A DNA stretch of 64,000 nt from an uncultured Gemmatimonadaceae bacterium (GCA_963829055.1 CAWHHI010000016.1:480001-544000); one strand, 5' to 3'. Positions 1-64,000 are shown, counted from the first letter of the stretch. Notes: generated from the letters alone by a model not told the origin. Numbers and translations are program-made.

Positions 1-527
1 CGACCGAGTCGGAGCGCACTGCGGTCGGCGCGGTCGAGGACACGCGCCTGATTCCACGCGCGCGACGGTACTGGCGGCATCTCATCGAGACGTCGGCGAA
101 CGTCGTCACGGGTTCGCGCCTCGCAGTCGCGGTAGGGTTGTCCTTCATGGCGTGGGCGGGGCAGTGGGCGACGTTTCACTATGCCGCCCACGCCGCCGCG
201 TTCCCCATGACCGCCGGTGAGTCGCTGCTTGCGCTCCTCGTTGTCAACGCGAGCTTCCTCATCCGTTTGACGCCGGGAAACGTTGGCGTGTTCCAGTTGC
301 TGTACGCGGTCGCGGCGGTGTCGGCGGGGCTCGAGAAGAACAGCGCGGTTGCCGTCGCATTTCTCATCCAGCTCATTCAGTACGTTCCGGTCACGGTGAT
401 CGGACTCCTGCTCGCACCGTCACTCGCGAAGCGCGGACGCTCCGCCGGCGCGACAGCCGTCGCGGCCGCTGCCGTGCAGGCCGACCGAACACTGAGGGCG
501 CGTGGCGACGGCGGCGGCATCACCTGA
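1..527 (+). CDS. Membrane protein, lysylphosphatidylglycerol synthase TM / UPF0104 flippase-like family (5' partial)
   Basis: The frame is open from the window start. It has hydrophobic helices and the family-like segment TPGNVGVFQ...AVAVAFLIQLIQYVP. Confidence 0.7.
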   Translation, partial: TESERTAVGAVEDTRLIPRARRYWRHLIETSANVVTGSRLAVAVGLSFMAWAGQWATFHYAAHAAAFPMTAGESLLALLVVNASFLIRLTPGNVGVFQLLYAVAAVSAGLEKNSAVAVAFLIQLIQYVPVTVIGLLLAPSLAKRGRSAGATAVAAAAVQADRTLRARGDGGGIT

Positions 528-1515
528 CGTGCACCTAACGCGCACCGATAAACCGCGAGTGTTCGTGGTCCGACGCCTTCCGACGACCGTCGAGGCTCAA
601 CTTCGCGAACGCTACGACGTCTCGCTCAACGCGACGGACGAGACGTACTCGCTCGACCGTCTCGTAGATGCGGCCCGTGAGTTCGATGCGCTCGTGCCCA
701 CCGTCGTGGACAACGTGCCCGCACCCGTTTTCGAGTCGGGCGAGAGGCGCATCCGCCTCGTCGCGAACTATGGCGTCGGGTACGACCGGATCGACATCGA
801 TGCCGCCAGGCGGGAGGGCGTCGTCGTCACGAACACGCCGGGGGTCCTCACCGAGGATACCGCCGACCTCGCGCTCCTGTTGCTGCTCGCCGCCGCACGC
901 CGAGCAGGTGAGGCCGAGCGTCAGTTGCGCGCCGCGCGTTGGGACGGGTGGAGACCGACGCACATGCTCGGCACACGCGTGAACGGCGCGACGCTCGGGA
1001 TCGTGGGGTACGGTCGGATCGGCGCGGCTGTCGCCAGACGCGCGCACCAGGGATTCGGCATGCGCGTGCTCTACGTGAACCCGAGCGCGCCTGATGCGGA
1101 CGCCGTCGCTGCAGCGTCGGCCGAACGGTGCGAGTCACTCGACGAGTTGCTCGCGCAGAGCGACTTCGTGTCGCTGCATGCGCCCGCGCGTGAGGGAACA
1201 CGTCGAATGCTCAATGCGCGGAGGATCGCGCTCATGCGCCCTGGAGCGATACTCGTGAACACCGCGCGTGGCGATCTCGTCGACGAAGCGGCACTCGCCG
1301 ATGCGCTGCAGCGGGGCGCGCTCTCGGCCGCAGGCCTCGACGTCTTCGAGCGCGAACCCAGCGTGTCCCCACGCTTGCTCGCGCTGGAAAACGTCGTCCT
1401 GCTGCCCCACATCGGGAGTGCCACGACTGCATCCCGCGTGGCGATGGGTGATCGCGTGCTCGCCAACCTCGACGCATTCTTTCGCGGCGGTGAACCTCCG
1501 GACCGCGTGGCGTGA
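502..1515 (+). CDS. D-glycerate dehydrogenase / glyoxylate reductase (D-2-hydroxyacid dehydrogenase family)
   Basis: Motifs ANYGVGYDRID, TNTPGVLTEDTAD, GIVGYGRIG, VNTARG, GLDVFEREP and LPHIGSAT. The start codon is uncertain (502 or 529). Confidence 0.9.
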   Translation: MATAAASPDVHLTRTDKPRVFVVRRLPTTVEAQLRERYDVSLNATDETYSLDRLVDAAREFDALVPTVVDNVPAPVFESGERRIRLVANYGVGYDRIDIDAARREGVVVTNTPGVLTEDTADLALLLLLAAARRAGEAERQLRAARWDGWRPTHMLGTRVNGATLGIVGYGRIGAAVARRAHQGFGMRVLYVNPSAPDADAVAAASAERCESLDELLAQSDFVSLHAPAREGTRRMLNARRIALMRPGAILVNTARGDLVDEAALADALQRGALSAAGLDVFEREPSVSPRLLALENVVLLPHIGSATTASRVAMGDRVLANLDAFFRGGEPPDRVA

Positions 1516-1559
1516 CGTTCGGCTACGCAATGGATCGTTCACCGAGCGGTGAGTTGCGC

Positions 1560-1589
1560 TTGCCCGGGTACTACGACGGTCCCTAGCTT
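1560..1589 (+). promoter_or_regulatory. Possible sigma70-type promoter for pepA
   Basis: TTGCCC-N18-TAGCTT upstream of the ATG at 1620. Confidence 0.35.
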
Positions 1590-1619
1590 ACCGCTCTCTT
1601 TGCCCCCAACTGACACGCA

Positions 1620-3099
1620 ATGGCTCTCACTCTCGCCCTTCGAGATGGCGACGCAGCGGACATCGACACACCGCTCCTCGGTGCGTTGCTGCCCGCCGGC
1701 ACCGACCTGCCCTCCGAGCTCCGCGCCCTCGACGAACGACTCGGCGGCGCAATCCAACGCACGCTCCAGCGCGGTGACTTCCGCGGCGCTCGAGATGAGT
1801 TGCTGCACCTGGAGGGCGGATCGAGCCGAGCCGGCCGTGTGTTGCTGGTCGGCCTGGGCACGCTGACGGAACCAGCGGCCGCGCTGCGACGCGGCGCGGC
1901 GCTGCTCAGCCGCCAGGCGCATCGTATGGGCGCGGGCTCCGTTGCGGTGGTTGCGCCAGACACCGACGCCGATGCTGCGGAATCGATCGTCGTTGGACTG
2001 AACCTCGGCGCGTGGGAATACCTGGACCTCAAGACGCCGCCTCCGGAGGCGGAGCGCAAGAAGCCGCTCACGCGAGCCACGCTCATCGCCGATGACGCCC
2101 GCGCGTCGAAGGACGCGGTGGCACGCGGCGAGGCAATCGCCGCCGGCTATGACGTGTCGCGGCGACTCGCGCAGATGCCCGGGAATGTCTGCACGCCGGA
2201 CCTGCTGGCGAAGACCGCGACAGAGATCGGCCGCCGCCACAAGCTCAAGGTCACCGTGCTCGGTCGGCGCGAGATGGAACGTCAGAAGAATGGGTTCGTT
2301 CCTTTGCGTGGCACAGGGCACCGAGCAGGATCCCAAGCTCGTGACGATGGAGTACCGAAAGGGCCGGCGTGGTGCCGCTCCGATCGTGCTCGTGGGGAAG
2401 GGACTCTGCTTCGATACGGGCGGCATCTCGATCAAGCCGGCCGACCGAATGGAGTTCATGAAGTTCGACATGTGCGGCGCAGCCGGTGTGATCGGCGCGA
2501 TGGAAGCGATCGCACGCCTCAAGCTCAAGGTGAACGTCGTCGGAATTTTCGGCGCGACGACGAACATGCCTTCGGGAAATGCGGTGAAGCCGGGCGACGT
2601 CGTCATCAGTCACCTCGGCAAGTCCATCGAGATCATCAACACCGACGCGGAAGGGCGGCTCGTGCTGGCCGACCTCCTGTCGTACGCGCGTCGCTTCAAG
2701 CCAGCGGCCGTCATCGATGCCGCGACGCTCACCGGCGCCTGCGTCATAGCGCTTGGACACGTCGCGACGGGTGTATTGGGAACCGACCAGGCGCTGGTGG
2801 ACGAGGTCATTGCCGCGGCCCGCAGAGCGACGGAGCCGGGCTGGCAATTGCCACTCTGGGATGACTACAAGGAACTGATCAAGTCGGACGTCGCGGACAT
2901 GAAGAACTCAGGCGGGCGGGCAGGCGGGACGATCACCGCCGCTATGTTCCTCAGGGAGTTCGCGGAGGAGTATCCGTGGGTGCATCTCGACATCGCCGGC
3001 ACGGCCTACTCGGAGACCGACCTGGTGGCTATTCCGCGGGGTCCGACCGGCGTTCCGACGGGCACCTTCATCGAGTTCGTGCGGGGGAGGGCGGGCTGA
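1620..3099 (+). CDS. pepA: Leucyl aminopeptidase (M17), with a +1 frameshift near 2288 (probable sequencing error)
   Basis: The N-terminal domain is in ORF 1620. The catalytic motifs VGKGLCFDTGG, MKFDMCG and NTDAEGRL are in ORF 2092..3099. The junction reads CAG AAG (A) ATG GGT. Confidence 0.9.
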
Positions 3100-3104
3100 C
3101 CGGT

Positions 3105-5051
3105 TTGTTCGTCGCCGTCGCACGACACGCTCGTTGCATCGGCCTCGCCCTTCTGGTCGGGGCCGTTTTGCACGAGACCGTTCAGGCACAGGTTCCCACG
3201 CGAGACACGACGCGCACGCGTCGCGACTCGACGAGGGCAGACTCGCTGCGGCGCCGCGCCGATTCGATTTCCGTCGCGATCCCGCTCCCCGCCGATTCCG
3301 CGCGCGCCGATTCGGTGCGCGCGCGACAACGAGCAGACAGTGTGCGCGCCGCGATCCTCGCCCGCCGCGCTGCCGACAGCGTGAAGGCCCCGTTGGCGCG
3401 GGCGGAAGTTCCGCCGCTGGCCGACATCGGCGAGCGCTATCGCTGGACGCGCGAGGAACTGTTCGCGAGCGGTTCGCTCTCGTTAGGCGAGCTGCTGGGC
3501 CGCGTTCCCGGAGTGACGAACTTCGCGTCGGGGTGGGTCCCGACGCCGCACATCGACTCCTACCTGGGCGACTTCCGCCGCGTCCGGCTCTTCTACGACG
3601 GCGTCGAGCTCGACCCATTGGATGTCCGGATCGGGCCGATGCACGACTTCACCACCATTCCCATGTGGACGCTCGAGGAGTTGGTCGTCGAGCGCGCGGC
3701 TGAAGAGCTCCGCGTCTACATGCGCAGTTGGCGCGTGAACAAGACGACGCCGTACACCAGCGTGGACGTCTCCACTGGCGATCTCACCACGAACAGGTAT
3801 CGCGGATTCTTCGGCCGTCGCTTCGGCGAACTCCACCGCGCTCCAAATCGGAGCGCAGCAGTACAGCACGGAAGATCAGCGTGCCGGCGGCGACGGGAAT
3901 CATCTCAGTACTTTTACCCGTTTCGGGTGGGCGAAGAAAAGCTGGAGCGCCGACGCGGTCCTCTTGCGAACGAGACGCAATCGAAACGAACAGCTACGCG
4001 ACTCGGTTGGCGGTCAGGCCGGCTTTGCGAACTTGCCCGCACTCGAGGCGACCCGCACGGATGCGTATGCGCGGATCGGATACGGCGATCCAGAAGGTGC
4101 GCGCTGGCTCCAGATCATCGCGTCCACGAGTCGGTTCGCCGAAACGAACACGAAGACGGCGACGGGCACGACGACCGGAACCGAGCCATTCGTTGGGGAC
4201 ACGGTGGATTCCATCGCTTCTCGCGCGCAGTACGTCGTGACCGCCGGGCTGACCGTCCTCGGCGCGAAGGTATCCGCGACCGGGCGATACCGGGTCTTCA
4301 ACGGACTGGTGGTTCCTGACGCCATCGGCGCGCATTGGCTACGACCGCGGGATGCTGTCGACGACCGCGTACGTGGAGCAGCAGGAGTCCGACTCGACGT
4401 TCCGCGCTGACTTCTCGGCCCGGTTGACGCCGTTCAAATTTCTCGCAATCGCCGGCTCGTTAGGCAGGATGAGTCCGATCAACGAGAGTACGCGACCGAC
4501 GTCCCTGTCGTATCGCGGTGAGGTCGGGCTTCGTCTCGGCCGCCTGTGGGCCACGGGCGGCATCACGTCGCATCGACACGACGATCGTTCCGCCACCGCG
4601 CGCCTACGATACCCTCTATGTCGAGGCGGCGATCGGTGCACACCGCGGTACGTTTGTGACACTGCGTGGACCGATCTGGAAAGGCATTGGTCTCAACGTC
4701 AGCGCGATGCAATGGGACAGCGTCGCCTACCTGCCGAAGTACCAGGTGCGGACGGAGCTGTATGCGAAGACGAGCTGGCTCAGCCGGTTTCCGCAGGGAA
4801 ACTTTCACGTGCTGGCGTCGGTGGCGCACGAGTATCGAACAGGCATCTCGTTCCCGGTCGTCGCGGATGCGGTCGAGCAGCTCAGCTCCCAGTACCGCGT
4901 CATCACGACACTGTTCGAGCTGCGCCTGTACGACGCCGTGCTCAGCTGGCAGTACCGGAACATTCTGGGCACCATTTACCAGCAGGTGCCGGGTTTCACC
5001 GCGCCCCGCGCGATCAATGTGTACGGCGTGCGGTGGGACTTCTTCAATTGA
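3105..5051 (+). CDS. Outer-membrane protein with a TonB-dependent-receptor plug-like domain; three +1 frameshifts (near 3828, 4311 and 4568)
   Basis: Signal-peptide-like N-terminus and the plug-like segment LGELLGRVPGV...LFYDGVELD...DFTTIPMWTLEELVVER. Beta-strand-like segments continue through ORFs 3964, 4352 and 4518 to an aromatic C-terminus (WDFFN). The start codon is uncertain. Confidence 0.6.
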
Positions 5052-5057
5052 CTTCGA

Positions 5058-5086
5058 TTGACAAGGTCGTTGTCAGCTCGTAACTT
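5058..5086 (+). promoter_or_regulatory. Sigma70-type promoter for the yicC-gmk-rpoZ run
   Basis: TTGACA-N17-TAACTT, with the ATG at 5099 only 12 nt downstream. Confidence 0.7.
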
Positions 5087-5098
5087 GCGCGACTATCG

Positions 5099-5971
5099 AT
5101 GATCCGAAGCATGACGGGTTACGGCGCCGCCGAAGGACTGGTCGGCGGGTCGCGGGTAAGCGTCGAGCTCAGAACCGTCAACCACCGGTTCTTCTCGCCG
5201 AGCATCAAGCTGCCGGCTGAGCTGTCGCGGTGGGAGCCGGAAGTGCGCGAAGCGCTTCGCAAGACGATCGCTCGCGGGCACGTTACCCTTTCAGCGCGAA
5301 CGGAACGGCCATCTGCTTCGGGAGCGATCGACGAACAACGCTTTGCGGGCTACGTGACCATGTTGCGTGACCTGCGCGACCGGCACGGGCTGGATGGGTC
5401 GATCGACGTCGCCACGGTCCTTCGAATGCCCGACGTGCTCGCGACGGATCCGGCGGCAGAGCAGACCGGGACGGCGGCAGAGCTCACATCAGTAGTGGAA
5501 TCGGCGATCGAGTCGCTGACGCGTTCGCGGGCTGATGAGGGCAAGCGTTTGGCGACGTTCCTGATGGACCGGCTCGTCACCATTGACGGCGCGCTGGGTC
5601 GCATTGCGGCACGGGCGCCGGAGCGAGTCATCGCGCAACGAGATCGGCTTCGCGAGTCGGTGCGGGTGTTGACGGAAGGCATGGCGGTCGACGAGCAGCG
5701 TATCGCTCAGGAGATCGCCATTCTGGCCGATAAGCTGGACGTCCAGGAGGAGTTGCAGCGCTTCGCGTCGCACATCGCGGCGTTTCGCGCGGCGCTCCAG
5801 TACAGCGGTGGTGAGCCGGTCGGCAAACGCCTGGGTTTCCTGCTGCAGGAAATGCTGCGCGAGGCGAATACGACGGGGAGCAAGGCGAACGACGCGGCGA
5901 TGCTGCAGGACGTCGTGACGATCAAGGAGGAGTTGGAGCGAGTTCGGGAACAGGTGGAAAACCTGGAATGA
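5099..5971 (+). CDS. yicC: YicC/YloC family endoribonuclease
   Basis: MIRSMTGYG...VNHRF at the N-terminus, GKRLGFLLQEMLREANTTGSK, and REQVENLE at the C-terminus. It sits in the conserved position before gmk. Confidence 0.93.
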   Translation: MIRSMTGYGAAEGLVGGSRVSVELRTVNHRFFSPSIKLPAELSRWEPEVREALRKTIARGHVTLSARTERPSASGAIDEQRFAGYVTMLRDLRDRHGLDGSIDVATVLRMPDVLATDPAAEQTGTAAELTSVVESAIESLTRSRADEGKRLATFLMDRLVTIDGALGRIAARAPERVIAQRDRLRESVRVLTEGMAVDEQRIAQEIAILADKLDVQEELQRFASHIAAFRAALQYSGGEPVGKRLGFLLQEMLREANTTGSKANDAAMLQDVVTIKEELERVREQVENLE

Positions 5972-6621
5972 ACCCATTCCCGCTCATCCTGTCGTCGCCT
6001 TCGGGTGGCGGCAAGACGACCATCGCGCGGATGATGCTCGAACGTCGGCCGGATGTCGGCTACTCGGTGTCATGCACCACGCGCTCGCCGCGGCCCGGTG
6101 AGCGGGATGGGCAGGACTATTATTTCCTGTCGAAGGACGAGTTCGAAGCGAGACGGGCTCGAGACGAGTTCGCCGAGCATGCTGTTGTACACGGACATCT
6201 GTACGGCACGCTGCGGCAGGAAGTCATGCAGGTGCTGGAGTCGGGCAAGCACGTGATCATGGACATCGATGTCCAGGGGGCACGCCAGTTCGCGCGAGCC
6301 TTTCCGGAGTCGGTGCTTGTATTCTTACTGCCGCCGTCGACGGACGTCCTCATTGGACGGCTGCGGGCGCGCCAGACGGAAGACGATGGCAAGCTGCTCG
6401 TTCGGCTACGTTCAGCGCGCGAGGAGCTACGGGAAGTAGGCGGGTATCAGTACGTGGTTGTGAACGATGACCTCGAGCACGCCTTCAGCCAGGTGGCATC
6501 GATCGTCGATGCGGAAACGGTTCGACATCGGCGATTGCCGTTGCTCGACGAACGTCTGGCCGAGCTGATCGCCGCGCTCGATCGTCAGATTCACGAATAT
6601 TCTTCAACCAGGACTCAGTAA
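5968..6621 (+). CDS. gmk: Guanylate kinase
   Basis: P-loop SSPSGGGKTT, plus SCTTRSPRPGERDGQDYYF and DIDVQGA. Confidence 0.96.
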   Translation: MNPFPLILSSPSGGGKTTIARMMLERRPDVGYSVSCTTRSPRPGERDGQDYYFLSKDEFEARRARDEFAEHAVVHGHLYGTLRQEVMQVLESGKHVIMDIDVQGARQFARAFPESVLVFLLPPSTDVLIGRLRARQTEDDGKLLVRLRSAREELREVGGYQYVVVNDDLEHAFSQVASIVDAETVRHRRLPLLDERLAELIAALDRQIHEYSSTRTQ

Positions 6622-6624
6622 TCC

Positions 6625-6837
6625 ATGCGAGTGTACACTCCGGGCGAAGTCGCAAAACACGCCGGTAACAAGTATCTGGGCGTTCTGGTCGCGGCGAAGT
6701 TCGCGCGCGTGCTGAACGAGTTTCCGCGTGATCGATCGTCGTCGCGCGAGAAGAAGCTGACGACTCGCTCGCTCGAGGAGCTGTCGGGCGGCGATATCCA
6801 GTATCGCGTGGTGCCCAAGCGGAGACCCGAGGGGTGA
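6625..6837 (+). CDS. rpoZ: RNA polymerase omega subunit
   Basis: 70 aa with NKYLGVLVAAKFAR, in the gmk-rpoZ-coaBC gene order. Confidence 0.85.
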   Translation: MRVYTPGEVAKHAGNKYLGVLVAAKFARVLNEFPRDRSSSREKKLTTRSLEELSGGDIQYRVVPKRRPEG

Positions 6838-6856
6838 CGCAGGCTCGAGGGTCGAA

Positions 6857-8063
6857 GTGACTCGGCCCTTTGATCAGCGACGTATTCTGCTCGGCGTCAC
6901 CGGTGGAATCGCCGCCTACAAATCGGCGTGGATTGCTCGCCTGCTCACGCAGGCGGGCGCCGCGGTCGATGTGGTGCTTACCCGATCCGCGGCCGAATTC
7001 ATTGGCGCGATCACGTTCGAGGCGCTCACGGGGCGACCGGTCCACACCGCGCTCATCGCCGAAGGGCACGCACTCGATCACATCAAGCTCGCGCGGGCGG
7101 CAGACGCCATCGTCGTAGCTCCCGCGACGGCAGATTTCATCGCTCGCGCGGCGAACGGCCACGCTGATGAGTTACTCTCGGCATGCCTGCTGGCTGCCAC
7201 AGCTCCGGTGTTGATCGTTCCGGCGATGAACGACCGGATGTGGGCGCATCAGCAGACCCGCGCGAACGTCGCGCACCTCCAGGCGATCGGGTACAACGTC
7301 CTCGAGCCTAACGAGGGACCGCTCGCGGTCGGCGAGGGCGCCGGACCGGGACGACTGCCCGAGCCGGAGACGATCGTGGCGCACGTCGCGCGCATGATGG
7401 AACCGGCCGGAGCGCTCCGAGGTAAAAGAATCGTCGTCACGGCGGGCCCGACGCGTGAGCCGGTGGATCCGGTGCGGTTCATCTCGAACCGAAGCAGCGG
7501 CAAGATGGGCGTCGCCATTGCTGCCGCGGCATGGCGTCGGGGTGCTGACGTGAACCTCATCGCGGGGCCGATGCACATCGGCACTCCGGCCGGGGCGACC
7601 GTCACGATGGTCGAGACCACCGAGCAGATGCGCGCCGCGGTCGCGGACGCAATCGCTCAGGCGGATGCGCTCATCATGGCCGCCGCGCCCGCGGATTTTC
7701 GCCCCGCGTCGCCGTCGAACCAGAAGATCAAGAAAGCGAACGCGCCGACGGCCATCGAGCTCGAGCCGACGCCCGATATCCTGTCGTCGACCATCGGGAC
7801 CCGCCCCGACAAAGCTCGTTACGGTCGGCTTCGCACTCGAGACCAACTCCGCCGTGGAGCACGGACGCGGAAAGTTGGCTGCAAAACAGCTCGATCTCAT
7901 TGTCGTGAACGACGCCACCGAACCGGGTGCAGGATTCTCGGTCGATACGAATCGCGTCACGTTCATCGACGGCGACGGCCTCGCCAATGAGCAGCCGCTG
8001 CTGGCGAAGAGCGATGTCGCGGACCTCATACTCGACCGCGTCGAGCGGTTGATGCAGCGCTGA
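6857..8063 (+). CDS. coaBC: Phosphopantothenoylcysteine decarboxylase/synthetase, with a +1 frameshift near 7811
   Basis: GVTGGIAAYK, PAMNDRM and TAGPTREPVDPVRFISNRSSGKMG. The C-terminal VGFALET...LIVVND segment is in ORF 7665..8063. Confidence 0.93.
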
Positions 8064-8066
8064 CGG

Positions 8067-9147
8067 ATGGATCCGAAAGAGCAACTTCGTCGTTACCTCG
8101 AACAGCGTCGCGAAACCGGCGAACGCGAGCTCATCCTCGACGGCATGTCCGTCGAGGATGTGATGCGCATTCTCGGCGCGACCGCCACCGCCGGGAGTGC
8201 ACCCGCTCGATCGGTGAACCGCGGTAACGACCGTCGCGACGACCGTGTGGACGAGCGCCCAGCGCCGACCGTGAGCCCACGCGAGGAGCGTGTGCCGGAT
8301 GCACCCGTGGGTGATTGGCGCGAGGTGCTCCGCGCGACCGGCAGCGCTCCGACGCGCCAGCCAGCGCCGTCTCGCGAAGCCTCACCACCACCGGCCGCCC
8401 CACCGTCGCAACACGCCGCGCCCACGCCGGACGCCTCGGACGATCGCAACGTTAGGCAGGCGTCGAACGAGCCCGAGCCAGTGATCCCTGCGCCGGCGGC
8501 TCCCGCCCGCCCCGTCGGCCGACGCGCCACCGGGCATCGTGGTCGGGCAGGTGAGCCGCGAATTGTTCGGCAGCACGCTCGCCACCGTCCCCACGCTCGC
8601 AGACCTCGCCGAGATCATCGCCAAGTGCACGCGCTGCCCGCTGTACAAGACGGCGACGAATCCTGTACCCGGGGAAGGGAGCCCGACCGCAGAACTGGTG
8701 TGCGTCGGCGAGGCACCGGGCGAAAACGAGGACAAGACCGGCCGTCCGTTCGTCGGCCCTGCAGGTCAACTCCTGACGAAGATTCTCGCCGCCATTAACT
8801 TGAGCCGCGAGGACGTGTTCATCTGCAACGTGCTCAAGCATCGGCCGCCGGGGAATCGCAATCCGTTGCCCCAGGAGGTCGAAGCATGCAGTCCGTATCT
8901 GGTGCGCCAGCTCGAGATCATTCGTCCAAAGGTCATCGTCGCGTTCGGCACGTTCGCCGCTCAGACGCTGCTCGAAACGAAGCTCTCGATCGGCAAACTC
9001 CGTGGCTCCGTGCATCGCTACTACGGCATACCGCTCGTGGTGACGTATCACCCTGCCGCGCTCCTTCGGAACCCGGCGTGGAAGCGCCCAACCTGGGAAG
9101 ATGTCCAGCTCGCCCGTCGAGTACTCGATCGCGCCTCAGGGACGTGA
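8067..9147 (+). CDS. Family-4 uracil-DNA glycosylase with a long Pro/Ala-rich N-terminal region; probable +1 frameshift near 8520-8530
   Basis: CTRCPLY, VGEAPG, GRPFVGPAG, RPPGNRNP and TYHPAALLR are in ORF 8539..9147. The N-terminal part is in ORF 8067. Confidence 0.85.
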
Positions 9148-10525
9148 CCCATACAGCGAGCGGCGTCCTCCCTACTCGGAGGACGCCGAGCAAGCCGTGC
9201 TCGCCGCCATGCTCATGGATGGCGACGCGATCATGCGCGCCGCGGAATACGTCAACGACACGATGTTCTACGCGGAACGCCATCGGCGGATCTTCCGCGC
9301 GCTCGTCGCGATCACCGAACGCGGTGCGGTTGCCGACCCGCTGACGCTCGCCGACGAGCTGGAGCGTCGCGGCGAGCTACCGGCGAGCGGTGGCAAGGAG
9401 TACATCGCGTTTCTCGTCGACGCGGTCCCGACATCGGCGAACGTCGAGTTCCACGCGCGGATCGTGCGAGAGAAGGCGCTGCTCCGGAGCCTCATCGAAG
9501 TCTCCACGTCCATCGTGGGAGAAGCATTCGAGGGACGGACGCAGGCGGCCGAGCTGCTCGATGAAGCCGAGCAGAAGATCTTTCAGATCAGCCAGCAGCA
9601 GGGCGCCGGCGGCTTCACGCGCATCAAGGAGCTGATGTGGCCGACGATGGAGCGCATCGAGGCGCTTCAGCGCGGCGGCAAATCGATCACGGGCGTCGCG
9701 AGCGGCTTTCACGATCTCGACGAGCTCACGTCGGGCTTCCAGCCGTCGGATCTCGTCATCATCGCGGCGCGTCCGTCAATGGGAAAGACAGCGTTCGTGC
9801 TGAACATCGCGCAACACGCTGCTATCGAGCACAATACTTCGATTGCGATCTTCTCACTGGAAATGAGTAAAGAGTCTCTCGTGCAGAGACTCCTCACCAG
9901 CGAGGCGCGCATCGACGCGCAACGGCTCCGCAAAGGCATGCTGCGCGACGACGACTACTCTCGTCTCGCGCGCGCGGCCGGCATTCTGAGTTCCGCGCCG
10001 GTCTATATCGACGACGCGGCGGGCATCACGCTGCTCGAGATGCGATCCAAGTCGCGCCGACTGAAGGCGGATTCAGGACTCGGGCTCATCGTCGTCGACT
10101 ACCTGCAGCTCATTCAGGGGCCAGCGAGCGCAGAAAACCGACAGCAGGAGATCAGCCAGATATCGCGTCAGCTCAAGGCGCTCGCGAAGGAGCTGTCGGT
10201 ACCCGTCATCGCGCTCTCGCAGCTGTCGCGCGCCCCGGAGCAGAGAACGGGAGACAACAAGCGGCCGCAGTTGTCCGACCTGCGTGAGTCGGGCGCCATC
10301 GAGCAGGACGCCGATCTCGTCATGGCGATCTACCGCCCCGAGATCTACGCCGAGAGCCGTCACGATGGCCCGCCGGTGGACAAGGACGGCAACTCGCTCG
10401 AGGGACGCGCGGAGATCATCGTGCTCAAGCAGCGGAACGGGCCGATCGGCACGGTGAATCTCTTCTTCCACAAGCACTACACGCGGTTCGAGAATTACAC
10501 GGCCCGCCAAGCCGCGGCGACGTAA
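9101..10525 (+). CDS. dnaB: Replicative DNA helicase
   Basis: PPYSEDAEQAVL, AARPSMGKT, VDYLQL, LSQLSR and DLRESGAIEQDAD. Confidence 0.97.
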   Translation: MSSSPVEYSIAPQGRDPYSERRPPYSEDAEQAVLAAMLMDGDAIMRAAEYVNDTMFYAERHRRIFRALVAITERGAVADPLTLADELERRGELPASGGKEYIAFLVDAVPTSANVEFHARIVREKALLRSLIEVSTSIVGEAFEGRTQAAELLDEAEQKIFQISQQQGAGGFTRIKELMWPTMERIEALQRGGKSITGVASGFHDLDELTSGFQPSDLVIIAARPSMGKTAFVLNIAQHAAIEHNTSIAIFSLEMSKESLVQRLLTSEARIDAQRLRKGMLRDDDYSRLARAAGILSSAPVYIDDAAGITLLEMRSKSRRLKADSGLGLIVVDYLQLIQGPASAENRQQEISQISRQLKALAKELSVPVIALSQLSRAPEQRTGDNKRPQLSDLRESGAIEQDADLVMAIYRPEIYAESRHDGPPVDKDGNSLEGRAEIIVLKQRNGPIGTVNLFFHKHYTRFENYTARQAAAT

Positions 10526-10532
10526 GGACGAC

Positions 10533-11936
10533 GTGACACCGAAGGTCAAGACAGTCTACCGCTGCACCGAGTGTGGCGCCGATCATCCGAAGTGGGCTGG
10601 CCGGTGCGATGTGTGCGGCGAGTGGAACACGCTCGTCGAGGAAACCGCCGCGCCGAAGGTGCGCGCGGCGTTCGGCGGCGGGAACGCGCGGCGTGTCGGC
10701 GGCCATGAATCGTTAGGCGCCGGCGGAACGGTGGTCGAGACGACGCGCATCAGTCACGTCGTCGGCTCCGAATCCGCTCGCGTCCGCACCGGCATCGACG
10801 AATTCGACTTCGTCCTCGGTGGCGGCATCGTGCCGGGGTCCATGGTGCTCGTGGGCGGCGAACCGGGCATCGGCAAGTCGACGATCCTGCTGCAGGTTGC
10901 CGCGCGCGTCACGGAACGTGGTGGACTCACGCTCTATGTCACCGGCGAGGAATCGCCGCTGCAGGTCAAGCTTCGCGCGGATCGCCTCGGAGACGGCAGC
11001 GGGGAGGTGGAGCTGCTGAGCGAGACGCTGCTCGAAACCATTCTCGCCACCGCGACCGCGCGTCAGCCACGAGTCATGATCGTCGACTCGATCCAGACCG
11101 TGTTCACCGGAGATCTCGAAGGCGCGCCGGGGAACGTCGGCCAGGTACGCGAGTGCGCGGCTCGCTTGATGCGCTTCGCGAAAGAATCGGGCACCGCAGT
11201 GATCGTCGTCGGCCACGTGACCAAGGGCGGCGGCATTGCAGGGCCGAAGACGCTCGAGCACATCGTGGACACGGTGCTGTACTTCGAAGGCGACAGTGCG
11301 CTCGACCACCGCGTGCTCAGAGCGACGAAGAATCGGTTCGGAAGTGTCGACGAGATCGGCGTGTTCCGCATGAGCGAGAGTGGACTCTCGCCGGTCGCGA
11401 ACCCGTCAGAGCTGTTCCTCGGCGATCGCCTAACGACCGCCTCCGGAAGCGCGGTGACGGCCCTGCTCGAGGGGACGCGACCAGTGCTGGTGGAAGTGCA
11501 GGCGCTGGCGGCGAAGGCCGGTTTCGGCACCCCACAACGCGTTGCCACGGGATACGACGGGCGTCGACTGGCGTTACTGCTCGCGGTCCTCGACAAGCGC
11601 GCAGGGCTGCCCTTCGCTCAGCTCGACGTCTTTCTGAACATCGTCGGTGGCATTGTCATGCGAGAGCCGGCGGGCGATCTCGCCGTCGCCGCATCGCTTG
11701 CGTCGAGCGTCTTCGATCGTGCGCTGCCAGCGGACGCCGTGTTTCTCGGGGAAGTCGGCCTGGGCGGTGAGATCCGCCCCGTGTCACAATCCGAGCGACG
11801 TCTCGCGGAAGCCGCGAAGATGGGGATGTCCACGGCCTACGTCTCCGAGCGTGGCGTGCCGCGTCGCACGACTGCGGGCATCAAGGCTGTTGGAGTGCGA
11901 ACCGTCAGCGATCTGTTCGCGACCTTGTTCAAATGA
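10533..11936 (+). CDS. radA: DNA repair protein RadA/Sms
   Basis: N-terminal CxxC...CxxC zinc finger, GGEPGIGKST, the KNRFG motif and a Lon-like C-terminus. Confidence 0.97.
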   Translation: MTPKVKTVYRCTECGADHPKWAGRCDVCGEWNTLVEETAAPKVRAAFGGGNARRVGGHESLGAGGTVVETTRISHVVGSESARVRTGIDEFDFVLGGGIVPGSMVLVGGEPGIGKSTILLQVAARVTERGGLTLYVTGEESPLQVKLRADRLGDGSGEVELLSETLLETILATATARQPRVMIVDSIQTVFTGDLEGAPGNVGQVRECAARLMRFAKESGTAVIVVGHVTKGGGIAGPKTLEHIVDTVLYFEGDSALDHRVLRATKNRFGSVDEIGVFRMSESGLSPVANPSELFLGDRLTTASGSAVTALLEGTRPVLVEVQALAAKAGFGTPQRVATGYDGRRLALLLAVLDKRAGLPFAQLDVFLNIVGGIVMREPAGDLAVAASLASSVFDRALPADAVFLGEVGLGGEIRPVSQSERRLAEAAKMGMSTAYVSERGVPRRTTAGIKAVGVRTVSDLFATLFK

Positions 11937-12736
11937 ACGACGAGCACGCGCACGACGACCACCACGATGGCGGCAGGTCACCCGGGCATTTGCCGCGCGA
12001 CGCGACGCCACCCGAACTGCGACACGACGCCAGCGAGTCCGACGCCGCCCTCGCCGATGTCGGCGTTGTCATCGTCGCGGCTGGAAGCGGGAACAGAGTC
12101 GGCGGCAAAGAGCTCAAACAGTTTCGCTGGGTCGGTGGCAAGCCGATGCTGTTGCACAGCGTGCAAATGTTCCAGCAGCGTCGCGATGTTGCAATGGTCG
12201 TCTGCGTACTCCCGAAGGCGTTCGTCGGGGATCCGCCGCCGTGGTTGTTCCAGTGCGACACGGATCGATTGCTCATCTCCGTCGGCGGGCGCGAACGCAC
12301 TGAGTCCGTCGCCAATGGCCTGGAGGATCTGCCTGACGAGGTCAACATCGTGCTCGTGCACGACGCCGCGCGCCCGTTTGTCAGCTCAGCGATGGTCGAT
12401 CGAGTGATCGCCGAAGCGCGGGGTGGTCGCGGCGCTGTCGCGGCGCTGCCGGTTGTCGATACGCTCAAGGAAGTCGACGACGACGGGCGCGTGGTACGCA
12501 CAATCGAGCGGACGCGATTGTGGCGCGCACAAACGCCTCAGGGTTTTCCTCGCGATCTCATCGAGCAGGCGCACGCGCAGGCGCGAGCGGAACGCGTCGT
12601 TGCCACGGACGATGCCGCGCTGTTCGAACGCCTTGGTCTTCCGGTTGTCGTCGTTCGCGGAAGCGAGCGGGCCATGAAGATCACGGACGAGGACGACTTC
12701 GCGCGCGCCGAAGCGCTGTTCACGGTGCCAGAATGA
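11933..12736 (+). CDS. ispD: 2-C-methyl-D-erythritol 4-phosphate cytidylyltransferase
   Basis: AAGSGNR...KQF, LVHDAARP, AQTPQGF, TDDA and KIT. It carries a His/Asp-rich N-terminal extension. Confidence 0.93.
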   Translation: MNDEHAHDDHHDGGRSPGHLPRDATPPELRHDASESDAALADVGVVIVAAGSGNRVGGKELKQFRWVGGKPMLLHSVQMFQQRRDVAMVVCVLPKAFVGDPPPWLFQCDTDRLLISVGGRERTESVANGLEDLPDEVNIVLVHDAARPFVSSAMVDRVIAEARGGRGAVAALPVVDTLKEVDDDGRVVRTIERTRLWRAQTPQGFPRDLIEQAHAQARAERVVATDDAALFERLGLPVVVVRGSERAMKITDEDDFARAEALFTVPE

Positions 12737-13407
12737 GCCCCACCGGTCCGGCGGCAATTCCATTCTGGTCTCCGGCGGAGATCGAAGCCGCCATCGCGAA
12801 GACGATCGTCCATCTGCAGTCGGGCGGCGTGCTCGCGTATCCAACGGAAACCGTGTACGGGTTCGGTGGCGCCGTCGACCACGATTCGGTCGAGCGACTG
12901 GTGAAGCTCAAGCGTCGGCCGAGTGCGAAGCCGTTCCTGCTGCTCATCTCGAGCAGTGACATGATCTCGCGTCTTGGGCTGCATCTCACGAGCTCCGCGG
13001 CGCGGATCGCGGCGCGCCATTGGCCCGGGCCGGTGACGCTCGTCCTGCCCGGTGGCGAGCGACGCGTGCCGGCGCGGCTCCGTGGGCCAGAAGGCGGCGT
13101 CGCGGTACGCTGGACGCCGCACCCCGGACTCACGCGCTTGATTCAGGCGTACGGCGATCCCATCACGTCGACGAGCGCGAACAGACCGGGGGTACCGCCC
13201 GCAATGTCAGCGACCGAGATTTTGGAACAGTGGGGCGATGCCGTGACGCGAGGTACCATCCGCGTCCTGGACGGGGGCCGTCTCTCGCCGTCGGATCCGT
13301 CGACGGTCATCGATTGCACGGGGCAGCGGCCACGAGTCATTCGCCCCGGCGCGATTCCCGCCTCGACGTTGCGCGAGAGCGCACCGGACCTCATTGGAGA
13401 TGTGTGA
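12733..13407 (+). CDS. tsaC: L-threonylcarbamoyladenylate synthase (TsaC/YrdC domain)
   Basis: YPTETVYG, HWPGPVTLVL, STSANRPG and PSTVID. The ATG at 12733 overlaps the ispD stop. Confidence 0.9.
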   Translation: MSPTGPAAIPFWSPAEIEAAIAKTIVHLQSGGVLAYPTETVYGFGGAVDHDSVERLVKLKRRPSAKPFLLLISSSDMISRLGLHLTSSAARIAARHWPGPVTLVLPGGERRVPARLRGPEGGVAVRWTPHPGLTRLIQAYGDPITSTSANRPGVPPAMSATEILEQWGDAVTRGTIRVLDGGRLSPSDPSTVIDCTGQRPRVIRPGAIPASTLRESAPDLIGDV

Positions 13408-13413
13408 GCGCGA

Positions 13414-13884
13414 ATGAAGATCCTGTTCGTTTGCACGGGTAACACCTGCCGCAGCGCCATGGCCGAGGCAATTGCCCGGCGTGAGGCGATCGAGCGCGGT
13501 CTGATGGACTTCGACGTATCGAGTGCTGGCACGAGCGCCTGGGACGACGCGCCGGCCTCGGACGGTTCGCTGCTCGTCGCTCTCGAGCACGGCGTCGACC
13601 TGGGTGAGCACCGAGCGCGGCAACTCACACGCGAGATCGTGGCGGACCAGGACGTCATTCTCGTGATGGGCCCGCACCATCTGGAGCGCGCGGAGGCACT
13701 CGGCGGCGAGTCGAAGTCGCATCTGCTGGCGCACTACGCGGCGCACGGGTCGAGCGACCGCGCGGTGAGCGATCCGTTTGGCGGTGACCTCGAGGTCTAC
13801 CGCGCCACGTACGAGGAGCTCGAACGCGAAATCAAGCGCGTGTTCGATCGAATCGCAGCCGAGCAGGCACCGGGCGCGTCGTGA
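13414..13884 (+). CDS. Low-molecular-weight protein phosphatase, YwlE (arginine phosphatase)-like
   Basis: Active-site loop FVCTGNTCRS, plus SAGT and DPFGG. Confidence 0.88.
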   Translation: MKILFVCTGNTCRSAMAEAIARREAIERGLMDFDVSSAGTSAWDDAPASDGSLLVALEHGVDLGEHRARQLTREIVADQDVILVMGPHHLERAEALGGESKSHLLAHYAAHGSSDRAVSDPFGGDLEVYRATYEELEREIKRVFDRIAAEQAPGAS

Positions 13885-14687
13885 GGCCGTTGCCGGGCCG
13901 CCTCGTCCTTCTCGGGCACCCGGTCGATCACTCGTTGTCCCCGACGTTCCAAAACGCTGCGCTCTCGAGCGCAGCGTTGCCGCTCCGGTACGAAGCACTC
14001 GACGTTGCGCCCGAGCAGCTCGACACGACGCTCGACGCGCTCATCGCGGCACGCGCGTCAGGCAACGTCACGATCCCGCACAAGGAACGCGTCGCCGTAC
14101 GCTGTGCGCGCCTAACGCCGCTGGCCGAACGCGTCGGAGCGGTGAACACGTTCTGGGTCGAGGACGGCGCGCTCAGTGGCGACAACACGGACGTCGGCGG
14201 ATTTCTCGAGCTGCTCGCCGCGACCGCGCCGGATGTGGACCGCTCGCAACCTGTCGCAGTGCTTGGTGCGGGCGGAGCAGCCGCCGGCGTTCTTGCCGCA
14301 CTGGAGCAGGAGCGTTTCGACGACGTCCGTGTGTACGCGCGAACGAGAACGCGCGCCGACGCGCTGTGTGCGCGGTTTCCTGCTTCGCACGCGGTCGCCG
14401 ACCTCGGGCAAGCAATGCGTGGTGCGGCGCTCGTCGTGAACGCGACGCCGCTCGGGCTCGATGGGCAATCGTTGCCGTTCGACGTCGCACTCCTCGAACA
14501 ACGCGCGGTCGTGCTCGACCTCGTCGTGCATCGTGGCGAAACGCCGCTGGTGCGCGCCGCACGAGCGAGAGGCCATCGCGCCGCGGACGGACTGGATATG
14601 CTGCTGGGGCAAGGCGCGCTCGCGTTCGAGCGTTGGTTCGGTATCGCCCCGGATCGCGATGTCATGCGAGCATCAGTCGCGCGCTAG
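13881..14687 (+). CDS. aroE: Shikimate dehydrogenase
   Basis: GHPVDHSLSP, NVTIPHK, GAVNT, NTDVGG, GAGGAA and DGLDMLLGQG. Confidence 0.93.
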   Translation: MRPLPGRLVLLGHPVDHSLSPTFQNAALSSAALPLRYEALDVAPEQLDTTLDALIAARASGNVTIPHKERVAVRCARLTPLAERVGAVNTFWVEDGALSGDNTDVGGFLELLAATAPDVDRSQPVAVLGAGGAAAGVLAALEQERFDDVRVYARTRTRADALCARFPASHAVADLGQAMRGAALVVNATPLGLDGQSLPFDVALLEQRAVVLDLVVHRGETPLVRAARARGHRAADGLDMLLGQGALAFERWFGIAPDRDVMRASVAR

Positions 14688-14696
14688 CACGCGATA

Positions 14697-16510
<1,814 letters not shown>

Positions 16511-16525
16511 ACGAGCCAGTCGGTA

Positions 16526-16549
16526 GCCATCGGCCATCAGCCATCAGCC
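16526..16549 (+). repeat. Short heptamer tandem repeat, about 3 copies of GCCATC(A/G)
   Basis: agccatcggccatcagccatcagcc between gap and pgk. Confidence 0.6.
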
Positions 16550-16557
16550 CAAACGGC

Positions 16558-17762
16558 GTGATTTCCAAGCGAACCATCCGAGATCTCACCGACGCCGAAG
16601 TGCGCGGAAAACGTGCACTCGTGCGCGTGGACTTCAACGTGCCGCTCGATGACAGCGGCGCCGTCACGGACGACACGCGAATCCGCGCGGCGCTGCCCAC
16701 CATCGACGCGCTGGTGAGCCGCGGCGCGCGGGTTGTGTTGCTATCACATCTTGGACGTCCGAAAGGGAAAGCCCGAGGCGAAGTATTCGCTCGCGCCCGT
16801 CGCGAAGCGTCTCGGCGAGCTGACGTCGCACCCGGTGCGGTTCGTCGCTGCACTCGACGGCGACGACGCCGTCGCGGCAACGCGCGCGCTGACCGATGGG
16901 CAAATTCTGTTGCTGGAGAACACGAGATTCTCTTCCGGCGAGGAGAAGAACGACGACGCGCTCGCGCAGTCACTCGCCCGCCTCGGCGATCTCTACGTGA
17001 ACGATGCGTTCGGCGCCGCGCACCGCGCGCATTCGTCCACGGCGGGCGTCGCGAAGCACCTGCACCCAGCCGTGGCCGGCTTGCTCATGGAGAAGGAGCT
17101 CGAATACCTGGGCGCGGCGCTGACCGATCCGCAGCGGCCGTTCATCGCCGTGCTCGGTGGCTCGAAGATCTCGGGGAAGATCGACGTCATCGAGGCGTTG
17201 CTGCCGAAAGTCGACGGACTGCTCATTGGCGGCGCGATGGCGAACACGTTCTACAAGGCGATGGGGCTCGAGACGGGCAAGTCACTGGTCGAGCCGGATC
17301 GCGTCGAGCTCGCGAAGTCGTTGCTCGATCGTGCGCGCGTACCGACTGACGCTGCCTCACGACGCGATCGTGGCGGCGTCGCTGGATCAACCTAACGCCG
17401 CCCATGCCGTTCGGCGCGACGGCATTCCGCCTAACGAAGCCATGTACGACATTGGCCCGGATACGATACGGTCGTATAGCCGGGCGATCGCCACGGCGAA
17501 GACGATCCTGTGGAACGGGCCGATGGGCGTGTTCGAGAAGCCGCCGTTCGACGCCGGAACAAACGCGGTCGCGCAAGCGATGGCCGAGGCCACCGGTCGC
17601 GGCGCCACGACGATCGTCGGCGGCGGCGATTCCGCGGCGGCCGTGACGGAGGCAGGGCTCGAGAAGCGCATGAGCCACGTGTCCACTGGTGGCGGCGCCT
17701 CGCTCGAGTTCCTCGAGGGCAAGCCGCTGCCCGGGGTCGACGCCCTGGAGGATCGCCGGTGA
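16558..17762 (+). CDS. pgk: Phosphoglycerate kinase, with two +1 frameshifts (near 16768 and 17340)
   Basis: RVDFNVP and SHLGRP are in the first frame. [18 protein letters not shown] and GGSKISGK are in the second. [14 protein letters not shown] and [15 protein letters not shown] are in the third. Confidence 0.94.
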
Positions 17763-18515
17763 TGCTTCGCAAGCCGGTGTTCGCCGCGAACTGGAAAATG
17801 AACCACGGTCCGACGGACGCGAAGGCGTTCCTCCGGACGTTTCTCGTTCATTACGCGCGTCGTACCGATCGCTCGGTCGTGTTCTTTCCGCCGGCGCTCA
17901 CGCTGCACGCCGTGACGGAGGCGCTTCGCGACCGCCCGGACATCATCGTCGGTGTGCAGAACATTCACTGGGAACCGAAAGGCGCGTTCACCGGCGAGCT
18001 CTCTGCCGCCATCGCACGGGACGCAAGCGCGCGCATGGTGCTGGTCGGCCACTCCGAGCGACGCCACATCTTCGGCGAAACGGACGAGCAGACCGGACTC
18101 AAATGCGCTGCCGTGGTCGCAGCCGGCCTAACGCCGATGCTCTGCGTCGGGGAGAAGCTCGAAGAGCGCGAGCGCGGCAGCGCCGAAGCAATTGTGATCC
18201 GTCAACTGCGGGCCGGGTTCGCCGGTGTGCAGCCGGCGCAGATCGCCAACGCGCTCGTGGCGTACGAGCCGGTGTGGGCCATCGGCACGGGGCGCACGGC
18301 CTCGCCGAGTGATGCCTCGTCGATGCACGCCGTCGTGCGCCGCGTATTGAAGGAGCTCGCCGGCGATCGCGCGGCGCACCATTCCCGTGCTCTATGGGGG
18401 AAGTGTGAGTCGCGGCAACGTCGCCGAGCTCATCGCGACGCCCGAAGTCGACGGCGTGCTCGTCGGCGGAGCGAGCCTGGACGCGGACGGGTGGGCGACG
18501 ATCGTGCGGGCTTGA
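17762..18515 (+). CDS. tpiA: Triosephosphate isomerase, with a +1 frameshift near 18377
   Basis: ANWKMN, GAFTGE, GHSERR and [11 protein letters not shown]. After the shift it reads IPVLYGGSV...[11 protein letters not shown] to TGA at 18513-18515. Confidence 0.94.
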
Positions 18516-18659
18516 GCCCAGCGGTTTTGCGGATCGGCGACCGGCGAAGAATGGACGTATGGAAATCGCTGCCACGGACGCGGTTGGGTTGACCAGCAAC
18601 ACTCGTCCCAGCGATATTACGCGGCTGCATTTCCTACCGTCCCGAACCGTCCCAAGCGC

Positions 18660-19079
18660 ATGCTGTACACGTTTCTCGTCATTCTGCTGATTCTCGACAG
18701 CGTTATTCTGGTCGTCGCCATCCTGCTCCAGAGCGGGAAGGGAGGCGGTCTCGCCGCGAGCTTCGGCGGAGCCACGTCGGCCGCGGATTCGCTGATCGGC
18801 ACTCGCCAGGCGGGGAACCTGCTCACGCGGGCGAGCTGGACCTGCGGTGGGATCTTCCTCTTCCTCGCGTTCGTGCTCCAGATCGCGTCGGCGCGCACCC
18901 GGGTTCCGGCCTCGGTGCTGGATAAGTCGTTGACCGCGCCCGCACCGGCCGCGCCGGCCCCGGTGAATCCGAAGGCGAATCCGGCGGTGCCGCTCGAGGC
19001 CGCGCCGAAGACAGCGACGCCACCAACGACGCCTCCTCCGACGACGCCGGCTCCTAAGGCGCCTCAGCCGAAGCCGTAG
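18660..19079 (+). CDS. secG: Preprotein translocase subunit SecG with a Pro-rich tail
   Basis: Two TM helices with ILLQSGKGGGLAASFGG, in the tpiA-secG gene order. Confidence 0.92.
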   Translation: MLYTFLVILLILDSVILVVAILLQSGKGGGLAASFGGATSAADSLIGTRQAGNLLTRASWTCGGIFLFLAFVLQIASARTRVPASVLDKSLTAPAPAAPAPVNPKANPAVPLEAAPKTATPPTTPPPTTPAPKAPQPKP

Positions 19080-19089
19080 CGGCGCTCCG

Positions 19090-20206
19090 GTGACCGACCA
19101 GCGCTCCGTACCAGGGTTCCTCCTCCTCGAGGACGGAACCCTTTTTCGCGGCCGACTCGCGACGCCGATGGCTCCGGCCGTGGCCGAGGTCGTGTTCACG
19201 ACGAACATGACCGGCTACCAGGAGGTGTATTCCGACCCCTCCTACCAAAGCCAGATCGTCGTGATGACTACGCCGATGATCGGCAACTACGGCATCAACA
19301 CGGAGGACCCCGAGTCCGCCGCGCCGCAGGTTGCCGGTGTCGTGCTCCGCGAGCTCTCGCGCAACTACTCCAACTGGAGAGCATCGGGCGACCTGCGTAG
19401 CTGGCTCACGGCGGCGAACGTGCCGATTCTCGAGGGTGTCGACACTCGGCGCCTCACGCGGCATTTCCGCTCGGTTGGCGTCATGCGCGGCGTCATCGGT
19501 CATGGAGAGACGCCGGACGCCGTGGCGCAGGCGGCGCTCGACGCGTGCCCGAGCATGGAGGGGTTGGACCTCGCGTCCCGTGTCACTACGCGTGTCGAGT
19601 ACGCGTGGGGCGACCCGCGTTCCTCCACCCACATCATCGCCTACGATTTCGGCATCAAGCGCAACATCCTGCGCCTGTTCGAAGCCGAAGGCTGCCGAGT
19701 TACCGTGGTGCCGGCAACGACGTCTGCGGCGGAAGTGCTGGAGCGATCGCCAGATGGCGTGTTCCTGAGCAATGGCCCGGGCGATCCGGCCGCCGTCGCC
19801 TACGCGCCGGAAATGATCCGCGGCATTGCCGCGGCCGGTGTTCCGATGTTCGGCATTTGCCTCGGCCACCAACTCCTTGGGCTCACGTTCGGCGGGGAGA
19901 CGGTGAAGATGTCGTACGGCCATCGGGGTGGAAATCACCCGGTCAAGGAACTCTCGAGCGGGCGCGTGCTCATCACGTCACAGAACCACGGCTTCGCCGT
20001 ACGTGGCGATGAGGCCGGTGTACCTGGTGCTCCCGAGCTCGAGGTCACCCACGTGAACCTCAATGACGGCACCGTGGAGGGGCTCAAGCACCGCGAACAG
20101 CCAATCTTCGCGGTCCAGTATCATCCCGAGGCTGCCCCTGGGCCCGCACGATGCGCGTCCGCTGTTCCACGAGTTCATGGACACAGTCCGCAAGACGCGA
20201 GTCTAG
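19090..20206 (+). CDS. carA: Carbamoyl-phosphate synthase small subunit, with a +1 frameshift near 20143
   Basis: LEDGTLF, EVVFTTNMTGYQE, LSNGPGDP, GICLGHQ, SQNHGF and QYHPEAAPG. After the shift it reads PHDARPLF to TAG at 20204-20206. Confidence 0.93.
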
Positions 20207-20310
20207 GCCGCGTCCCGCGATCTATTAGATCGGCACGTCGGCAGGCTCTGCCACGAAAGGACGACGACGACAGCGGGTGTTTCGAGAGCCGGCTCAAGTG
20301 AGCCAAGCGC

Positions 20311-20339
20311 TTGACACACAACGTTTAACGGCCTAGTTT
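20311..20339 (+). promoter_or_regulatory. Sigma70-type promoter for the HU/IHF gene
   Basis: TTGACA-N17-TAGTTT. Confidence 0.7.
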
Positions 20340-20387
20340 CGAGCCGTTGATCATCCGTTCCGAACGCGTCTCTCTCGAGGCCCATCA

Positions 20388-20708
20388 ATGACGAAAGCCG
20401 ACTTGGTCGAGCGAGTCACCGCGCAGATTTCTCAAACTGCGGGACCGATGATCTCCAAGAAGGATTGCGCGCGCGTCGTGGATTCGTTCCTCGATGCGAT
20501 CAAAGAGGCGCTTCAACAGCAGAAGAACATTGAAGTCCGCGGGTTCGGGACGTTCAAGATCCGCCAGCGCAAAACGCGAATGGCTCGCAATCCCCGAACT
20601 GGTTCTCCTGTCGAAGTTTCCGCGCGTCCGGTCCCCGTGTTCAAGCCGTCCAAGGAGCTTCGCGCGATGGTTGCTGGCGCAGAGTACGCGGAAGAATTCG
20701 AGGACTGA
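20388..20708 (+). CDS. HU/IHF family DNA-binding protein
   Basis: MTKADLV...IEVRGFGTF...ARNPRTG...FKPSKELR. Confidence 0.95.
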   Translation: MTKADLVERVTAQISQTAGPMISKKDCARVVDSFLDAIKEALQQQKNIEVRGFGTFKIRQRKTRMARNPRTGSPVEVSARPVPVFKPSKELRAMVAGAEYAEEFED

Positions 20709-20740
20709 CCACTCGTAAGGCGATGTGGTCGAGAGTATTG

Positions 20741-20768
20741 CCGGCGCTCCCATGCGCCGGTTTTTTTT
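20741..20768 (+). terminator. Rho-independent terminator
   Basis: Hairpin CCGGCGC-TCCCAT-GCGCCGG followed by T8. Confidence 0.88.
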
Positions 20769-20818
20769 CGCGTATGACGGCGACCCACGTGGGCAGCGCT
20801 TATATTCGTTCACCGCTG

Positions 20819-21061
20819 ATGACCGTAACAGTTTTGCTCTTCGCCTCTTACGCCGACGCGCTCGGAACGTCCGCGATCCAGCTCGATCTGCCAGGCGGGT
20901 CGACGATTCGCGACGTTCTGGGCACGCTCGCGTCAATGCCCGGTGGGCACCGGCTGCCGCCGCGGCCCCTGGTCGCGATCAACGAGCAATACGCGACGCT
21001 GCAGTCGGAGCTCCGAGGTGGGGAGGAGGTCGCGGTCATTCCTCCGGTCGCCGGCGGCTGA
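20819..21061 (+). CDS. moaD: Molybdopterin synthase sulfur carrier subunit
   Basis: VTVLLFA...VAIN...EVAVIPPVAGG with the C-terminal di-Gly. Confidence 0.92.
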   Translation: MTVTVLLFASYADALGTSAIQLDLPGGSTIRDVLGTLASMPGGHRLPPRPLVAINEQYATLQSELRGGEEVAVIPPVAGG

Positions 21062-21607
21062 TGCGCGTCGCCCTGGTAGATCGCGAGATCGACGTGGCCG
21101 CCCTGATCGCCGAGGTCAGCGACCACACGTGCGGCGCATCTACTGTCTTTCTCGGCTGCGTCCGCGACGTGAACGATGGGCGTGCCGTCACAGCCATCGA
21201 ATACTCGGCGTATCGCTCCATGGCGGAGCGCCGAGATGGCCGCGATCGCGAACGAAGCGCAGGAAGCGTTTGGAGTGTCGCGATTGGTCATCGAGCATCG
21301 ACTCGGAACGCTGGCACTTGGCGAAGTCAGCGTCGCGGTGGTCGCGGCGCATCCGCATCGGGCGCCCGCGCTGGACGCAAACCGTTACGCCATCGAGGAG
21401 TTGAAGCGTCGAGTTCCCATCTGGAAGCTCGAGCACTACGTCGACGGAACGCGCGAATGGGTCGGAGCAGGAACCGGGAAGCCGCAACCAGGCACCAGCG
21501 ACCCAAGGCAGCATGGCGATTCATCGTCAGGCGACTCATCGTCAAGCGTTGACGGCCATTCCACGGGTTCGCGCTCGGACGAGGTGTCCGCCGAGGTGTT
21601 TCCATGA
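21061..21607 (+). CDS. moaE: Molybdopterin synthase catalytic subunit, with a +1 frameshift near 21230
   Basis: GASTVFLGCVR...IEYSAY, then HRLGTLALGE...AHPHR...LKRRVPIWKLE in the next frame. Confidence 0.9.
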
Positions 21608-22587
21608 ACGCGGCGCTCAAGGACCAATTCGGACGCAGCATCGAGTATCTGCGGATCTCGGTGACAGATCGCTGCAACTTCCGCTGTCTGTATTGCATGC
21701 CGGCGGAAGGGCTTCCGTGGCTGCCGAAAGCCGAGATTCTGTCGTACGAGGAAATTGCTGGCGTTGTCGGTCAGCTCGCACCGCTGGGATTACGCCGGCT
21801 GCGCATCACCGGCGGTGAGCCGACGATCCGGCCGAATCTCGAACGGCTCATACGCTTGCTTCGCGCCGTTCCGGAAATTCAGGATATCGCGCTCTCGACG
21901 AATGGCGTGAAGCTTCCGGAGCTCGCGCCCGTGCTGCAGGACGCAGGACTCGACCGCCTGAACATGAGCGCCGACAGTCTCCGGCCTGAACGCGTCGCGG
22001 CGATTGCTCGTCGGAACCTGGGGCTCGATCCCGTCGCGGCGGCCCTCGCTGCCGAGCGCGCGGGCATCGGCCCGATCAAGATCAATGTCGTGGTGATGCG
22101 CGGCATCAATGACGATGAGATCATCGACTTCGCACGCCTGACGCTCGAGCACGCGTGGCACGTGCGATTCATCGAGCTCATGCCCGTTGGTGAGATGAGC
22201 GGCCTCACGTGGGAGCACGTCGTTCCGAGCGATGAAGTGCTGTCCCGCGTCGCGACGCTGGGCGCGCTGACGCCGGACGACGGCCCCGCGCGCGGAAATG
22301 GGCCGGCGACCTACTACAAGCTGTCGTCCGGACTCGGCACGATTGGCGTGATCACGCCAATGACGCATACCTACTGTGGCACGTGCAATCGCGTCCGATT
22401 GACGGCTGACGGTCGACTCCGCACGTGCCTGTTCGGTGATCACGAAGTGCTTCTACGCGATGCCCTGCGTGCAGGCGAGCCGCTGGAGCCGTTGTTTCGC
22501 CAGGCGCTTGCCGAGAAGCCAAAGGAGCATGCGCTCCTGCAGATGAAAGTTGGCGGCCTTCGCGCGCTCTCGCAGGTCGGCGGTTGA
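21604..22587 (+). CDS. moaA: GTP 3',8-cyclase (radical SAM)
   Basis: LRISVTDRCNFRCLYCM, TGGEP, CGTCNRVRLTADG...TCLF and a C-terminal GG. Confidence 0.96.
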   Translation: MNAALKDQFGRSIEYLRISVTDRCNFRCLYCMPAEGLPWLPKAEILSYEEIAGVVGQLAPLGLRRLRITGGEPTIRPNLERLIRLLRAVPEIQDIALSTNGVKLPELAPVLQDAGLDRLNMSADSLRPERVAAIARRNLGLDPVAAALAAERAGIGPIKINVVVMRGINDDEIIDFARLTLEHAWHVRFIELMPVGEMSGLTWEHVVPSDEVLSRVATLGALTPDDGPARGNGPATYYKLSSGLGTIGVITPMTHTYCGTCNRVRLTADGRLRTCLFGDHEVLLRDALRAGEPLEPLFRQALAEKPKEHALLQMKVGGLRALSQVGG

Positions 22588-22600
22588 GTACGGCGCGCGT

Positions 22601-22629
22601 TTGTAGCTCGCTCGCGGCCGGACTAGTTT
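22601..22629 (+). promoter_or_regulatory. Possible sigma70-type promoter for mdh-sdh
   Basis: TTGTAG-N17-TAGTTT. Confidence 0.45.
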
Positions 22630-22649
22630 TGCCGTACCGGATCAACTAA

Positions 22650-23597
<948 letters not shown>

Positions 23598-23618
23598 GCG
23601 GGTTATCCCCAGGTTGAC

Positions 23619-24335
23619 ATGACTGCACCCTCCGCTACGGCGGTCAACGAGAAATCAGCGCGCGTCCAACCGACGCGTCCCGGCACGCTTGCCCGGTTCT
23701 GGAGCTCATCGATCGGGAAGAAGGCGGTCATGGCGGTGACCGGTTTGATCATGATCGCCTTCCTGATCGCGCACGTGTTAGGCAACCTGCAGGTGTTCGC
23801 GGGGCCGCTCAAGATCAACGAGTACTCCGCGGCGCTGCATCGCCTCGGTCCGTTGCTGTGGCTCGCTCGCGGCGGGCTGATCGTCGCCCTGGTGCTGCAC
23901 GTGATCGCCGCCTATCAGCTGACGCAGCGGACGCGGACGGCACGCCCGATCGGCTATGCCGACGCCGATCCACAGGTCTCGACATTCGCCGCACGGACGA
24001 TCCGGTGGGGCGGGGTGCTGCTGCTCGCGTTCATCGTACTGCACCTGCTGCACTTGACGTTCGGCACGATTCACCCGGCGTTCGACCGCAAGGACGTGTA
24101 CGGCAACATGATCGTGGCGTTCCAGGTGTGGTGGGTCGCGCTGCTCTATCTCCTGGCGATGATCGGGGTGGGGCTCCACCTCTACCACGGGACCTGGAGC
24201 AGCATCCGCACGCTCGGCCTAACGAGAGCGTCGGCCAACCCGCTGAAGCGGCGCGCGACAGCCGTGCTCGCGTGGGCGATCTATCTCGGCTTCTCCATTA
24301 TCCCGATTGCGGTGCTCGCCGGCATCGTCAGGTAG
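23619..24335 (+). CDS. sdhC: Succinate dehydrogenase/fumarate reductase cytochrome b subunit (b558 family)
   Basis: [13 protein letters not shown]...HVLGNL and five TM segments with four His residues, preceding the flavoprotein gene. Confidence 0.9.
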
Positions 24336-24373
24336 CCGGCCGTACGCGCGATCGCTTCGAGCAAGAGACAGCG

Positions 24374-26287
24374 ATGGAACTGCGTTCCCGAATTCCTTCA
24401 GGCCCGATCGAGGGCAAGTGGGACAACCACCGCTTCGAGATGAAGCTGGTGAACCCCGCGAACAAGCGAAAATTCACGGTGATCGTGGTCGGCACCGGTC
24501 TCGCTGGCGGCTCAGCCGCGGCGACGCTGAGTGAGCTCGGCTACAACGTACTGTGTTTCTCCTTCCATGACTCGCCACGTCGCGCGCACAGCATCGCGGC
24601 GCAGGGTGGTATCAACGCCGCCAAGAACTACCAGAACGACGGCGACAGCATCTATCGGTTGTTCTACGATACGGTGAAGGGCGGGGACTTCCGCGCCCGG
24701 GAAGCCAACGTCTACAGACTCGCGCAGATATCCGTCAACATCATAGACCAGTGCGTTGCGCAGGGCGTTCCGTTCGCTCGCGAGTACGCCGGCCTTCTGG
24801 CGAATCGCTCGTTCGGTGGTGCACAGGTCTCGCGCACGTTCTACGCGCGCGGGCAGACCGGGCAGCAGTTGTTGTTAGGCGCCTACCAGGCGCTCGAGAA
24901 GGAGGTCGCGCGCGGCGGCGTGAAGATGTTCACGCATACGGAGATGCTCGACGTCGTGCTCGTGGACGGCAAGGCCCGCGGCATCGTGACCCGCGACCTG
25001 CGCACGGGCGCGATCGAGGCGTATGCCGCCGATGCCGTTGTGCTGGCGACCGGTGGCTACGGGAATGCGTTCTACCTGTCCACGAACGCGAAGAACTCGA
25101 ACGCGACGGCCATCTGGCGCGCGCACAAGCGCGGTGCGGCGTTCGCGAACCCGTGCTTCACGCAGATCCACCCGACCTGCATTCCGGTGGCGGGCGACTA
25201 CCAGTCCAAGCTCACGCTCATGAGCGAGTCGCTGCGGAATGACGGCCGCGTGTGGGTGCCGAAGAAAGCTGGCGACAAGCGAGCACCGGGAGACATCCCA
25301 GACGCAGAGCGCGACTACTATCTCGAGCGAAAGTATCCGAGCTACGGAAACCTGAGCCCACGCGACATCGCATCGCGTGCGGCAAAGGAGGTGTGCGACG
25401 AAGGGCGTGGCGTCGGAGAGACCGGTCGCGGCGTATACCTCGACTTCGCCGATGCCATTCAGCGCGTGGGTGAGGACCGCATCCGCGAACGGTACGGCAA
25501 CCTGTTCGAGATGTACGAGCGGATCACGGACGAGAACCCGTACAAGGTCCCGATGCGGATCTACCCGGCCGTGCATTACACCATGGGCGGACTCTGGGTG
25601 GACTACAACCTCATGAGCACGCTCCCCGGTCTGCACGTGCTGGGCGAGGCGAACTTCTCCGACCACGGCGCGAATCGACTCGGTGCGAGTGCGCTCATGC
25701 AGGGACTCGCGGATGGCTACTTCATCATTCCGTACACCATCGGCGACTACCTCGCCAGCGCGAAGCTCGAGAAGGTGTCGGCGGATCAGCCGGAGTTCCA
25801 GGCAGCGAAGCGCGGCATCGCCGACAACACGAAGCAGCTGTTAGGCATCGACGGCAAGCGCACGGTCGACTCGTTCCACCGCGAGCTCGGCCTCGTTCTG
25901 TGGGAGGACTGTGGGATGGCGCGGAACGCCGCTGGGCTCAAGCGCGCGTTAGGCCGTATTCCAGAGATCCGCGAGGAGTTCTGGAAGAACGTGAACGTGC
26001 CCGGCAGCGATGCCGAATTGAATCAGGCGCTGGAGAAGGCCGGCCGCGTGGCGGATTTCCTCGAGTTCGCCGAGTTGATGTGTACGGACGCGTTGCACCG
26101 CGAGGAATCGTGCGGCGGACACTTTCGAGAAGAGTATCAGACGCCGGACGGCGAAGCACAGCGCGATGACTCGCGCTTTGCCTACGCGGCGGCGTGGGAA
26201 TTTCGCGGCGTCGGCAACTCCCCGGTGCTGTGCAAGGAACCGCTGACGTTCGAGTACGTGGCGCTTACTCAGCGAAGCTACAAGTGA
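24374..26287 (+). CDS. sdhA: Succinate dehydrogenase/fumarate reductase flavoprotein subunit
   Basis: GTGLAG, the covalent-FAD motif [28 protein letters not shown] and HGANRLG. Confidence 0.96.
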
Positions 26288-26291
26288 CGCA

Positions 26292-26325
26292 CCTATCGGC
26301 CATCAGCCAAATGGCCATGAGCTAC
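26292..26325 (+). repeat. Degenerate GCCATCA-type heptamer repeat between sdhA and sdhB
   Basis: cctatcggccatcagccaaatggccatgagc, sharing atcggccatcagcca with the gap-pgk spacer. Confidence 0.45.
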
Positions 26326-26363
26326 TGCCTCGGTACGCCGATAGCTTCTCTTTCTACCTAACG

Positions 26364-27140
26364 ATGCGTTTCACTTTACGGGTTTGGCGTCAGCAGGGTC
26401 CGAACACTCCGGGGAAGATGGTGCAGTACGACGCACCAGATGTGAGCCCGGACATGTCGTTCCTCGAGATGCTCGACGTCGTCAACGAGCGATTGACCGA
26501 GAGCGGCGAGGAGCCGATCGCGTTCGCGCATGACTGCCGCGAAGGCATCTGCGGGTCGTGCTCGCTCATGATCAACGGCATTGCGCACGGGCCCGTTCGC
26601 GGCGCGGCGACGTGTCAGGTACACATGCGCAGCTTCGACGACGGCCAGACGATCCAGATCGAGCCGTGGCGAGCGCGGGCGTTTCCGGTCATCAAGGATC
26701 TCGTCGTCGATCGTGAGGCGCTCGATCGCATCGTTCAGGCGGGCGGGTTCATCTCGGTGCCCACCGGCAGCGCTCCGGATGCGAACGCAATTCCGATCCC
26801 GAAGCAGGACGTCGACGACGCGATGGACGCGGCCGCGTGCATCGGCTGTGGCGCGTGCGTCGCGGCGTGTCCTAACGCGTCGGCGTCGCTGTACACGGCC
26901 GCGAAGGTGAGTCACCTCGGCCTCTTGCCACAGGGGCAGCCGGAGCGGTATCGCCGAGTGCTTCGGATGGTGGATCAGATGGACCTCGAAGGGTTCGGCG
27001 GCTGCACACTGTTCGGCGAGTGCCAGGAAGCGTGCCCGAAGCTCATCAGCATCGACACGATCGCACGCATGAACCGCGATTACTTCAAGGCCGCGACATT
27101 CGGCGCGCGCGAGCCGACCGCGGTGGCCGGTAGCGGGTGA
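26364..27140 (+). CDS. sdhB: Succinate dehydrogenase/fumarate reductase Fe-S subunit
   Basis: [22 protein letters not shown] and [12 protein letters not shown]. Confidence 0.96.
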
Positions 27141-27226
27141 GCCACGCCGCATCGGCCTGCATCGCCGAGTGACCGTCGCAGGCCGCTCTGAGCGCCGCAG
27201 GCCCGTTTGATGCACCCGACTCGGGT

Positions 27227-27529
27227 ATGGAACCTCGAGCGGATAGGGACGAGAGGGGCATGCGGCGCGACCCGCCTCCCGTGGATGCTGATCCGGCGCG
27301 GTTGAGTCGTAACGACAACCGGGCCGATGCGGTCGGTGGGGCCGACTCCGTCGAGAAGACGTCGTACGCGAGCGACGTACATGGGTCCGAGGTGGGAGCG
27401 GGCAAGCAGGAACCGGTACCGGTCACCGCGGCGGTTCGAAGCGGTGGTGGGTTCGGCTTTCTCGGATGGGGCGCGCTCCTCCTCGCGATCCTCGCGTTCG
27501 CGGCGTACGCAGCCGGCCTGATGCGGTAG
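27227..27529 (+). CDS. Hypothetical small protein with a single C-terminal TM helix
   Basis: 100-aa ORF with a hydrophilic N-terminus and a hydrophobic end (GFLGWGALLLAILAFAAYAAG). It fills the gap before the convergent dcd. Confidence 0.55.
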   Translation: MEPRADRDERGMRRDPPPVDADPARLSRNDNRADAVGGADSVEKTSYASDVHGSEVGAGKQEPVPVTAAVRSGGGFGFLGWGALLLAILAFAAYAAGLMR

Positions 27530-27578
27530 AGCTCCCCGGCGACGGTGCCTAACGAGCTCTACCGGATGTCCCGACGGG

Positions 27579-28133
27579 CTAGAGCTTGGGCAGCGTCACC
27601 CCGATCTGACCCTGATACTTGCCCTTCTTGTCGCCATACGAGACCTCAGGCGGTTCGTTCCCCTTGAGAAACAATACCTGGGCGATGCCTTCGTTGGCGT
27701 AGATCTTCGCCGGCAGTGGCGTGGTGTTCGAGATCTCGAGCGTCACGAAGCCTTCCCACTCGGGTTCCAACGGCGTGACGTTCGTGATGATGCCGCATCG
27801 CGCGTACGTGGACTTGCCCACGGTGATGGTGAGGACGTCGCGCGGGATCCGGAAGTATTCGACCGACCTCGCGAGGGCGAACGAGTTCGGCGGCACGATG
27901 CACACATCGCCGTCGAACTCCACGAACGACTTCGGATCGAAGTTCTTCGGGTCGACGATAGAGTTGAGCACGTTCGTGAAGATCCGGAACTCGCGCGCCA
28001 CGCGCATGTCGTAGCCGTACGAGCTGACACCGTAGGAGATCACGCCAGACCGCACCTGCCGTCCCTCGAACGGCTCGATCATTCGGTGGTCGCGCGCCAT
28101 CGCCGTGATCCAACGGTCATTCTGTATGCTCAT
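27579..28133 (-). CDS. dcd: dCTP deaminase
   Basis: MSIQNDRWI...[29 protein letters not shown] and YQGQ. The ATG at 28133 is preferred over the longer ORF start. Confidence 0.96.
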
Positions 28134-28309
28134 TCGGGAATCGGGAAATGGGGAATCGGGAATCGAGGCGGCGGCGTTCGACTTCGGCTCATCCGGCGCG
28201 TCGCTGACGAGCGGCGAGCAAGATAACAGAGCCATGTATCGGCGTGACGATTGGTCGGGAAAACGAACTGTCCGTCATCGATTCCCCATTCCCAATTCCC
28301 GATTCCCGA
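28134..28309. repeat. Inverted pair of heptamer arrays, (TCGGGAA)n ... (TTCCCGA)n
   Basis: Left arm 28134-28166 is tcgggaa tcgggaa atggggaa tcgggaa tcga. Right arm 28278-28309 is tcga ttcccca ttcccaa ttcccga ttcccga. Confidence 0.85.
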
Positions 28310-28315
28310 CTTTGG

Positions 28316-28345
28316 TTGACACTCAATCCGGACGCACGATAGCTT
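28316..28345 (+). promoter_or_regulatory. Sigma70-type promoter of the nuo operon
   Basis: TTGACA-N18-TAGCTT. Confidence 0.65.
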
Positions 28346-28357
28346 ATGTCTGCGAGC

Positions 28358-28375
28358 AAGTGAATTATTTCACGA
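28358..28375. promoter_or_regulatory. Putative Rex operator upstream of nuoA
   Basis: AAGTGAATTATTTCACGA contains a perfect GTGAA-N4-TTCAC palindromic core, matching the Rex consensus TTGTGAANNNNTTCACAA. Confidence 0.7.
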
Positions 28376-28388
28376 AGTCGGGAGCGTG

Positions 28389-28799
28389 ATGGATCGTACC
28401 TATCTGCCGGTCCTCTTGCTGATGGGTTTCGTGGTCGCCAACGCGATCCTCATCATCGGGTTGTCCCACCTCACCGTCCGGCAACGCGCCACTCCGGAAA
28501 AGAACACGCCGTACGAGTCCGGCATCCCACCACTCGGCGACGCGAGAGAACGGTTCTCGATCAAGTTTTATATGGTCGCGATGTTGTTCATCATCTTCGA
28601 CATCGAGACCGTGTTCATGATTCCGTGGAGCGTGTTCTACCGGCAGCTGTCGTGCACGGTGCCGCTCGTCGCGATAACCAACGTCTGTCCCGCCGGAAAG
28701 CTGTCGTTCTTCGGCCTCGGCGAGATGCTGGTGTTCATGCTCATTCTGCTCGTCGGATTCGTCTACGTCTGGAAGAAGGGAGCCTTGCAGTGGGATTGA
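28389..28799 (+). CDS. nuoA: NADH-quinone oxidoreductase subunit A
   Basis: [19 protein letters not shown] and WKKGALQWD. Confidence 0.95.
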
Positions 28800-29416
28800 C
28801 GCCTCGTCCTGAGAAACGCGTGGTCGAGTACAACCCGACCTCGCAGGAAGGGTGGGTTGCGACGCGCCTCGATTTCCTGGTGAACTGGGGCCGCGCCAAC
28901 TCCCTGTGGCCGATGCCGTTCGGCACCGCGTGCTGCGCCATCGAATTCATGGCCACCGCCGCCAGCCGCTTCGACCTCGCGCGCTTTGGCATGGAGCGCA
29001 TGAGCTTCTCGCCGCGTCAGGCAGACGTGCTTATCTGCGCTGGCCGCGTGCCATTCAAGCTCGCGCCCGTGATCCGGCGCATCTGGCAGCAGATGCCGCA
29101 GCCGAAGTGGGCGATCGCGATGGGTGCCTGCGCATCGACCGGCAACATTTTCGACAACTACGCGGTGGTGCAGGGCATCGACACGATCATTCCGGTCGAC
29201 GTTTACGTCCCGGGCTGTCCGCCGCGACCGGAAGGCCTCATGTACGGCATCATGCTGTTGCAGGAGAAGGTCAAGCGCGAGCGCATGACCGACGAAGGCA
29301 TCCGCAACGAGATGGAGCCCGATCCCAATAGCAAGCTGTACATCCCGGCACCGGTAATCGACGAGCTCTCCGAGCCGTTCGGAAACTCGGTTCACCAGAC
29401 GCGGTCCGGCTTGTGA
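28790..29416 (+). CDS. nuoB: NADH-quinone oxidoreductase subunit B
   Basis: [19 protein letters not shown] and [10 protein letters not shown]. Confidence 0.96.
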
Positions 29417-30114
29417 GCGACTCGTTCGAACTTCAATACCCGGGTAGCGCGCTCGGAAACGCACCGGCGCCAGTCAGCCCACGCAACGTTCCGAATCGCG
29501 GCGGCGAGGTCAATCCGTCGGCGGCCGCGCTCCGCGAACAATTCGGCGACGCCATCTCGCGCGTCGAAGTCGTGTGGGGTGACACGAACGTCTACGTGCG
29601 CCCCGACCGAGCGCTCGACGTCATTCGATGGCTGCATGACGATCCGACGCAGCGGTACGACTATCTATCGGACGTCACCGCCGTCGAATATCGCGACGCG
29701 GACTTCCCGATCGAAGTCATCTGGCATCTTCGATCGCTCCCGTTCCGTCGCTTCCTGCGCGTGAAGGCGCAGCTGGAGAAGAACGCGCCGCTCGAGGTGA
29801 CGAGCGTGTGGTCGATCTACAAGTGCGCGGATTGGCTCGAGCGAGAGTGCTTCGACATGTTCGGCATCAAGTTCGTCGGGCACCCCGACCTTCGCCGGAT
29901 TCTCATGTGGGAGCAGTACCGCGAGGGCTTCCCGCTGCGAAAGGATTTTCCGCTCCGTGGTCGGTTCAGCCGCGCGGAACAGCTGCGTCAGGCGCTCGCG
30001 GCAAATCCCGAAGCACGGTACTCGATGGAGGAGCTTTCCATCGCTGACGCGTTCGAGGATCTGCCGACCGAAATGCGCTCGCGCCTCCGCGGCGGCGAGC
30101 GCACAGGAGAATAG
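29413..30114 (+). CDS. nuoC: NADH-quinone oxidoreductase subunit C
   Basis: [24 protein letters not shown]...PLRKDFP. Confidence 0.95.
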
Positions 30115-30116
30115 CA

Positions 30117-31430
30117 GTGGCTACGCAGAAGCGAACGGTTGACGTCGCGCTCTCCACGACGGGCGTCGACGCCCAGGGGCGGCCGCAGCGCGTGCCGCTC
30201 GTCACGGCCGACGACGGATCGCCCGTCGCGGTCGAGGCGCCGCCAATGATGGAGCCCGATCTCGCCGGTGAGCACATGCTCATCAACATCGGGCCACAGC
30301 ATCCCGCGACGCACGGCGTGTTGCGCCTCGTGCTGGAGCTCGACGGCGAGACGGTCGTGCGCTGTATCCCGCACGTCGGCTATCTGCACTGCGGCTTCGA
30401 GAAGCTCGGCGAGTATCGCCAGTACAATCAGATCCTGCCGCTGACCGATCGCGAAGATTACCTGAACGCGATGGGCAACAACGTCGGGATGGTGCTCGGC
30501 GCCGAGCGTCTGTTCGGCATCGAACCCACCGAGCGCTGCAAGGTGCTGCGGGTGATCGCGTGCGAGCTGTCGCGCATCGCGTCGCACCTGGTCTGGCTCG
30601 GCACGACGTGCATCGACATCGGCGCGTTCACGCCGTTCCTGTGGGCGTTCCAGCAGCGCGAGTACATCTACAACCTGATCGAGTCGTGGGTCGGCGCGCG
30701 CCTAACGCCGACGATCACGCGCGTCGGTGGTCTCGCCGCGGACATCCCGGACGGGTGGCTGCAGAATCTCCGCACGTTCATCGCGAAGTTCCCGGCGACG
30801 GTCGATGAGATCGACAAGATGCTGACGAAGAACGGCATCTGGGTCGGGCGCACGATCGGACTCGGCGTCATGACGGCGGACGAGGCGATCAACTGGGGGC
30901 TCTCGGGTCCGATGCTCCGAGCATCGGGCGTCGCGTACGACGTGCGGAAGGACTTCCCGTACTACGACTACGAGACCTACGACTTCGACGTTCCCATCGG
31001 GACGAACGGCGACGTGTACGATCGGTACCTCGTTCGCATGGAGGAAATGCGCCAGTCGGTTCGCATTCTCCAGCAGGCGGCCGATCGGTTGCCCGACGGT
31101 CCGATCAACGTCGACGACCCGCGCGTGATCCTGCCGAACAAGTCCAAGGCAACGAGCGAGATGGAGTCGATGATTCATCACTTCAAGCTCGTCATGGAAG
31201 GCCCGCGCCCGCCGCTTGGCGAGGCGTACGTCGCCATGGAGAGCCCGAAAGGCGAGAAGGGCTACTATATGGTGTCCGACGGCACGTCGAAGCCCGTGCG
31301 CTGGCGCATTCGTCCGCCGTCGTTCGTGAACCTGTCCGCGATTCCGAAGATGGTCGAAGGGCATCTGCTCTCCGACGTCATCGCGATCAACGCGAGCATC
31401 GACATCGTGATGGGAGAGATCGACCGCTGA
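30117..31430 (+). CDS. nuoD: NADH-quinone oxidoreductase subunit D
   Basis: NIGPQHPATHGVLR, GYLHCGFEK, ESPKGE and DIVMGEIDR. Confidence 0.96.
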   Translation: MATQKRTVDVALSTTGVDAQGRPQRVPLVTADDGSPVAVEAPPMMEPDLAGEHMLINIGPQHPATHGVLRLVLELDGETVVRCIPHVGYLHCGFEKLGEYRQYNQILPLTDREDYLNAMGNNVGMVLGAERLFGIEPTERCKVLRVIACELSRIASHLVWLGTTCIDIGAFTPFLWAFQQREYIYNLIESWVGARLTPTITRVGGLAADIPDGWLQNLRTFIAKFPATVDEIDKMLTKNGIWVGRTIGLGVMTADEAINWGLSGPMLRASGVAYDVRKDFPYYDYETYDFDVPIGTNGDVYDRYLVRMEEMRQSVRILQQAADRLPDGPINVDDPRVILPNKSKATSEMESMIHHFKLVMEGPRPPLGEAYVAMESPKGEKGYYMVSDGTSKPVRWRIRPPSFVNLSAIPKMVEGHLLSDVIAINASIDIVMGEIDR

Positions 31431-31990
31431 TGGCCACGTCCAAGGAGATGGGCGGCACTCACGCCGAGTCACACGCGTCGCACGGCAGCGCTGGTCATCT
31501 GCACGGCGAACCGTATCAGCCCGTGTTCGTGGGTGAGCGGCGACGCCAGCTGGACGAGCTGCTGACGCGCTACCCGACGAAGATGGCGGCGCTGCTTCCG
31601 GCGCTCTGGATGGTGCAGGAAGACCGCGGGTGGGTCAGCGAGAGCGCGATGGCCGAAGTCGGCGAGGTGCTGTCGCTCACGCCCGCGTACGTGAAGGGCG
31701 TGGTGACGTTCTACACCATGTACCACCAGCACCCGGTCGGGAAGCACTTCATCCAGGTCTGCACGACGTCGCCATGCAACGTCTGCGGCGCCGAGGATGT
31801 CGTCAACGCATTCCTCAAGCACACAAAGTGTGGTGAGCTCGGCGTCACGTCCGACGACGGTCGCTTCACGGTCATCGAGGTCGAGTGCCTCGGCGCCTGC
31901 GGATTCGCGACGCCGGTGATGATCAACTCCGACTTCATCGAGTCGGTGACGCCCGAGAAGGTTCCGGACCTCCTCTCCAAGCTGCCCTAA
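31430..31990 (+). CDS. nuoE: NADH-quinone oxidoreductase subunit E
   Basis: VTFYTMY, VCTTSPC and ECLGAC (2Fe-2S ligands). Confidence 0.95.
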   Translation: MATSKEMGGTHAESHASHGSAGHLHGEPYQPVFVGERRRQLDELLTRYPTKMAALLPALWMVQEDRGWVSESAMAEVGEVLSLTPAYVKGVVTFYTMYHQHPVGKHFIQVCTTSPCNVCGAEDVVNAFLKHTKCGELGVTSDDGRFTVIEVECLGACGFATPVMINSDFIESVTPEKVPDLLSKLP

Positions 31991-33306
31991 TGGGATACCC
32001 GCACGCCCCGCATGCACGGGAGACGGTCGTTCTCTCGAAATACTTCGGCGACAGCGAAGCCACGACGCTCGACGGCTGGCGCAAGCGCGGCGGCTACGTC
32101 GCGCTCGAGAAGGCGTTAGGCATGACACCGGCCGAGATCGTGGGAATCGTCAAGGATTCGGGGCTCCGCGGTCGTGGCGGCGCCGGTTTCCCGACGGGGA
32201 TGAAGTGGTCGTTCATGAAGCCGGGCGACGGGAAGCCGCACTACCTCTGCTGCAACGCCGACGAGTCCGAGCCGGGCACGTTCAAGGATCGCGAGATCAT
32301 GCGCTGGACGCCGCACGCCCTCATCGAGGGCTGCGCGATCGGCGCGTACGCGATCGGCGCCGAGACGGCCTACATCTACATCCGCGGTGAGTTCACGGAG
32401 CCGCTCGAGCGCATGGAGGCGGCAGTCCGCGAAGCGCGCGCGGCCGGCGTCATCGGGCCTAACGCGATGGGCACCGGCAAGCGCGTCGACGTCTGGGTGC
32501 ACAAGGGCGCCGGCGCATACATCTGCGGCGAAGAAACGGCGCTCATGAACTCGCTCGAGGGACGCCGAGGCAACCCGCGCATCAAGCCGCCGTTCCCGGC
32601 GGTCGCCGGCGTGTTCGGACAGCCGACGACGATCAACAACGTCGAGACGCTCGCCGCCGTGCCGCATATCCTGAACAACGGCGCGGAGTGGTACAAGAAA
32701 TTCGCGCGTCCCGACAACCCGAAGAGCACGGGAACCAAGCTGTGGTCCGTGTGCGGTAACGTCGCACGACCAGGCAACTACGAAGTCGTAATGGGATTTC
32801 CGTTCAAGGACTTCCTGTACGATCTCTGTGGTGGACCGTTGCCGGGCCGGAAGTTCAAAGCCGTCATTCCGGGCGGATCCTCGGTTCCGATCATGAACAT
32901 GGAAGAGGCCGAGGCTGCGGTCATGGACTACGAAGGCATGGTGGCGAAAGGCTCCATGCTCGGCTCCGCGGGCTGCATCGTCATCGACGACGCGCAGTGC
33001 ATGGTCAAGCAGATCGCGCGCCTCGCGCGCTTCTACGCCCACGAGAGTTGCGCCCAGTGCACGCAGTGCCGTGAAGGCACGGCGTGGACGACGAAGATCA
33101 TGGAGCGCATCGAAGCAGGCGAGGGGTCGATGGATGACCTCGACACACTGCTCGAGATCGGTGACAGCATGACGGGCAAGACGATCTGCGTTCTCAGCGA
33201 CTCGTGCGCGGTGCCGGTCGTGTCGGGAATTCAGAAGTGGCGCCACGAGTTCGAAGCGCACATCAACGGCAAGCGGTGTCCGTTCCGCGCCGCCGCCGCG
33301 GCCTGA
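31990..33306 (+). CDS. nuoF: NADH-quinone oxidoreductase subunit F
   Basis: SGLRGRGGAGFPTG, NADESEPG, GAYICGEETAL and ESCAQCTQCREG. Confidence 0.97.
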   Translation: MGYPHAPHARETVVLSKYFGDSEATTLDGWRKRGGYVALEKALGMTPAEIVGIVKDSGLRGRGGAGFPTGMKWSFMKPGDGKPHYLCCNADESEPGTFKDREIMRWTPHALIEGCAIGAYAIGAETAYIYIRGEFTEPLERMEAAVREARAAGVIGPNAMGTGKRVDVWVHKGAGAYICGEETALMNSLEGRRGNPRIKPPFPAVAGVFGQPTTINNVETLAAVPHILNNGAEWYKKFARPDNPKSTGTKLWSVCGNVARPGNYEVVMGFPFKDFLYDLCGGPLPGRKFKAVIPGGSSVPIMNMEEAEAAVMDYEGMVAKGSMLGSAGCIVIDDAQCMVKQIARLARFYAHESCAQCTQCREGTAWTTKIMERIEAGEGSMDDLDTLLEIGDSMTGKTICVLSDSCAVPVVSGIQKWRHEFEAHINGKRCPFRAAAAA

Positions 33307-33339
33307 CGCCGCTGTCTCACGGTCTCGCCTAACGTATTC

Positions 33340-34911
33340 ATGGCTGACGTCAAGACGATCAACCTGACGATCGAGGGCCGGCCAGTCGCCGTCGCCGAGG
33401 GGACATCGATCCTCGAAGCGGCGCGCACGGCTGGCGTGCTCATTCCGCACTACTGCTACCACCCGGCGCTGCCGGTGGCGGGCGTGTGCCGCATGTGCCT
33501 CGTGGAAGTGGAGAAAGCCCCGAAGCTCGCGCCGGCGTGCGCGACGTCGGTGGCCGAGGGCCAGGTGGTGCACGTGCATTCCGAGAAAGCGCGCGAGGCC
33601 CGCAAGGGCGTGCTCGAGATGCTGCTCATCAACCACCCGCTCGATTGCCCGATCTGCGATCAGGCCGGCGAGTGCGAGCTCCAGGACTACACCTTCCAGG
33701 AAGGACGGAAAGACTCGCGCTACAAGGAGCCGAAGCGCTTCAACCCGATGGAAGACTTCGGCGGCGACGTCGTCTACGTCCCGAACCGCTGCATTCTGTG
33801 CACGCGTTGCGTGCGCTACATGGACGACGTCGCGCAGGACCCTGTGCTGAACGTCAGCGAGCGGGGCGATCGCGCCTACATCGGCAAGTTCGAGGGCAAG
33901 GATCTGACCCACCCGTGGGCAGGCAACGTCGTCGACCTGTGTCCGGTCGGAGCGCTGCTGTCCAAGGATTTCCTGAACAAGGCGCGCGCCTGGGAGCTCG
34001 ACCGCACCGCGTCCATCTGTCCCAACTGTACGCAGGGCTGCAACGCGATCATCGAGACGCGCGACAACGTCGTCGTCCGCATGCGCCCGCGTGGCAACCC
34101 CGACGTGAACGAGTTCTTCCTCTGTGACACCGGTCGACTCGACTATCGCTGGATGAACGGGCCGAACCGGCTCGAGCTGCCGGCGGTTCGGAACGGCACC
34201 GCGCTCGTGGACGCCGACTGGGATGTGGCGTTAGGCGCGGCCGCGACCGTACTGCGAGGGAAGCGCGCGCTCGTGCTGGCGTCACCGATGCTCTCGAACG
34301 AAGCGCTGCATCTGCTCAGCCGCGTCGTGAAGGCCACGGGCGGCAGCGGTGCGTTCCGTGTCGCTCGCGGCCCCGAAGCACCGCTGCCGGGCGTCAAGGA
34401 CCTGGCGCTCCGCTCGGAGCGCGCGGCAAACGTCGTCGGCGCCGAGAAGCTCGGCTTCACGAAGACCGACACGCCGCTCGCCGGCATGCGCGACGGCGAC
34501 GTGCTCCTGATCGTCAATCACGCGCTCACGGAGGCGGAGATCGCCACCGCGAACCGCGCGTCGGCGGTGGTCTTCGTTGGCACGACGTTGCCGGCTGGGC
34601 TGACGAACGTGGCAGCCGTGCTCCCGATCACGAACTTCGCCGAGGAAGAGGGCACGTTCACGAATCTGCGTGGTCGGGTCCAACGGTTCCTGCAAGCCAA
34701 GGCGGCGCCGGGACTGGCCCGACCGAGCTGGTTCGTGCTGGCCGACCTGCTTGCGTCGTTAGGCGAGACCACCAACTATTTCGTGCCGTCCGAGGTGTTC
34801 GCGGCGCTCGCCGCGAGTCATCCGGAGTTCGCGGGACTCAGCTACGACGCGTTGGGGCTGCGTGGGCTCCCCGTGGTCGGGGCCGCACAACCTGCAGGAG
34901 CGCCATCGTGA
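33340..34911 (+). CDS. nuoG: NADH-quinone oxidoreductase subunit G (short, 523 aa)
   Basis: CYH...CRMC, HPLDCPICDQAGEC, CILCTRC...CPVG and CPNCTQGC...C. Confidence 0.93.
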   Translation: MADVKTINLTIEGRPVAVAEGTSILEAARTAGVLIPHYCYHPALPVAGVCRMCLVEVEKAPKLAPACATSVAEGQVVHVHSEKAREARKGVLEMLLINHPLDCPICDQAGECELQDYTFQEGRKDSRYKEPKRFNPMEDFGGDVVYVPNRCILCTRCVRYMDDVAQDPVLNVSERGDRAYIGKFEGKDLTHPWAGNVVDLCPVGALLSKDFLNKARAWELDRTASICPNCTQGCNAIIETRDNVVVRMRPRGNPDVNEFFLCDTGRLDYRWMNGPNRLELPAVRNGTALVDADWDVALGAAATVLRGKRALVLASPMLSNEALHLLSRVVKATGGSGAFRVARGPEAPLPGVKDLALRSERAANVVGAEKLGFTKTDTPLAGMRDGDVLLIVNHALTEAEIATANRASAVVFVGTTLPAGLTNVAAVLPITNFAEEEGTFTNLRGRVQRFLQAKAAPGLARPSWFVLADLLASLGETTNYFVPSEVFAALAASHPEFAGLSYDALGLRGLPVVGAAQPAGAPS

Positions 34912-36197
34912 TTCCGGTGCCCGTCTACGCGGTGGTCCATACGACTCCGGAACCGCCGCTTCCGTTCTGGGTGTTCCTCATCTCGACCGTGGTGAAGATG
35001 GTCGTCGTCTTCACGGTCTACATGGTCGGCGTCGCCCTGCTCACGTTGGCCGAGCGCAAGATCTCCGCGTGGATTCAGGGCCGGCTCGGTCCGAATCGCG
35101 TAGGCGGTAAGCTCGGCCTGCTGCAGCCGGCCGCTGACGGCGTGAAGAACATCATGAAGGAAGAGACGCTGCCGACGCACGTGAACAAGCCGATCTTCAT
35201 GCTGGCGCCGATGCTCGCGTTCATTCCCGCGATGGTGGCGTGGGCAGTCATACCGTTCGGCGCGCCGTGGGACTCGAAGTGGGGTCGGATCCCGATGGTC
35301 GTCGCGGACCTGCCCGTCGGCTTCCTGTTCACGCTCGCGATATCGTCGTTAGGTGTGTACGGCATCGTGCTCGCCGGCTGGTCCTCGAACAACAAATACG
35401 CACTCCTCGGCGGCCTCAGATCGAGCGCGCAGATGATCTCGTACGAGATCGCGATGGGCATGTCGCTCATTCCCGTGCTCCTGCTCGCCGGCAATGTCAC
35501 GCTCAACGAGATCGTGGATCAGCAGGCGAACATGCACATCTGGAACGTGCTGACGCTGACGATCTCGTTCTTCATCTTCGTCGTCGCGGCGTTCGCCGAG
35601 ACGAACCGGCTTCCGTTCGACCTGCCGGAGGCGGAGTCCGAGCTCATCGCGGGGTATCACACCGAGTACAGCGCGATGAAGTTCTCCATGTTCCCGATTT
35701 CCGAATACGCGAACATGGCGACGTCGAGCGCGCTCATGGCGACGTTGTTCTTCGGCGGCTGGGACATTCCGTTCACGCGGGTCGACAACACGACCGGCGT
35801 GTCGTTTCTCATGACGCTACTGTCCATCGGACTGTTCGGGCTGAAGACGCTGTTCTTCATCTTCGTCTTCATCTGGATCCGCTGGACGTTACCGCGGTTC
35901 CGCTATGATCAGCTGATGTCGCTCGGGTGGAAGTTCATGCTGCCCCTCGCGCTCTCGTACATCGTGATCGTCGCGTCGGTGATGCTCGGGTTGGACTATG
36001 TGGGACTCGAGCGCGGCTTTTTCTACGGGCTCGCGATGCTCGGCGTGAACGTGGTGCTCGTGATCATCACGTTCTTCCTGCTCGACCGTGGGCGGGTCAT
36101 CAGCCCAGCGTACGGGCGCGCGACACCACAGCAGATCGCGCGACTTCGCGCAGTGACGACGTCGCGCTCGCATCTCAGCCCACAGTCAGGAGATTGA
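34908..36197 (+). CDS. nuoH: NADH-quinone oxidoreductase subunit H
   Basis: ERKISAWIQGRLGPNR, GLLQPAADGVK and AETNRLPFDLPEAESEL. Confidence 0.96.
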   Translation: MIPVPVYAVVHTTPEPPLPFWVFLISTVVKMVVVFTVYMVGVALLTLAERKISAWIQGRLGPNRVGGKLGLLQPAADGVKNIMKEETLPTHVNKPIFMLAPMLAFIPAMVAWAVIPFGAPWDSKWGRIPMVVADLPVGFLFTLAISSLGVYGIVLAGWSSNNKYALLGGLRSSAQMISYEIAMGMSLIPVLLLAGNVTLNEIVDQQANMHIWNVLTLTISFFIFVVAAFAETNRLPFDLPEAESELIAGYHTEYSAMKFSMFPISEYANMATSSALMATLFFGGWDIPFTRVDNTTGVSFLMTLLSIGLFGLKTLFFIFVFIWIRWTLPRFRYDQLMSLGWKFMLPLALSYIVIVASVMLGLDYVGLERGFFYGLAMLGVNVVLVIITFFLLDRGRVISPAYGRATPQQIARLRAVTTSRSHLSPQSGD

Positions 36198-36691
36198 TGG
36201 CGATCAACGTGAAGGTGCTCGACCGCCCGGTAGAGCAGGTCAGCTACATGCGGGCGACGCTGAAGGGGATGGCAATGACCTTCAGCCACCTGTTCAAAGA
36301 GAAAGTGACGACGCAGTACCCGGAGCAGAAAGAGAGCATCTCGCGCCGCTGGCGCGGCACGCATCGCATGCTGACGACGGAAACCGGCAAGGCGAAGTGC
36401 GTCGCCTGCGGTCTCTGCCCGACGGTGTGCCCGTCGAACTGCATCAAGCTCGTGCCGGGCGAGGACGAGCAGGGGAACCGCTATCCGCTCGTGTTCGAGA
36501 TCGATGAGTTCCGTTGCATCTTCTGCGGCTACTGCCAGGAAGTCTGCCCGGAAGAGGCGATCCACGTTGGACGCCACTACGAGAACTCGGAGTACAGCCG
36601 CGAGGGATTCGTCTACGACCTCGAGCGGTTGATGGCGCAGACACACCCGGTTTCGGAGATGTGGGATCCGTCTGATCCAAAAGGCGAGTAG
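36197..36691 (+). CDS. nuoI: NADH-quinone oxidoreductase subunit I
   Basis: CVACGLCPTVCP and CIFCGYCQEVCP. Confidence 0.96.
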   Translation: MAINVKVLDRPVEQVSYMRATLKGMAMTFSHLFKEKVTTQYPEQKESISRRWRGTHRMLTTETGKAKCVACGLCPTVCPSNCIKLVPGEDEQGNRYPLVFEIDEFRCIFCGYCQEVCPEEAIHVGRHYENSEYSREGFVYDLERLMAQTHPVSEMWDPSDPKGE

Positions 36692-36702
36692 CACCAGCAC
36701 TC

Positions 36703-37245
36703 ATGCCGAACTTTTTCTACGAAGTTCACTTCTATCTGTTCGGACTGCTCGCGATCGCCTCGTCGATCGCGTTCGTCACGCGCAAGAGTCCCGTGTCCGC
36801 CGCGCTCTGGCTCGTGAGCACGATGTTCTGCCTCGCGGCGCTGTACGTGATGCTCGAGGCGCACTTCATTGGCGTGATTCAGGTGCTCGTGTACGCCGGC
36901 GCCATCATGGTCGTGTTCCTGTTCGTCGTCATGCTGCTCAACCTCGGCGAGGCGTCGGCGATTGCCGACACACGCGGGAAGTGGGGACGGCTGGCGGCGG
37001 GGCTGCTCGGACTTGCGCTGCTCGCCCAGGTGATGGCGCTCACCGGCAAACGGCTTCCCGAGCCGTTCACGCCTGGCGGCGGCTACGACTCCGTGGCGGT
37101 GCGGGACCTGGGCGCGGTCGGCAGCGTCGCGCAACCGCTGTTCAATGAGTATCTGCTCGCGTTCGAGCTGACGAGCATTCTCCTGCTCGTCGCCATAGTG
37201 GGCGCGGTCGTCATTGGGCGCAGGAGACAAGCTGATGCTCGCTGA
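36703..37245 (+). CDS. nuoJ: NADH-quinone oxidoreductase subunit J
   Basis: [20 protein letters not shown] and [15 protein letters not shown]. Confidence 0.95.
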
Positions 37246-37528
37246 ATCGCTCGCACTGTCCGCGGTGCTGTTCACCATCGGCGCCATCGGCGTGCTCACG
37301 CGCCGTAACGCGATCATCATCTTCATGTGCGTGGAGCTCATGCTCAACGCGGTGAACCTGACGTTCGTCGCGCTGAGCAAGGTCTACGGCATGGCGGGCC
37401 AGGTGTTCGTGGTCTTCGTCATGACGGTCGCAGCGGCCGAAGCGGCAGTCGGACTCGCGATCATCATCGCGATCTTCAGACACCGGCAGACCGTCGATCT
37501 GGAAAACATCAATCTGCTGAAAGGCTAA
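37235..37528 (+). CDS. nuoK: NADH-quinone oxidoreductase subunit K
   Basis: [16 protein letters not shown] and [10 protein letters not shown]. Confidence 0.96.
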
Positions 37529-39724
37529 TGCTGCTTCAGGAAGCGACCACGGGCGCGCATCCGCTCAGCGGCAGTATCGCCGAGTTGGTCTGGCTCATCC
37601 CGGTGCTGCCGTTCATCGGGTTTCTCATCAATGGCTGGCTCTCGATCGCGTCCGCGGTGCGAGTGGGTCCTCGCGACCCGAGCGCGGCTGGACACGACGC
37701 AGTAGGTCACGGCGAGGACCACGGGCACGGCGGCGATTCCGGCGGTGCGCATGGCGACGATCACCACGTAGCGGCTCGGCACAAGTATGCGAGCCTGGTG
37801 TCGCTCGTCGGCCCTGCGGTGCTGCTGCTCTCGTTCGGTCTCACCGTCGCCATCTTCATGGCGATGCTCGGCGTGAGTCGCGAGGCGCCGTTCGTGCGCA
37901 CGCTGTTCTCGTGGATTCCGGCCGGCGACCTGCACATCGACGCTGCGCTGCAAGTCGATCCACTCTCGATGGTGATGACGCTCGTCATCACGGGCGTCGG
38001 GACGCTGATCCACATTTTCAGCGTCGGTTACATGCAGGACGATCCGGGATACCCGCGCTACTTCGCGTATCTCAATCTGTTCGTCTCCTTCATGCTCGTG
38101 CTCGTGCTGGGCGCGAGCTATCCGGTGCTGTTCGTCGGCTGGGAAGGCGTCGGACTCTGCTCCTATCTGCTCATCGGATTCTGGTTCACCGACAAGGCAA
38201 ACGCGGACGCCGGCAAGAAGGCGTTCATCGTGAATCGCATCGGTGACTTCGGATTTCTGATCGCGATGTTCCTCATGTTCGCGAACCTGGGAGCGCTCGA
38301 CTTCGCCGGCGTGTCGGCCGCCGCGCCCGCGCTCGGCCTGAATAGCGCGCTGGCCACCACGATCTGCCTCTTCCTGTTCCTCGGCTGCGCGGGCAAGAGC
38401 GCGCAGATTCCGCTGTACGTCTGGCTGCCTGACGCGATGGCGGGTCCGACGCCGGTGTCGGCGCTGATCCATGCGGCGACGATGGTGACGGCGGGCGTGT
38501 ACCTCATCGCCCGCAGCTCGTTTCTGTTCTCGCTGGCGCCGGTCGCTCAGCTGACGGTCGCGTTCGTTGGCGCACTGACGGCGCTGTTCGCGGCGACCAT
38601 CGGGCTCAAGCAGTGGGACATCAAGCGCGTCCTCGCGTACTCGACGGTCTCGCAGCTCGGCTACATGTTCGTCGGCGTTGGCGTCGGTGCGTACGCGGCA
38701 GGTGTCTTCCACCTCGTGACGCACGCCTTCTTCAAGGCGCTGCTGTTCCTCGGCTCGGGCTCGGTGATCTTCGCGATGCACCGCGCCTACCACGCGACGC
38801 ACAACCACGACGACGCGCAGGACATGCGCAACATGGGCGGCCTCCGGCGCTACATGCCGGTGACGTTCGTCCTGATGTGGATCGCGACGCTGGCCATCGC
38901 GGGCATTCCGATCTTCGCCGGCTTCTTCTCGAAGGACGAGATCCTCGGCGCCGTGTTCGAGCGGGCGCACGAATCGACACTCGCGCAGGTGTCGTGGTTA
39001 GGCATTCCCGGAACGACGCTCCTGTATCTCATCTATGCCATGGGACTCGCGGCGGCGCTGCTGACGGCGATCTACATGACGCGGATGATGCTGTACACGT
39101 TCCACGGACCGAATCGCAGCGGCGAGACCGAGCAGTCGCATCTCGCCGAGGCACCGTGGGTCATGACGGGGCCGCTGGTGGTGTTAGGCGTCCTGAGCGC
39201 GTTCGGCGGTTGGCTCAACCTGCCCGTCGCTCTTGCCGATCGGTCCCATCGGCGTGCTCGAGCACTGGCTCGAGCCGGTCGTTGGTCCGGCGACGGCGGC
39301 GGTGACCGGCGGCGCAGCCGAACCTGCGCACTCCACTGAATTCGCGTTGATTGGCGCGGCGGTCGCGATTGCGGTGCTCGGTATCATCATCGCGTTCGTG
39401 CGGCTCAAGCCGGCGCGACTCGTGCCGAAAGCGCAGGCGCCGGAAGAGCAGGGAATCGAGCGCGTGCTGCTCAACAAGTACTACGTCGACGAGCTGTACG
39501 ATCGCACGATCGTTAGGCCGACCGTGTGGGTCTCGCGGAGCGTGCTGTCGCAGGGAGTCGATCAGGGGCTCATCGACAAGGTGCTCGTCACGTGGGTTGG
39601 CACCGGGATTCCGCGGCTGTTCGGCTGGTTCGGTTCGCGACTGCAATCAGGGCAGGTCGGCACGTACGCCTGGGTTCTTCTGATTGGCGTCATCGCGGTG
39701 CTCGGCGCCTTCACTCTCCGCTGA
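37528..39724 (+). CDS. nuoL: NADH-quinone oxidoreductase subunit L, with a +1 frameshift near 39232
   Basis: GWEGVGLCSYLLIGFW, KSAQIPLYVWLPDAMAGPTPVSALIHAATM and HAFFKA. The C-terminal helix region (NKYYVDELY...LQSGQV) is in ORF 39233..39724. Confidence 0.95.
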
Positions 39725-39728
39725 TTCG

Positions 39729-41366
39729 ATGCCCGACTTCCTGAACTCGATCGGATACGAGGCGTGGGTTCTTCCCACGCTGCTGGCGATTCCTGTCGCC
39801 GGCGCGCTCGTGCTGCTCCTGCACGGCGCCTCGAGCAAGGGCGAAGGCGGCGGCGGTCTCGACGACGCTGGGGCGATGTTCGCCCGCCGCATCACGCTGT
39901 TCACGTTCCTGCTGGAGTTCGTCGTCTCGATCGGACTGTGGTGGGTCGTGCTGCCGGGCGAAGCTGGCTTTCGCGCCGTCGTGGATCTGCCGTGGATCCG
40001 CACGTGGGGGATCCGGTTTGCGCTGGGCGTCGATGGCATCTCCGTGATGCTCGTGCTCCTCACGACACTCATCATGCCGCTGGTGGTCCTCGGCGGATGG
40101 ACGAGCGTTCGTACGAAGGTGCACGCGTATCACGCGCTCATGCTGATCCTCACGAGCGGCATGCTCGGCGTGTTCGTCGCGCGCGATCTCTTCCTCTTCT
40201 ACGTGATGTGGGAAGTGATGCTGGTGCCGATGTACTTCATCGTCGGCATCTGGGGCGGCGCACGCAGACTCTACGCGGCGCTCAAGTTCTTCCTGTTCAC
40301 GATGGTCGGGTCGCTGCTCATGCTCGTCGCGATCCTGTACCTCGGGATCAAGGCGGGCGATCCGGCGACGGGCATTCCAAACTTCGCGTTCGATCGCATC
40401 TTCGCCGCGGCTGCCCAGCATGCGCAGGGCAGCCTCGAGTTGTCGTGGCTCGGACTCTCGATTCCCGCGGACACGCTGCTGTTTCTCGCGTTCTTCGGCG
40501 CCTTCGCGGTGAAGGTGCCGATGTTCCCGTTCCATACGTGGCTGCCTGACGCGCACGTCGAGGCGCCGACCGCTGGTTCGGTGATCCTCGCGAGCATCAT
40601 GCTGAAGCTCGGCACGTACGGATTCATTCGGCTCGCCATTCCGCTCTTCCCGGCAGCGGCGATGAGTCCAGGGATGCGCACCGGAATCATCATTCTCGCC
40701 GTGGTCGGCGTGATCTACGGATCACTCGTGGCGATGGTGCAGACCGACTTCAAGAAGCTCGTCGCTTACTCGTCCGTCGCTCACCTTGGCATGGTGATGC
40801 TCGGGCTGTTCGCGCTGACTCGCGAGAGCGTGCAGGGCGCGATGATGGTGATGCTCGGCCACGGTCTTTCGACGGGCGCGCTGTTCCTCCTGATCGGCAT
40901 GATTTACGAGCGACGCCACTCGCGTGAGATCGCGGCGTACGGCGGCATCGCGAAGGTGGCCCCGGTGTTCGCGACGCTGTTGACCGTCGTTGCCCTCAGC
41001 AGCATCGGACTGCCCGGCACGAACGGGTTCATCTCGGAGTTCCTCGTGATGGTCGGATCGTTCAAGACGTTCCCGTACCTCACCACGATCTCCGCGATCG
41101 GCGTCATTCTCGGCGCGGCGTACATGCTGTGGGCCCTTCAGCGGATCATCTACAATCCGCTCGACAAGGCGGACAACGAGCACCTCACGGATCTGAACTG
41201 GCGCGAGATCGGGCTGCTGGTGCCGGTCCTGATCGGCATCCTCTGGCTGGGGCTGTACCCGAAGCCCGTGCTCGCTCGAATGGAAGCGGCCACCACCAAC
41301 TTCGTGCGGTCCGTTGAAGCGGGTGCCGCCACGCAGTCGGCGAGCTTGCCGGCGGGAGGCCGCTGA
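39729..41366 (+). CDS. nuoM: NADH-quinone oxidoreductase subunit M
   Basis: GVDGIS, FYVMWE, KVPMFPFHTWLPDAHVEAP and GLPGTNGF. Confidence 0.96.
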   Translation: MPDFLNSIGYEAWVLPTLLAIPVAGALVLLLHGASSKGEGGGGLDDAGAMFARRITLFTFLLEFVVSIGLWWVVLPGEAGFRAVVDLPWIRTWGIRFALGVDGISVMLVLLTTLIMPLVVLGGWTSVRTKVHAYHALMLILTSGMLGVFVARDLFLFYVMWEVMLVPMYFIVGIWGGARRLYAALKFFLFTMVGSLLMLVAILYLGIKAGDPATGIPNFAFDRIFAAAAQHAQGSLELSWLGLSIPADTLLFLAFFGAFAVKVPMFPFHTWLPDAHVEAPTAGSVILASIMLKLGTYGFIRLAIPLFPAAAMSPGMRTGIIILAVVGVIYGSLVAMVQTDFKKLVAYSSVAHLGMVMLGLFALTRESVQGAMMVMLGHGLSTGALFLLIGMIYERRHSREIAAYGGIAKVAPVFATLLTVVALSSIGLPGTNGFISEFLVMVGSFKTFPYLTTISAIGVILGAAYMLWALQRIIYNPLDKADNEHLTDLNWREIGLLVPVLIGILWLGLYPKPVLARMEAATTNFVRSVEAGAATQSASLPAGGR

Positions 41367-42904
41367 TGCCGATCGATGTCACGCTCCCGGGCGGCCTAAC
41401 GCTGGCCCTTGTCCCGGACCTGATTCTGATCGCCGGCGCGATGGTACTCATGCTGTGGGCGGCGTGGAGGCCGGACAGCGCGAGCCATCAGCGATCCGTC
41501 GGTGTTGGAGCACTCCTGCTCACCGTCGTGACGACGGTCGCGGTGATCGTGTTCGCGATGGGTGGCTATACGGCCAAGCCCGGAATCATCGCGGTCGATG
41601 GCTTCCGCTGGGGCTCCGATCTGATCTTCCTGCTCGCGACGTTCATCGCGATCGCGCTCTCGATCGACTACAACACCCGCGAAGGCATCGACGCGCCTGA
41701 GTCGCACGTGCTCGTGCTGTTCGCGACGAGCGGCATGATGATGCTCGCCGCTGCGCGCGATCTCATGATCATCTTCCTCGGCATCGAGCTCATGTCGATC
41801 GCCGTGTACGTACTCGCGGGCCTCAATCGCCGCAGTGGGCGGTCGGCCGAAGCGGCGATCAAGTATTTCCTGCTCGGTGCGTTCTCGACGGCGTTCCTCC
41901 TGTACGGAATCGCCCTCGTGTACGGCGCGACCGGCGCGACGAACCTCACGGTCATCGCTGATCGCGTCCGACAGTTCCAGTTGGGCGAGAGCCCAATGTT
42001 GCTGGCCGGCATCGCACTGCTGCTCGTCGGTTTCAGCTTCAAGGTCGCCGCCGCGCCATTCCACATGTGGACGCCGGACGTGTACGAGGGCGCTCCGACA
42101 CCGATCACCGGCTACATGGCGGCTGCCGTCAAGGCAGCTGGCTTCGCCGCGTTCCTTCGCGTGTGGCTGGAGGCCTTTGGCGGTTCATACACGCGCTGGC
42201 ACGTTGCCGTATGGTGGATCGCGGCCATCACGATGGTCGTCGGTAACGTCGTCGCGCTCTCGCAGAAGAATCTCAAGCGCCTGCTCGCCTACTCGAGCAT
42301 CGCCCACTCGGGCTTCGTGCTCGTTGCGCTCGTCGTCGGCACGCCAGCGGGATCGTCGGCGTTCATCTTCTACCTGTTCGCGTACACCCTGGCGACGATG
42401 GGTGCGTTCGCGGTCATCGTCGCCCTCGGTCAGCCAGGCGAAGGCGACCTGACGATCGAGAGCTACGCCGGTCTGTGGAACGACCGTCCCTGGATGGCCG
42501 CCGCGATGACGGTGTTCATGCTCGCGCTGCTCGGCTTCCCGATCGTCGGCGGAATCGGCTTCCTCGCGAAGTGGTACGTGCTGCAGGCCGCCCTGCAGGC
42601 CCCCGCGCCGCAGGCCAGGCTCGCGGTACTGCTCGTCATCACGACGGCCATCTCCGCCGGCTACTATCTCCAGGTCGTGCGCGTGATGTACATGAAGCCG
42701 CGTGCGGCGAACGCAGTCGCGTCGCTGCCGACCGGAAGGCTGACGCGTTTCGTGATCGCGGCAGCAGCCATTCTCATCGTCGTCCTGGGGCTGTTCCCGG
42801 ATTCGCTCGCGAACCTGGCGCAGCGCGGAGCCGCCATTCCTCCGGCGCCGCAAACGGCGACGGCGGCGACCGAGACTTCCTTGCCAACGGCCGGAGGCCG
42901 GTAG
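41366..42904 (+). CDS. nuoN: NADH-quinone oxidoreductase subunit N
   Basis: EAAIKYFLLG, FKVAAAPFHMWTPDVYEGAP and KRLLAYSSIAH. Confidence 0.96.
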   Translation: MPIDVTLPGGLTLALVPDLILIAGAMVLMLWAAWRPDSASHQRSVGVGALLLTVVTTVAVIVFAMGGYTAKPGIIAVDGFRWGSDLIFLLATFIAIALSIDYNTREGIDAPESHVLVLFATSGMMMLAAARDLMIIFLGIELMSIAVYVLAGLNRRSGRSAEAAIKYFLLGAFSTAFLLYGIALVYGATGATNLTVIADRVRQFQLGESPMLLAGIALLLVGFSFKVAAAPFHMWTPDVYEGAPTPITGYMAAAVKAAGFAAFLRVWLEAFGGSYTRWHVAVWWIAAITMVVGNVVALSQKNLKRLLAYSSIAHSGFVLVALVVGTPAGSSAFIFYLFAYTLATMGAFAVIVALGQPGEGDLTIESYAGLWNDRPWMAAAMTVFMLALLGFPIVGGIGFLAKWYVLQAALQAPAPQARLAVLLVITTAISAGYYLQVVRVMYMKPRAANAVASLPTGRLTRFVIAAAAILIVVLGLFPDSLANLAQRGAAIPPAPQTATAATETSLPTAGGR

Positions 42905-42941
42905 CGACACGGGTCCGCGGTCGCGGACCCGTCGCGTGTCG
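42905..42941 (+). terminator. GC-rich hairpin after nuoN (no U-tract)
   Basis: GGGTCCGCG-GT-CGCGGACCC inverted repeat with flanking CGACAC/GTGTCG. Confidence 0.4.
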
Positions 42942-42948
42942 AGCTCGA

Positions 42949-44316
42949 ATGCCAATCGCCGCCGGCATCTTTCGCCAGTATGACATCCGCGGCGTCGTCG
43001 GCGACGATCTGACCGTCGATGCCGCGCACGCGATCGGTCGCGCGTTCGCCGCGTTTCTCGCGCACCACGGCGTGACGCGACCCGTCGCTGTTGGTCGCGA
43101 CAACAGGCCAAGCGGACGGGCACTCCGCGATTCGCTGGTCGATGGGCTGACGACGTCGGGTGTGGACGTCGTCGACATCGGCGTCGTTCCGACACCGCTT
43201 CTCTACTGGAGCCTCTCGCACCTCGACGTCGGCGCCGGCATCCAGATCACCGGGTCTCACAATCCACCCGAATACAACGGCTTCAAGATCTGCCTCGGCA
43301 CCGATTCGGTGCACGGTGAGGAGATCCAGACGCTGTACCGTCTCGCGTTAGGCTCGACATTCCCGAGCGGGAAGGGATCGGTGCGGCACGAGGCCGTCAT
43401 CGACCCCTACATCGCCGACATCGTCGAGCGCACGGGTCGCCTCACGCGACCGCCGCGCGTTGTCATCGATTGCGGGAACGGTGCCGGCGCACTCGTCGCA
43501 CCGCAACTCTTCGGCAAGCTGCTGCCTGACGCGAAGTGCCTGTACTGCGAGAGCGACGGCACGTTCCCGAACCATCACCCCGATCCCACCGTCGTCGAGA
43601 ATCTCCAGCCGCTGATCGATGAGGTGGTGCGAGGCGGCTACGACTTCGGCGTAGCGTTCGACGGCGACGCCGACCGCATCGGCGTGGTCGACGGCACGGG
43701 CCAGATCATTTGGGGCGACTACCTGTTGATCCTCTACGCGCGCGACGTGTTCGCGCGGACGGGCAGCGCGCAACCGATCATCTTCGACGTGAAGTGCTCG
43801 CAGGCACTGCCTGACGCGGTCGCGAAAGCCGGCGGGACGCCGGTCATGTGGAGGACAGGCCACTCGCTCATCAAAGGGAAGATGAAAGAGTTGGGTGCGC
43901 CGATCGCCGGCGAAATGTCCGGCCACATGTTTTTCAGCGAGTCGTTCTACGGCCACGACGATGCGCTGTACGCCGCGGCAAGACTGATGCGCATCGTGTC
44001 AGACTCGGACCGCACGCTCGAGGATCTGCTCGCTGACGTTCCGCGCTTCGTCTCGACGCCGGAGATCCGCGTCGATTGCCCGGATGACCAGAAGTTCGGC
44101 ATCGTGGCTGACGCCGTGAAGCACTTCTCGCGTGACCACGAGGTCATCGAAGTCGACGGAGCGCGCGTGTTGTTCGGCGATGGCTGGGGACTCATTCGTG
44201 CGTCGAACACGCAGCCCGTGCTCGTCGTTCGGTTCGAAGCCCGCTCGGCCGAGCGGCTCGCGGAAATTCAGGGCGAGATGGAAGGCTGGCTTCGCTCGCG
44301 CGGCGTCGCGCCCTGA
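42949..44316 (+). CDS. Phosphomannomutase/phosphoglucomutase
   Basis: IFRQYDIRG, ITGSHNP, AFDGDADR, GEMSGH and RASNTQP. Confidence 0.95.
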   Translation: MPIAAGIFRQYDIRGVVGDDLTVDAAHAIGRAFAAFLAHHGVTRPVAVGRDNRPSGRALRDSLVDGLTTSGVDVVDIGVVPTPLLYWSLSHLDVGAGIQITGSHNPPEYNGFKICLGTDSVHGEEIQTLYRLALGSTFPSGKGSVRHEAVIDPYIADIVERTGRLTRPPRVVIDCGNGAGALVAPQLFGKLLPDAKCLYCESDGTFPNHHPDPTVVENLQPLIDEVVRGGYDFGVAFDGDADRIGVVDGTGQIIWGDYLLILYARDVFARTGSAQPIIFDVKCSQALPDAVAKAGGTPVMWRTGHSLIKGKMKELGAPIAGEMSGHMFFSESFYGHDDALYAAARLMRIVSDSDRTLEDLLADVPRFVSTPEIRVDCPDDQKFGIVADAVKHFSRDHEVIEVDGARVLFGDGWGLIRASNTQPVLVVRFEARSAERLAEIQGEMEGWLRSRGVAP

Positions 44317-44317
44317 C

Positions 44318-46822
44318 GTGGGACCCCGGCGCTGGCTGATCGTCTCGGCGGTTTCCGTCGCGCTGTTTCTTCTCTTCGGGAAGGCGCTCGCCGGCGTCTA
44401 CGTCGACTATCGCTGGTTCGCCGCACTCGGCGCAGAATCGGTGTGGTGGGAGCGCGTCGAGAATCTGATGATCCTCCGCGGGCTCTCCGGACTGGTAGCC
44501 ACGGTCTTCTTCTTCCTGAACCTGTACGCCGTTAGGCACTCGGTCGTATCCCTCGTACTGCCGCGGCGCGTCGCTAACATCGAGATCGGTGAGGAGGTAC
44601 CGAGTCGGTATCTCCTGCTCGCGGTCATCGGCATGTCCGTGCTGTTCGGCGTGCTGCTCGCGTTTCCGCAGGACGACTGGACGTCGCTCGCGCTGGTCCG
44701 GTGGGGCCGGGCGTTCCGGGAAGCGGACCCGTACTTCGAATACGATCTCGGGTTCTGGACGTACTGGCTGCCGTTCGAGACGTCGTTGCACGTCTGGTCG
44801 CTCATTTCGCTGCTCGCGGCCACGACGGTGGTGGTGTTCCTCTACGCGTTGACGCCGAGCCTCAGGTGGGAGCGCGGCACGCTGCACGTGTCGGGCTACG
44901 TACGTCGCCACCTCTCCTTGTTAGGCGCGCTGCTCATCTTCCTGCTCGCCTGGAGCTACCGCCTCGACGGCCTCGGCCTCCTCATCACCGGCACGGGCCC
45001 CGCCGGCGCGTTCACGTCCGCCGATTGGAAGGTCGGCGTCCCCGCGAACTTCGTGCTCGCGTTCGTGACGGCAGCGGCGGCCGTGCTCGTGGGGTGGGCC
45101 GCGTGGACCGGCCAGATGCGCGTTGCCTTCGTCGCAGTGACGGTCGTGCTCGCGCTCTCGCTCGGGCTCCGACAGTTTCTGCCGCCGCTCGCGCAACGCC
45201 TCGCCGGACCCATAGACCCGGAGCTACGCGAGGCGGGATACCTCACCACCCGGGCGGGTTACACACGACGCGCCTACGCGGTGGATCGCGTCGTCGCTGG
45301 TGACAGTGCCGTATCGCGCATCGCACTGCCGTCGCTGCGAGAATCAGTGCAGTCCTTGTCCGAGTGGGATCCCGGCGCCATCAAACGCGCCATCGAGCGC
45401 AAGCGGCAGGGAATCGTCAGCGGCGCGATCGGCTGGGCGTCGGACAGCTCGCGGCTCGTCGCGGTTGCGGCGCAGCGCCCGACCGGCGCCGACGCCGTCG
45501 ATCCATTCACTCCGTGGACGGTGACGCGGTTGCGCGCATGGGCGGGTGACGATCGCGGCGGCATCACGAGCGTCAGCGGCGGTGGGGTAGAGGAAGGCGG
45601 TGCTATCCCAGCCGCGCTCGTGTACGACTCCGCGTCGGGCCCGCTGGTCGTTTCCGATCGCAACGGCGATGTCGACGCACCAGAGATCTCGCGCTGGCCG
45701 TCGCGACTCGCGCATGCGTGGGATCAGCAGAACATCCGGTTGATGTTCAGTGATGTGGACGTGCGAGAGCCGCGGATGATGTTGCATCGCGACGTGCACG
45801 ACCGGCTGCGAATGGTCGCACCGTTTTTCTGGCAATCGGCGCACCTAACGCCGATCGTCTTTCACGACTCGCTGTACTGGGCCGTGCACCTCTACTCGGC
45901 GTCCGATTACTACCCGCTCAGCGAGCACACGCGACTCGCCGGCGAGAACGTATCGTACCTTCGTCACGCGGCCACGGCGATCATCCAGGCGCATTCGGGT
46001 CACGTGACGCTGGTCGCGGATGCGGATTCCGTCCTCGATCCGATTGCCGCAACATGGGTGCGGCATTTCCCGGCGCTCTTCTCGACCTGGAGCGCCGTGC
46101 CCGCTTCCGTGGCCGCGAGCATTCCGCCACCGATCGAGAGCGCGGTCGCGCAGGCAGCGGCGTTTGCACGCATGGGCATGCGGGCAGAGCCATCTCCTGC
46201 CGCGCACCTGCCGGCATCGTTTGGCGGCGACACGTTGTTTGCTGGTGCGTGGCGTCCACTCCACCTCGCACCGCCTGACGCGCGCTTGTCATGGACAACG
46301 CCAGTGCTCGACGCCTCCGACCGGGTGTGGGGCCTCGTGGTGGCGGTCGGCGGGCCTCAGCCCGCGACGTACTGGTACTCGCTGAGCGAACCTCTGCTGC
46401 GTTGGCCGGCCGTGATCGAACGTCTGGCGCGTGTGCCGGAGACTCCCCCTCCGCCGCGCGACGTGCTCATGCGCCGGGGGCCCGTTCGCGTCGTTCCACT
46501 CCGCGGTGGGGCGGCGGTCTACATCCAGACGACGTACGCGTGGCGCTCGGACGCTGCACCGACGGTGGCGCGGGTGGCAATTCACGGAGCAGGCGCAACG
46601 CGGGATTCGGTCGCGTTCGGTGCTACGCTCGGTGACGCCGTCGGCGTCCGCCCCGAGCCACAGGACTCGAGCAGTGTCGCCCTCACGCCGGCCAATTTCC
46701 GCGTGCGCGTGAACGAGCTCTACACCACCATGCGCGACGCCCTCCGTCGCGGAGACTGGACCGCATTCGGTAAGGCGTACGAAGACCTTGGTCGAGTGCT
46801 TCGCGCGCCAGCGCCGAGATGA
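44318..46822 (+). CDS. UPF0182 family membrane protein
   Basis: DYRWFAALG, DPYFEYDLGFW..WLP, TRRAY, R..VAPF, YPLS, SYLR and a GDW.AFG C-terminus. Confidence 0.8.
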   Translation: MGPRRWLIVSAVSVALFLLFGKALAGVYVDYRWFAALGAESVWWERVENLMILRGLSGLVATVFFFLNLYAVRHSVVSLVLPRRVANIEIGEEVPSRYLLLAVIGMSVLFGVLLAFPQDDWTSLALVRWGRAFREADPYFEYDLGFWTYWLPFETSLHVWSLISLLAATTVVVFLYALTPSLRWERGTLHVSGYVRRHLSLLGALLIFLLAWSYRLDGLGLLITGTGPAGAFTSADWKVGVPANFVLAFVTAAAAVLVGWAAWTGQMRVAFVAVTVVLALSLGLRQFLPPLAQRLAGPIDPELREAGYLTTRAGYTRRAYAVDRVVAGDSAVSRIALPSLRESVQSLSEWDPGAIKRAIERKRQGIVSGAIGWASDSSRLVAVAAQRPTGADAVDPFTPWTVTRLRAWAGDDRGGITSVSGGGVEEGGAIPAALVYDSASGPLVVSDRNGDVDAPEISRWPSRLAHAWDQQNIRLMFSDVDVREPRMMLHRDVHDRLRMVAPFFWQSAHLTPIVFHDSLYWAVHLYSASDYYPLSEHTRLAGENVSYLRHAATAIIQAHSGHVTLVADADSVLDPIAATWVRHFPALFSTWSAVPASVAASIPPPIESAVAQAAAFARMGMRAEPSPAAHLPASFGGDTLFAGAWRPLHLAPPDARLSWTTPVLDASDRVWGLVVAVGGPQPATYWYSLSEPLLRWPAVIERLARVPETPPPPRDVLMRRGPVRVVPLRGGAAVYIQTTYAWRSDAAPTVARVAIHGAGATRDSVAFGATLGDAVGVRPEPQDSSSVALTPANFRVRVNELYTTMRDALRRGDWTAFGKAYEDLGRVLRAPAPR

Positions 46823-46860
46823 TGCGATGCACCCACCGAACGAGGCGCTCCGCGTGCGCC

Positions 46861-46889
46861 TTGCCCGTGTTTTCCGCCACCCATACCTT
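46861..46889 (+). promoter_or_regulatory. Possible sigma70-type promoter for sucCD
   Basis: TTGCCC-N17-TACCTT. Confidence 0.45.
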
Positions 46890-46943
46890 GCGCGCGCCAT
46901 GGCGATGCATGCCCGGCAGCGCTGACATTCACTCGGAGAGCAA

Positions 46944-48090
46944 GTGAACATCCACGAATACCAGGCGAAGGACATCCTGCGCGGTTACGGCGTTCCGATT
47001 CCGCCCGGTGATGTCGCGGCTACAGCCGACGAGGCCGAGCAGATCGCGCGGCGCATCGGGCGCACCGTCGTCGTGAAGGCGCAGGTGCATGCCGGCGGAC
47101 GCGGGAAAGCTGGCGGTGTGAAGCTCGCGAAAACGCCGGAAGAGGCGCGCGAGGTCGCCAGCCGCATCCTCGGCATGCAGATCAAGGGGCTGACGGTGCA
47201 GAAGGTGCTCGTCACCGACGCCGCCGATATCGCGAGCGAAGCCTATGTCGGCGTCATCCTCGACCGGGCGTCGAAAAAGCCGGTGTTCATGGTGAGTCCC
47301 GCGGGCGGTATCGACATCGAGGAAGTCGCCGCGAAGACTCCCGAGAAGATCATGCGGCTGCCCGATCGACACGCGATACGGGCTCATGCCGTTCCAGGCG
47401 ATGGAGCTCGGTTTCTTCCTGTATCCCGATGCGACCAAGGCGCGTGCGGCCTCGAAGATCATGAAGCAGCTGTACGATGCGTTCATGGCCACAGGGGCAT
47501 CGCTCGCCGAGATCAATCCGCTGGTCGTCACGCCCGCCGGCGATGTCATCGCGCTCGACGCGAAGATCTCCATCGATGACAACGAGCTGGATCGTCTGCC
47601 GAAGATCGCAGCGTTGCGCGATGAGTCCGCCGAGGAGCCGAGCGAGGTGCTGGCTCGTAAGGCGAACCTCACGTTCATCAAGCTCGATGGAAACGTCGGG
47701 TGCGTGGTGAACGGCGCGGGCCTCGCCATGGCGACGATGGACCTCGTCAAGTTCTACGGCGGCGAGCCGGCCAACTTCCTCGACATCGGCGGCTCGTCGA
47801 ATCCCGAGAAGGTCGTGAACGCGCTGCGCATCATCACTGCCGACCCTAACGTGAAAGCCATCCTGTTCAACATCTTCGGTGGCATCACGCGCACCGATGA
47901 CGTCGCGAACGGTATCGTCACGGCCACGAAGCAGAACCCACTCAAGGTGCCGATCGTGATCCGCCTAACGGGAACCAACGAGGAGATCGCGCTCAGGATT
48001 CTCACCGAGAACGGATTCTCGGCCATGACCGACATGGACGAAGCCGTGCAGCGCGCCGTGCAGCTGGCGACGGGAGGAAAGGCCGCGTGA
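46944..48090 (+). CDS. sucC: Succinyl-CoA synthetase beta subunit, with a +1 frameshift near 47362
   Basis: MNIHEYQAK and [14 protein letters not shown], then [20 protein letters not shown] and NIFGGI in ORF 47386..48090. Confidence 0.95.
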
Positions 48091-48956
48091 GCGTCTTCAT
48101 CGACAAGAACACGACGGTCATCGTCCAGGGCATCACCGGACGCGACGGCTCGTTCCACACGCGCCAGATGATCGAGTACGGTACGCGCATCGTCGCCGGA
48201 GTGACGCCGGGCAAGGGCGGGCAGAAGTTCGACGACAGCGTGCCGATCTTCAACACGGTTGCCGAGGCGGCGAAGGCGACGGGCGCCAACACGTCGGTGA
48301 TCTACGTGCCGCCCATGTACGCCGCCGACGCGATGATGGAAGCGGCCGACGCCGGCGTGACGCTGATCGTGGCGATCACCGAAGGCGTGCCCGTGCTCGA
48401 CATGACGCGCGTGTATCCGTTCGTCAAAGAGCGCGGCGCGCGATTGCTCGGCCCGAACTGTCCGGGACTCATCTCACCGGGGAAATCGAAGGTCGGCATC
48501 ATCCCCGGTCGCATCTGCACACCCGGGCCCGTCGGCGTCGTCAGCCGCTCCGGCACGCTCACGTACGAGATCGTCTACCAGCTCACGCGCGCGGGCATCG
48601 GCCAGACGACGTGCGTTGGCATCGGCGGCGACCCGATCAACGGCACGAACTTCATCGATTGCCTCGCGGCGTTCGAGAAGGATCCAGAAACGAAAGCCGT
48701 CGCGATGATGGGTGAGATCGGCGGCACGGACGAGCAGGAAGCTGCGCGCTTCGTGAAGGAGCACATGACGAAGCCGGTCGTCGGCTTCATCGCCGGACAA
48801 ACAGCGCCGCCAGGGCGCCGCATGGGACACGCCGGCGCGATCATCTCAGGCTCCGCTGGCACGGCCGCCGAGAAGATCCAGGCATTCGAGGAAGCGGGCA
48901 TGGGCGTGGCCCGCCGACCGATAGATTTCGTGGAGCTGATCAAAGCCCGACTTTGA
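48087..48956 (+). CDS. sucD: Succinyl-CoA synthetase alpha subunit
   Basis: [25 protein letters not shown] and RMGHAGA. Confidence 0.97.
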
Positions 48957-49840
48957 AACTCTCGCATTTCATTCCCGCCAACCAGGTTGTCGTTCCGCTG
49001 CGCCATGACACGATCACGGGCGCAGCGGATGATCTGATCGAGCGGCTCGCGGCCGCCGGCGGCGTGCAGGACGTCGAGAAGCTGCGAACGCGCGTGGCTG
49101 AGGAGCGGCCGGAGGACATCGTCGCAATGGGCGACCGCGCGTTCCTGCTGCACTACCGGTCGGACGCGGTGACCGACCTTCGCGTCGTGCTGGGCACCGC
49201 GCGACAGCCGATCTGCCGGGAGCTCGGCGAGAACGAGCAGCAGTGCGCGCGCATCATGCTGCTGGTCGTCGCCCCGCGGAAGTTCGCGGCGGAATACCTG
49301 CAGCTCGTCGGCGCCTTCGCGCGCCTGTTGTCGAAGCAGCCTGTGGTCGATCAGCTGCTGGCGCAGCCCGATGCGCGGTCACTCGCGGCGCTCCCGGTCT
49401 TCCACGACTACGAGTTGCCCGCGCGTCTCACCGTGCGCGACATCATGACGGACCGACCCAAGACGATCGCCCCGGACACGGTACTCAAGGAAGCCGCCCG
49501 GGAAATGGTACGCCTCGGCGTGGGCGGCTTGCCGGTCGTCGATGGGGACGGGCTGGTTGTCGGCATGCTCGGCGAGCGCGAGTTGCTTCGCTCCCTGAGC
49601 GGTTATCTTCAGGGCGGCCGTGTGGACGGACCCCGGGCTCCGGGACTTCCAGCTGCACGTCCCACCGTCCGCGATGCCATGACCCGGCAGGTGCTCTGTG
49701 TGTCGCCGGACGAGGCCATCGCGGACGTCTCGTCGATGATGACCAACAAGGATGTCGACCGGGTTCCGGTGGTGCGCGATGGGCGCATCGTCGGCATGCT
49801 CACCCGCGGCGACATCGTTCGCAAACTTCTCGGGCACTGA
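48953..49840 (+). CDS. PTS EIIA-like domain fused to a CBS pair
   Basis: The N-terminal ~150 aa resemble EIIA(Ntr/Fru) (MKLSHFI...V.VPL, ...LLHYR..., ...[12 protein letters not shown]). The C-terminus is a tandem CBS pair (TVRDIMT...LPVVD...VGML; TVRDAMT...VPVV...GMLTRGDI). Confidence 0.75.
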
Positions 49841-49880
49841 AGCACGCTCCGAATCACCCTTCCTGAACCAACTTCTCGAC

Positions 49881-50309
49881 ATGGCCGGCAATCGCACGCT
49901 CACGATCATCAAGCCCGACGCCTTCGGCTCCGGGAAAGCAGGGAAGGTCATCGCGCACCTCGAGGCAGGGGGCTTTCGCGTCGTCGCGGCTCGCGTCACC
50001 CATCTGAGCGAAGCGGAGGCGGGTGCGTTCTATGAGGTGCATCGCGAGCGGCCGTTCTTCCGCTCCCTCGTGACGTTCATGACGTCTGGCCCGTGCATGC
50101 CCATGGTGCTCGAGCGCGACGATGCGGTCGCGGCCCTGCGCTCGGCCATTGGCGCCACTGACCCCGCAGAGGCGGCTGCCGGCACGGTGCGGAAGCTGTT
50201 TGCAGAGTCGAAGGAGCGAAACGCGATTCACGCGTCGGATTCGGACGAGAACGCCACGCGCGAAGCTGGCTTCTTCTTTTCCGAGACAGAGGTGATTCGC
50301 GCGCGGTAA
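49881..50309 (+). CDS. ndk: Nucleoside diphosphate kinase
   Basis: RTLTIIKPDA, FMTSGP and NAIHASDS. Confidence 0.97.
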   Translation: MAGNRTLTIIKPDAFGSGKAGKVIAHLEAGGFRVVAARVTHLSEAEAGAFYEVHRERPFFRSLVTFMTSGPCMPMVLERDDAVAALRSAIGATDPAEAAAGTVRKLFAESKERNAIHASDSDENATREAGFFFSETEVIRAR

Positions 50310-50348
50310 CCGGATACCTCGGAGTCTAAGTCTCGTTGGCAGGCTGAC

Positions 50349-50377
50349 TTGATCCGGCCCCTTTGGGGCGGTAGATT
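50349..50377 (+). promoter_or_regulatory. Possible promoter for the yceD-rpmF-plsX-fab run (near-leaderless)
   Basis: TTGATC-N17-TAGATT, with the ATG at 50386. Confidence 0.5.
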
Positions 50378-50385
50378 GCTTGGCT

Positions 50386-50895
50386 ATGCTGTGCTTTGAC
50401 ATTCGTTCGCTCGTCACAAAAGCCGTGCAGGTTGACGGCTACCTGGCGGTCGACGACCCGGTATGGCAAGAGGAAGACACACGTCCCTCTTCGCCGGTGC
50501 ACGTCGTTGGTCGCCTGTCGTCCGCCGGGGCCGACCGGTACTACTTCAGCGGTCATTTCGAAGGCGAGATGGCTGGTGAATGCAGGCGATGCTTGACGGA
50601 CGTGACCGTTTCGGTGGCGGATGACGTGCACCTCTTGTTCGTTGAGGCTGATACCGAAGGCGCCGACGATCCGGACGTGTACGTGGTTGACCCACGCTCT
50701 ATCGAGTTGGATTTACGTCCTGCCTTGCGCGAGCAATGGCTGCTTGCCGTTCCGGCGTTCGTAGAGTGCCGGGAGGACTGCAAGGGACTCTGTCCAACGT
50801 GTGGTACTGATTTGAACGCCGGCGAGTGCAACTGCGCGCCGGCTACTGACAGCCGATGGGATGCGCTGCGGAAGGTCCGCGGACAGTCCAACTAA
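50386..50895 (+). CDS. yceD: YceD/DUF177 family protein
   Basis: ECRRCL, CREDCKGLCPTCG and DSRWDAL, located upstream of rpmF. Confidence 0.9.
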   Translation: MLCFDIRSLVTKAVQVDGYLAVDDPVWQEEDTRPSSPVHVVGRLSSAGADRYYFSGHFEGEMAGECRRCLTDVTVSVADDVHLLFVEADTEGADDPDVYVVDPRSIELDLRPALREQWLLAVPAFVECREDCKGLCPTCGTDLNAGECNCAPATDSRWDALRKVRGQSN

Positions 50896-50925
50896 CGGCT
50901 CGACCTTTCGACGGAACTCAATTCC

Positions 50926-51108
50926 ATGGCCGTCCCAAAGCGCCGAACCTCCAAGCGGAAGAAGCGCGCCCGCAACACGCACAAGATCGCCCCCGCCATC
51001 GTCATCCAGCCATGTCCGCGCTGTCAGGCGATGCGTCGTCCGCACCACGTGTGCGGCGAATGCGGCTACTATGACGGGAAGCAGCGAGTAGCAGCTCGGG
51101 AAGCCTAG
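50926..51108 (+). CDS. rpmF: 50S ribosomal protein L32 (Zn-binding type)
   Basis: MAVPKRRTSK...CPRC...HHVCGECGYY. Confidence 0.96.
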   Translation: MAVPKRRTSKRKKRARNTHKIAPAIVIQPCPRCQAMRRPHHVCGECGYYDGKQRVAAREA

Positions 51109-51110
51109 CC

Positions 51111-52142
51111 TTGGCGCGGATCGCGCTGGATGCGATGGGGGGTGATTTTGCCCCCGATGCGGCGATTGCCGGAGCGCTCCATGCCATCCTCGAGCTGCCC
51201 GCCGAGCACACGCTTCAACTCGTCGGACCCAGCGACGTCGTTCGTGAGCGTGTCTCAGCGCTGAGTATCGGTGACCTGGCGGGTGCTGCTGCACTCACAA
51301 ATCGCATCGAGCTCATCGAGGCACCGGACGTCATCGAGATGTCCGAAAAGCCCTCGGCGGCCATGCGCAGCAAACCGAACAGTTCCATGGTCGTCGGCCT
51401 CAGGCTGCAGACCGAGGGACGCTCAGACGCGTTCATCTCCGCCGGCAACACCGGCGCCCAGATGGCCGCGTCAACTGTGTTGCTCAAGCTTCACGCAGGT
51501 CTCACGCGTCCTGCGATTGCTACGCTGTTCCCCACGGCGCTCCAGCCCATCGTCGTGCTCGACTCAGGGGCCAACGTCGACTGCTCCCCGCAGGAGCTCG
51601 TGCAGTTCGCGCGGCTGGGGGCGGTGTACGCCGAAGACGTGCTCGGGCGCCACAACCCGATCGTCGGACTGCTCAGCATCGGGGAAGAATCCGAGAAGGG
51701 CAATGCGGCCGTGAAGGAAGCGAACCTCCTGCTGCGAACGGCGGGTGTCAACTTTCAAGGCAACATCGAAGGCCGTGATCTGCCCGCGGGTGCCAGCGAT
51801 CGCGGCCCGATCGACGTCGTCGTCTGCGACGGATTCGTGGGCAACGTGCTCCTCAAGTTCTACGAGGCCATCGCACCGATGATGATCGGGCTGCTCACGC
51901 GGCACGAAGCACTCGATCCCGCCGCGCTGAAGGCCACGCTCAAGCACCTCGACTATTCCGAGTACGGCGGTGCGCCGTTGCTCGGCGTACGGGGTGTCAG
52001 TGTGATCTCTCACGGGAAGTCGTCGCCACGCGCGATAAAGAACGCCATCAAGCTCGCCGCACGATCCGTCGAGTCTCGCATGAGCGAGCACATTGGTCGT
52101 CGGCTCGGCGAAACGAACGGCAACGCAGGCTCGGTAGCGTGA
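51111..52142 (+). CDS. plsX: Phosphate acyltransferase PlsX
   Basis: IALDAMGGD, SAGNTGA, LDSGAN, DGFVGN and YGGAPLLG. Confidence 0.96.
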   Translation: MARIALDAMGGDFAPDAAIAGALHAILELPAEHTLQLVGPSDVVRERVSALSIGDLAGAAALTNRIELIEAPDVIEMSEKPSAAMRSKPNSSMVVGLRLQTEGRSDAFISAGNTGAQMAASTVLLKLHAGLTRPAIATLFPTALQPIVVLDSGANVDCSPQELVQFARLGAVYAEDVLGRHNPIVGLLSIGEESEKGNAAVKEANLLLRTAGVNFQGNIEGRDLPAGASDRGPIDVVVCDGFVGNVLLKFYEAIAPMMIGLLTRHEALDPAALKATLKHLDYSEYGGAPLLGVRGVSVISHGKSSPRAIKNAIKLAARSVESRMSEHIGRRLGETNGNAGSVA

Positions 52143-53128
52143 AGCGACCCATTGCGTACCTCGCGGGGACTGGACGTGCGGCCCCGGCGAAGGTGGTCAC
52201 GAACAACGACTTCGCCGCGTTAGGCCTCGAAACGTCGCACGAGTGGATCGTCGAGCGCACCGGCATCAGTGAGCGCCGGATCGCTGGCCCCGGAGAATCG
52301 ACGTGCTCGCTCGCGGCCACAGCGGCACGCACCGCCATGCAGCGCGCGCGTGTGACTCCGGGCGAGCTCGACGTGATCGTGCTCAGCACCGCCACGCCCG
52401 ATCGCCTGCTGCCTGCCACGGCCGTCGATGTGCAGGCGGCGCTCGGGGCGACGCGTGCGGCCGCGTTCGATATCTCTGCGGCATGCTCCGGCTTCCTCTA
52501 CGGCCTGCAGGTCGCCGAAGGGTTGATGTCCGCCGGCTCGCACGAGACGGTGCTAGTCGTGAGCGCCGAGAAGATGAGCGCGATCGTCGACTGGACGGAC
52601 CGTTCCACGTGCGTGCTGTTCGGTGACGGTGCAGGCGCGGCTGTCCTGCAGCGGTCAGAAGACGGGAAGGGCATCCTGTCGTCCTTCGTTCGCAGCGACG
52701 GAACGCTCGCCGAGCTCCTCTATCGGCCGGGCGGCGGCGCACTGGTGCCGTTCACAGAAGACGTGTTGAAGGATCGCAGCCACTATGTGAAGATGGCGGG
52801 CCGCGAAGTGTTCAAGCACGCGGTGCGCTCGATGGCCGAAGCCGCCGACCGCGCGCTCGATGCGGCACGCCTAACGGGCAACGATATCGACGTCATGATC
52901 CCGCACCAGGCGAACGTGCGCATCATCGAGGCGACCGCGAAGCACGCGAATATTCCGATGGACAAGGTCTACGTGAACGTCGATCGCTACGGCAATACGT
53001 CATCGGCATCGATCCCGATCGCGCTGGATGAGGCGATCGAGTGCGGGCGCGTCAAGGAGGGATCGACTGTGTTGATGGTCGCCTTCGGCGCCGGGTTCAC
53101 TTGGGGCTCCACGATCGTTCGCTTCTAG
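52139..53128 (+). CDS. fabH: 3-oxoacyl-ACP synthase III
   Basis: WIVERTGI, AACSGF, LFGDGAGA, HQAN and YGNTS. Confidence 0.96.
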   Translation: MKRPIAYLAGTGRAAPAKVVTNNDFAALGLETSHEWIVERTGISERRIAGPGESTCSLAATAARTAMQRARVTPGELDVIVLSTATPDRLLPATAVDVQAALGATRAAAFDISAACSGFLYGLQVAEGLMSAGSHETVLVVSAEKMSAIVDWTDRSTCVLFGDGAGAAVLQRSEDGKGILSSFVRSDGTLAELLYRPGGGALVPFTEDVLKDRSHYVKMAGREVFKHAVRSMAEAADRALDAARLTGNDIDVMIPHQANVRIIEATAKHANIPMDKVYVNVDRYGNTSSASIPIALDEAIECGRVKEGSTVLMVAFGAGFTWGSTIVRF

Positions 53129-53139
53129 TCCGTCACGTC

Positions 53140-54078
53140 ATGAACGTCGTTCTGCTGTTCCCGGGACAGGGATCGCAGAAGCCGGGTATGGGCAAGGATC
53201 TCGTCGAGACGCTTGCGCCTGCACGCGACACATTCGCGGCGGTGAATCAGGCCCTCGGCGAGTCGCTGAGCACACTCTGCTTCGACGGCCCCGCGGACAC
53301 GCTGACACTGACGCACAACGCGCAGCCGGCGTTGCTCGCGCACGGCGCCGCCGTGTGGGCTGCCGTCCGTGATCGCGTCGGTCCCCATGTTCGTGCCGCA
53401 GCCGGCCATTCGCTTGGCGAGTTCACCGCCTACCATGCCGCCGACGCGCTGGAGCTCACGCGCGCGGCGAGGCTCGTTAGGCGCCGCGGGGAGCTCATGC
53501 TCGAGAGCGGCGTTGAGCGACCGGGGACCATGGCGGCCATTCTCGGTGACGTCGCCGGTGGCATCGAAGCCGTGTGTGCGCAGGCCAGCGCGGAAGGCGG
53601 CTGCGTGGTGCCCGCGAACTACAACTCGCCGGGGCAGGTCGTGATCTCCGGCGAGATCGCGGCCGTGGAACGCGCAATGGAGATGGCGAAGGCCGCCGGC
53701 GCGAAGCGCGCCATTCGCCTCAACGTGAGTGGAGCGTTTCACTCGCCGCTCATGGAGGTCGCGCGCGGCGGGCTCGAACGTGCGCTCGACGACGCGGCGC
53801 TTCGTGATCCGACGTTCCCGGTCTACGCGAACGTCACAGCGGAGCCTGTGCATACGGCGACCGATGCTCGCCGCCTCCTTCTCGAGCAACTCACCGCACC
53901 CGTCGCCTGGACGCGCGTCGTCGAGCGGCTCGCGGCTGACTATCCGGACGCGCTGTACGTCGAGATGGGTCCGGGCAACGTTCTCACCGGACTCGTGAAG
54001 AAGATCGCGCCGACGTTGCAGACGACCACCTGCGGCACCATGGCCGAGGTGGACCAGTTGCTGGCGAGGGTCGCTTGA
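53140..54078 (+). CDS. fabD: Malonyl-CoA:ACP transacylase
   Basis: FPGQGSQ, GHSLGE, VSGAFHS and GPG. Confidence 0.96.
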   Translation: MNVVLLFPGQGSQKPGMGKDLVETLAPARDTFAAVNQALGESLSTLCFDGPADTLTLTHNAQPALLAHGAAVWAAVRDRVGPHVRAAAGHSLGEFTAYHAADALELTRAARLVRRRGELMLESGVERPGTMAAILGDVAGGIEAVCAQASAEGGCVVPANYNSPGQVVISGEIAAVERAMEMAKAAGAKRAIRLNVSGAFHSPLMEVARGGLERALDDAALRDPTFPVYANVTAEPVHTATDARRLLLEQLTAPVAWTRVVERLAADYPDALYVEMGPGNVLTGLVKKIAPTLQTTTCGTMAEVDQLLARVA

Positions 54079-54815
54079 TGCGCATCGACCTCACGGGGCG
54101 CGTGGCGCTCGTGACCGGCAGTACTCGGGGCATTGGCCGCGCGATTGCCGAGACGCTTGCCGGCTGCGGCGCGCGCGTTGCCATAGTGGGAAGGGACGCC
54201 GCCAGGGCTTCCGAGGTTGCCGCTCAGATCTCTCCGGAAGCGCGCGGGTTTGCATGCGACGTTGCCGATGTCGCGTCGGTGACTGCCCTGATCGCTGCAG
54301 TCGAGGGTGAGTTCGGCTCGCTCGACATCCTGGTGAACAACGCGGGCCTCACCCGTGACAACATCATGCTGCGGCTCAAGGACGAGGACTGGGATGCCGT
54401 GATCAACGCCAACTTGCGCGGAGCGTTCGCGACCATTCGCGCGGCGACCCGGGGCATGATGAAACGCCGTTGGGGACGGATCATCAACATCTCGAGCGTG
54501 GTCGGACTGGTGGGGAACAAGGGCCAGTCCAACTACGCTGCCAGTAAGGCGGGCTTGATCGGGCTCACGAAGTCAGTGGCCAAGGAGTTCGCCTCCCGGA
54601 ACATCCTGGCCAACGTCATTGCCCCCGGTTTCATCGAGACGGATATGACCGGCGCTATGACCGCGGAGGCCCGCGCGGCACTCACGGGAACGATCCCGTT
54701 GGAGCGGCTCGGATCACCGAGTGACATTGCCGGAATGGTAGCGTTTCTGGCGTCGGATCACGCCGCCTACATCACGGGTCAGGTACTCGTGATCGACGGG
54801 GGTATGGTGATGTAA
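54078..54815 (+). CDS. fabG: 3-oxoacyl-ACP reductase
   Basis: TGSTRGIG, NNAG, NYAASKAG and PGFIETDM. Confidence 0.96.
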   Translation: MRIDLTGRVALVTGSTRGIGRAIAETLAGCGARVAIVGRDAARASEVAAQISPEARGFACDVADVASVTALIAAVEGEFGSLDILVNNAGLTRDNIMLRLKDEDWDAVINANLRGAFATIRAATRGMMKRRWGRIINISSVVGLVGNKGQSNYAASKAGLIGLTKSVAKEFASRNILANVIAPGFIETDMTGAMTAEARAALTGTIPLERLGSPSDIAGMVAFLASDHAAYITGQVLVIDGGMVM

Positions 54816-54887
54816 CACTAGGCGTTGAAAACGGTTATTTTATCTTCCTTCAACATCCTTCCTATCCATCGCAAGAGGGAACTCGTC

Positions 54888-55127
54888 ATGGCGGACCACT
54901 CGGAGAAAGTGAAAGACATCATCGAGAAGGAACTCGGCGTCGAGCGTGAGAAGCTCACAAACGAAGCCAGCTTCATCGAGGATCTGGGTGCCGATAGCCT
55001 CGACATTGTCGAGTTGGTGATGGAGTTCGAGAAGGAGTTCAACATCGACATTCCCGACGAAGACGCTGAACGGCTTCGTACGGTTGGAGATGCGTTGGCC
55101 TATCTCAACGAAAAGGTCAAGGCGTGA
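54888..55127 (+). CDS. acpP: Acyl carrier protein
   Basis: [14 protein letters not shown], preceded by an AGAGGG Shine-Dalgarno-like sequence. Confidence 0.96.
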
Positions 55128-56371
55128 CCAAGCGGCGGGTCGTCGTCACCGGGGTGGGTGCCATATCGCCTGTCGGAAACGACGTGGCGACGACCTGGCG
55201 TTCGTTGATCGACGGTCGCTCCGGCGCCGCACCGATCACGAAGTTCGATGCGAGCAATTTTCCGGTGCGCTTCGCGTGTGAGGTGAAGGGCTTCGATCCG
55301 CTCCAGTACATGGAGCGGAAGGAAGCGAAGCGCTCGGATGGCTACACGCAGTACGCAGTCGCCGCCGCCGTCCAGGCCATGCAGGACGCGGCGTTCAAGG
55401 ACGGCAACGGGTACGACCCGGACGCGACCGGCGTCATTCTCGGAAGCGGCATCGGAGGCTTGAAGAGCTTCGAGGAGCAGCACGACGTCTACCGCGAGCG
55501 CGGCCCGGGGAAGATCTCGCCCTTCTTCATCCCGATGTTCATCGCCGACATCGCGGCTGGCATCGTGTCCATGCGTTTCAACGCGAAGGGGCCGAACTAC
55601 GCTACCGTCTCGGCGTGTGCAACGAGCGCGCACGCGATCGGCGATGCGTTCCGCGCCATCGCATACGGCGATGCCGACGTCATGATCACCGGCGGGTCCG
55701 AAGCCACGGTCACGCCAATGGCGATCGGCGGTTTCGCGAACATGCAGGCGCTCTCGGAGCGCAACGACTCACCGGAGACCGCCTCGCGCCCGTTCGACGC
55801 GACGCGTGATGGCTTCGTGATGGGCGAGGGCGCGGCGGTGGTAATTCTCGAAGCGCTCGAGCACGCCGAGAAGCGCGGCGCGAAGATCTACGCCGAGATC
55901 GTCGGCTATGGCGCAACGGGCGATGCCTATCACATCACGCAGCCTGCGCCCGACGGTGAAGGTGCACAGCGCGCGATGCGCCGAGCGCTCAAGGATGCGG
56001 GGATCGCTGCGAGCGATGTCGGCTATGTGAACGCACACGGCACGTCCACGCCCGCGAACGACTTCAACGAGACGCGGGCCATCAAGGCCGTGTTCGGGGA
56101 TTGCGCCAAGACCATCAACGTCAGCTCGACCAAGTCGGCGACGGGCCACATGCTCGGCGCCGCGGGCGCGTTGGAGTTTGTCGTCAGCTCGTTGGTCGTC
56201 CGGGATGGTGTCATTCCGCCGACGATCAACTACATGAATGCCGACCCGGAGTGCGACCTGAACTACACGCCCAACGCGGCTGCGCACCGGAACGTCGAGT
56301 TCGCGCTCAGCAACAGCTTCGGCTTCGGTGGTCATAACGTGGCGCTCGCGGTGAAAAAGTTCAGGGAGTGA
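55124..56371 (+). CDS. fabF: 3-oxoacyl-ACP synthase II
   Basis: [26 protein letters not shown] and NSFGFGG. Confidence 0.97.
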
Positions 56372-56378
56372 TACCGAA

Positions 56379-57569
56379 GTGATCGTGCGCGCTCCGCTCG
56401 ACCTGCCGATGCACCGTCTGTCTGACGCGGCGCTTCGCCCGATCGCCGAAAAGCTCGGTGCTGGCGAGCGGTTGGATGATGCGGACGCCCTGACCCTGTT
56501 CGACTCGCCCGATCTGCTCGGTGTTGGAGCGCTCGCTGACGCAGTGAATCGCGCGAAGCACGGCAACCGCGTGACGTTCGCCGCGAACCAGCACATCAAT
56601 CCCACGAACGTGTGCGTGCTGCGGAAGACCTGTGTCTTCTGTGGCTACGCGCGTTTGCCCAAGGAAGACGGCGCGTATCGGTACACGCTGGAGCAGGTGC
56701 TCGCGGAAGCGGAACCAGCACGCAATGGACTGACGAAGGAGTTTCACATCGTCGGCGGGCTGGATATGAAGGCGGGCCTCGCGTACTACACGGCGATGTT
56801 CCGCGCGCTCAAGCGCGAGTTCCCGCACGTCCACATCAAGGCGCTCACGGCCGTCGAAATTGCGCACATCGCGCGCATCGAGAAGATGACGTGGGAGGCG
56901 GTGCTCATCGCGCTCAGGGAAGCCGGCCTCGATACGATGCCCGGCGGCGGCGCGGAGACGTTCAGTGCCGCCGTGCGAGAGCAGATCGCCGACAAGAAGC
57001 TCGGCGGCGCCGACTACATCGACGTGCATCGCACGGCGCATCGTCTCGGGATCCGCACGAATTGCACGATGCTGTACGGCCACGTCGAGACCCACGCCGA
57101 TCGCGTGGCACACCTGCGCATGCTTCGCGACCTGCAGGATGAGACCCGCGGATTTCTCGCGTACATCCCGCTCGCGTATCACCCGGACGACAACGAGCTC
57201 GGGATCGAGTTGAAGCGTCGCGGCGTGGCGAGCACAGGCTACGATGACCTGCGCAACCTTGCCGTGGGCAGACTGTTCCTCGACAACATCGATCACATCA
57301 AGACGCACTGGATCATGGTCACGCCGTTCCTGTCGCAGACGTCGCTGTCGTTCGGCGTCAACGACATGGAAGGAACGGTGGTCCGCGAAAAGATCTATCA
57401 CGCGGTCGGAGCGCATACGCCGCAGGCGATGACGCTGGAAGAGATCATTCGCCTGATCCGCGGCGCCAGGAAGATCCCCGCGGAGCGCGACTCGTTCTAC
57501 AACGTGCTGCGCACTTTCCCGGAGCAGGAACCGGCAACAGCGGTATCGGTGTCCGTCGAGGCAGCCTAA
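56379..57569 (+). CDS. mqnE: Aminofutalosine synthase (radical SAM)
   Basis: CofH/MqnE-like motifs HINPTNVC, EFHIVGG, PGGGAE, TMLYGH and HIKTHW, adjacent to mqnA and mqnC. Confidence 0.85.
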   Translation: MIVRAPLDLPMHRLSDAALRPIAEKLGAGERLDDADALTLFDSPDLLGVGALADAVNRAKHGNRVTFAANQHINPTNVCVLRKTCVFCGYARLPKEDGAYRYTLEQVLAEAEPARNGLTKEFHIVGGLDMKAGLAYYTAMFRALKREFPHVHIKALTAVEIAHIARIEKMTWEAVLIALREAGLDTMPGGGAETFSAAVREQIADKKLGGADYIDVHRTAHRLGIRTNCTMLYGHVETHADRVAHLRMLRDLQDETRGFLAYIPLAYHPDDNELGIELKRRGVASTGYDDLRNLAVGRLFLDNIDHIKTHWIMVTPFLSQTSLSFGVNDMEGTVVREKIYHAVGAHTPQAMTLEEIIRLIRGARKIPAERDSFYNVLRTFPEQEPATAVSVSVEAA

Positions 57570-57570
57570 C

Positions 57571-58450
57571 GTGCGCGTCGGACGCATTCCGTACGTCAAC
57601 TGCTATCCGGTGTACGGCGCCATTGATCGTGGCGTGGTGACGCTGAAGGCCACGTTGGTGGATGGAGTGCCGAGTGCGCTGAATCGCCGCATGGCCGACG
57701 GGTCGCTCGACGTCAGCGTCGTCTCCGCGGTCGAGTACGCCCGCGACGCCCGGCGCTACCTCTTACTCCCGGATCTCGCGATCTCCTGCGACGGACCGGT
57801 CCGCAGCGTGATGCTCTTCTCGCGCCGGCCCGCGAGCGAGCTCGATGGCAAGCGGGTCATCGTGAGCCGGAGCTCGATGACGAGCGTCGCGCTCCTCGAG
57901 TTGTTGTTCGAGAACGTCTGGCACGCTCGCCCTGAATTCATCGCTGGAGACGCCGAGATGTCCGATATCGCGGCGTTCGATCGAGAGCAGCACGAAGCTC
58001 GGCTAGTCATAGGGGACGCGGCGCTGGTGCTTCGCGGCGAGTCGCGTCCGCGCATCGCCGAGACGTCGGTCGCTGATGCGTCGCGCGCGGGAACGATGCC
58101 CAGCTACCCGTTCTCGTACGACCTCGGCGAAACCTGGAAAGCGTGGACGGGGCTGCCCTTCGTGTTCGCCGTTTGGGTCGCGCAGCGGACGGCTCCGGTA
58201 GCGGAGGCGCTTGGCGTGCACGCGAGCCTGATCGAGTCCCGCAATTGGGGGCTGAAACATTTGCCGGCACTTGCCGCGCAGGCGTCGTCAGGCGACGGGT
58301 GTGTCCGAACCAGTGTGCCACGAATACCTGTCGGGACTGGATTACGGCCTCTCGTACGAGCACCTCGCTGGCCTGACGGAATTCTTCCGGCGCCTCGTGG
58401 CAGCCGGCGTCGTGCCTAACGGGACCCTCGCGTTTCTGCCCGCCGCGTAG
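57571..58450 (+). CDS. mqnA: Chorismate dehydratase, with a +1 frameshift near 58289
   Basis: GRIPYVNCYP, ISCDGPVRSV, SMTSV, LVIGD and YDLG..W..WTGLPFVFAVW. The C-terminus (EYLSGLDY...GLTEFF) ends at TAG 58448-58450. Confidence 0.9.
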
Positions 58451-58468
58451 CACTGCAGGCAATCAGCT

Positions 58469-58497
58469 TCCAGTCCCCAGTCCCGTGTCCCCAGTCC
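58469..58497 (+). repeat. Short CCCAGTC-type heptamer repeat
   Basis: tccagtccccagtcccgtgtccccagtcc immediately before the mqnC ATG. Confidence 0.6.
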
Positions 58498-58498
58498 G

Positions 58499-59533
58499 AT
58501 GAATGATCTGCTCGAGTTCTACACCAACGCTCCGCTGCTCGAGCTCGGTGCCGAGGCGAACCGCATGCGCCTGGAGCGCCACCCCGAGGGGATCGTCACC
58601 TTCATCGTCGATCGCAACATCAACTACACGAACGTCTGTGTAGCCGACTGCGGATTCTGCGCCTTCTACCGGCGGCCGAAGCACGGCGAGGGGTACACGC
58701 TGTCGTTCGAGCAGATCGGTCACAAGATCGACGAGACGAAGGCGTTAGGCGGCGTGCAGATCCTCATCCAGGGTGGGCACAATCCGTACATCCCGTTCGA
58801 GTGGTACCTGGACCTGCTGCGCTACATCAAGACGTATCATCCGATTCACATCCACGGATTCAGCCCGAGCGAGGTCGACTTCTTCGCCAAGGTGTTCCGC
58901 ATGGATGCGCGCGACGTGATCCGCGAGTTGCGCAAGGCTGGACTGGATTCGATTCCTGGTGGCGGCGGCGAGATCCTCGTCCAGCGCGTCCGCGATATCG
59001 TCGCGCCGAAGAAAGCCGGCGCCGACCGGTGGCTCGAGATCATGGAGCTCGCGCATAACGAGGGAATGAAGACGTCGGTGACGATGATGTACGGCATCGG
59101 CGAAACGCTCGCCGAGCGGATCGAACACCTCGAGCGCGTGCGTGATCTTCAGGCGCGCACCGGCGGCTTCACCGCGTTCATCTGCTGGCCGCTCCAGCCG
59201 GAGAACACGCCGTCGATGTCGCACATGCAGCGCACCGACGCCGTGGACTACCTGCGCACGGTGGCCATGGCGCGCATCGTCCTGGAGAACGTGCCGAACC
59301 TGCAGTCGAGCTGGGTCACGATGGGCATGAAGGTCGGCCAGCTCGCGCTCACGTTCGGCTGCAACGACTTCGGATCGCTGATGATCGAGGAGAACGTCGT
59401 CTCGGCCGCGAACACGACACACCGAACGACGATCGAGGAGCTCGAGCATCTCATCATCGACGCCGGCTTCCAGCCGCGTCGGCGACGCCAGGACTACTCG
59501 ATCCTCGAGACGCCCGCGGGAGTAGCCGCCTGA
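58499..59533 (+). CDS. mqnC: Cyclic dehypoxanthine futalosine synthase (radical SAM)
   Basis: DRNINYTNVCVADCGFCAF, LIQGG, IPGGGGEIL, QSSWVT and GSLMIEENVV. Confidence 0.93.
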   Translation: MNDLLEFYTNAPLLELGAEANRMRLERHPEGIVTFIVDRNINYTNVCVADCGFCAFYRRPKHGEGYTLSFEQIGHKIDETKALGGVQILIQGGHNPYIPFEWYLDLLRYIKTYHPIHIHGFSPSEVDFFAKVFRMDARDVIRELRKAGLDSIPGGGGEILVQRVRDIVAPKKAGADRWLEIMELAHNEGMKTSVTMMYGIGETLAERIEHLERVRDLQARTGGFTAFICWPLQPENTPSMSHMQRTDAVDYLRTVAMARIVLENVPNLQSSWVTMGMKVGQLALTFGCNDFGSLMIEENVVSAANTTHRTTIEELEHLIIDAGFQPRRRRQDYSILETPAGVAA

Positions 59534-60102
59534 TGGCGGCGGGAACCGGGAACCGGGAACAGGGAACCGAGGCTCGCACTGACGCGGCGATTCCTGATTC
59601 CCGATTCCCGATTCCCAACATTCGGGTGGGCATTGGCTACGACTCCCACCAATTCAAACCCGGTGGTCCGATGATGCTCGGCGGTTGCTCGATTCCGAGC
59701 GACGTCACGCTCGCTGGCCATTCCGATGGGGACGCCGTTGCGCACGCGCTGACCGACGCGATCCTCGGGGCCGCGTGTGCTGGCGACATTGGCGAGATGT
59801 TTTCCGACACCGACGAACGCAATAGGGGCCGAGACTCGATCGAGATGCTTCGACTCGCCGTTGGACGCGTGCACGAGCTCGGGTGGGTCGTGCATAACGC
59901 GGATATTACCGTGATCACCGAGCGTCCGAAGATCGGCCCGCATCGCGATGCGATGCGGACTGCCCTCGCCGCGGCGATCGGCGTCGACGTCGGCTGCGTC
60001 AGCGTGAAGGGGAAGACGAACGAGGGCATGGGGTGGATCGGTCGCGTGGAAGGCCTCGCGTGCATGGCAGTGGCTTCCTTGACACCGTCCCGTCGAGACT
60101 AG
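59533..60102 (+). CDS. ispF: 2-C-methyl-D-erythritol 2,4-cyclodiphosphate synthase
   Basis: RVGIGYDSH, GHSDGDAVAHA, GDIGEMF and SVKGKTNEG. The N-terminal extension is encoded by repeats. Confidence 0.94.
   Translation: MAAGTGNREQGTEARTDAAIPDSRFPIPNIRVGIGYDSHQFKPGGPMMLGGCSIPSDVTLAGHSDGDAVAHALTDAILGAACAGDIGEMFSDTDERNRGRDSIEMLRLAVGRVHELGWVVHNADITVITERPKIGPHRDAMRTALAAAIGVDVGCVSVKGKTNEGMGWIGRVEGLACMAVASLTPSRRD
59541..59616. repeat. Inverted pair of heptamer arrays, (GGGAACC)4 ... (GATTCCC)4, within the 5' end of ispF
   Basis: gggaacc gggaacc gggaaca gggaacc (59541-59568) and gattcct gattccc gattccc gattccc (59589-59616). Confidence 0.85.
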
Positions 60103-60114
60103 GTCGGGACCACG

Positions 60115-60720
60115 ATGGAAGGTGTTCTCTCCTGGCTGGGCGGGCTGCCACCAGCGGCGCTGTACGTCATCCTCGCATTGGTCGCCGCCACCGAGAATTT
60201 CATTCCGCCCATCCCCGCCGACGTGATCGTCGCGTTCGGGAGCTTCCTCGCTGCTCGCGAACATCGCTCGCCGATTCCGACGATCGTCGCGGTGGTGATC
60301 GGAAACGTCGGCGGCGCACTGGGCATGTTCGCTCTCGGGCGTCGCTTTGGCGCAGAGTGGATTCGGCGTCGCCTCCGCGTTATGGGCGAGGGTGGGGAGG
60401 CCCGGGTTCGGAACGCTTACGATCGCTTTGGATTGCCGGCGCTCTTCCTCAGTCGCTTCCTGCCGGGCGTGCGCGCCGTAGTACCTCCGCTCGCTGGGGC
60501 GATCAAGGTGCCCGCGACCGGCGCTATCGCGGCGATCGCCACGGCTTCGACCATCTGGTACGCGACGCTCGCGATCCTCGCGTATCGGCTCGGCTCCGAG
60601 TGGAGCAGGATCACCGGCGCCATCAAGCGCTTTGAGACGACGGCAGGCATCGTTGCTGGCGCGATCGTGCTCGTCGGATTGCTCGTGTGGTGGGTGATGC
60701 GCCGACGCCGAGCAACGTGA
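60115..60720 (+). CDS. DedA family membrane protein
   Basis: ENFIPPIPAD, GNVGGA...GR.FG and LSRFLPGVR. Confidence 0.9.
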   Translation: MEGVLSWLGGLPPAALYVILALVAATENFIPPIPADVIVAFGSFLAAREHRSPIPTIVAVVIGNVGGALGMFALGRRFGAEWIRRRLRVMGEGGEARVRNAYDRFGLPALFLSRFLPGVRAVVPPLAGAIKVPATGAIAAIATASTIWYATLAILAYRLGSEWSRITGAIKRFETTAGIVAGAIVLVGLLVWWVMRRRRAT

Positions 60721-61637
60721 GCGCGCCAGGCCCTGCGTCGCAGGCCGTCCGTCGTTTCCTGCTCGAGCCGTTCAACGACTTCTTGCTGCTCGAGCAAGGC
60801 GCGTCGCCGCGAACCAACGAGGCCTACGGTCGAGATCTCGAGCGCTTCGCGACGTATGTCATTGGGCGCGGCGCGCCGACGCCCGGTGAGGTATCATCGC
60901 GATTGCTTCGCGAGTACCTCTATCACCTGAAGGACCTCGGGCTCGCGCCCGCGTCGATCCGACGCAACGTGTCGTCGCTGCGGACGTACTTCAAGTTCCT
61001 CCTCGGCGAGGGCCACGTGGCTCGCGATCCGAGTGAGCGGCTCGAGTCGCCGAAGCGATGGAGAGCGCTGCCCGAAGTGCTGAGCGTCGCGGAGATCGAT
61101 CGGCTGCTCGCGTCACCGACGCTGGATGATCCGCTGGTGTTCCGCGACCGCGCGATGCTGGAGCTGGCATACGGCGCTGGCCTGCGTGTCTCCGAATGGA
61201 TCTCCATCGGCACCCGAGACCTCATGTTCGACGAGGGGCTCGTCCGCGTATTCGGCAAGGGCAGCAAGGAGCGCCTCGTTCCCATAGGGCGGAGGGCGAT
61301 CGGCGCACTAGCGACGTACATCCGTGAACTGCGTCCGCGACTCGAGCAGGGTGACGGCCGCGGCGTCCTGTTCCTCAACGCGCGTGGCGAGCCGCTCACA
61401 CGCATGGGGGCGTGGAAGATCCTCCAGAAGTACGTCACGCGCGCAGGGATCGAGAAGCACGTCTCGCCACACACGCTTCGCCACTCCTTCGCGACGCATT
61501 TGCTCGAGGGTGGTGCGGATCTGCGTGCGGTCCAGGAAATGCTTGGGCATGCTGACATCTCGACCACGCAGATCTACACGCACGTGGACCGCGAGTATCT
61601 TCGAAGCGTTCACCGGAAGTATCACCCGCGCGGCTGA
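60717..61637 (+). CDS. xerD: Chromosomal tyrosine recombinase XerD
   Basis: AYGRDL, RDRAMLELAYGAGLRVSE, GKGSKERLVP and SPHTLRHSFATHLLEGGADLRAVQEMLGHADISTTQIYTHV. Confidence 0.92.
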   Translation: MSAPGPASQAVRRFLLEPFNDFLLLEQGASPRTNEAYGRDLERFATYVIGRGAPTPGEVSSRLLREYLYHLKDLGLAPASIRRNVSSLRTYFKFLLGEGHVARDPSERLESPKRWRALPEVLSVAEIDRLLASPTLDDPLVFRDRAMLELAYGAGLRVSEWISIGTRDLMFDEGLVRVFGKGSKERLVPIGRRAIGALATYIRELRPRLEQGDGRGVLFLNARGEPLTRMGAWKILQKYVTRAGIEKHVSPHTLRHSFATHLLEGGADLRAVQEMLGHADISTTQIYTHVDREYLRSVHRKYHPRG

Positions 61638-61647
61638 TTTCTCGTCC

Positions 61648-62223
61648 ATGCTCCTCGTCATAGACAACTACGACTCGTTCACCTACAACCTCGTGCAGTA
61701 TCTCGGCGAGCTTGGGGCGGACGTCGTCGTGCGTCGCAACGATGCGGTGACCGTGGATGAAGTCGGCGCGCTCCGACCCAGCGCGATCGTGGTCTCACCG
61801 GGACCGTGCGCGCCGAGTCAGGCGGGGATAACGGTACCGGTCATCCGACAGTGGGGGAGTTCCATCCCCACGCTCGGCGTGTGCCTCGGGCATCAGGCCA
61901 TCGGCGAAGCGTACGGCGGGCGCGTCGTCCGCGCCCGTCACGTTATGCACGGAAAGGCCTCGACGGTGCGGCACGACGGCACGGGCTTGTTCGACGGCCT
62001 ACCGACTCCGCTGTCCGTCATGCGCTATCACTCGCTGATCGTAGAACGTGAGTCGTTCCCGTCGGAGCTCGAGGTTCTCGCTGTGTCGACCGAAGATCCG
62101 ACCGAGATTCATGCGTTGCGCCATCGCACGCATCCGGTCTGGGGAGTACAGTTTCATCCGGAGTCCATCCTAACGACGGGCGGGAAGACGATCCTCAGGA
62201 ACTTCCTGTCGCTCGCCGGATGA
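61648..62223 (+). CDS. Anthranilate/aminodeoxychorismate synthase component II (glutamine amidotransferase, TrpG/PabA)
   Basis: IDNYDSFTYNL, SPGP, GVCLGHQ, RYHSL and QFHPES. Confidence 0.93.
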   Translation: MLLVIDNYDSFTYNLVQYLGELGADVVVRRNDAVTVDEVGALRPSAIVVSPGPCAPSQAGITVPVIRQWGSSIPTLGVCLGHQAIGEAYGGRVVRARHVMHGKASTVRHDGTGLFDGLPTPLSVMRYHSLIVERESFPSELEVLAVSTEDPTEIHALRHRTHPVWGVQFHPESILTTGGKTILRNFLSLAG

Positions 62224-63728
62224 GGCGTGGCAGCTGGCTCGCGGCACTGATCGCGGTCGGTGTCGCCACGCGAGCCGCTGCGCAACACGCTGGTCAGAGC
62301 ACCATTCAGATCGAGGCTCCCGCGCGAGCGGAGCCCGCGCGAATACTCCGCGCTGCGATCGCCGGACCGCACGACATCATCCTCACGGACTCCACCCGGC
62401 GTCTGATGCTGCCGCGAGGCACCACGCTCCCGCGGACGAGTATCGTCATCGGCGGCAACGTGTCAGTGGGGGCGGGCGTACGCGGTGACATCATCGTCGT
62501 CGGGGGTGACCTCTTCCTCTCACCCGGTGCAGCGATCGACGGCCGCGCCATTGCCATAGGCGGCGCGGTCTACGGGTCTACACTGGCCGTCGTCGCTGGA
62601 GGCACACAGAGCTTCCGAGATGCAACATTCGACGCGACCACGACAGCAGCTGGACTACGACTCGACTACCGCGATACCGAGGAGCCGCCGGCAGCATTCG
62701 AGTTGCCACTCGTGGCAGGGTTGCGCATGCCGTCGTACGACCGTGTACAGGGCGCGAGCATACCGTGGGGGCCGATACTTCGCCCAACGGCGCGTGTGGA
62801 GCTCGACCCCACGGTCACGTACCGATCGCACATTGGGGAGTGGGATCCTGGCATCGCGGTCGTCGTTCGGGCCGGAGACGTGTGGAGCCTAACGCTGGAC
62901 GCTCGGCGCGGCACGTTTACGAACGACGCGTGGATCCAGACGAATCTCGTCAACAGCTTCAACACGTTGGTCGCCGGCGTCGACTCCCGAAACTACTTCC
63001 GCGCGGATCGCGGCGAAGTCGCGATCCGCCGCACCGATCGTACTGCGACGCTCGAGCTCGAAACCGCATTCGGCGTCTCCACCGAGCAAGCGTCGTCTGT
63101 CGGGTCACCGGACACGCTCGGCGGTCGACCATGGAGCCTCGTCGGCCGAGGTGACGCCGATAACCTTCGCCGCCCGAATCCACCGGTGCAGCGAGGTCGC
63201 ATCCATTCGGCCTTCGTGGGCTCGAATGCGGAATGGATGGTCGGCGATGTCCGAATGAAGGGATGGTATCGGATCGAGTTGCCGTGGGAGACGCCTGGTG
63301 ACGTTAGGTTCGTTCAGGTTACCGCCGACGGCACCATTCAGTTCCCGACGTTCGGGCTTCAGCGCTTCCGGGCTGATGTGCACGTCGTTGCGACACCAGG
63401 CGACACCACGCCTCCGCAGCGGTTCGCGTACCTCGGCGGCTGGGGCACCCTTCCGGCCACCGGTGGCCTCCTGTCGCTCGGTGGAGATCAGCTCCTTTAC
63501 GTCGACAGCCGGTACGAAATTCCGCTGCAGCGTATCAAGATCCCGTTCGTCGGATCGCCCATGTTCAGCCTGAGACACCGCGCCGGATCCGCCGGCGTCC
63601 AGCACCTGCCTCGGCTGACTCAGAACGTGGGAGCGCTGCTCACGTTGAGCCTCGTCCGAGTCGAGTACGCGGTAGACCCCGCGACTCGGAAGCAGTCGCT
63701 CGGCGTCGGACTTTCGATCGCCCGGTAG
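62220..63728 (+). CDS. Hypothetical exported/outer-membrane protein
   Basis: Signal peptide, a Gly/Val/Ile-rich beta-helix-like repeat region, and then amphipathic beta-strand-like sequence. Confidence 0.6.
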   Translation: MRRGSWLAALIAVGVATRAAAQHAGQSTIQIEAPARAEPARILRAAIAGPHDIILTDSTRRLMLPRGTTLPRTSIVIGGNVSVGAGVRGDIIVVGGDLFLSPGAAIDGRAIAIGGAVYGSTLAVVAGGTQSFRDATFDATTTAAGLRLDYRDTEEPPAAFELPLVAGLRMPSYDRVQGASIPWGPILRPTARVELDPTVTYRSHIGEWDPGIAVVVRAGDVWSLTLDARRGTFTNDAWIQTNLVNSFNTLVAGVDSRNYFRADRGEVAIRRTDRTATLELETAFGVSTEQASSVGSPDTLGGRPWSLVGRGDADNLRRPNPPVQRGRIHSAFVGSNAEWMVGDVRMKGWYRIELPWETPGDVRFVQVTADGTIQFPTFGLQRFRADVHVVATPGDTTPPQRFAYLGGWGTLPATGGLLSLGGDQLLYVDSRYEIPLQRIKIPFVGSPMFSLRHRAGSAGVQHLPRLTQNVGALLTLSLVRVEYAVDPATRKQSLGVGLSIAR

Positions 63729-63778
63729 GTCCCGACGAGCGGATGTTCGATGACCCGCCGAAAATCTGACCGCGCGGG

Positions 63779-63807
63779 TTTGCAATCGATGGGGAGGGGT
63801 GTAACTT
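63779..63807 (+). promoter_or_regulatory. Possible promoter for kdsB
   Basis: TTTGCA-N17-TAACTT (or TTGCAA-N16). Confidence 0.45.
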
Positions 63808-63852
63808 GAGTGGCGTGCAATTTGCTGCCTCGCGCGCCCCTCAGAGCCCGAC

Positions 63853-64000
63853 GTGAAGACGCTGGCCGTCATTCCGGCTCGGCTCGGCGCCTCGCGCCTC
63901 CCCCGAAAACCGCTTCGCCTCATCGGCGGAGTTCCATTGGTGGTCCGCGTCTGGGAACGCGTCTCATCGATCGGTATCGCGGACCAGGTCGTGGTCGCGA
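63853..64000 (+). CDS. kdsB: 3-deoxy-manno-octulosonate cytidylyltransferase (3' partial)
   Basis: Hand translation from GTG 63853 gives [37 protein letters not shown]...DQVVVA. Confidence 0.9.

What the first reader, a model, noticed from the sequence alone, without database searches (positions are those of the whole stretch)
534..63308. Cryptic, highly iterated non-palindromic motif CCTAACG/CGTTAGG written into coding sequence on both strands
SEEN: by eye, CCTAAC starts at 534, 7307, 11429, 14111, 17391, 17430, 18127, 23001, 24218, 26357, 26871, 27548, 30701, 32458, 33328, 41395, 45844, 47845, 47964, 52870, 57565, 58415, 62169 and 62888 (24 copies, every one followed by G). Its complement GTTAGG starts at 3482, 4459, 8451, 10712, 23777, 24874, 25840, 25948, 32115, 34230, 34758, 35348, 38997, 39183, 39512, 43347, 44531, 44920, 52219, 53476, 58744 and 63303 (22 copies; 16 CGTTAGG, 5 TGTTAGG, 1 GGTTAGG). 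That is about 40 exact heptamers. A rough base-composition estimate, assuming ~66% GC, gives about 7-8, and TA-containing words are otherwise scarce here. The motif is read in several frames (CTA-ACG Leu-Thr, CCT-AAC Pro-Asn, TTA-GGC Leu-Gly, GTT-AGG Val-Arg), so it uses codons that are rare in GC-rich genes (CTA, TTA, AGG), even in nuo, sdh and suc. It also occurs between genes (26357, 27548, 33328) and as the mqnE stop. The two orientations are balanced although nearly all genes are on one strand. KNOWN: polar motifs such as Chi and KOPS are strand-skewed, whereas DNA uptake sequences (Neisseria DUS, Pasteurellaceae USS) and cyanobacterial HIP1 are frame-independent and unskewed. INFERENCE: this is a DNA-level signal about every 1.4 kb. 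Candidates are an uptake sequence, a methylation- or repair-driven iterated motif, or a nucleoid-protein binding site. I do not recognise it from any described system.
Basis: partly seen in the sequence, partly recalled or inferred. Interest (0 to 1): 0.9.

Follow-up and report, generated by a model that had tools for sequence, protein, structure and literature searches.

The report
Hyper-abundant genome word matching integron core
This soil bacterium has written the eight-letter DNA word GCCTAACG thousands of times through its ordinary genes against its own codon habits, much like the self tags of Neisseria and Haemophilus, and the word is spelled like the end of integron gene cassettes; what reads it is unknown.

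Summary
All 24 + 22 listed positions are right, and CCTAACG occurs 40 times in the window against 2.7 expected. The full word is GCCTAACG: 5,004 copies in the 7.78 Mb genome against 257 expected, the most over-represented 8-mer. A synonymous-codon shuffle gives 133 against 2,967 in genes. It shows no strand skew and uses all four stop-free frames. It is kept 2-3 times better than other 8-mers between species.

It is restricted to the window's genus, one further genus, and a third that adds the dialect GCCAAACG.

New here:
- Sites repel each other within about 250 bp. Tolerated variants are repelled too; control words are not.
- A quarter of TAA stops lie in the word.
- The word is the terminal box of attC sites in the order's integrons.

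No methylase, competence gene or integron integrase tracks it.

The best reading, about 45%, is a DUS/USS-like self tag kept by a segment-level drive. The scan noted this word before in other Gemmatimonadaceae genomes.

The parts
3481..3488 (-). octamer GCCTAACG (reads CGTTAGGC on +)
4458..4465 (-). octamer
7306..7313 (+). octamer; specific to G000 (4 congeners aligned there differ at 2-3 of 8 positions)
8450..8457 (-). octamer
10711..10718 (-). octamer in radA; kept in 5 of 5 aligned congeners
11428..11435 (+). octamer in radA; kept in 5 of 5 aligned congeners
14110..14117 (+). octamer; specific to G000 (5 congeners differ at 2-5 of 8 positions)
17429..17436 (+). octamer; kept in 5 of 5 aligned congeners
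18126..18133 (+). octamer; specific to G000 (5 congeners differ at 3-5 positions)
23000..23007 (+). octamer in mdh; congeners have GCCGAACG or GCCCAACG
24217..24224 (+). octamer in sdhC; kept in 5 of 5 aligned congeners
25947..25954 (-). octamer in sdhA; specific to G000
27547..27554 (+). octamer between genes
30700..30707 (+). octamer in nuoD; shared with G005 and G014; GCCTGACG in G001 and G002
32114..32121 (-). octamer in nuoF; kept in all 5 aligned genomes, including the other genus G014
32457..32464 (+). octamer in nuoF; kept in G001, G002 and G014
33327..33334 (+). octamer between nuoF and nuoG; kept in 4 of 4 aligned congeners
34229..34236 (-). octamer in nuoG (Leu-Gly TTA-GGC)
34757..34764 (-). 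octamer in nuoG; relatives have the synonymous CGCTCGGT or CCCTGGGT
39511..39518 (-). octamer; specific to G000
41394..41401 (+). octamer at the nuoM/nuoN junction; specific to G000
43346..43353 (-). octamer in pgm; specific to G000 (relatives differ at 3-6 positions)
44530..44537 (-). octamer; specific to G000 (relatives differ at 3-4 positions)
47963..47970 (+). octamer in sucC; kept in 6 of 6 aligned congeners
52218..52225 (-). octamer in fabH region; kept in 3 of 4 congeners
52869..52876 (+). octamer in fabH; kept in 4 of 4 congeners
53475..53482 (-). octamer in fabD
57564..57571 (+). octamer whose TAA is the mqnE stop codon
58414..58421 (+). octamer at the end of ORF 57571-58419
58743..58750 (-). 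octamer in mqnC; congeners have the synonymous CGCTCGGC
62887..62894 (+). octamer
533..540 (+). tolerated variant ACCTAACG
17390..17397 (+). tolerated variant ACCTAACG
26356..26363 (+). tolerated variant ACCTAACG, between sdhA and sdhB
45843..45850 (+). tolerated variant ACCTAACG
35347..35354 (-). tolerated variant ACCTAACG (reads CGTTAGGT on +)
63302..63309 (-). tolerated variant ACCTAACG (reads CGTTAGGT on +)
47844..47851 (+). tolerated variant CCCTAACG
26870..26877 (+). variant TCCTAACG (not enriched genome-wide)
62168..62175 (+). variant TCCTAACG
23776..23783 (-). tolerated variant GCCTAACA (reads TGTTAGGC on +)
24873..24880 (-). tolerated variant GCCTAACA
25839..25846 (-). tolerated variant GCCTAACA
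39182..39189 (-). tolerated variant GCCTAACA
44919..44926 (-). tolerated variant GCCTAACA
38996..39003 (-). variant GCCTAACC (reads GGTTAGGC on +)

Best explanation
GCCTAACG (looser form about V-C-[C/A]-T-A-A-C-[G/A]) is a DNA-level 'self word'. Some process installs and keeps it wherever proteins tolerate it: by synonymous codon changes, at stop codons and in spacers. It ends up about once per 1-1.5 kb on either strand. That process works on DNA segments of a few hundred bases, not on single sites, because an existing site removes the pressure for another within about 250 bp. The most likely mechanism is that of the DNA uptake sequences of Neisseriaceae and Pasteurellaceae. A sequence-specific reader in DNA uptake or recombination would favour fragments that carry the word, so alleles carrying it spread by homologous recombination (molecular drive, with or without selection for taking up the species' own DNA). 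Shown here: hyper-abundance, independence of frame, lack of skew, conservation with turnover, restriction to certain lineages, a dialect, and the exclusion zone. The word is also the terminal box of the attC sites of this order's integrons.
For: Abundance:
- 5,004 copies against 257 expected under an order-3 Markov model; it is the top 8-mer.
- The synonymous-shuffle null is 133 against 2,967 observed, and 48% of all TTA codons lie in the word.
- A motif-less relative of the same GC content holds the word at the level its composition predicts: 4 observed against 1.7-7.8 expected in 400 kb.

No polarity:
- Runs tests give |z| under 2.1 on every contig over 300 kb; two smaller contigs are clustered, C18 z -3.3 and C19 z -2.5.
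- 52% of copies lie on the G-rich strand.

Frames: all 4 stop-free frames are used.

No extended repeat: flanking information is about 0 bits.

Lineage restriction and dialect:
- 7 of 7 genomes of the window's genus hold 2,501-5,112 copies, and G014 of another genus holds 6,360.
- G010 holds 605, G030 345 and G018 194. The other 20 relatives hold 3-65.
- G010 adds GCCAAACG: 925 copies against 110 for the control word, enriched in none of the other 30 genomes.

Conservation with turnover:
- Sites are kept in 46-54% of cases in 5 congeners, against 18-22% for all 8-mers.
- Sites that are not kept often differ at 3-5 of 8 positions.
- Treangen et al. reported the same pattern for DUS and an inter-DUS distance of about 1,150-1,500 nt (passages of PMC2397512). 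The mean gap here is 1,530 bp.

Segment-level action:
- The pair correlation is 0.17 below 50 bp, 0.5 at 150-200 bp and about 1 beyond 500 bp, whatever the orientation. It is the same in G014.
- Five enriched variants are repelled by canonical sites (0.28-0.47 below 100 bp). Five control words are not (1.00-1.13).
- In G010 the two dialect words repel each other: 2 pairs within 300 bp against about 10 expected.

Machinery:
- ComEC is in 31 of 31 relatives.
- DprA, secretin and a ComEA-type HHH domain are in 5 of 5 genomes tested.
- A ComF gene lies in the window.
Against: - No uptake assay, no known transformability of these bacteria, and no receptor candidate. The competence genes are equally present in motif-less genera. 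The one pilin tested of five pilin-like ORFs found gave no lineage-specific pattern.
- Inverted pairs in terminators, about half of all DUES sites (passage of bioRxiv 10.1101/2025.10.24.684340), are rare here: 13 of 38 pairs within 60 bp are inverted, and close pairs of every orientation are depleted.
- An exclusion range of only about 250 bp is shorter than expected if one site served a whole kilobase-sized fragment.
- The same spacing and conservation would follow from selection for evenly spread binding sites of a chromosomal protein.
- The identity with the attC box is unexplained by plain drive.
- The three motif-bearing genera are not shown to be one clade.
Confidence: 0.45

Rival explanations
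1. The word is the binding site of an abundant chromosomal protein (nucleoid organisation, repair, segregation or replication). Weak selection keeps about one site per neighbourhood, which gives even coverage and redundancy at short range.
For: The exclusion zone does not depend on orientation, extends to functional variants, and recurs in a second genus. Sites are conserved above background. There is no skew. Coverage is nearly uniform: apart from three contig-end segments, only 5 gaps exceed 12 kb, and they hold ordinary genes.
Against: Known site classes kept by function (Chi, KOPS) reach far lower enrichment (recalled). No candidate protein limited to the three genera was found. Sibling genera with the same gene sets do without the word: G008 has no hyper-abundant 8-mer, top O/E 2.5. 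Selection per site would have to outweigh strong codon bias at thousands of sites.
Confidence: 0.2
2. The copies are solo R boxes read by the integron integrase or a relative. They would be docking or secondary insertion sites (attG-like) for gene cassettes, many placed at gene ends where a cassette could land without breaking the gene, or a platform for making new cassettes.
For: The word equals the terminal boxes of attC sites. Cassette arrays in G021:C95 (29 GTTAGGC on one strand and 24 on the other in 27 kb), G021:C80, G019:C3, G019:C26 and G020:C8, and two attC sites on G007:C133, show GCCTAAC(G/A/C)...75-115 nt imperfect palindrome...GTTAGGC. G000 has an intI gene (C20:208041-208958, 265.7 bits, cut-off 265) with at least two attC-like hairpins beside it. 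179 of 703 TAA stops and 141 of 1,433 TAG stops lie in the word, and copies pile up 0-50 nt after gene ends. Integrases can insert cassettes at genomic attG sites (passages of bioRxiv 10.1101/2022.09.11.507474).
Against: An integrase does not track hyper-abundance. It scores over the cut-off in 18 of 31 genomes, including at least 10 motif-poor ones, and was not found in the motif-rich G002, G004 and G010. The tolerated variants (C3 to A; T4 to A in G010) break RYYYAAC. The Y-for-Y variants typical of attC are very rare: GTCTAACG 24 and GCTTAACG 24. The attC-type arrangement is not enriched: 40 pairs against 28 for the reversed arrangement and 33 direct. Most copies lie inside essential genes, where insertion would be lethal. 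The reported attG consensus is only GWT.
Confidence: 0.1
3. The word is the recognition site of a DNA methyltransferase, for instance the order-wide Type IIG-like enzyme with its SNF2 helicase. It would be kept as an epigenetic self mark, as proposed for HIP1 in cyanobacteria.
For: A 1,060-aa protein with Eco57I and MmeI_Mtase domains is followed by an overlapping SNF2 helicase gene. It keeps NPPW and DPACGSG in all 14 family members aligned. Enzymes of this class read short non-palindromic sites with an adenine (recalled). HIP1 is reported to enhance transformation in a methylation-dependent way (abstract of PMC13756078).
Against: The enzyme is in 31 of 31 genomes, motif-rich or not, and its tree follows taxonomy. 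No region of it clearly sets motif-rich genera apart. No C5 methylase (PF00145) and no N6/N4 methylase (PF01555) was found in any of the 7 genomes of the genus. Restriction-linked sites are usually avoided, not enriched (recalled).
Confidence: 0.1
4. A site-autonomous repair or mutation bias of the very-short-patch type converts near-matches into the word.
For: One-off variants at positions 2 and 7 are very rare, 9-58 copies each.
Against: A site-autonomous process predicts no exclusion zone, yet one is seen. New sites often differ from the relatives' sequence at 3-5 of 8 positions rather than one. No C5 methylase partner was found. Part of the apparent depletion of variants reflects the general rarity of TA-containing words: G008 shows similarly low counts.
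Confidence: 0.05
5. It is a polar guide sequence such as Chi or KOPS.
For: It is short, non-palindromic and over-represented.
Against: Orientation is random along contigs. 52% of copies lie on the G-rich strand genome-wide, and about 55% on the two arms of C16 around the skew switch.
Confidence: 0.02

Closest known systems
DNA uptake sequences: DUS of Neisseriaceae (receptor ComP, eight dialects) and USS of Pasteurellaceae (together DUES)
   Same: A short non-palindromic word about once per 1-1.5 kb, on both strands, inside genes in every permitted frame. It is conserved above background yet turns over. New sites are too divergent for single point mutations. It is limited to certain genera and has a one-letter dialect. 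The DNA-uptake genes are present (PMC2397512 passages; PMC3630211 from the search listing only).
   Different: It lies in another phylum (Gemmatimonadota), with no transformation data and no receptor. The core is 8 rather than 9-12 bases. There is almost no use as inverted pairs in terminators. I did not see a marked short-range exclusion zone described in the DUS passages I read. The word coincides with the integron attC box.
HIP1 (GCGATCGC) of cyanobacteria
   Same: An octamer over-represented 15- to 300-fold, imposed on coding sequence, conserved between genomes, with a non-random spatial distribution. It is now proposed to act in natural transformation (PMC5861425 passages; PMC13756078 abstract).
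   Different: HIP1 is a palindrome with two cognate orphan methylases. The word here is not palindromic, and no methylase tracks it. I found short-range exclusion, not long-range periodicity.
Integron attC sites (inverse core RYYYAAC, core GTTRRRY)
   Same: GCCTAAC and GTTAGGC are perfect matches to the two consensus boxes (PMC3053210 passages). They really are the end boxes of the attC sites in this order's cassette arrays and of two hairpins beside the intI gene of this genome.
   Different: The genome-wide copies are solitary, with no partner box 50-130 nt away. They lie in housekeeping genes, tolerate non-R/Y variants and do not depend on an integrase gene being present.
Chi and KOPS/AIMS polar motifs
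   Same: Short, non-palindromic and over-represented.
   Different: Those are strongly strand-skewed and far less enriched (recalled). Here the leading-strand share is 52%.

Membership tests
DNA uptake sequences (DUS/USS) | Hundreds to thousands of copies of one short non-palindromic word, about one per kb | tested here: met
   5,004 copies in 7.78 Mb, O/E 19 under an order-3 Markov model
DNA uptake sequences (DUS/USS) | Both orientations equally frequent, present in coding sequence in the permitted frames | tested here: met
   2,457 forward and 2,547 reverse; 4 of 4 stop-free frames used
DNA uptake sequences (DUS/USS) | Lineage-restricted, with dialects in related genera | tested here: met
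   Three genera of one family carry it; GCCAAACG is enriched only in G010
DNA uptake sequences (DUS/USS) | Preferential uptake or transformation by DNA carrying the word | not testable with these tools
   Needs competent cells; no paper found for Gemmatimon* plus 'uptake sequence'
DNA uptake sequences (DUS/USS) | A sequence-specific receptor (ComP-type minor pilin) limited to word-bearing lineages | tested here: inconclusive
   5 pilin-like ORFs found; the one tested matched all 31 genomes through its conserved N-terminus
DNA uptake sequences (DUS/USS) | Frequent inverted pairs forming terminators | tested here: not met
   Only 38 pairs within 60 bp, 13 of them inverted; close pairs are depleted
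HIP1-type iterated palindromes | Palindromic word | tested here: not met
   GCCTAACG is not its own reverse complement (direct reading)
HIP1-type iterated palindromes | Cognate methyltransferases co-distributed with the word | tested here: not met
   PF00145 and PF01555 not found in 7 of 7 genomes of the genus; the IIG-like enzyme is in 31 of 31 genomes
Integron attC site | Core GTTRRRY and inverse core RYYYAAC | tested here: met
   The word contains GTTAGGC/GCCTAAC (direct reading; consensus from PMC3053210)
Integron attC site | The two boxes paired 57-141 bp apart around an imperfect palindrome | tested here: not met
   Genome-wide: 40 attC-type pairs against 28 reversed and 33 direct, plus the exclusion zone. 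Met only for two hairpins beside intI and for arrays in relatives
Integron attC site | Dependence on an integron integrase | tested here: not met
   TIGR02249 scores over its cut-off in 18 of 31 genomes without relation to word abundance
Chi / KOPS polar motifs | Strand skew with the direction of replication | tested here: not met
   52% on the G-rich strand; runs tests near zero on the large contigs
REP / MITE dispersed repeats | Conserved sequence extending beyond the core | tested here: not met
   Flank information 0.00-0.16 bits outside positions -1 to +8
Restriction-modification recognition site | Modified base in the word | not testable with these tools
   Only assembled contigs of public runs were available

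The most novel reading that the evidence does not exclude
These Gemmatimonadaceae have a DNA reader, most plausibly in uptake or recombination, whose specificity is the terminal box of integron attC sites. Originally it would have fished gene cassettes out of environmental DNA. Molecular drive then spread the same word through the whole chromosome, cutting it into cassette-sized, tagged segments, with many tags placed exactly on stop codons. That would join natural transformation and integrons in one system. It would also bear on the open question of how genes acquire attC-like ends.
Probability: 0.12. Interest if true: 0.95.

Novelty: new variant of a known kind. Interest (0 to 1): 0.78.

Why it matters
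In the papers I read, sequence-tagged self DNA is treated as a feature of two proteobacterial families, with HIP1 of cyanobacteria now proposed as a further case. A third or fourth lineage, in a soil phylum with few cultured members, would show that such genome-wide words are a recurrent outcome of bacterial DNA exchange.

The case is unusually tractable. Sibling genera with and without the word, and one with a dialect, allow phylogenetic profiling for the unknown reader.

The exclusion zone gives a quantitative handle on the length scale at which the force acts. The identity with the integron attC box suggests a testable link between uptake or recombination and cassette capture.

In practice the word marks genuine DNA of these genera in metagenome bins. 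Three word-free contig ends here look like mis-joined foreign DNA.

Tried and rejected
- **Methylase correlation.** PF00145 and PF01555 were searched across 31 genomes. PF02384, PF02086 and PF07669 were searched in 5 genomes. None tracks the word. A D12-class fragment in G000 (C8:134909-135647) is absent from G014.
- **Target-recognition part of the IIG-like enzyme**. Region 741-900 is slightly more alike among G001, G014 and G010 (49-50% identity) than to G008, G017 and G018 (40-45%). G015, which lacks the word, is at 51%, so nothing follows.
- **Competence genes as discriminators**. They are present everywhere.
- **Pilins**. Uninformative, and only 1 of 5 pilin-like ORFs was searched.
- **Word-free stretches as genomic islands.**
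  - The three largest (C6:5440-55037, C6:591808-623330, C11:1-46789) sit at contig ends and carry housekeeping genes, including second copies of phosphoglucomutase and M17 aminopeptidase. They are probably mis-joins or contamination.
  - The five gaps of 12-16 kb hold ordinary metabolic genes with no mobile-element hallmarks.
- **Dialects in every genus.** A 400 kb sample of G008 has no hyper-abundant word. Other motif-poor genera were not sampled.
- **Same-strand hits about 600 bp apart in G021 and G019.** I first read these as a giant repeat-protein gene. That was wrong: they are integron cassette arrays.
- **A strict attC finder of my own** found nothing, even in true arrays, so I read the sites by eye instead.
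- **Hairpin energy** does not separate attC candidates from random sites in this GC-rich DNA: -18 to -26 against a mean of -24 kcal/mol.
- **Public runs**. The stretch is held by 21 runs of 15 studies (soil, rhizosphere, freshwater sediment), all as contigs. Only 40 of 853 differences were listed and none fell in a site, so this says nothing about polymorphism or methylation.
- **A MAFFT fragment alignment** timed out and was replaced by BLAST projection.
- **Literature.** No paper uses the word as a genomic motif: 3,234 papers hold one of the strings, and the 20 listed were primers and constructs. No paper combines Gemmatimon* with 'uptake sequence'.
- **The tool's reversed-word control** is not matched for TA content, so I did not use it to claim avoidance.

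Full report
**Observation**

CCTAAC starts at the 24 stated positions and is always followed by G. GTTAGG starts at the 22 stated positions and is preceded by C (16), T (5) or G (1). CCTAACG occurs 40 times in the window, against a mean of 2.68 (maximum 8) in 100 dinucleotide-preserving shuffles.

The window is G000:C16:480001-544000 of a 7,784,024-base assembly in 20 contigs. Genome-wide there are 3,154 + 3,237 heptamers. The base before CCTAACG is G in 78% of 6,391 copies. Beyond that the flanks carry almost no information, so this is not part of a longer repeat.

The octamer GCCTAACG has 5,004 copies against 257.5 expected under an order-3 Markov model. It is by far the most over-represented 8-mer.

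**It is a DNA-level signal**

- With my own conservative gene calls (5,518 genes, 66% of the genome), the word uses all four frames that contain no stop codon: xCG-TTA-GGC 1,219, CCT-AAC 809, CTA-ACG 543 and GTT-AGG 390.
- Twenty synonymous-codon shuffles give 85 + 48 copies against 1,355 + 1,612 observed. 48% of all TTA, 17% of CTA, 11% of CCT and 8% of AGG codons lie inside the word.
- The two frames with a stop are used too. 179 of 703 TAA stops sit in GCCTAACG and 141 of 1,433 TAG stops in CGTTAGGC. Copies pile up in the first 50 nt after gene ends.
- A caveat on the gene calls: this assembly has single-base indel errors and many split genes. Some called stops are therefore artefacts.
- Orientation is random along every contig over 300 kb (runs tests |z| under 2.1). 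Two small contigs, C18 and C19, are clustered. 52% of copies lie on the G-rich strand.

**Who has it**

SdhA places the organism among Gemmatimonadaceae and Gemmatimonadales MAGs, with best hits at 79-81% identity. Among 31 genomes of the order:

| Genomes | Copies of GCCTAACG |
|---|---|
| All 7 of the window's genus | 2,501-5,112 |
| G014 (another genus) | 6,360 in 5.1 Mb |
| G010 | 605 |
| G030 | 345 |
| G018 | 194 |
| The other 20 | 3-65 |

- A 400 kb sample of the word-poor G008 has no hyper-abundant 8-mer (top O/E 2.5). It holds the word at the level its composition predicts: 4 against 1.7-7.8.
- In G010 the word is still the top 8-mer (O/E 25), and a second word, GCCAAACG, is enriched as well. 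It has 925 copies genome-wide against 110 for the control word, and is enriched in none of the other 30 genomes.
- G014 shows the same logo as G000.
- Identity of nuo-operon DNA to G000 is 68-75% for motif-rich and motif-poor genera alike. A tree of a conserved 1,060-aa protein leaves their branching unresolved. One origin is therefore neither shown nor excluded.
- G013 is flagged unpublished. It enters only as one row of these tallies.

**Dynamics**

In about 56 kb of the window aligned to congeners at about 80% identity, 46-54% of sites are kept in 5 of the 6 congeners, against 18-22% of all 8-mers. The sixth congener, G003, keeps 3 of 11. In G014, 3 of 10 sites are kept against 11% of all 8-mers.

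Sites are all-or-none. Non-kept sites often differ at 3-5 of 8 positions, and the relatives carry ordinary synonymous codons there (CTC-GGN for TTA-GGC, CTG-ACG for CTA-ACG). Treangen et al. reported the same pattern for DUS, along with a mean inter-DUS distance of about 1,150-1,500 nt (passages). The mean gap here is 1,530 bp.

**A new property: short-range exclusion**

Gaps under 200 bp are three times too few: 213 against 611 expected. The pair correlation rises from 0.17 below 50 bp to 0.5 at 150-200 bp, 0.9 at 300-500 bp and about 1.0 from 500 bp on. It does so equally for direct, convergent and divergent pairs. G014 shows the same curve.

The enriched one-off variants are:

| Variant | Copies |
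|---|---|
| ACCTAACG | 827 |
| CCCTAACG | 428 |
| GCATAACG | 583 |
| GCCTAACA | 435 |

These four, together with GCCTAACC (112 copies), are repelled by canonical sites just as strongly (0.28-0.47 below 100 bp). Five control words are not (1.00-1.13). In G010 the two dialect words repel each other.

So the variants count as sites, about 7,400 in all. Whatever maintains the word acts on a neighbourhood of a few hundred bases, not on each site alone. This argues against a site-autonomous repair bias. It fits either fragment-level drive or selection for evenly spread binding sites.

**Search for a reader**

- ComEC is in 31 of 31 genomes. DprA, a secretin and a ComEA-type domain are in 5 of 5 genomes tested. 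A ComF gene lies in the window. None discriminates.
- No C5 methylase and no N6/N4 methylase was found in any of the 7 genomes of the genus.
- A Type IIG-like methylase (Eco57I and MmeI_Mtase domains, NPPW and DPACGSG intact) with an overlapping SNF2 helicase gene is present in all 31 genomes, and its tree follows taxonomy. It cannot explain the word by its presence, and no part of it clearly separates word-rich genera.
- One pilin-like gene tested was uninformative.

**The integron link**

I tested this.

- The consensus is RYYYAAC...GTTRRRY (passages of PMC3053210).
- Word-poor relatives hold the word mostly in same-strand clusters 500-700 bp apart. In G021, at least 46 of 65 copies lie in three such clusters.
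- When fetched, these are cassette arrays whose attC sites read GCCTAAC(G/A/C), then 75-115 nt of imperfect palindrome, then GTTAGGC (or GTTAGAC). Some lie beside integrase genes. This holds for G021:C95, G021:C80, G019:C3, G019:C26 and G020:C8, and G007:C133 holds two such attC sites.
- G000 has an integrase gene at C20:208041-208958, with at least two attC-like hairpins beside it whose ends are ACCTAACG or GGCTAACG and CGTTAGGC.

The genome-wide copies, however, are not attC sites:

- They are solitary.
- The integrase scores over its cut-off in 18 of 31 genomes without relation to word abundance. It was not found in the word-rich G002, G004 and G010.
- The tolerated variants break the R/Y rule, while Y-for-Y variants are nearly absent.

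The identity of the word with the attC box is therefore real.

**Verdict**

This is a real, strong and lineage-restricted DNA word. It behaves like the uptake sequences of Neisseriaceae and Pasteurellaceae in nearly every respect that sequence alone can show. It differs in three ways: it hardly uses terminator pairs, it has a clear exclusion zone, and it coincides with the attC box.

I rate an uptake- or recombination-linked drive at about 45%, a selected chromosomal binding site at 20%, and integrase-linked and methylase-linked readings at 10% each. No paper describing it was found. The scan itself noted the same word in five other Gemmatimonadaceae genomes.

**Papers seen**

- Passages: PMC2397512, PMC5861425, PMC3053210, bioRxiv 10.1101/2025.10.24.684340 and 10.1101/2022.09.11.507474.
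- Abstract: PMC13756078.
- Search listing only: PMC3630211, PMC4390886, PMC2817400, PMC1939737, PMC3458573, PMC7811141, PMC12614218.
- Recalled, not looked up: statements about Chi and KOPS enrichment, the specificity of MmeI-class enzymes, and avoidance of restriction sites.

Noticed in passing
L091:3141-8596 (G001:C159); G000:C8:73551-76755: A 1,060-aa Type IIG-like N6-adenine methylase (Eco57I and MmeI_Mtase domains, NPPW motif) with an overlapping SNF2 helicase gene. It is present in all 31 genomes of the order and its tree follows taxonomy, which is unusual for a restriction-type gene. In G000 it is split over several frames.
   Followed up: partly
window 27533, 28146, 39226, 42948; split genes at 16733-18592 (pgk/tpi) and 2308-3099: Public short-read contigs lack one base at these places in all or most covering contigs, and several housekeeping genes are split. 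The assembly carries single-base indel errors, as long-read assemblies do.
   Followed up: partly
G000:C6:5440-55037, C6:591808-623330, C11:1-46789: Three word-free stretches of 31-50 kb sit at contig ends. GC is 0.66-0.73. They carry housekeeping genes, including second copies of phosphoglucomutase and M17 aminopeptidase. They are probably mis-joined or contaminant DNA from a word-less organism.
   Followed up: partly
window 59540-59620, 28133-28166, 16530-16552: Arrays of heptamers (GGGAACC or GGGAATC four times, with the inverted GATTCCC array; CCATCAG three times) lie between genes. Matching 30-80 bp stretches occur at many places in all 5 congeners searched.
   Followed up: no
G000:C20:202700-208958; L214-L219, L224, L225: Chromosomal integrons are common in this order: the integrase scores over its cut-off in 18 of 31 genomes. 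Arrays can be large (at least 24 attC sites in 27 kb of G021:C95). The integrase lies downstream of the array and is transcribed in the same sense in G000 and G021:C80.
   Followed up: partly
G000:C16 about 550 kb, just past the window's end; window 60687-61637: GC skew changes sign from + to - near 550 kb, and a XerD gene lies in the window. This is possibly the replication terminus region.
   Followed up: no
L185-L204 (G014 sample): A second repeated word, ATAGGGGATA / CTATCCCCTA, has 23-25 copies in 333 kb of G014. It is probably part of a dispersed repeat.
   Followed up: no
window 14697-15488, 10533-11936: A ComF-family gene and radA lie side by side with dnaB. Both octamers in radA are kept in all 5 aligned congeners.
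   Followed up: no
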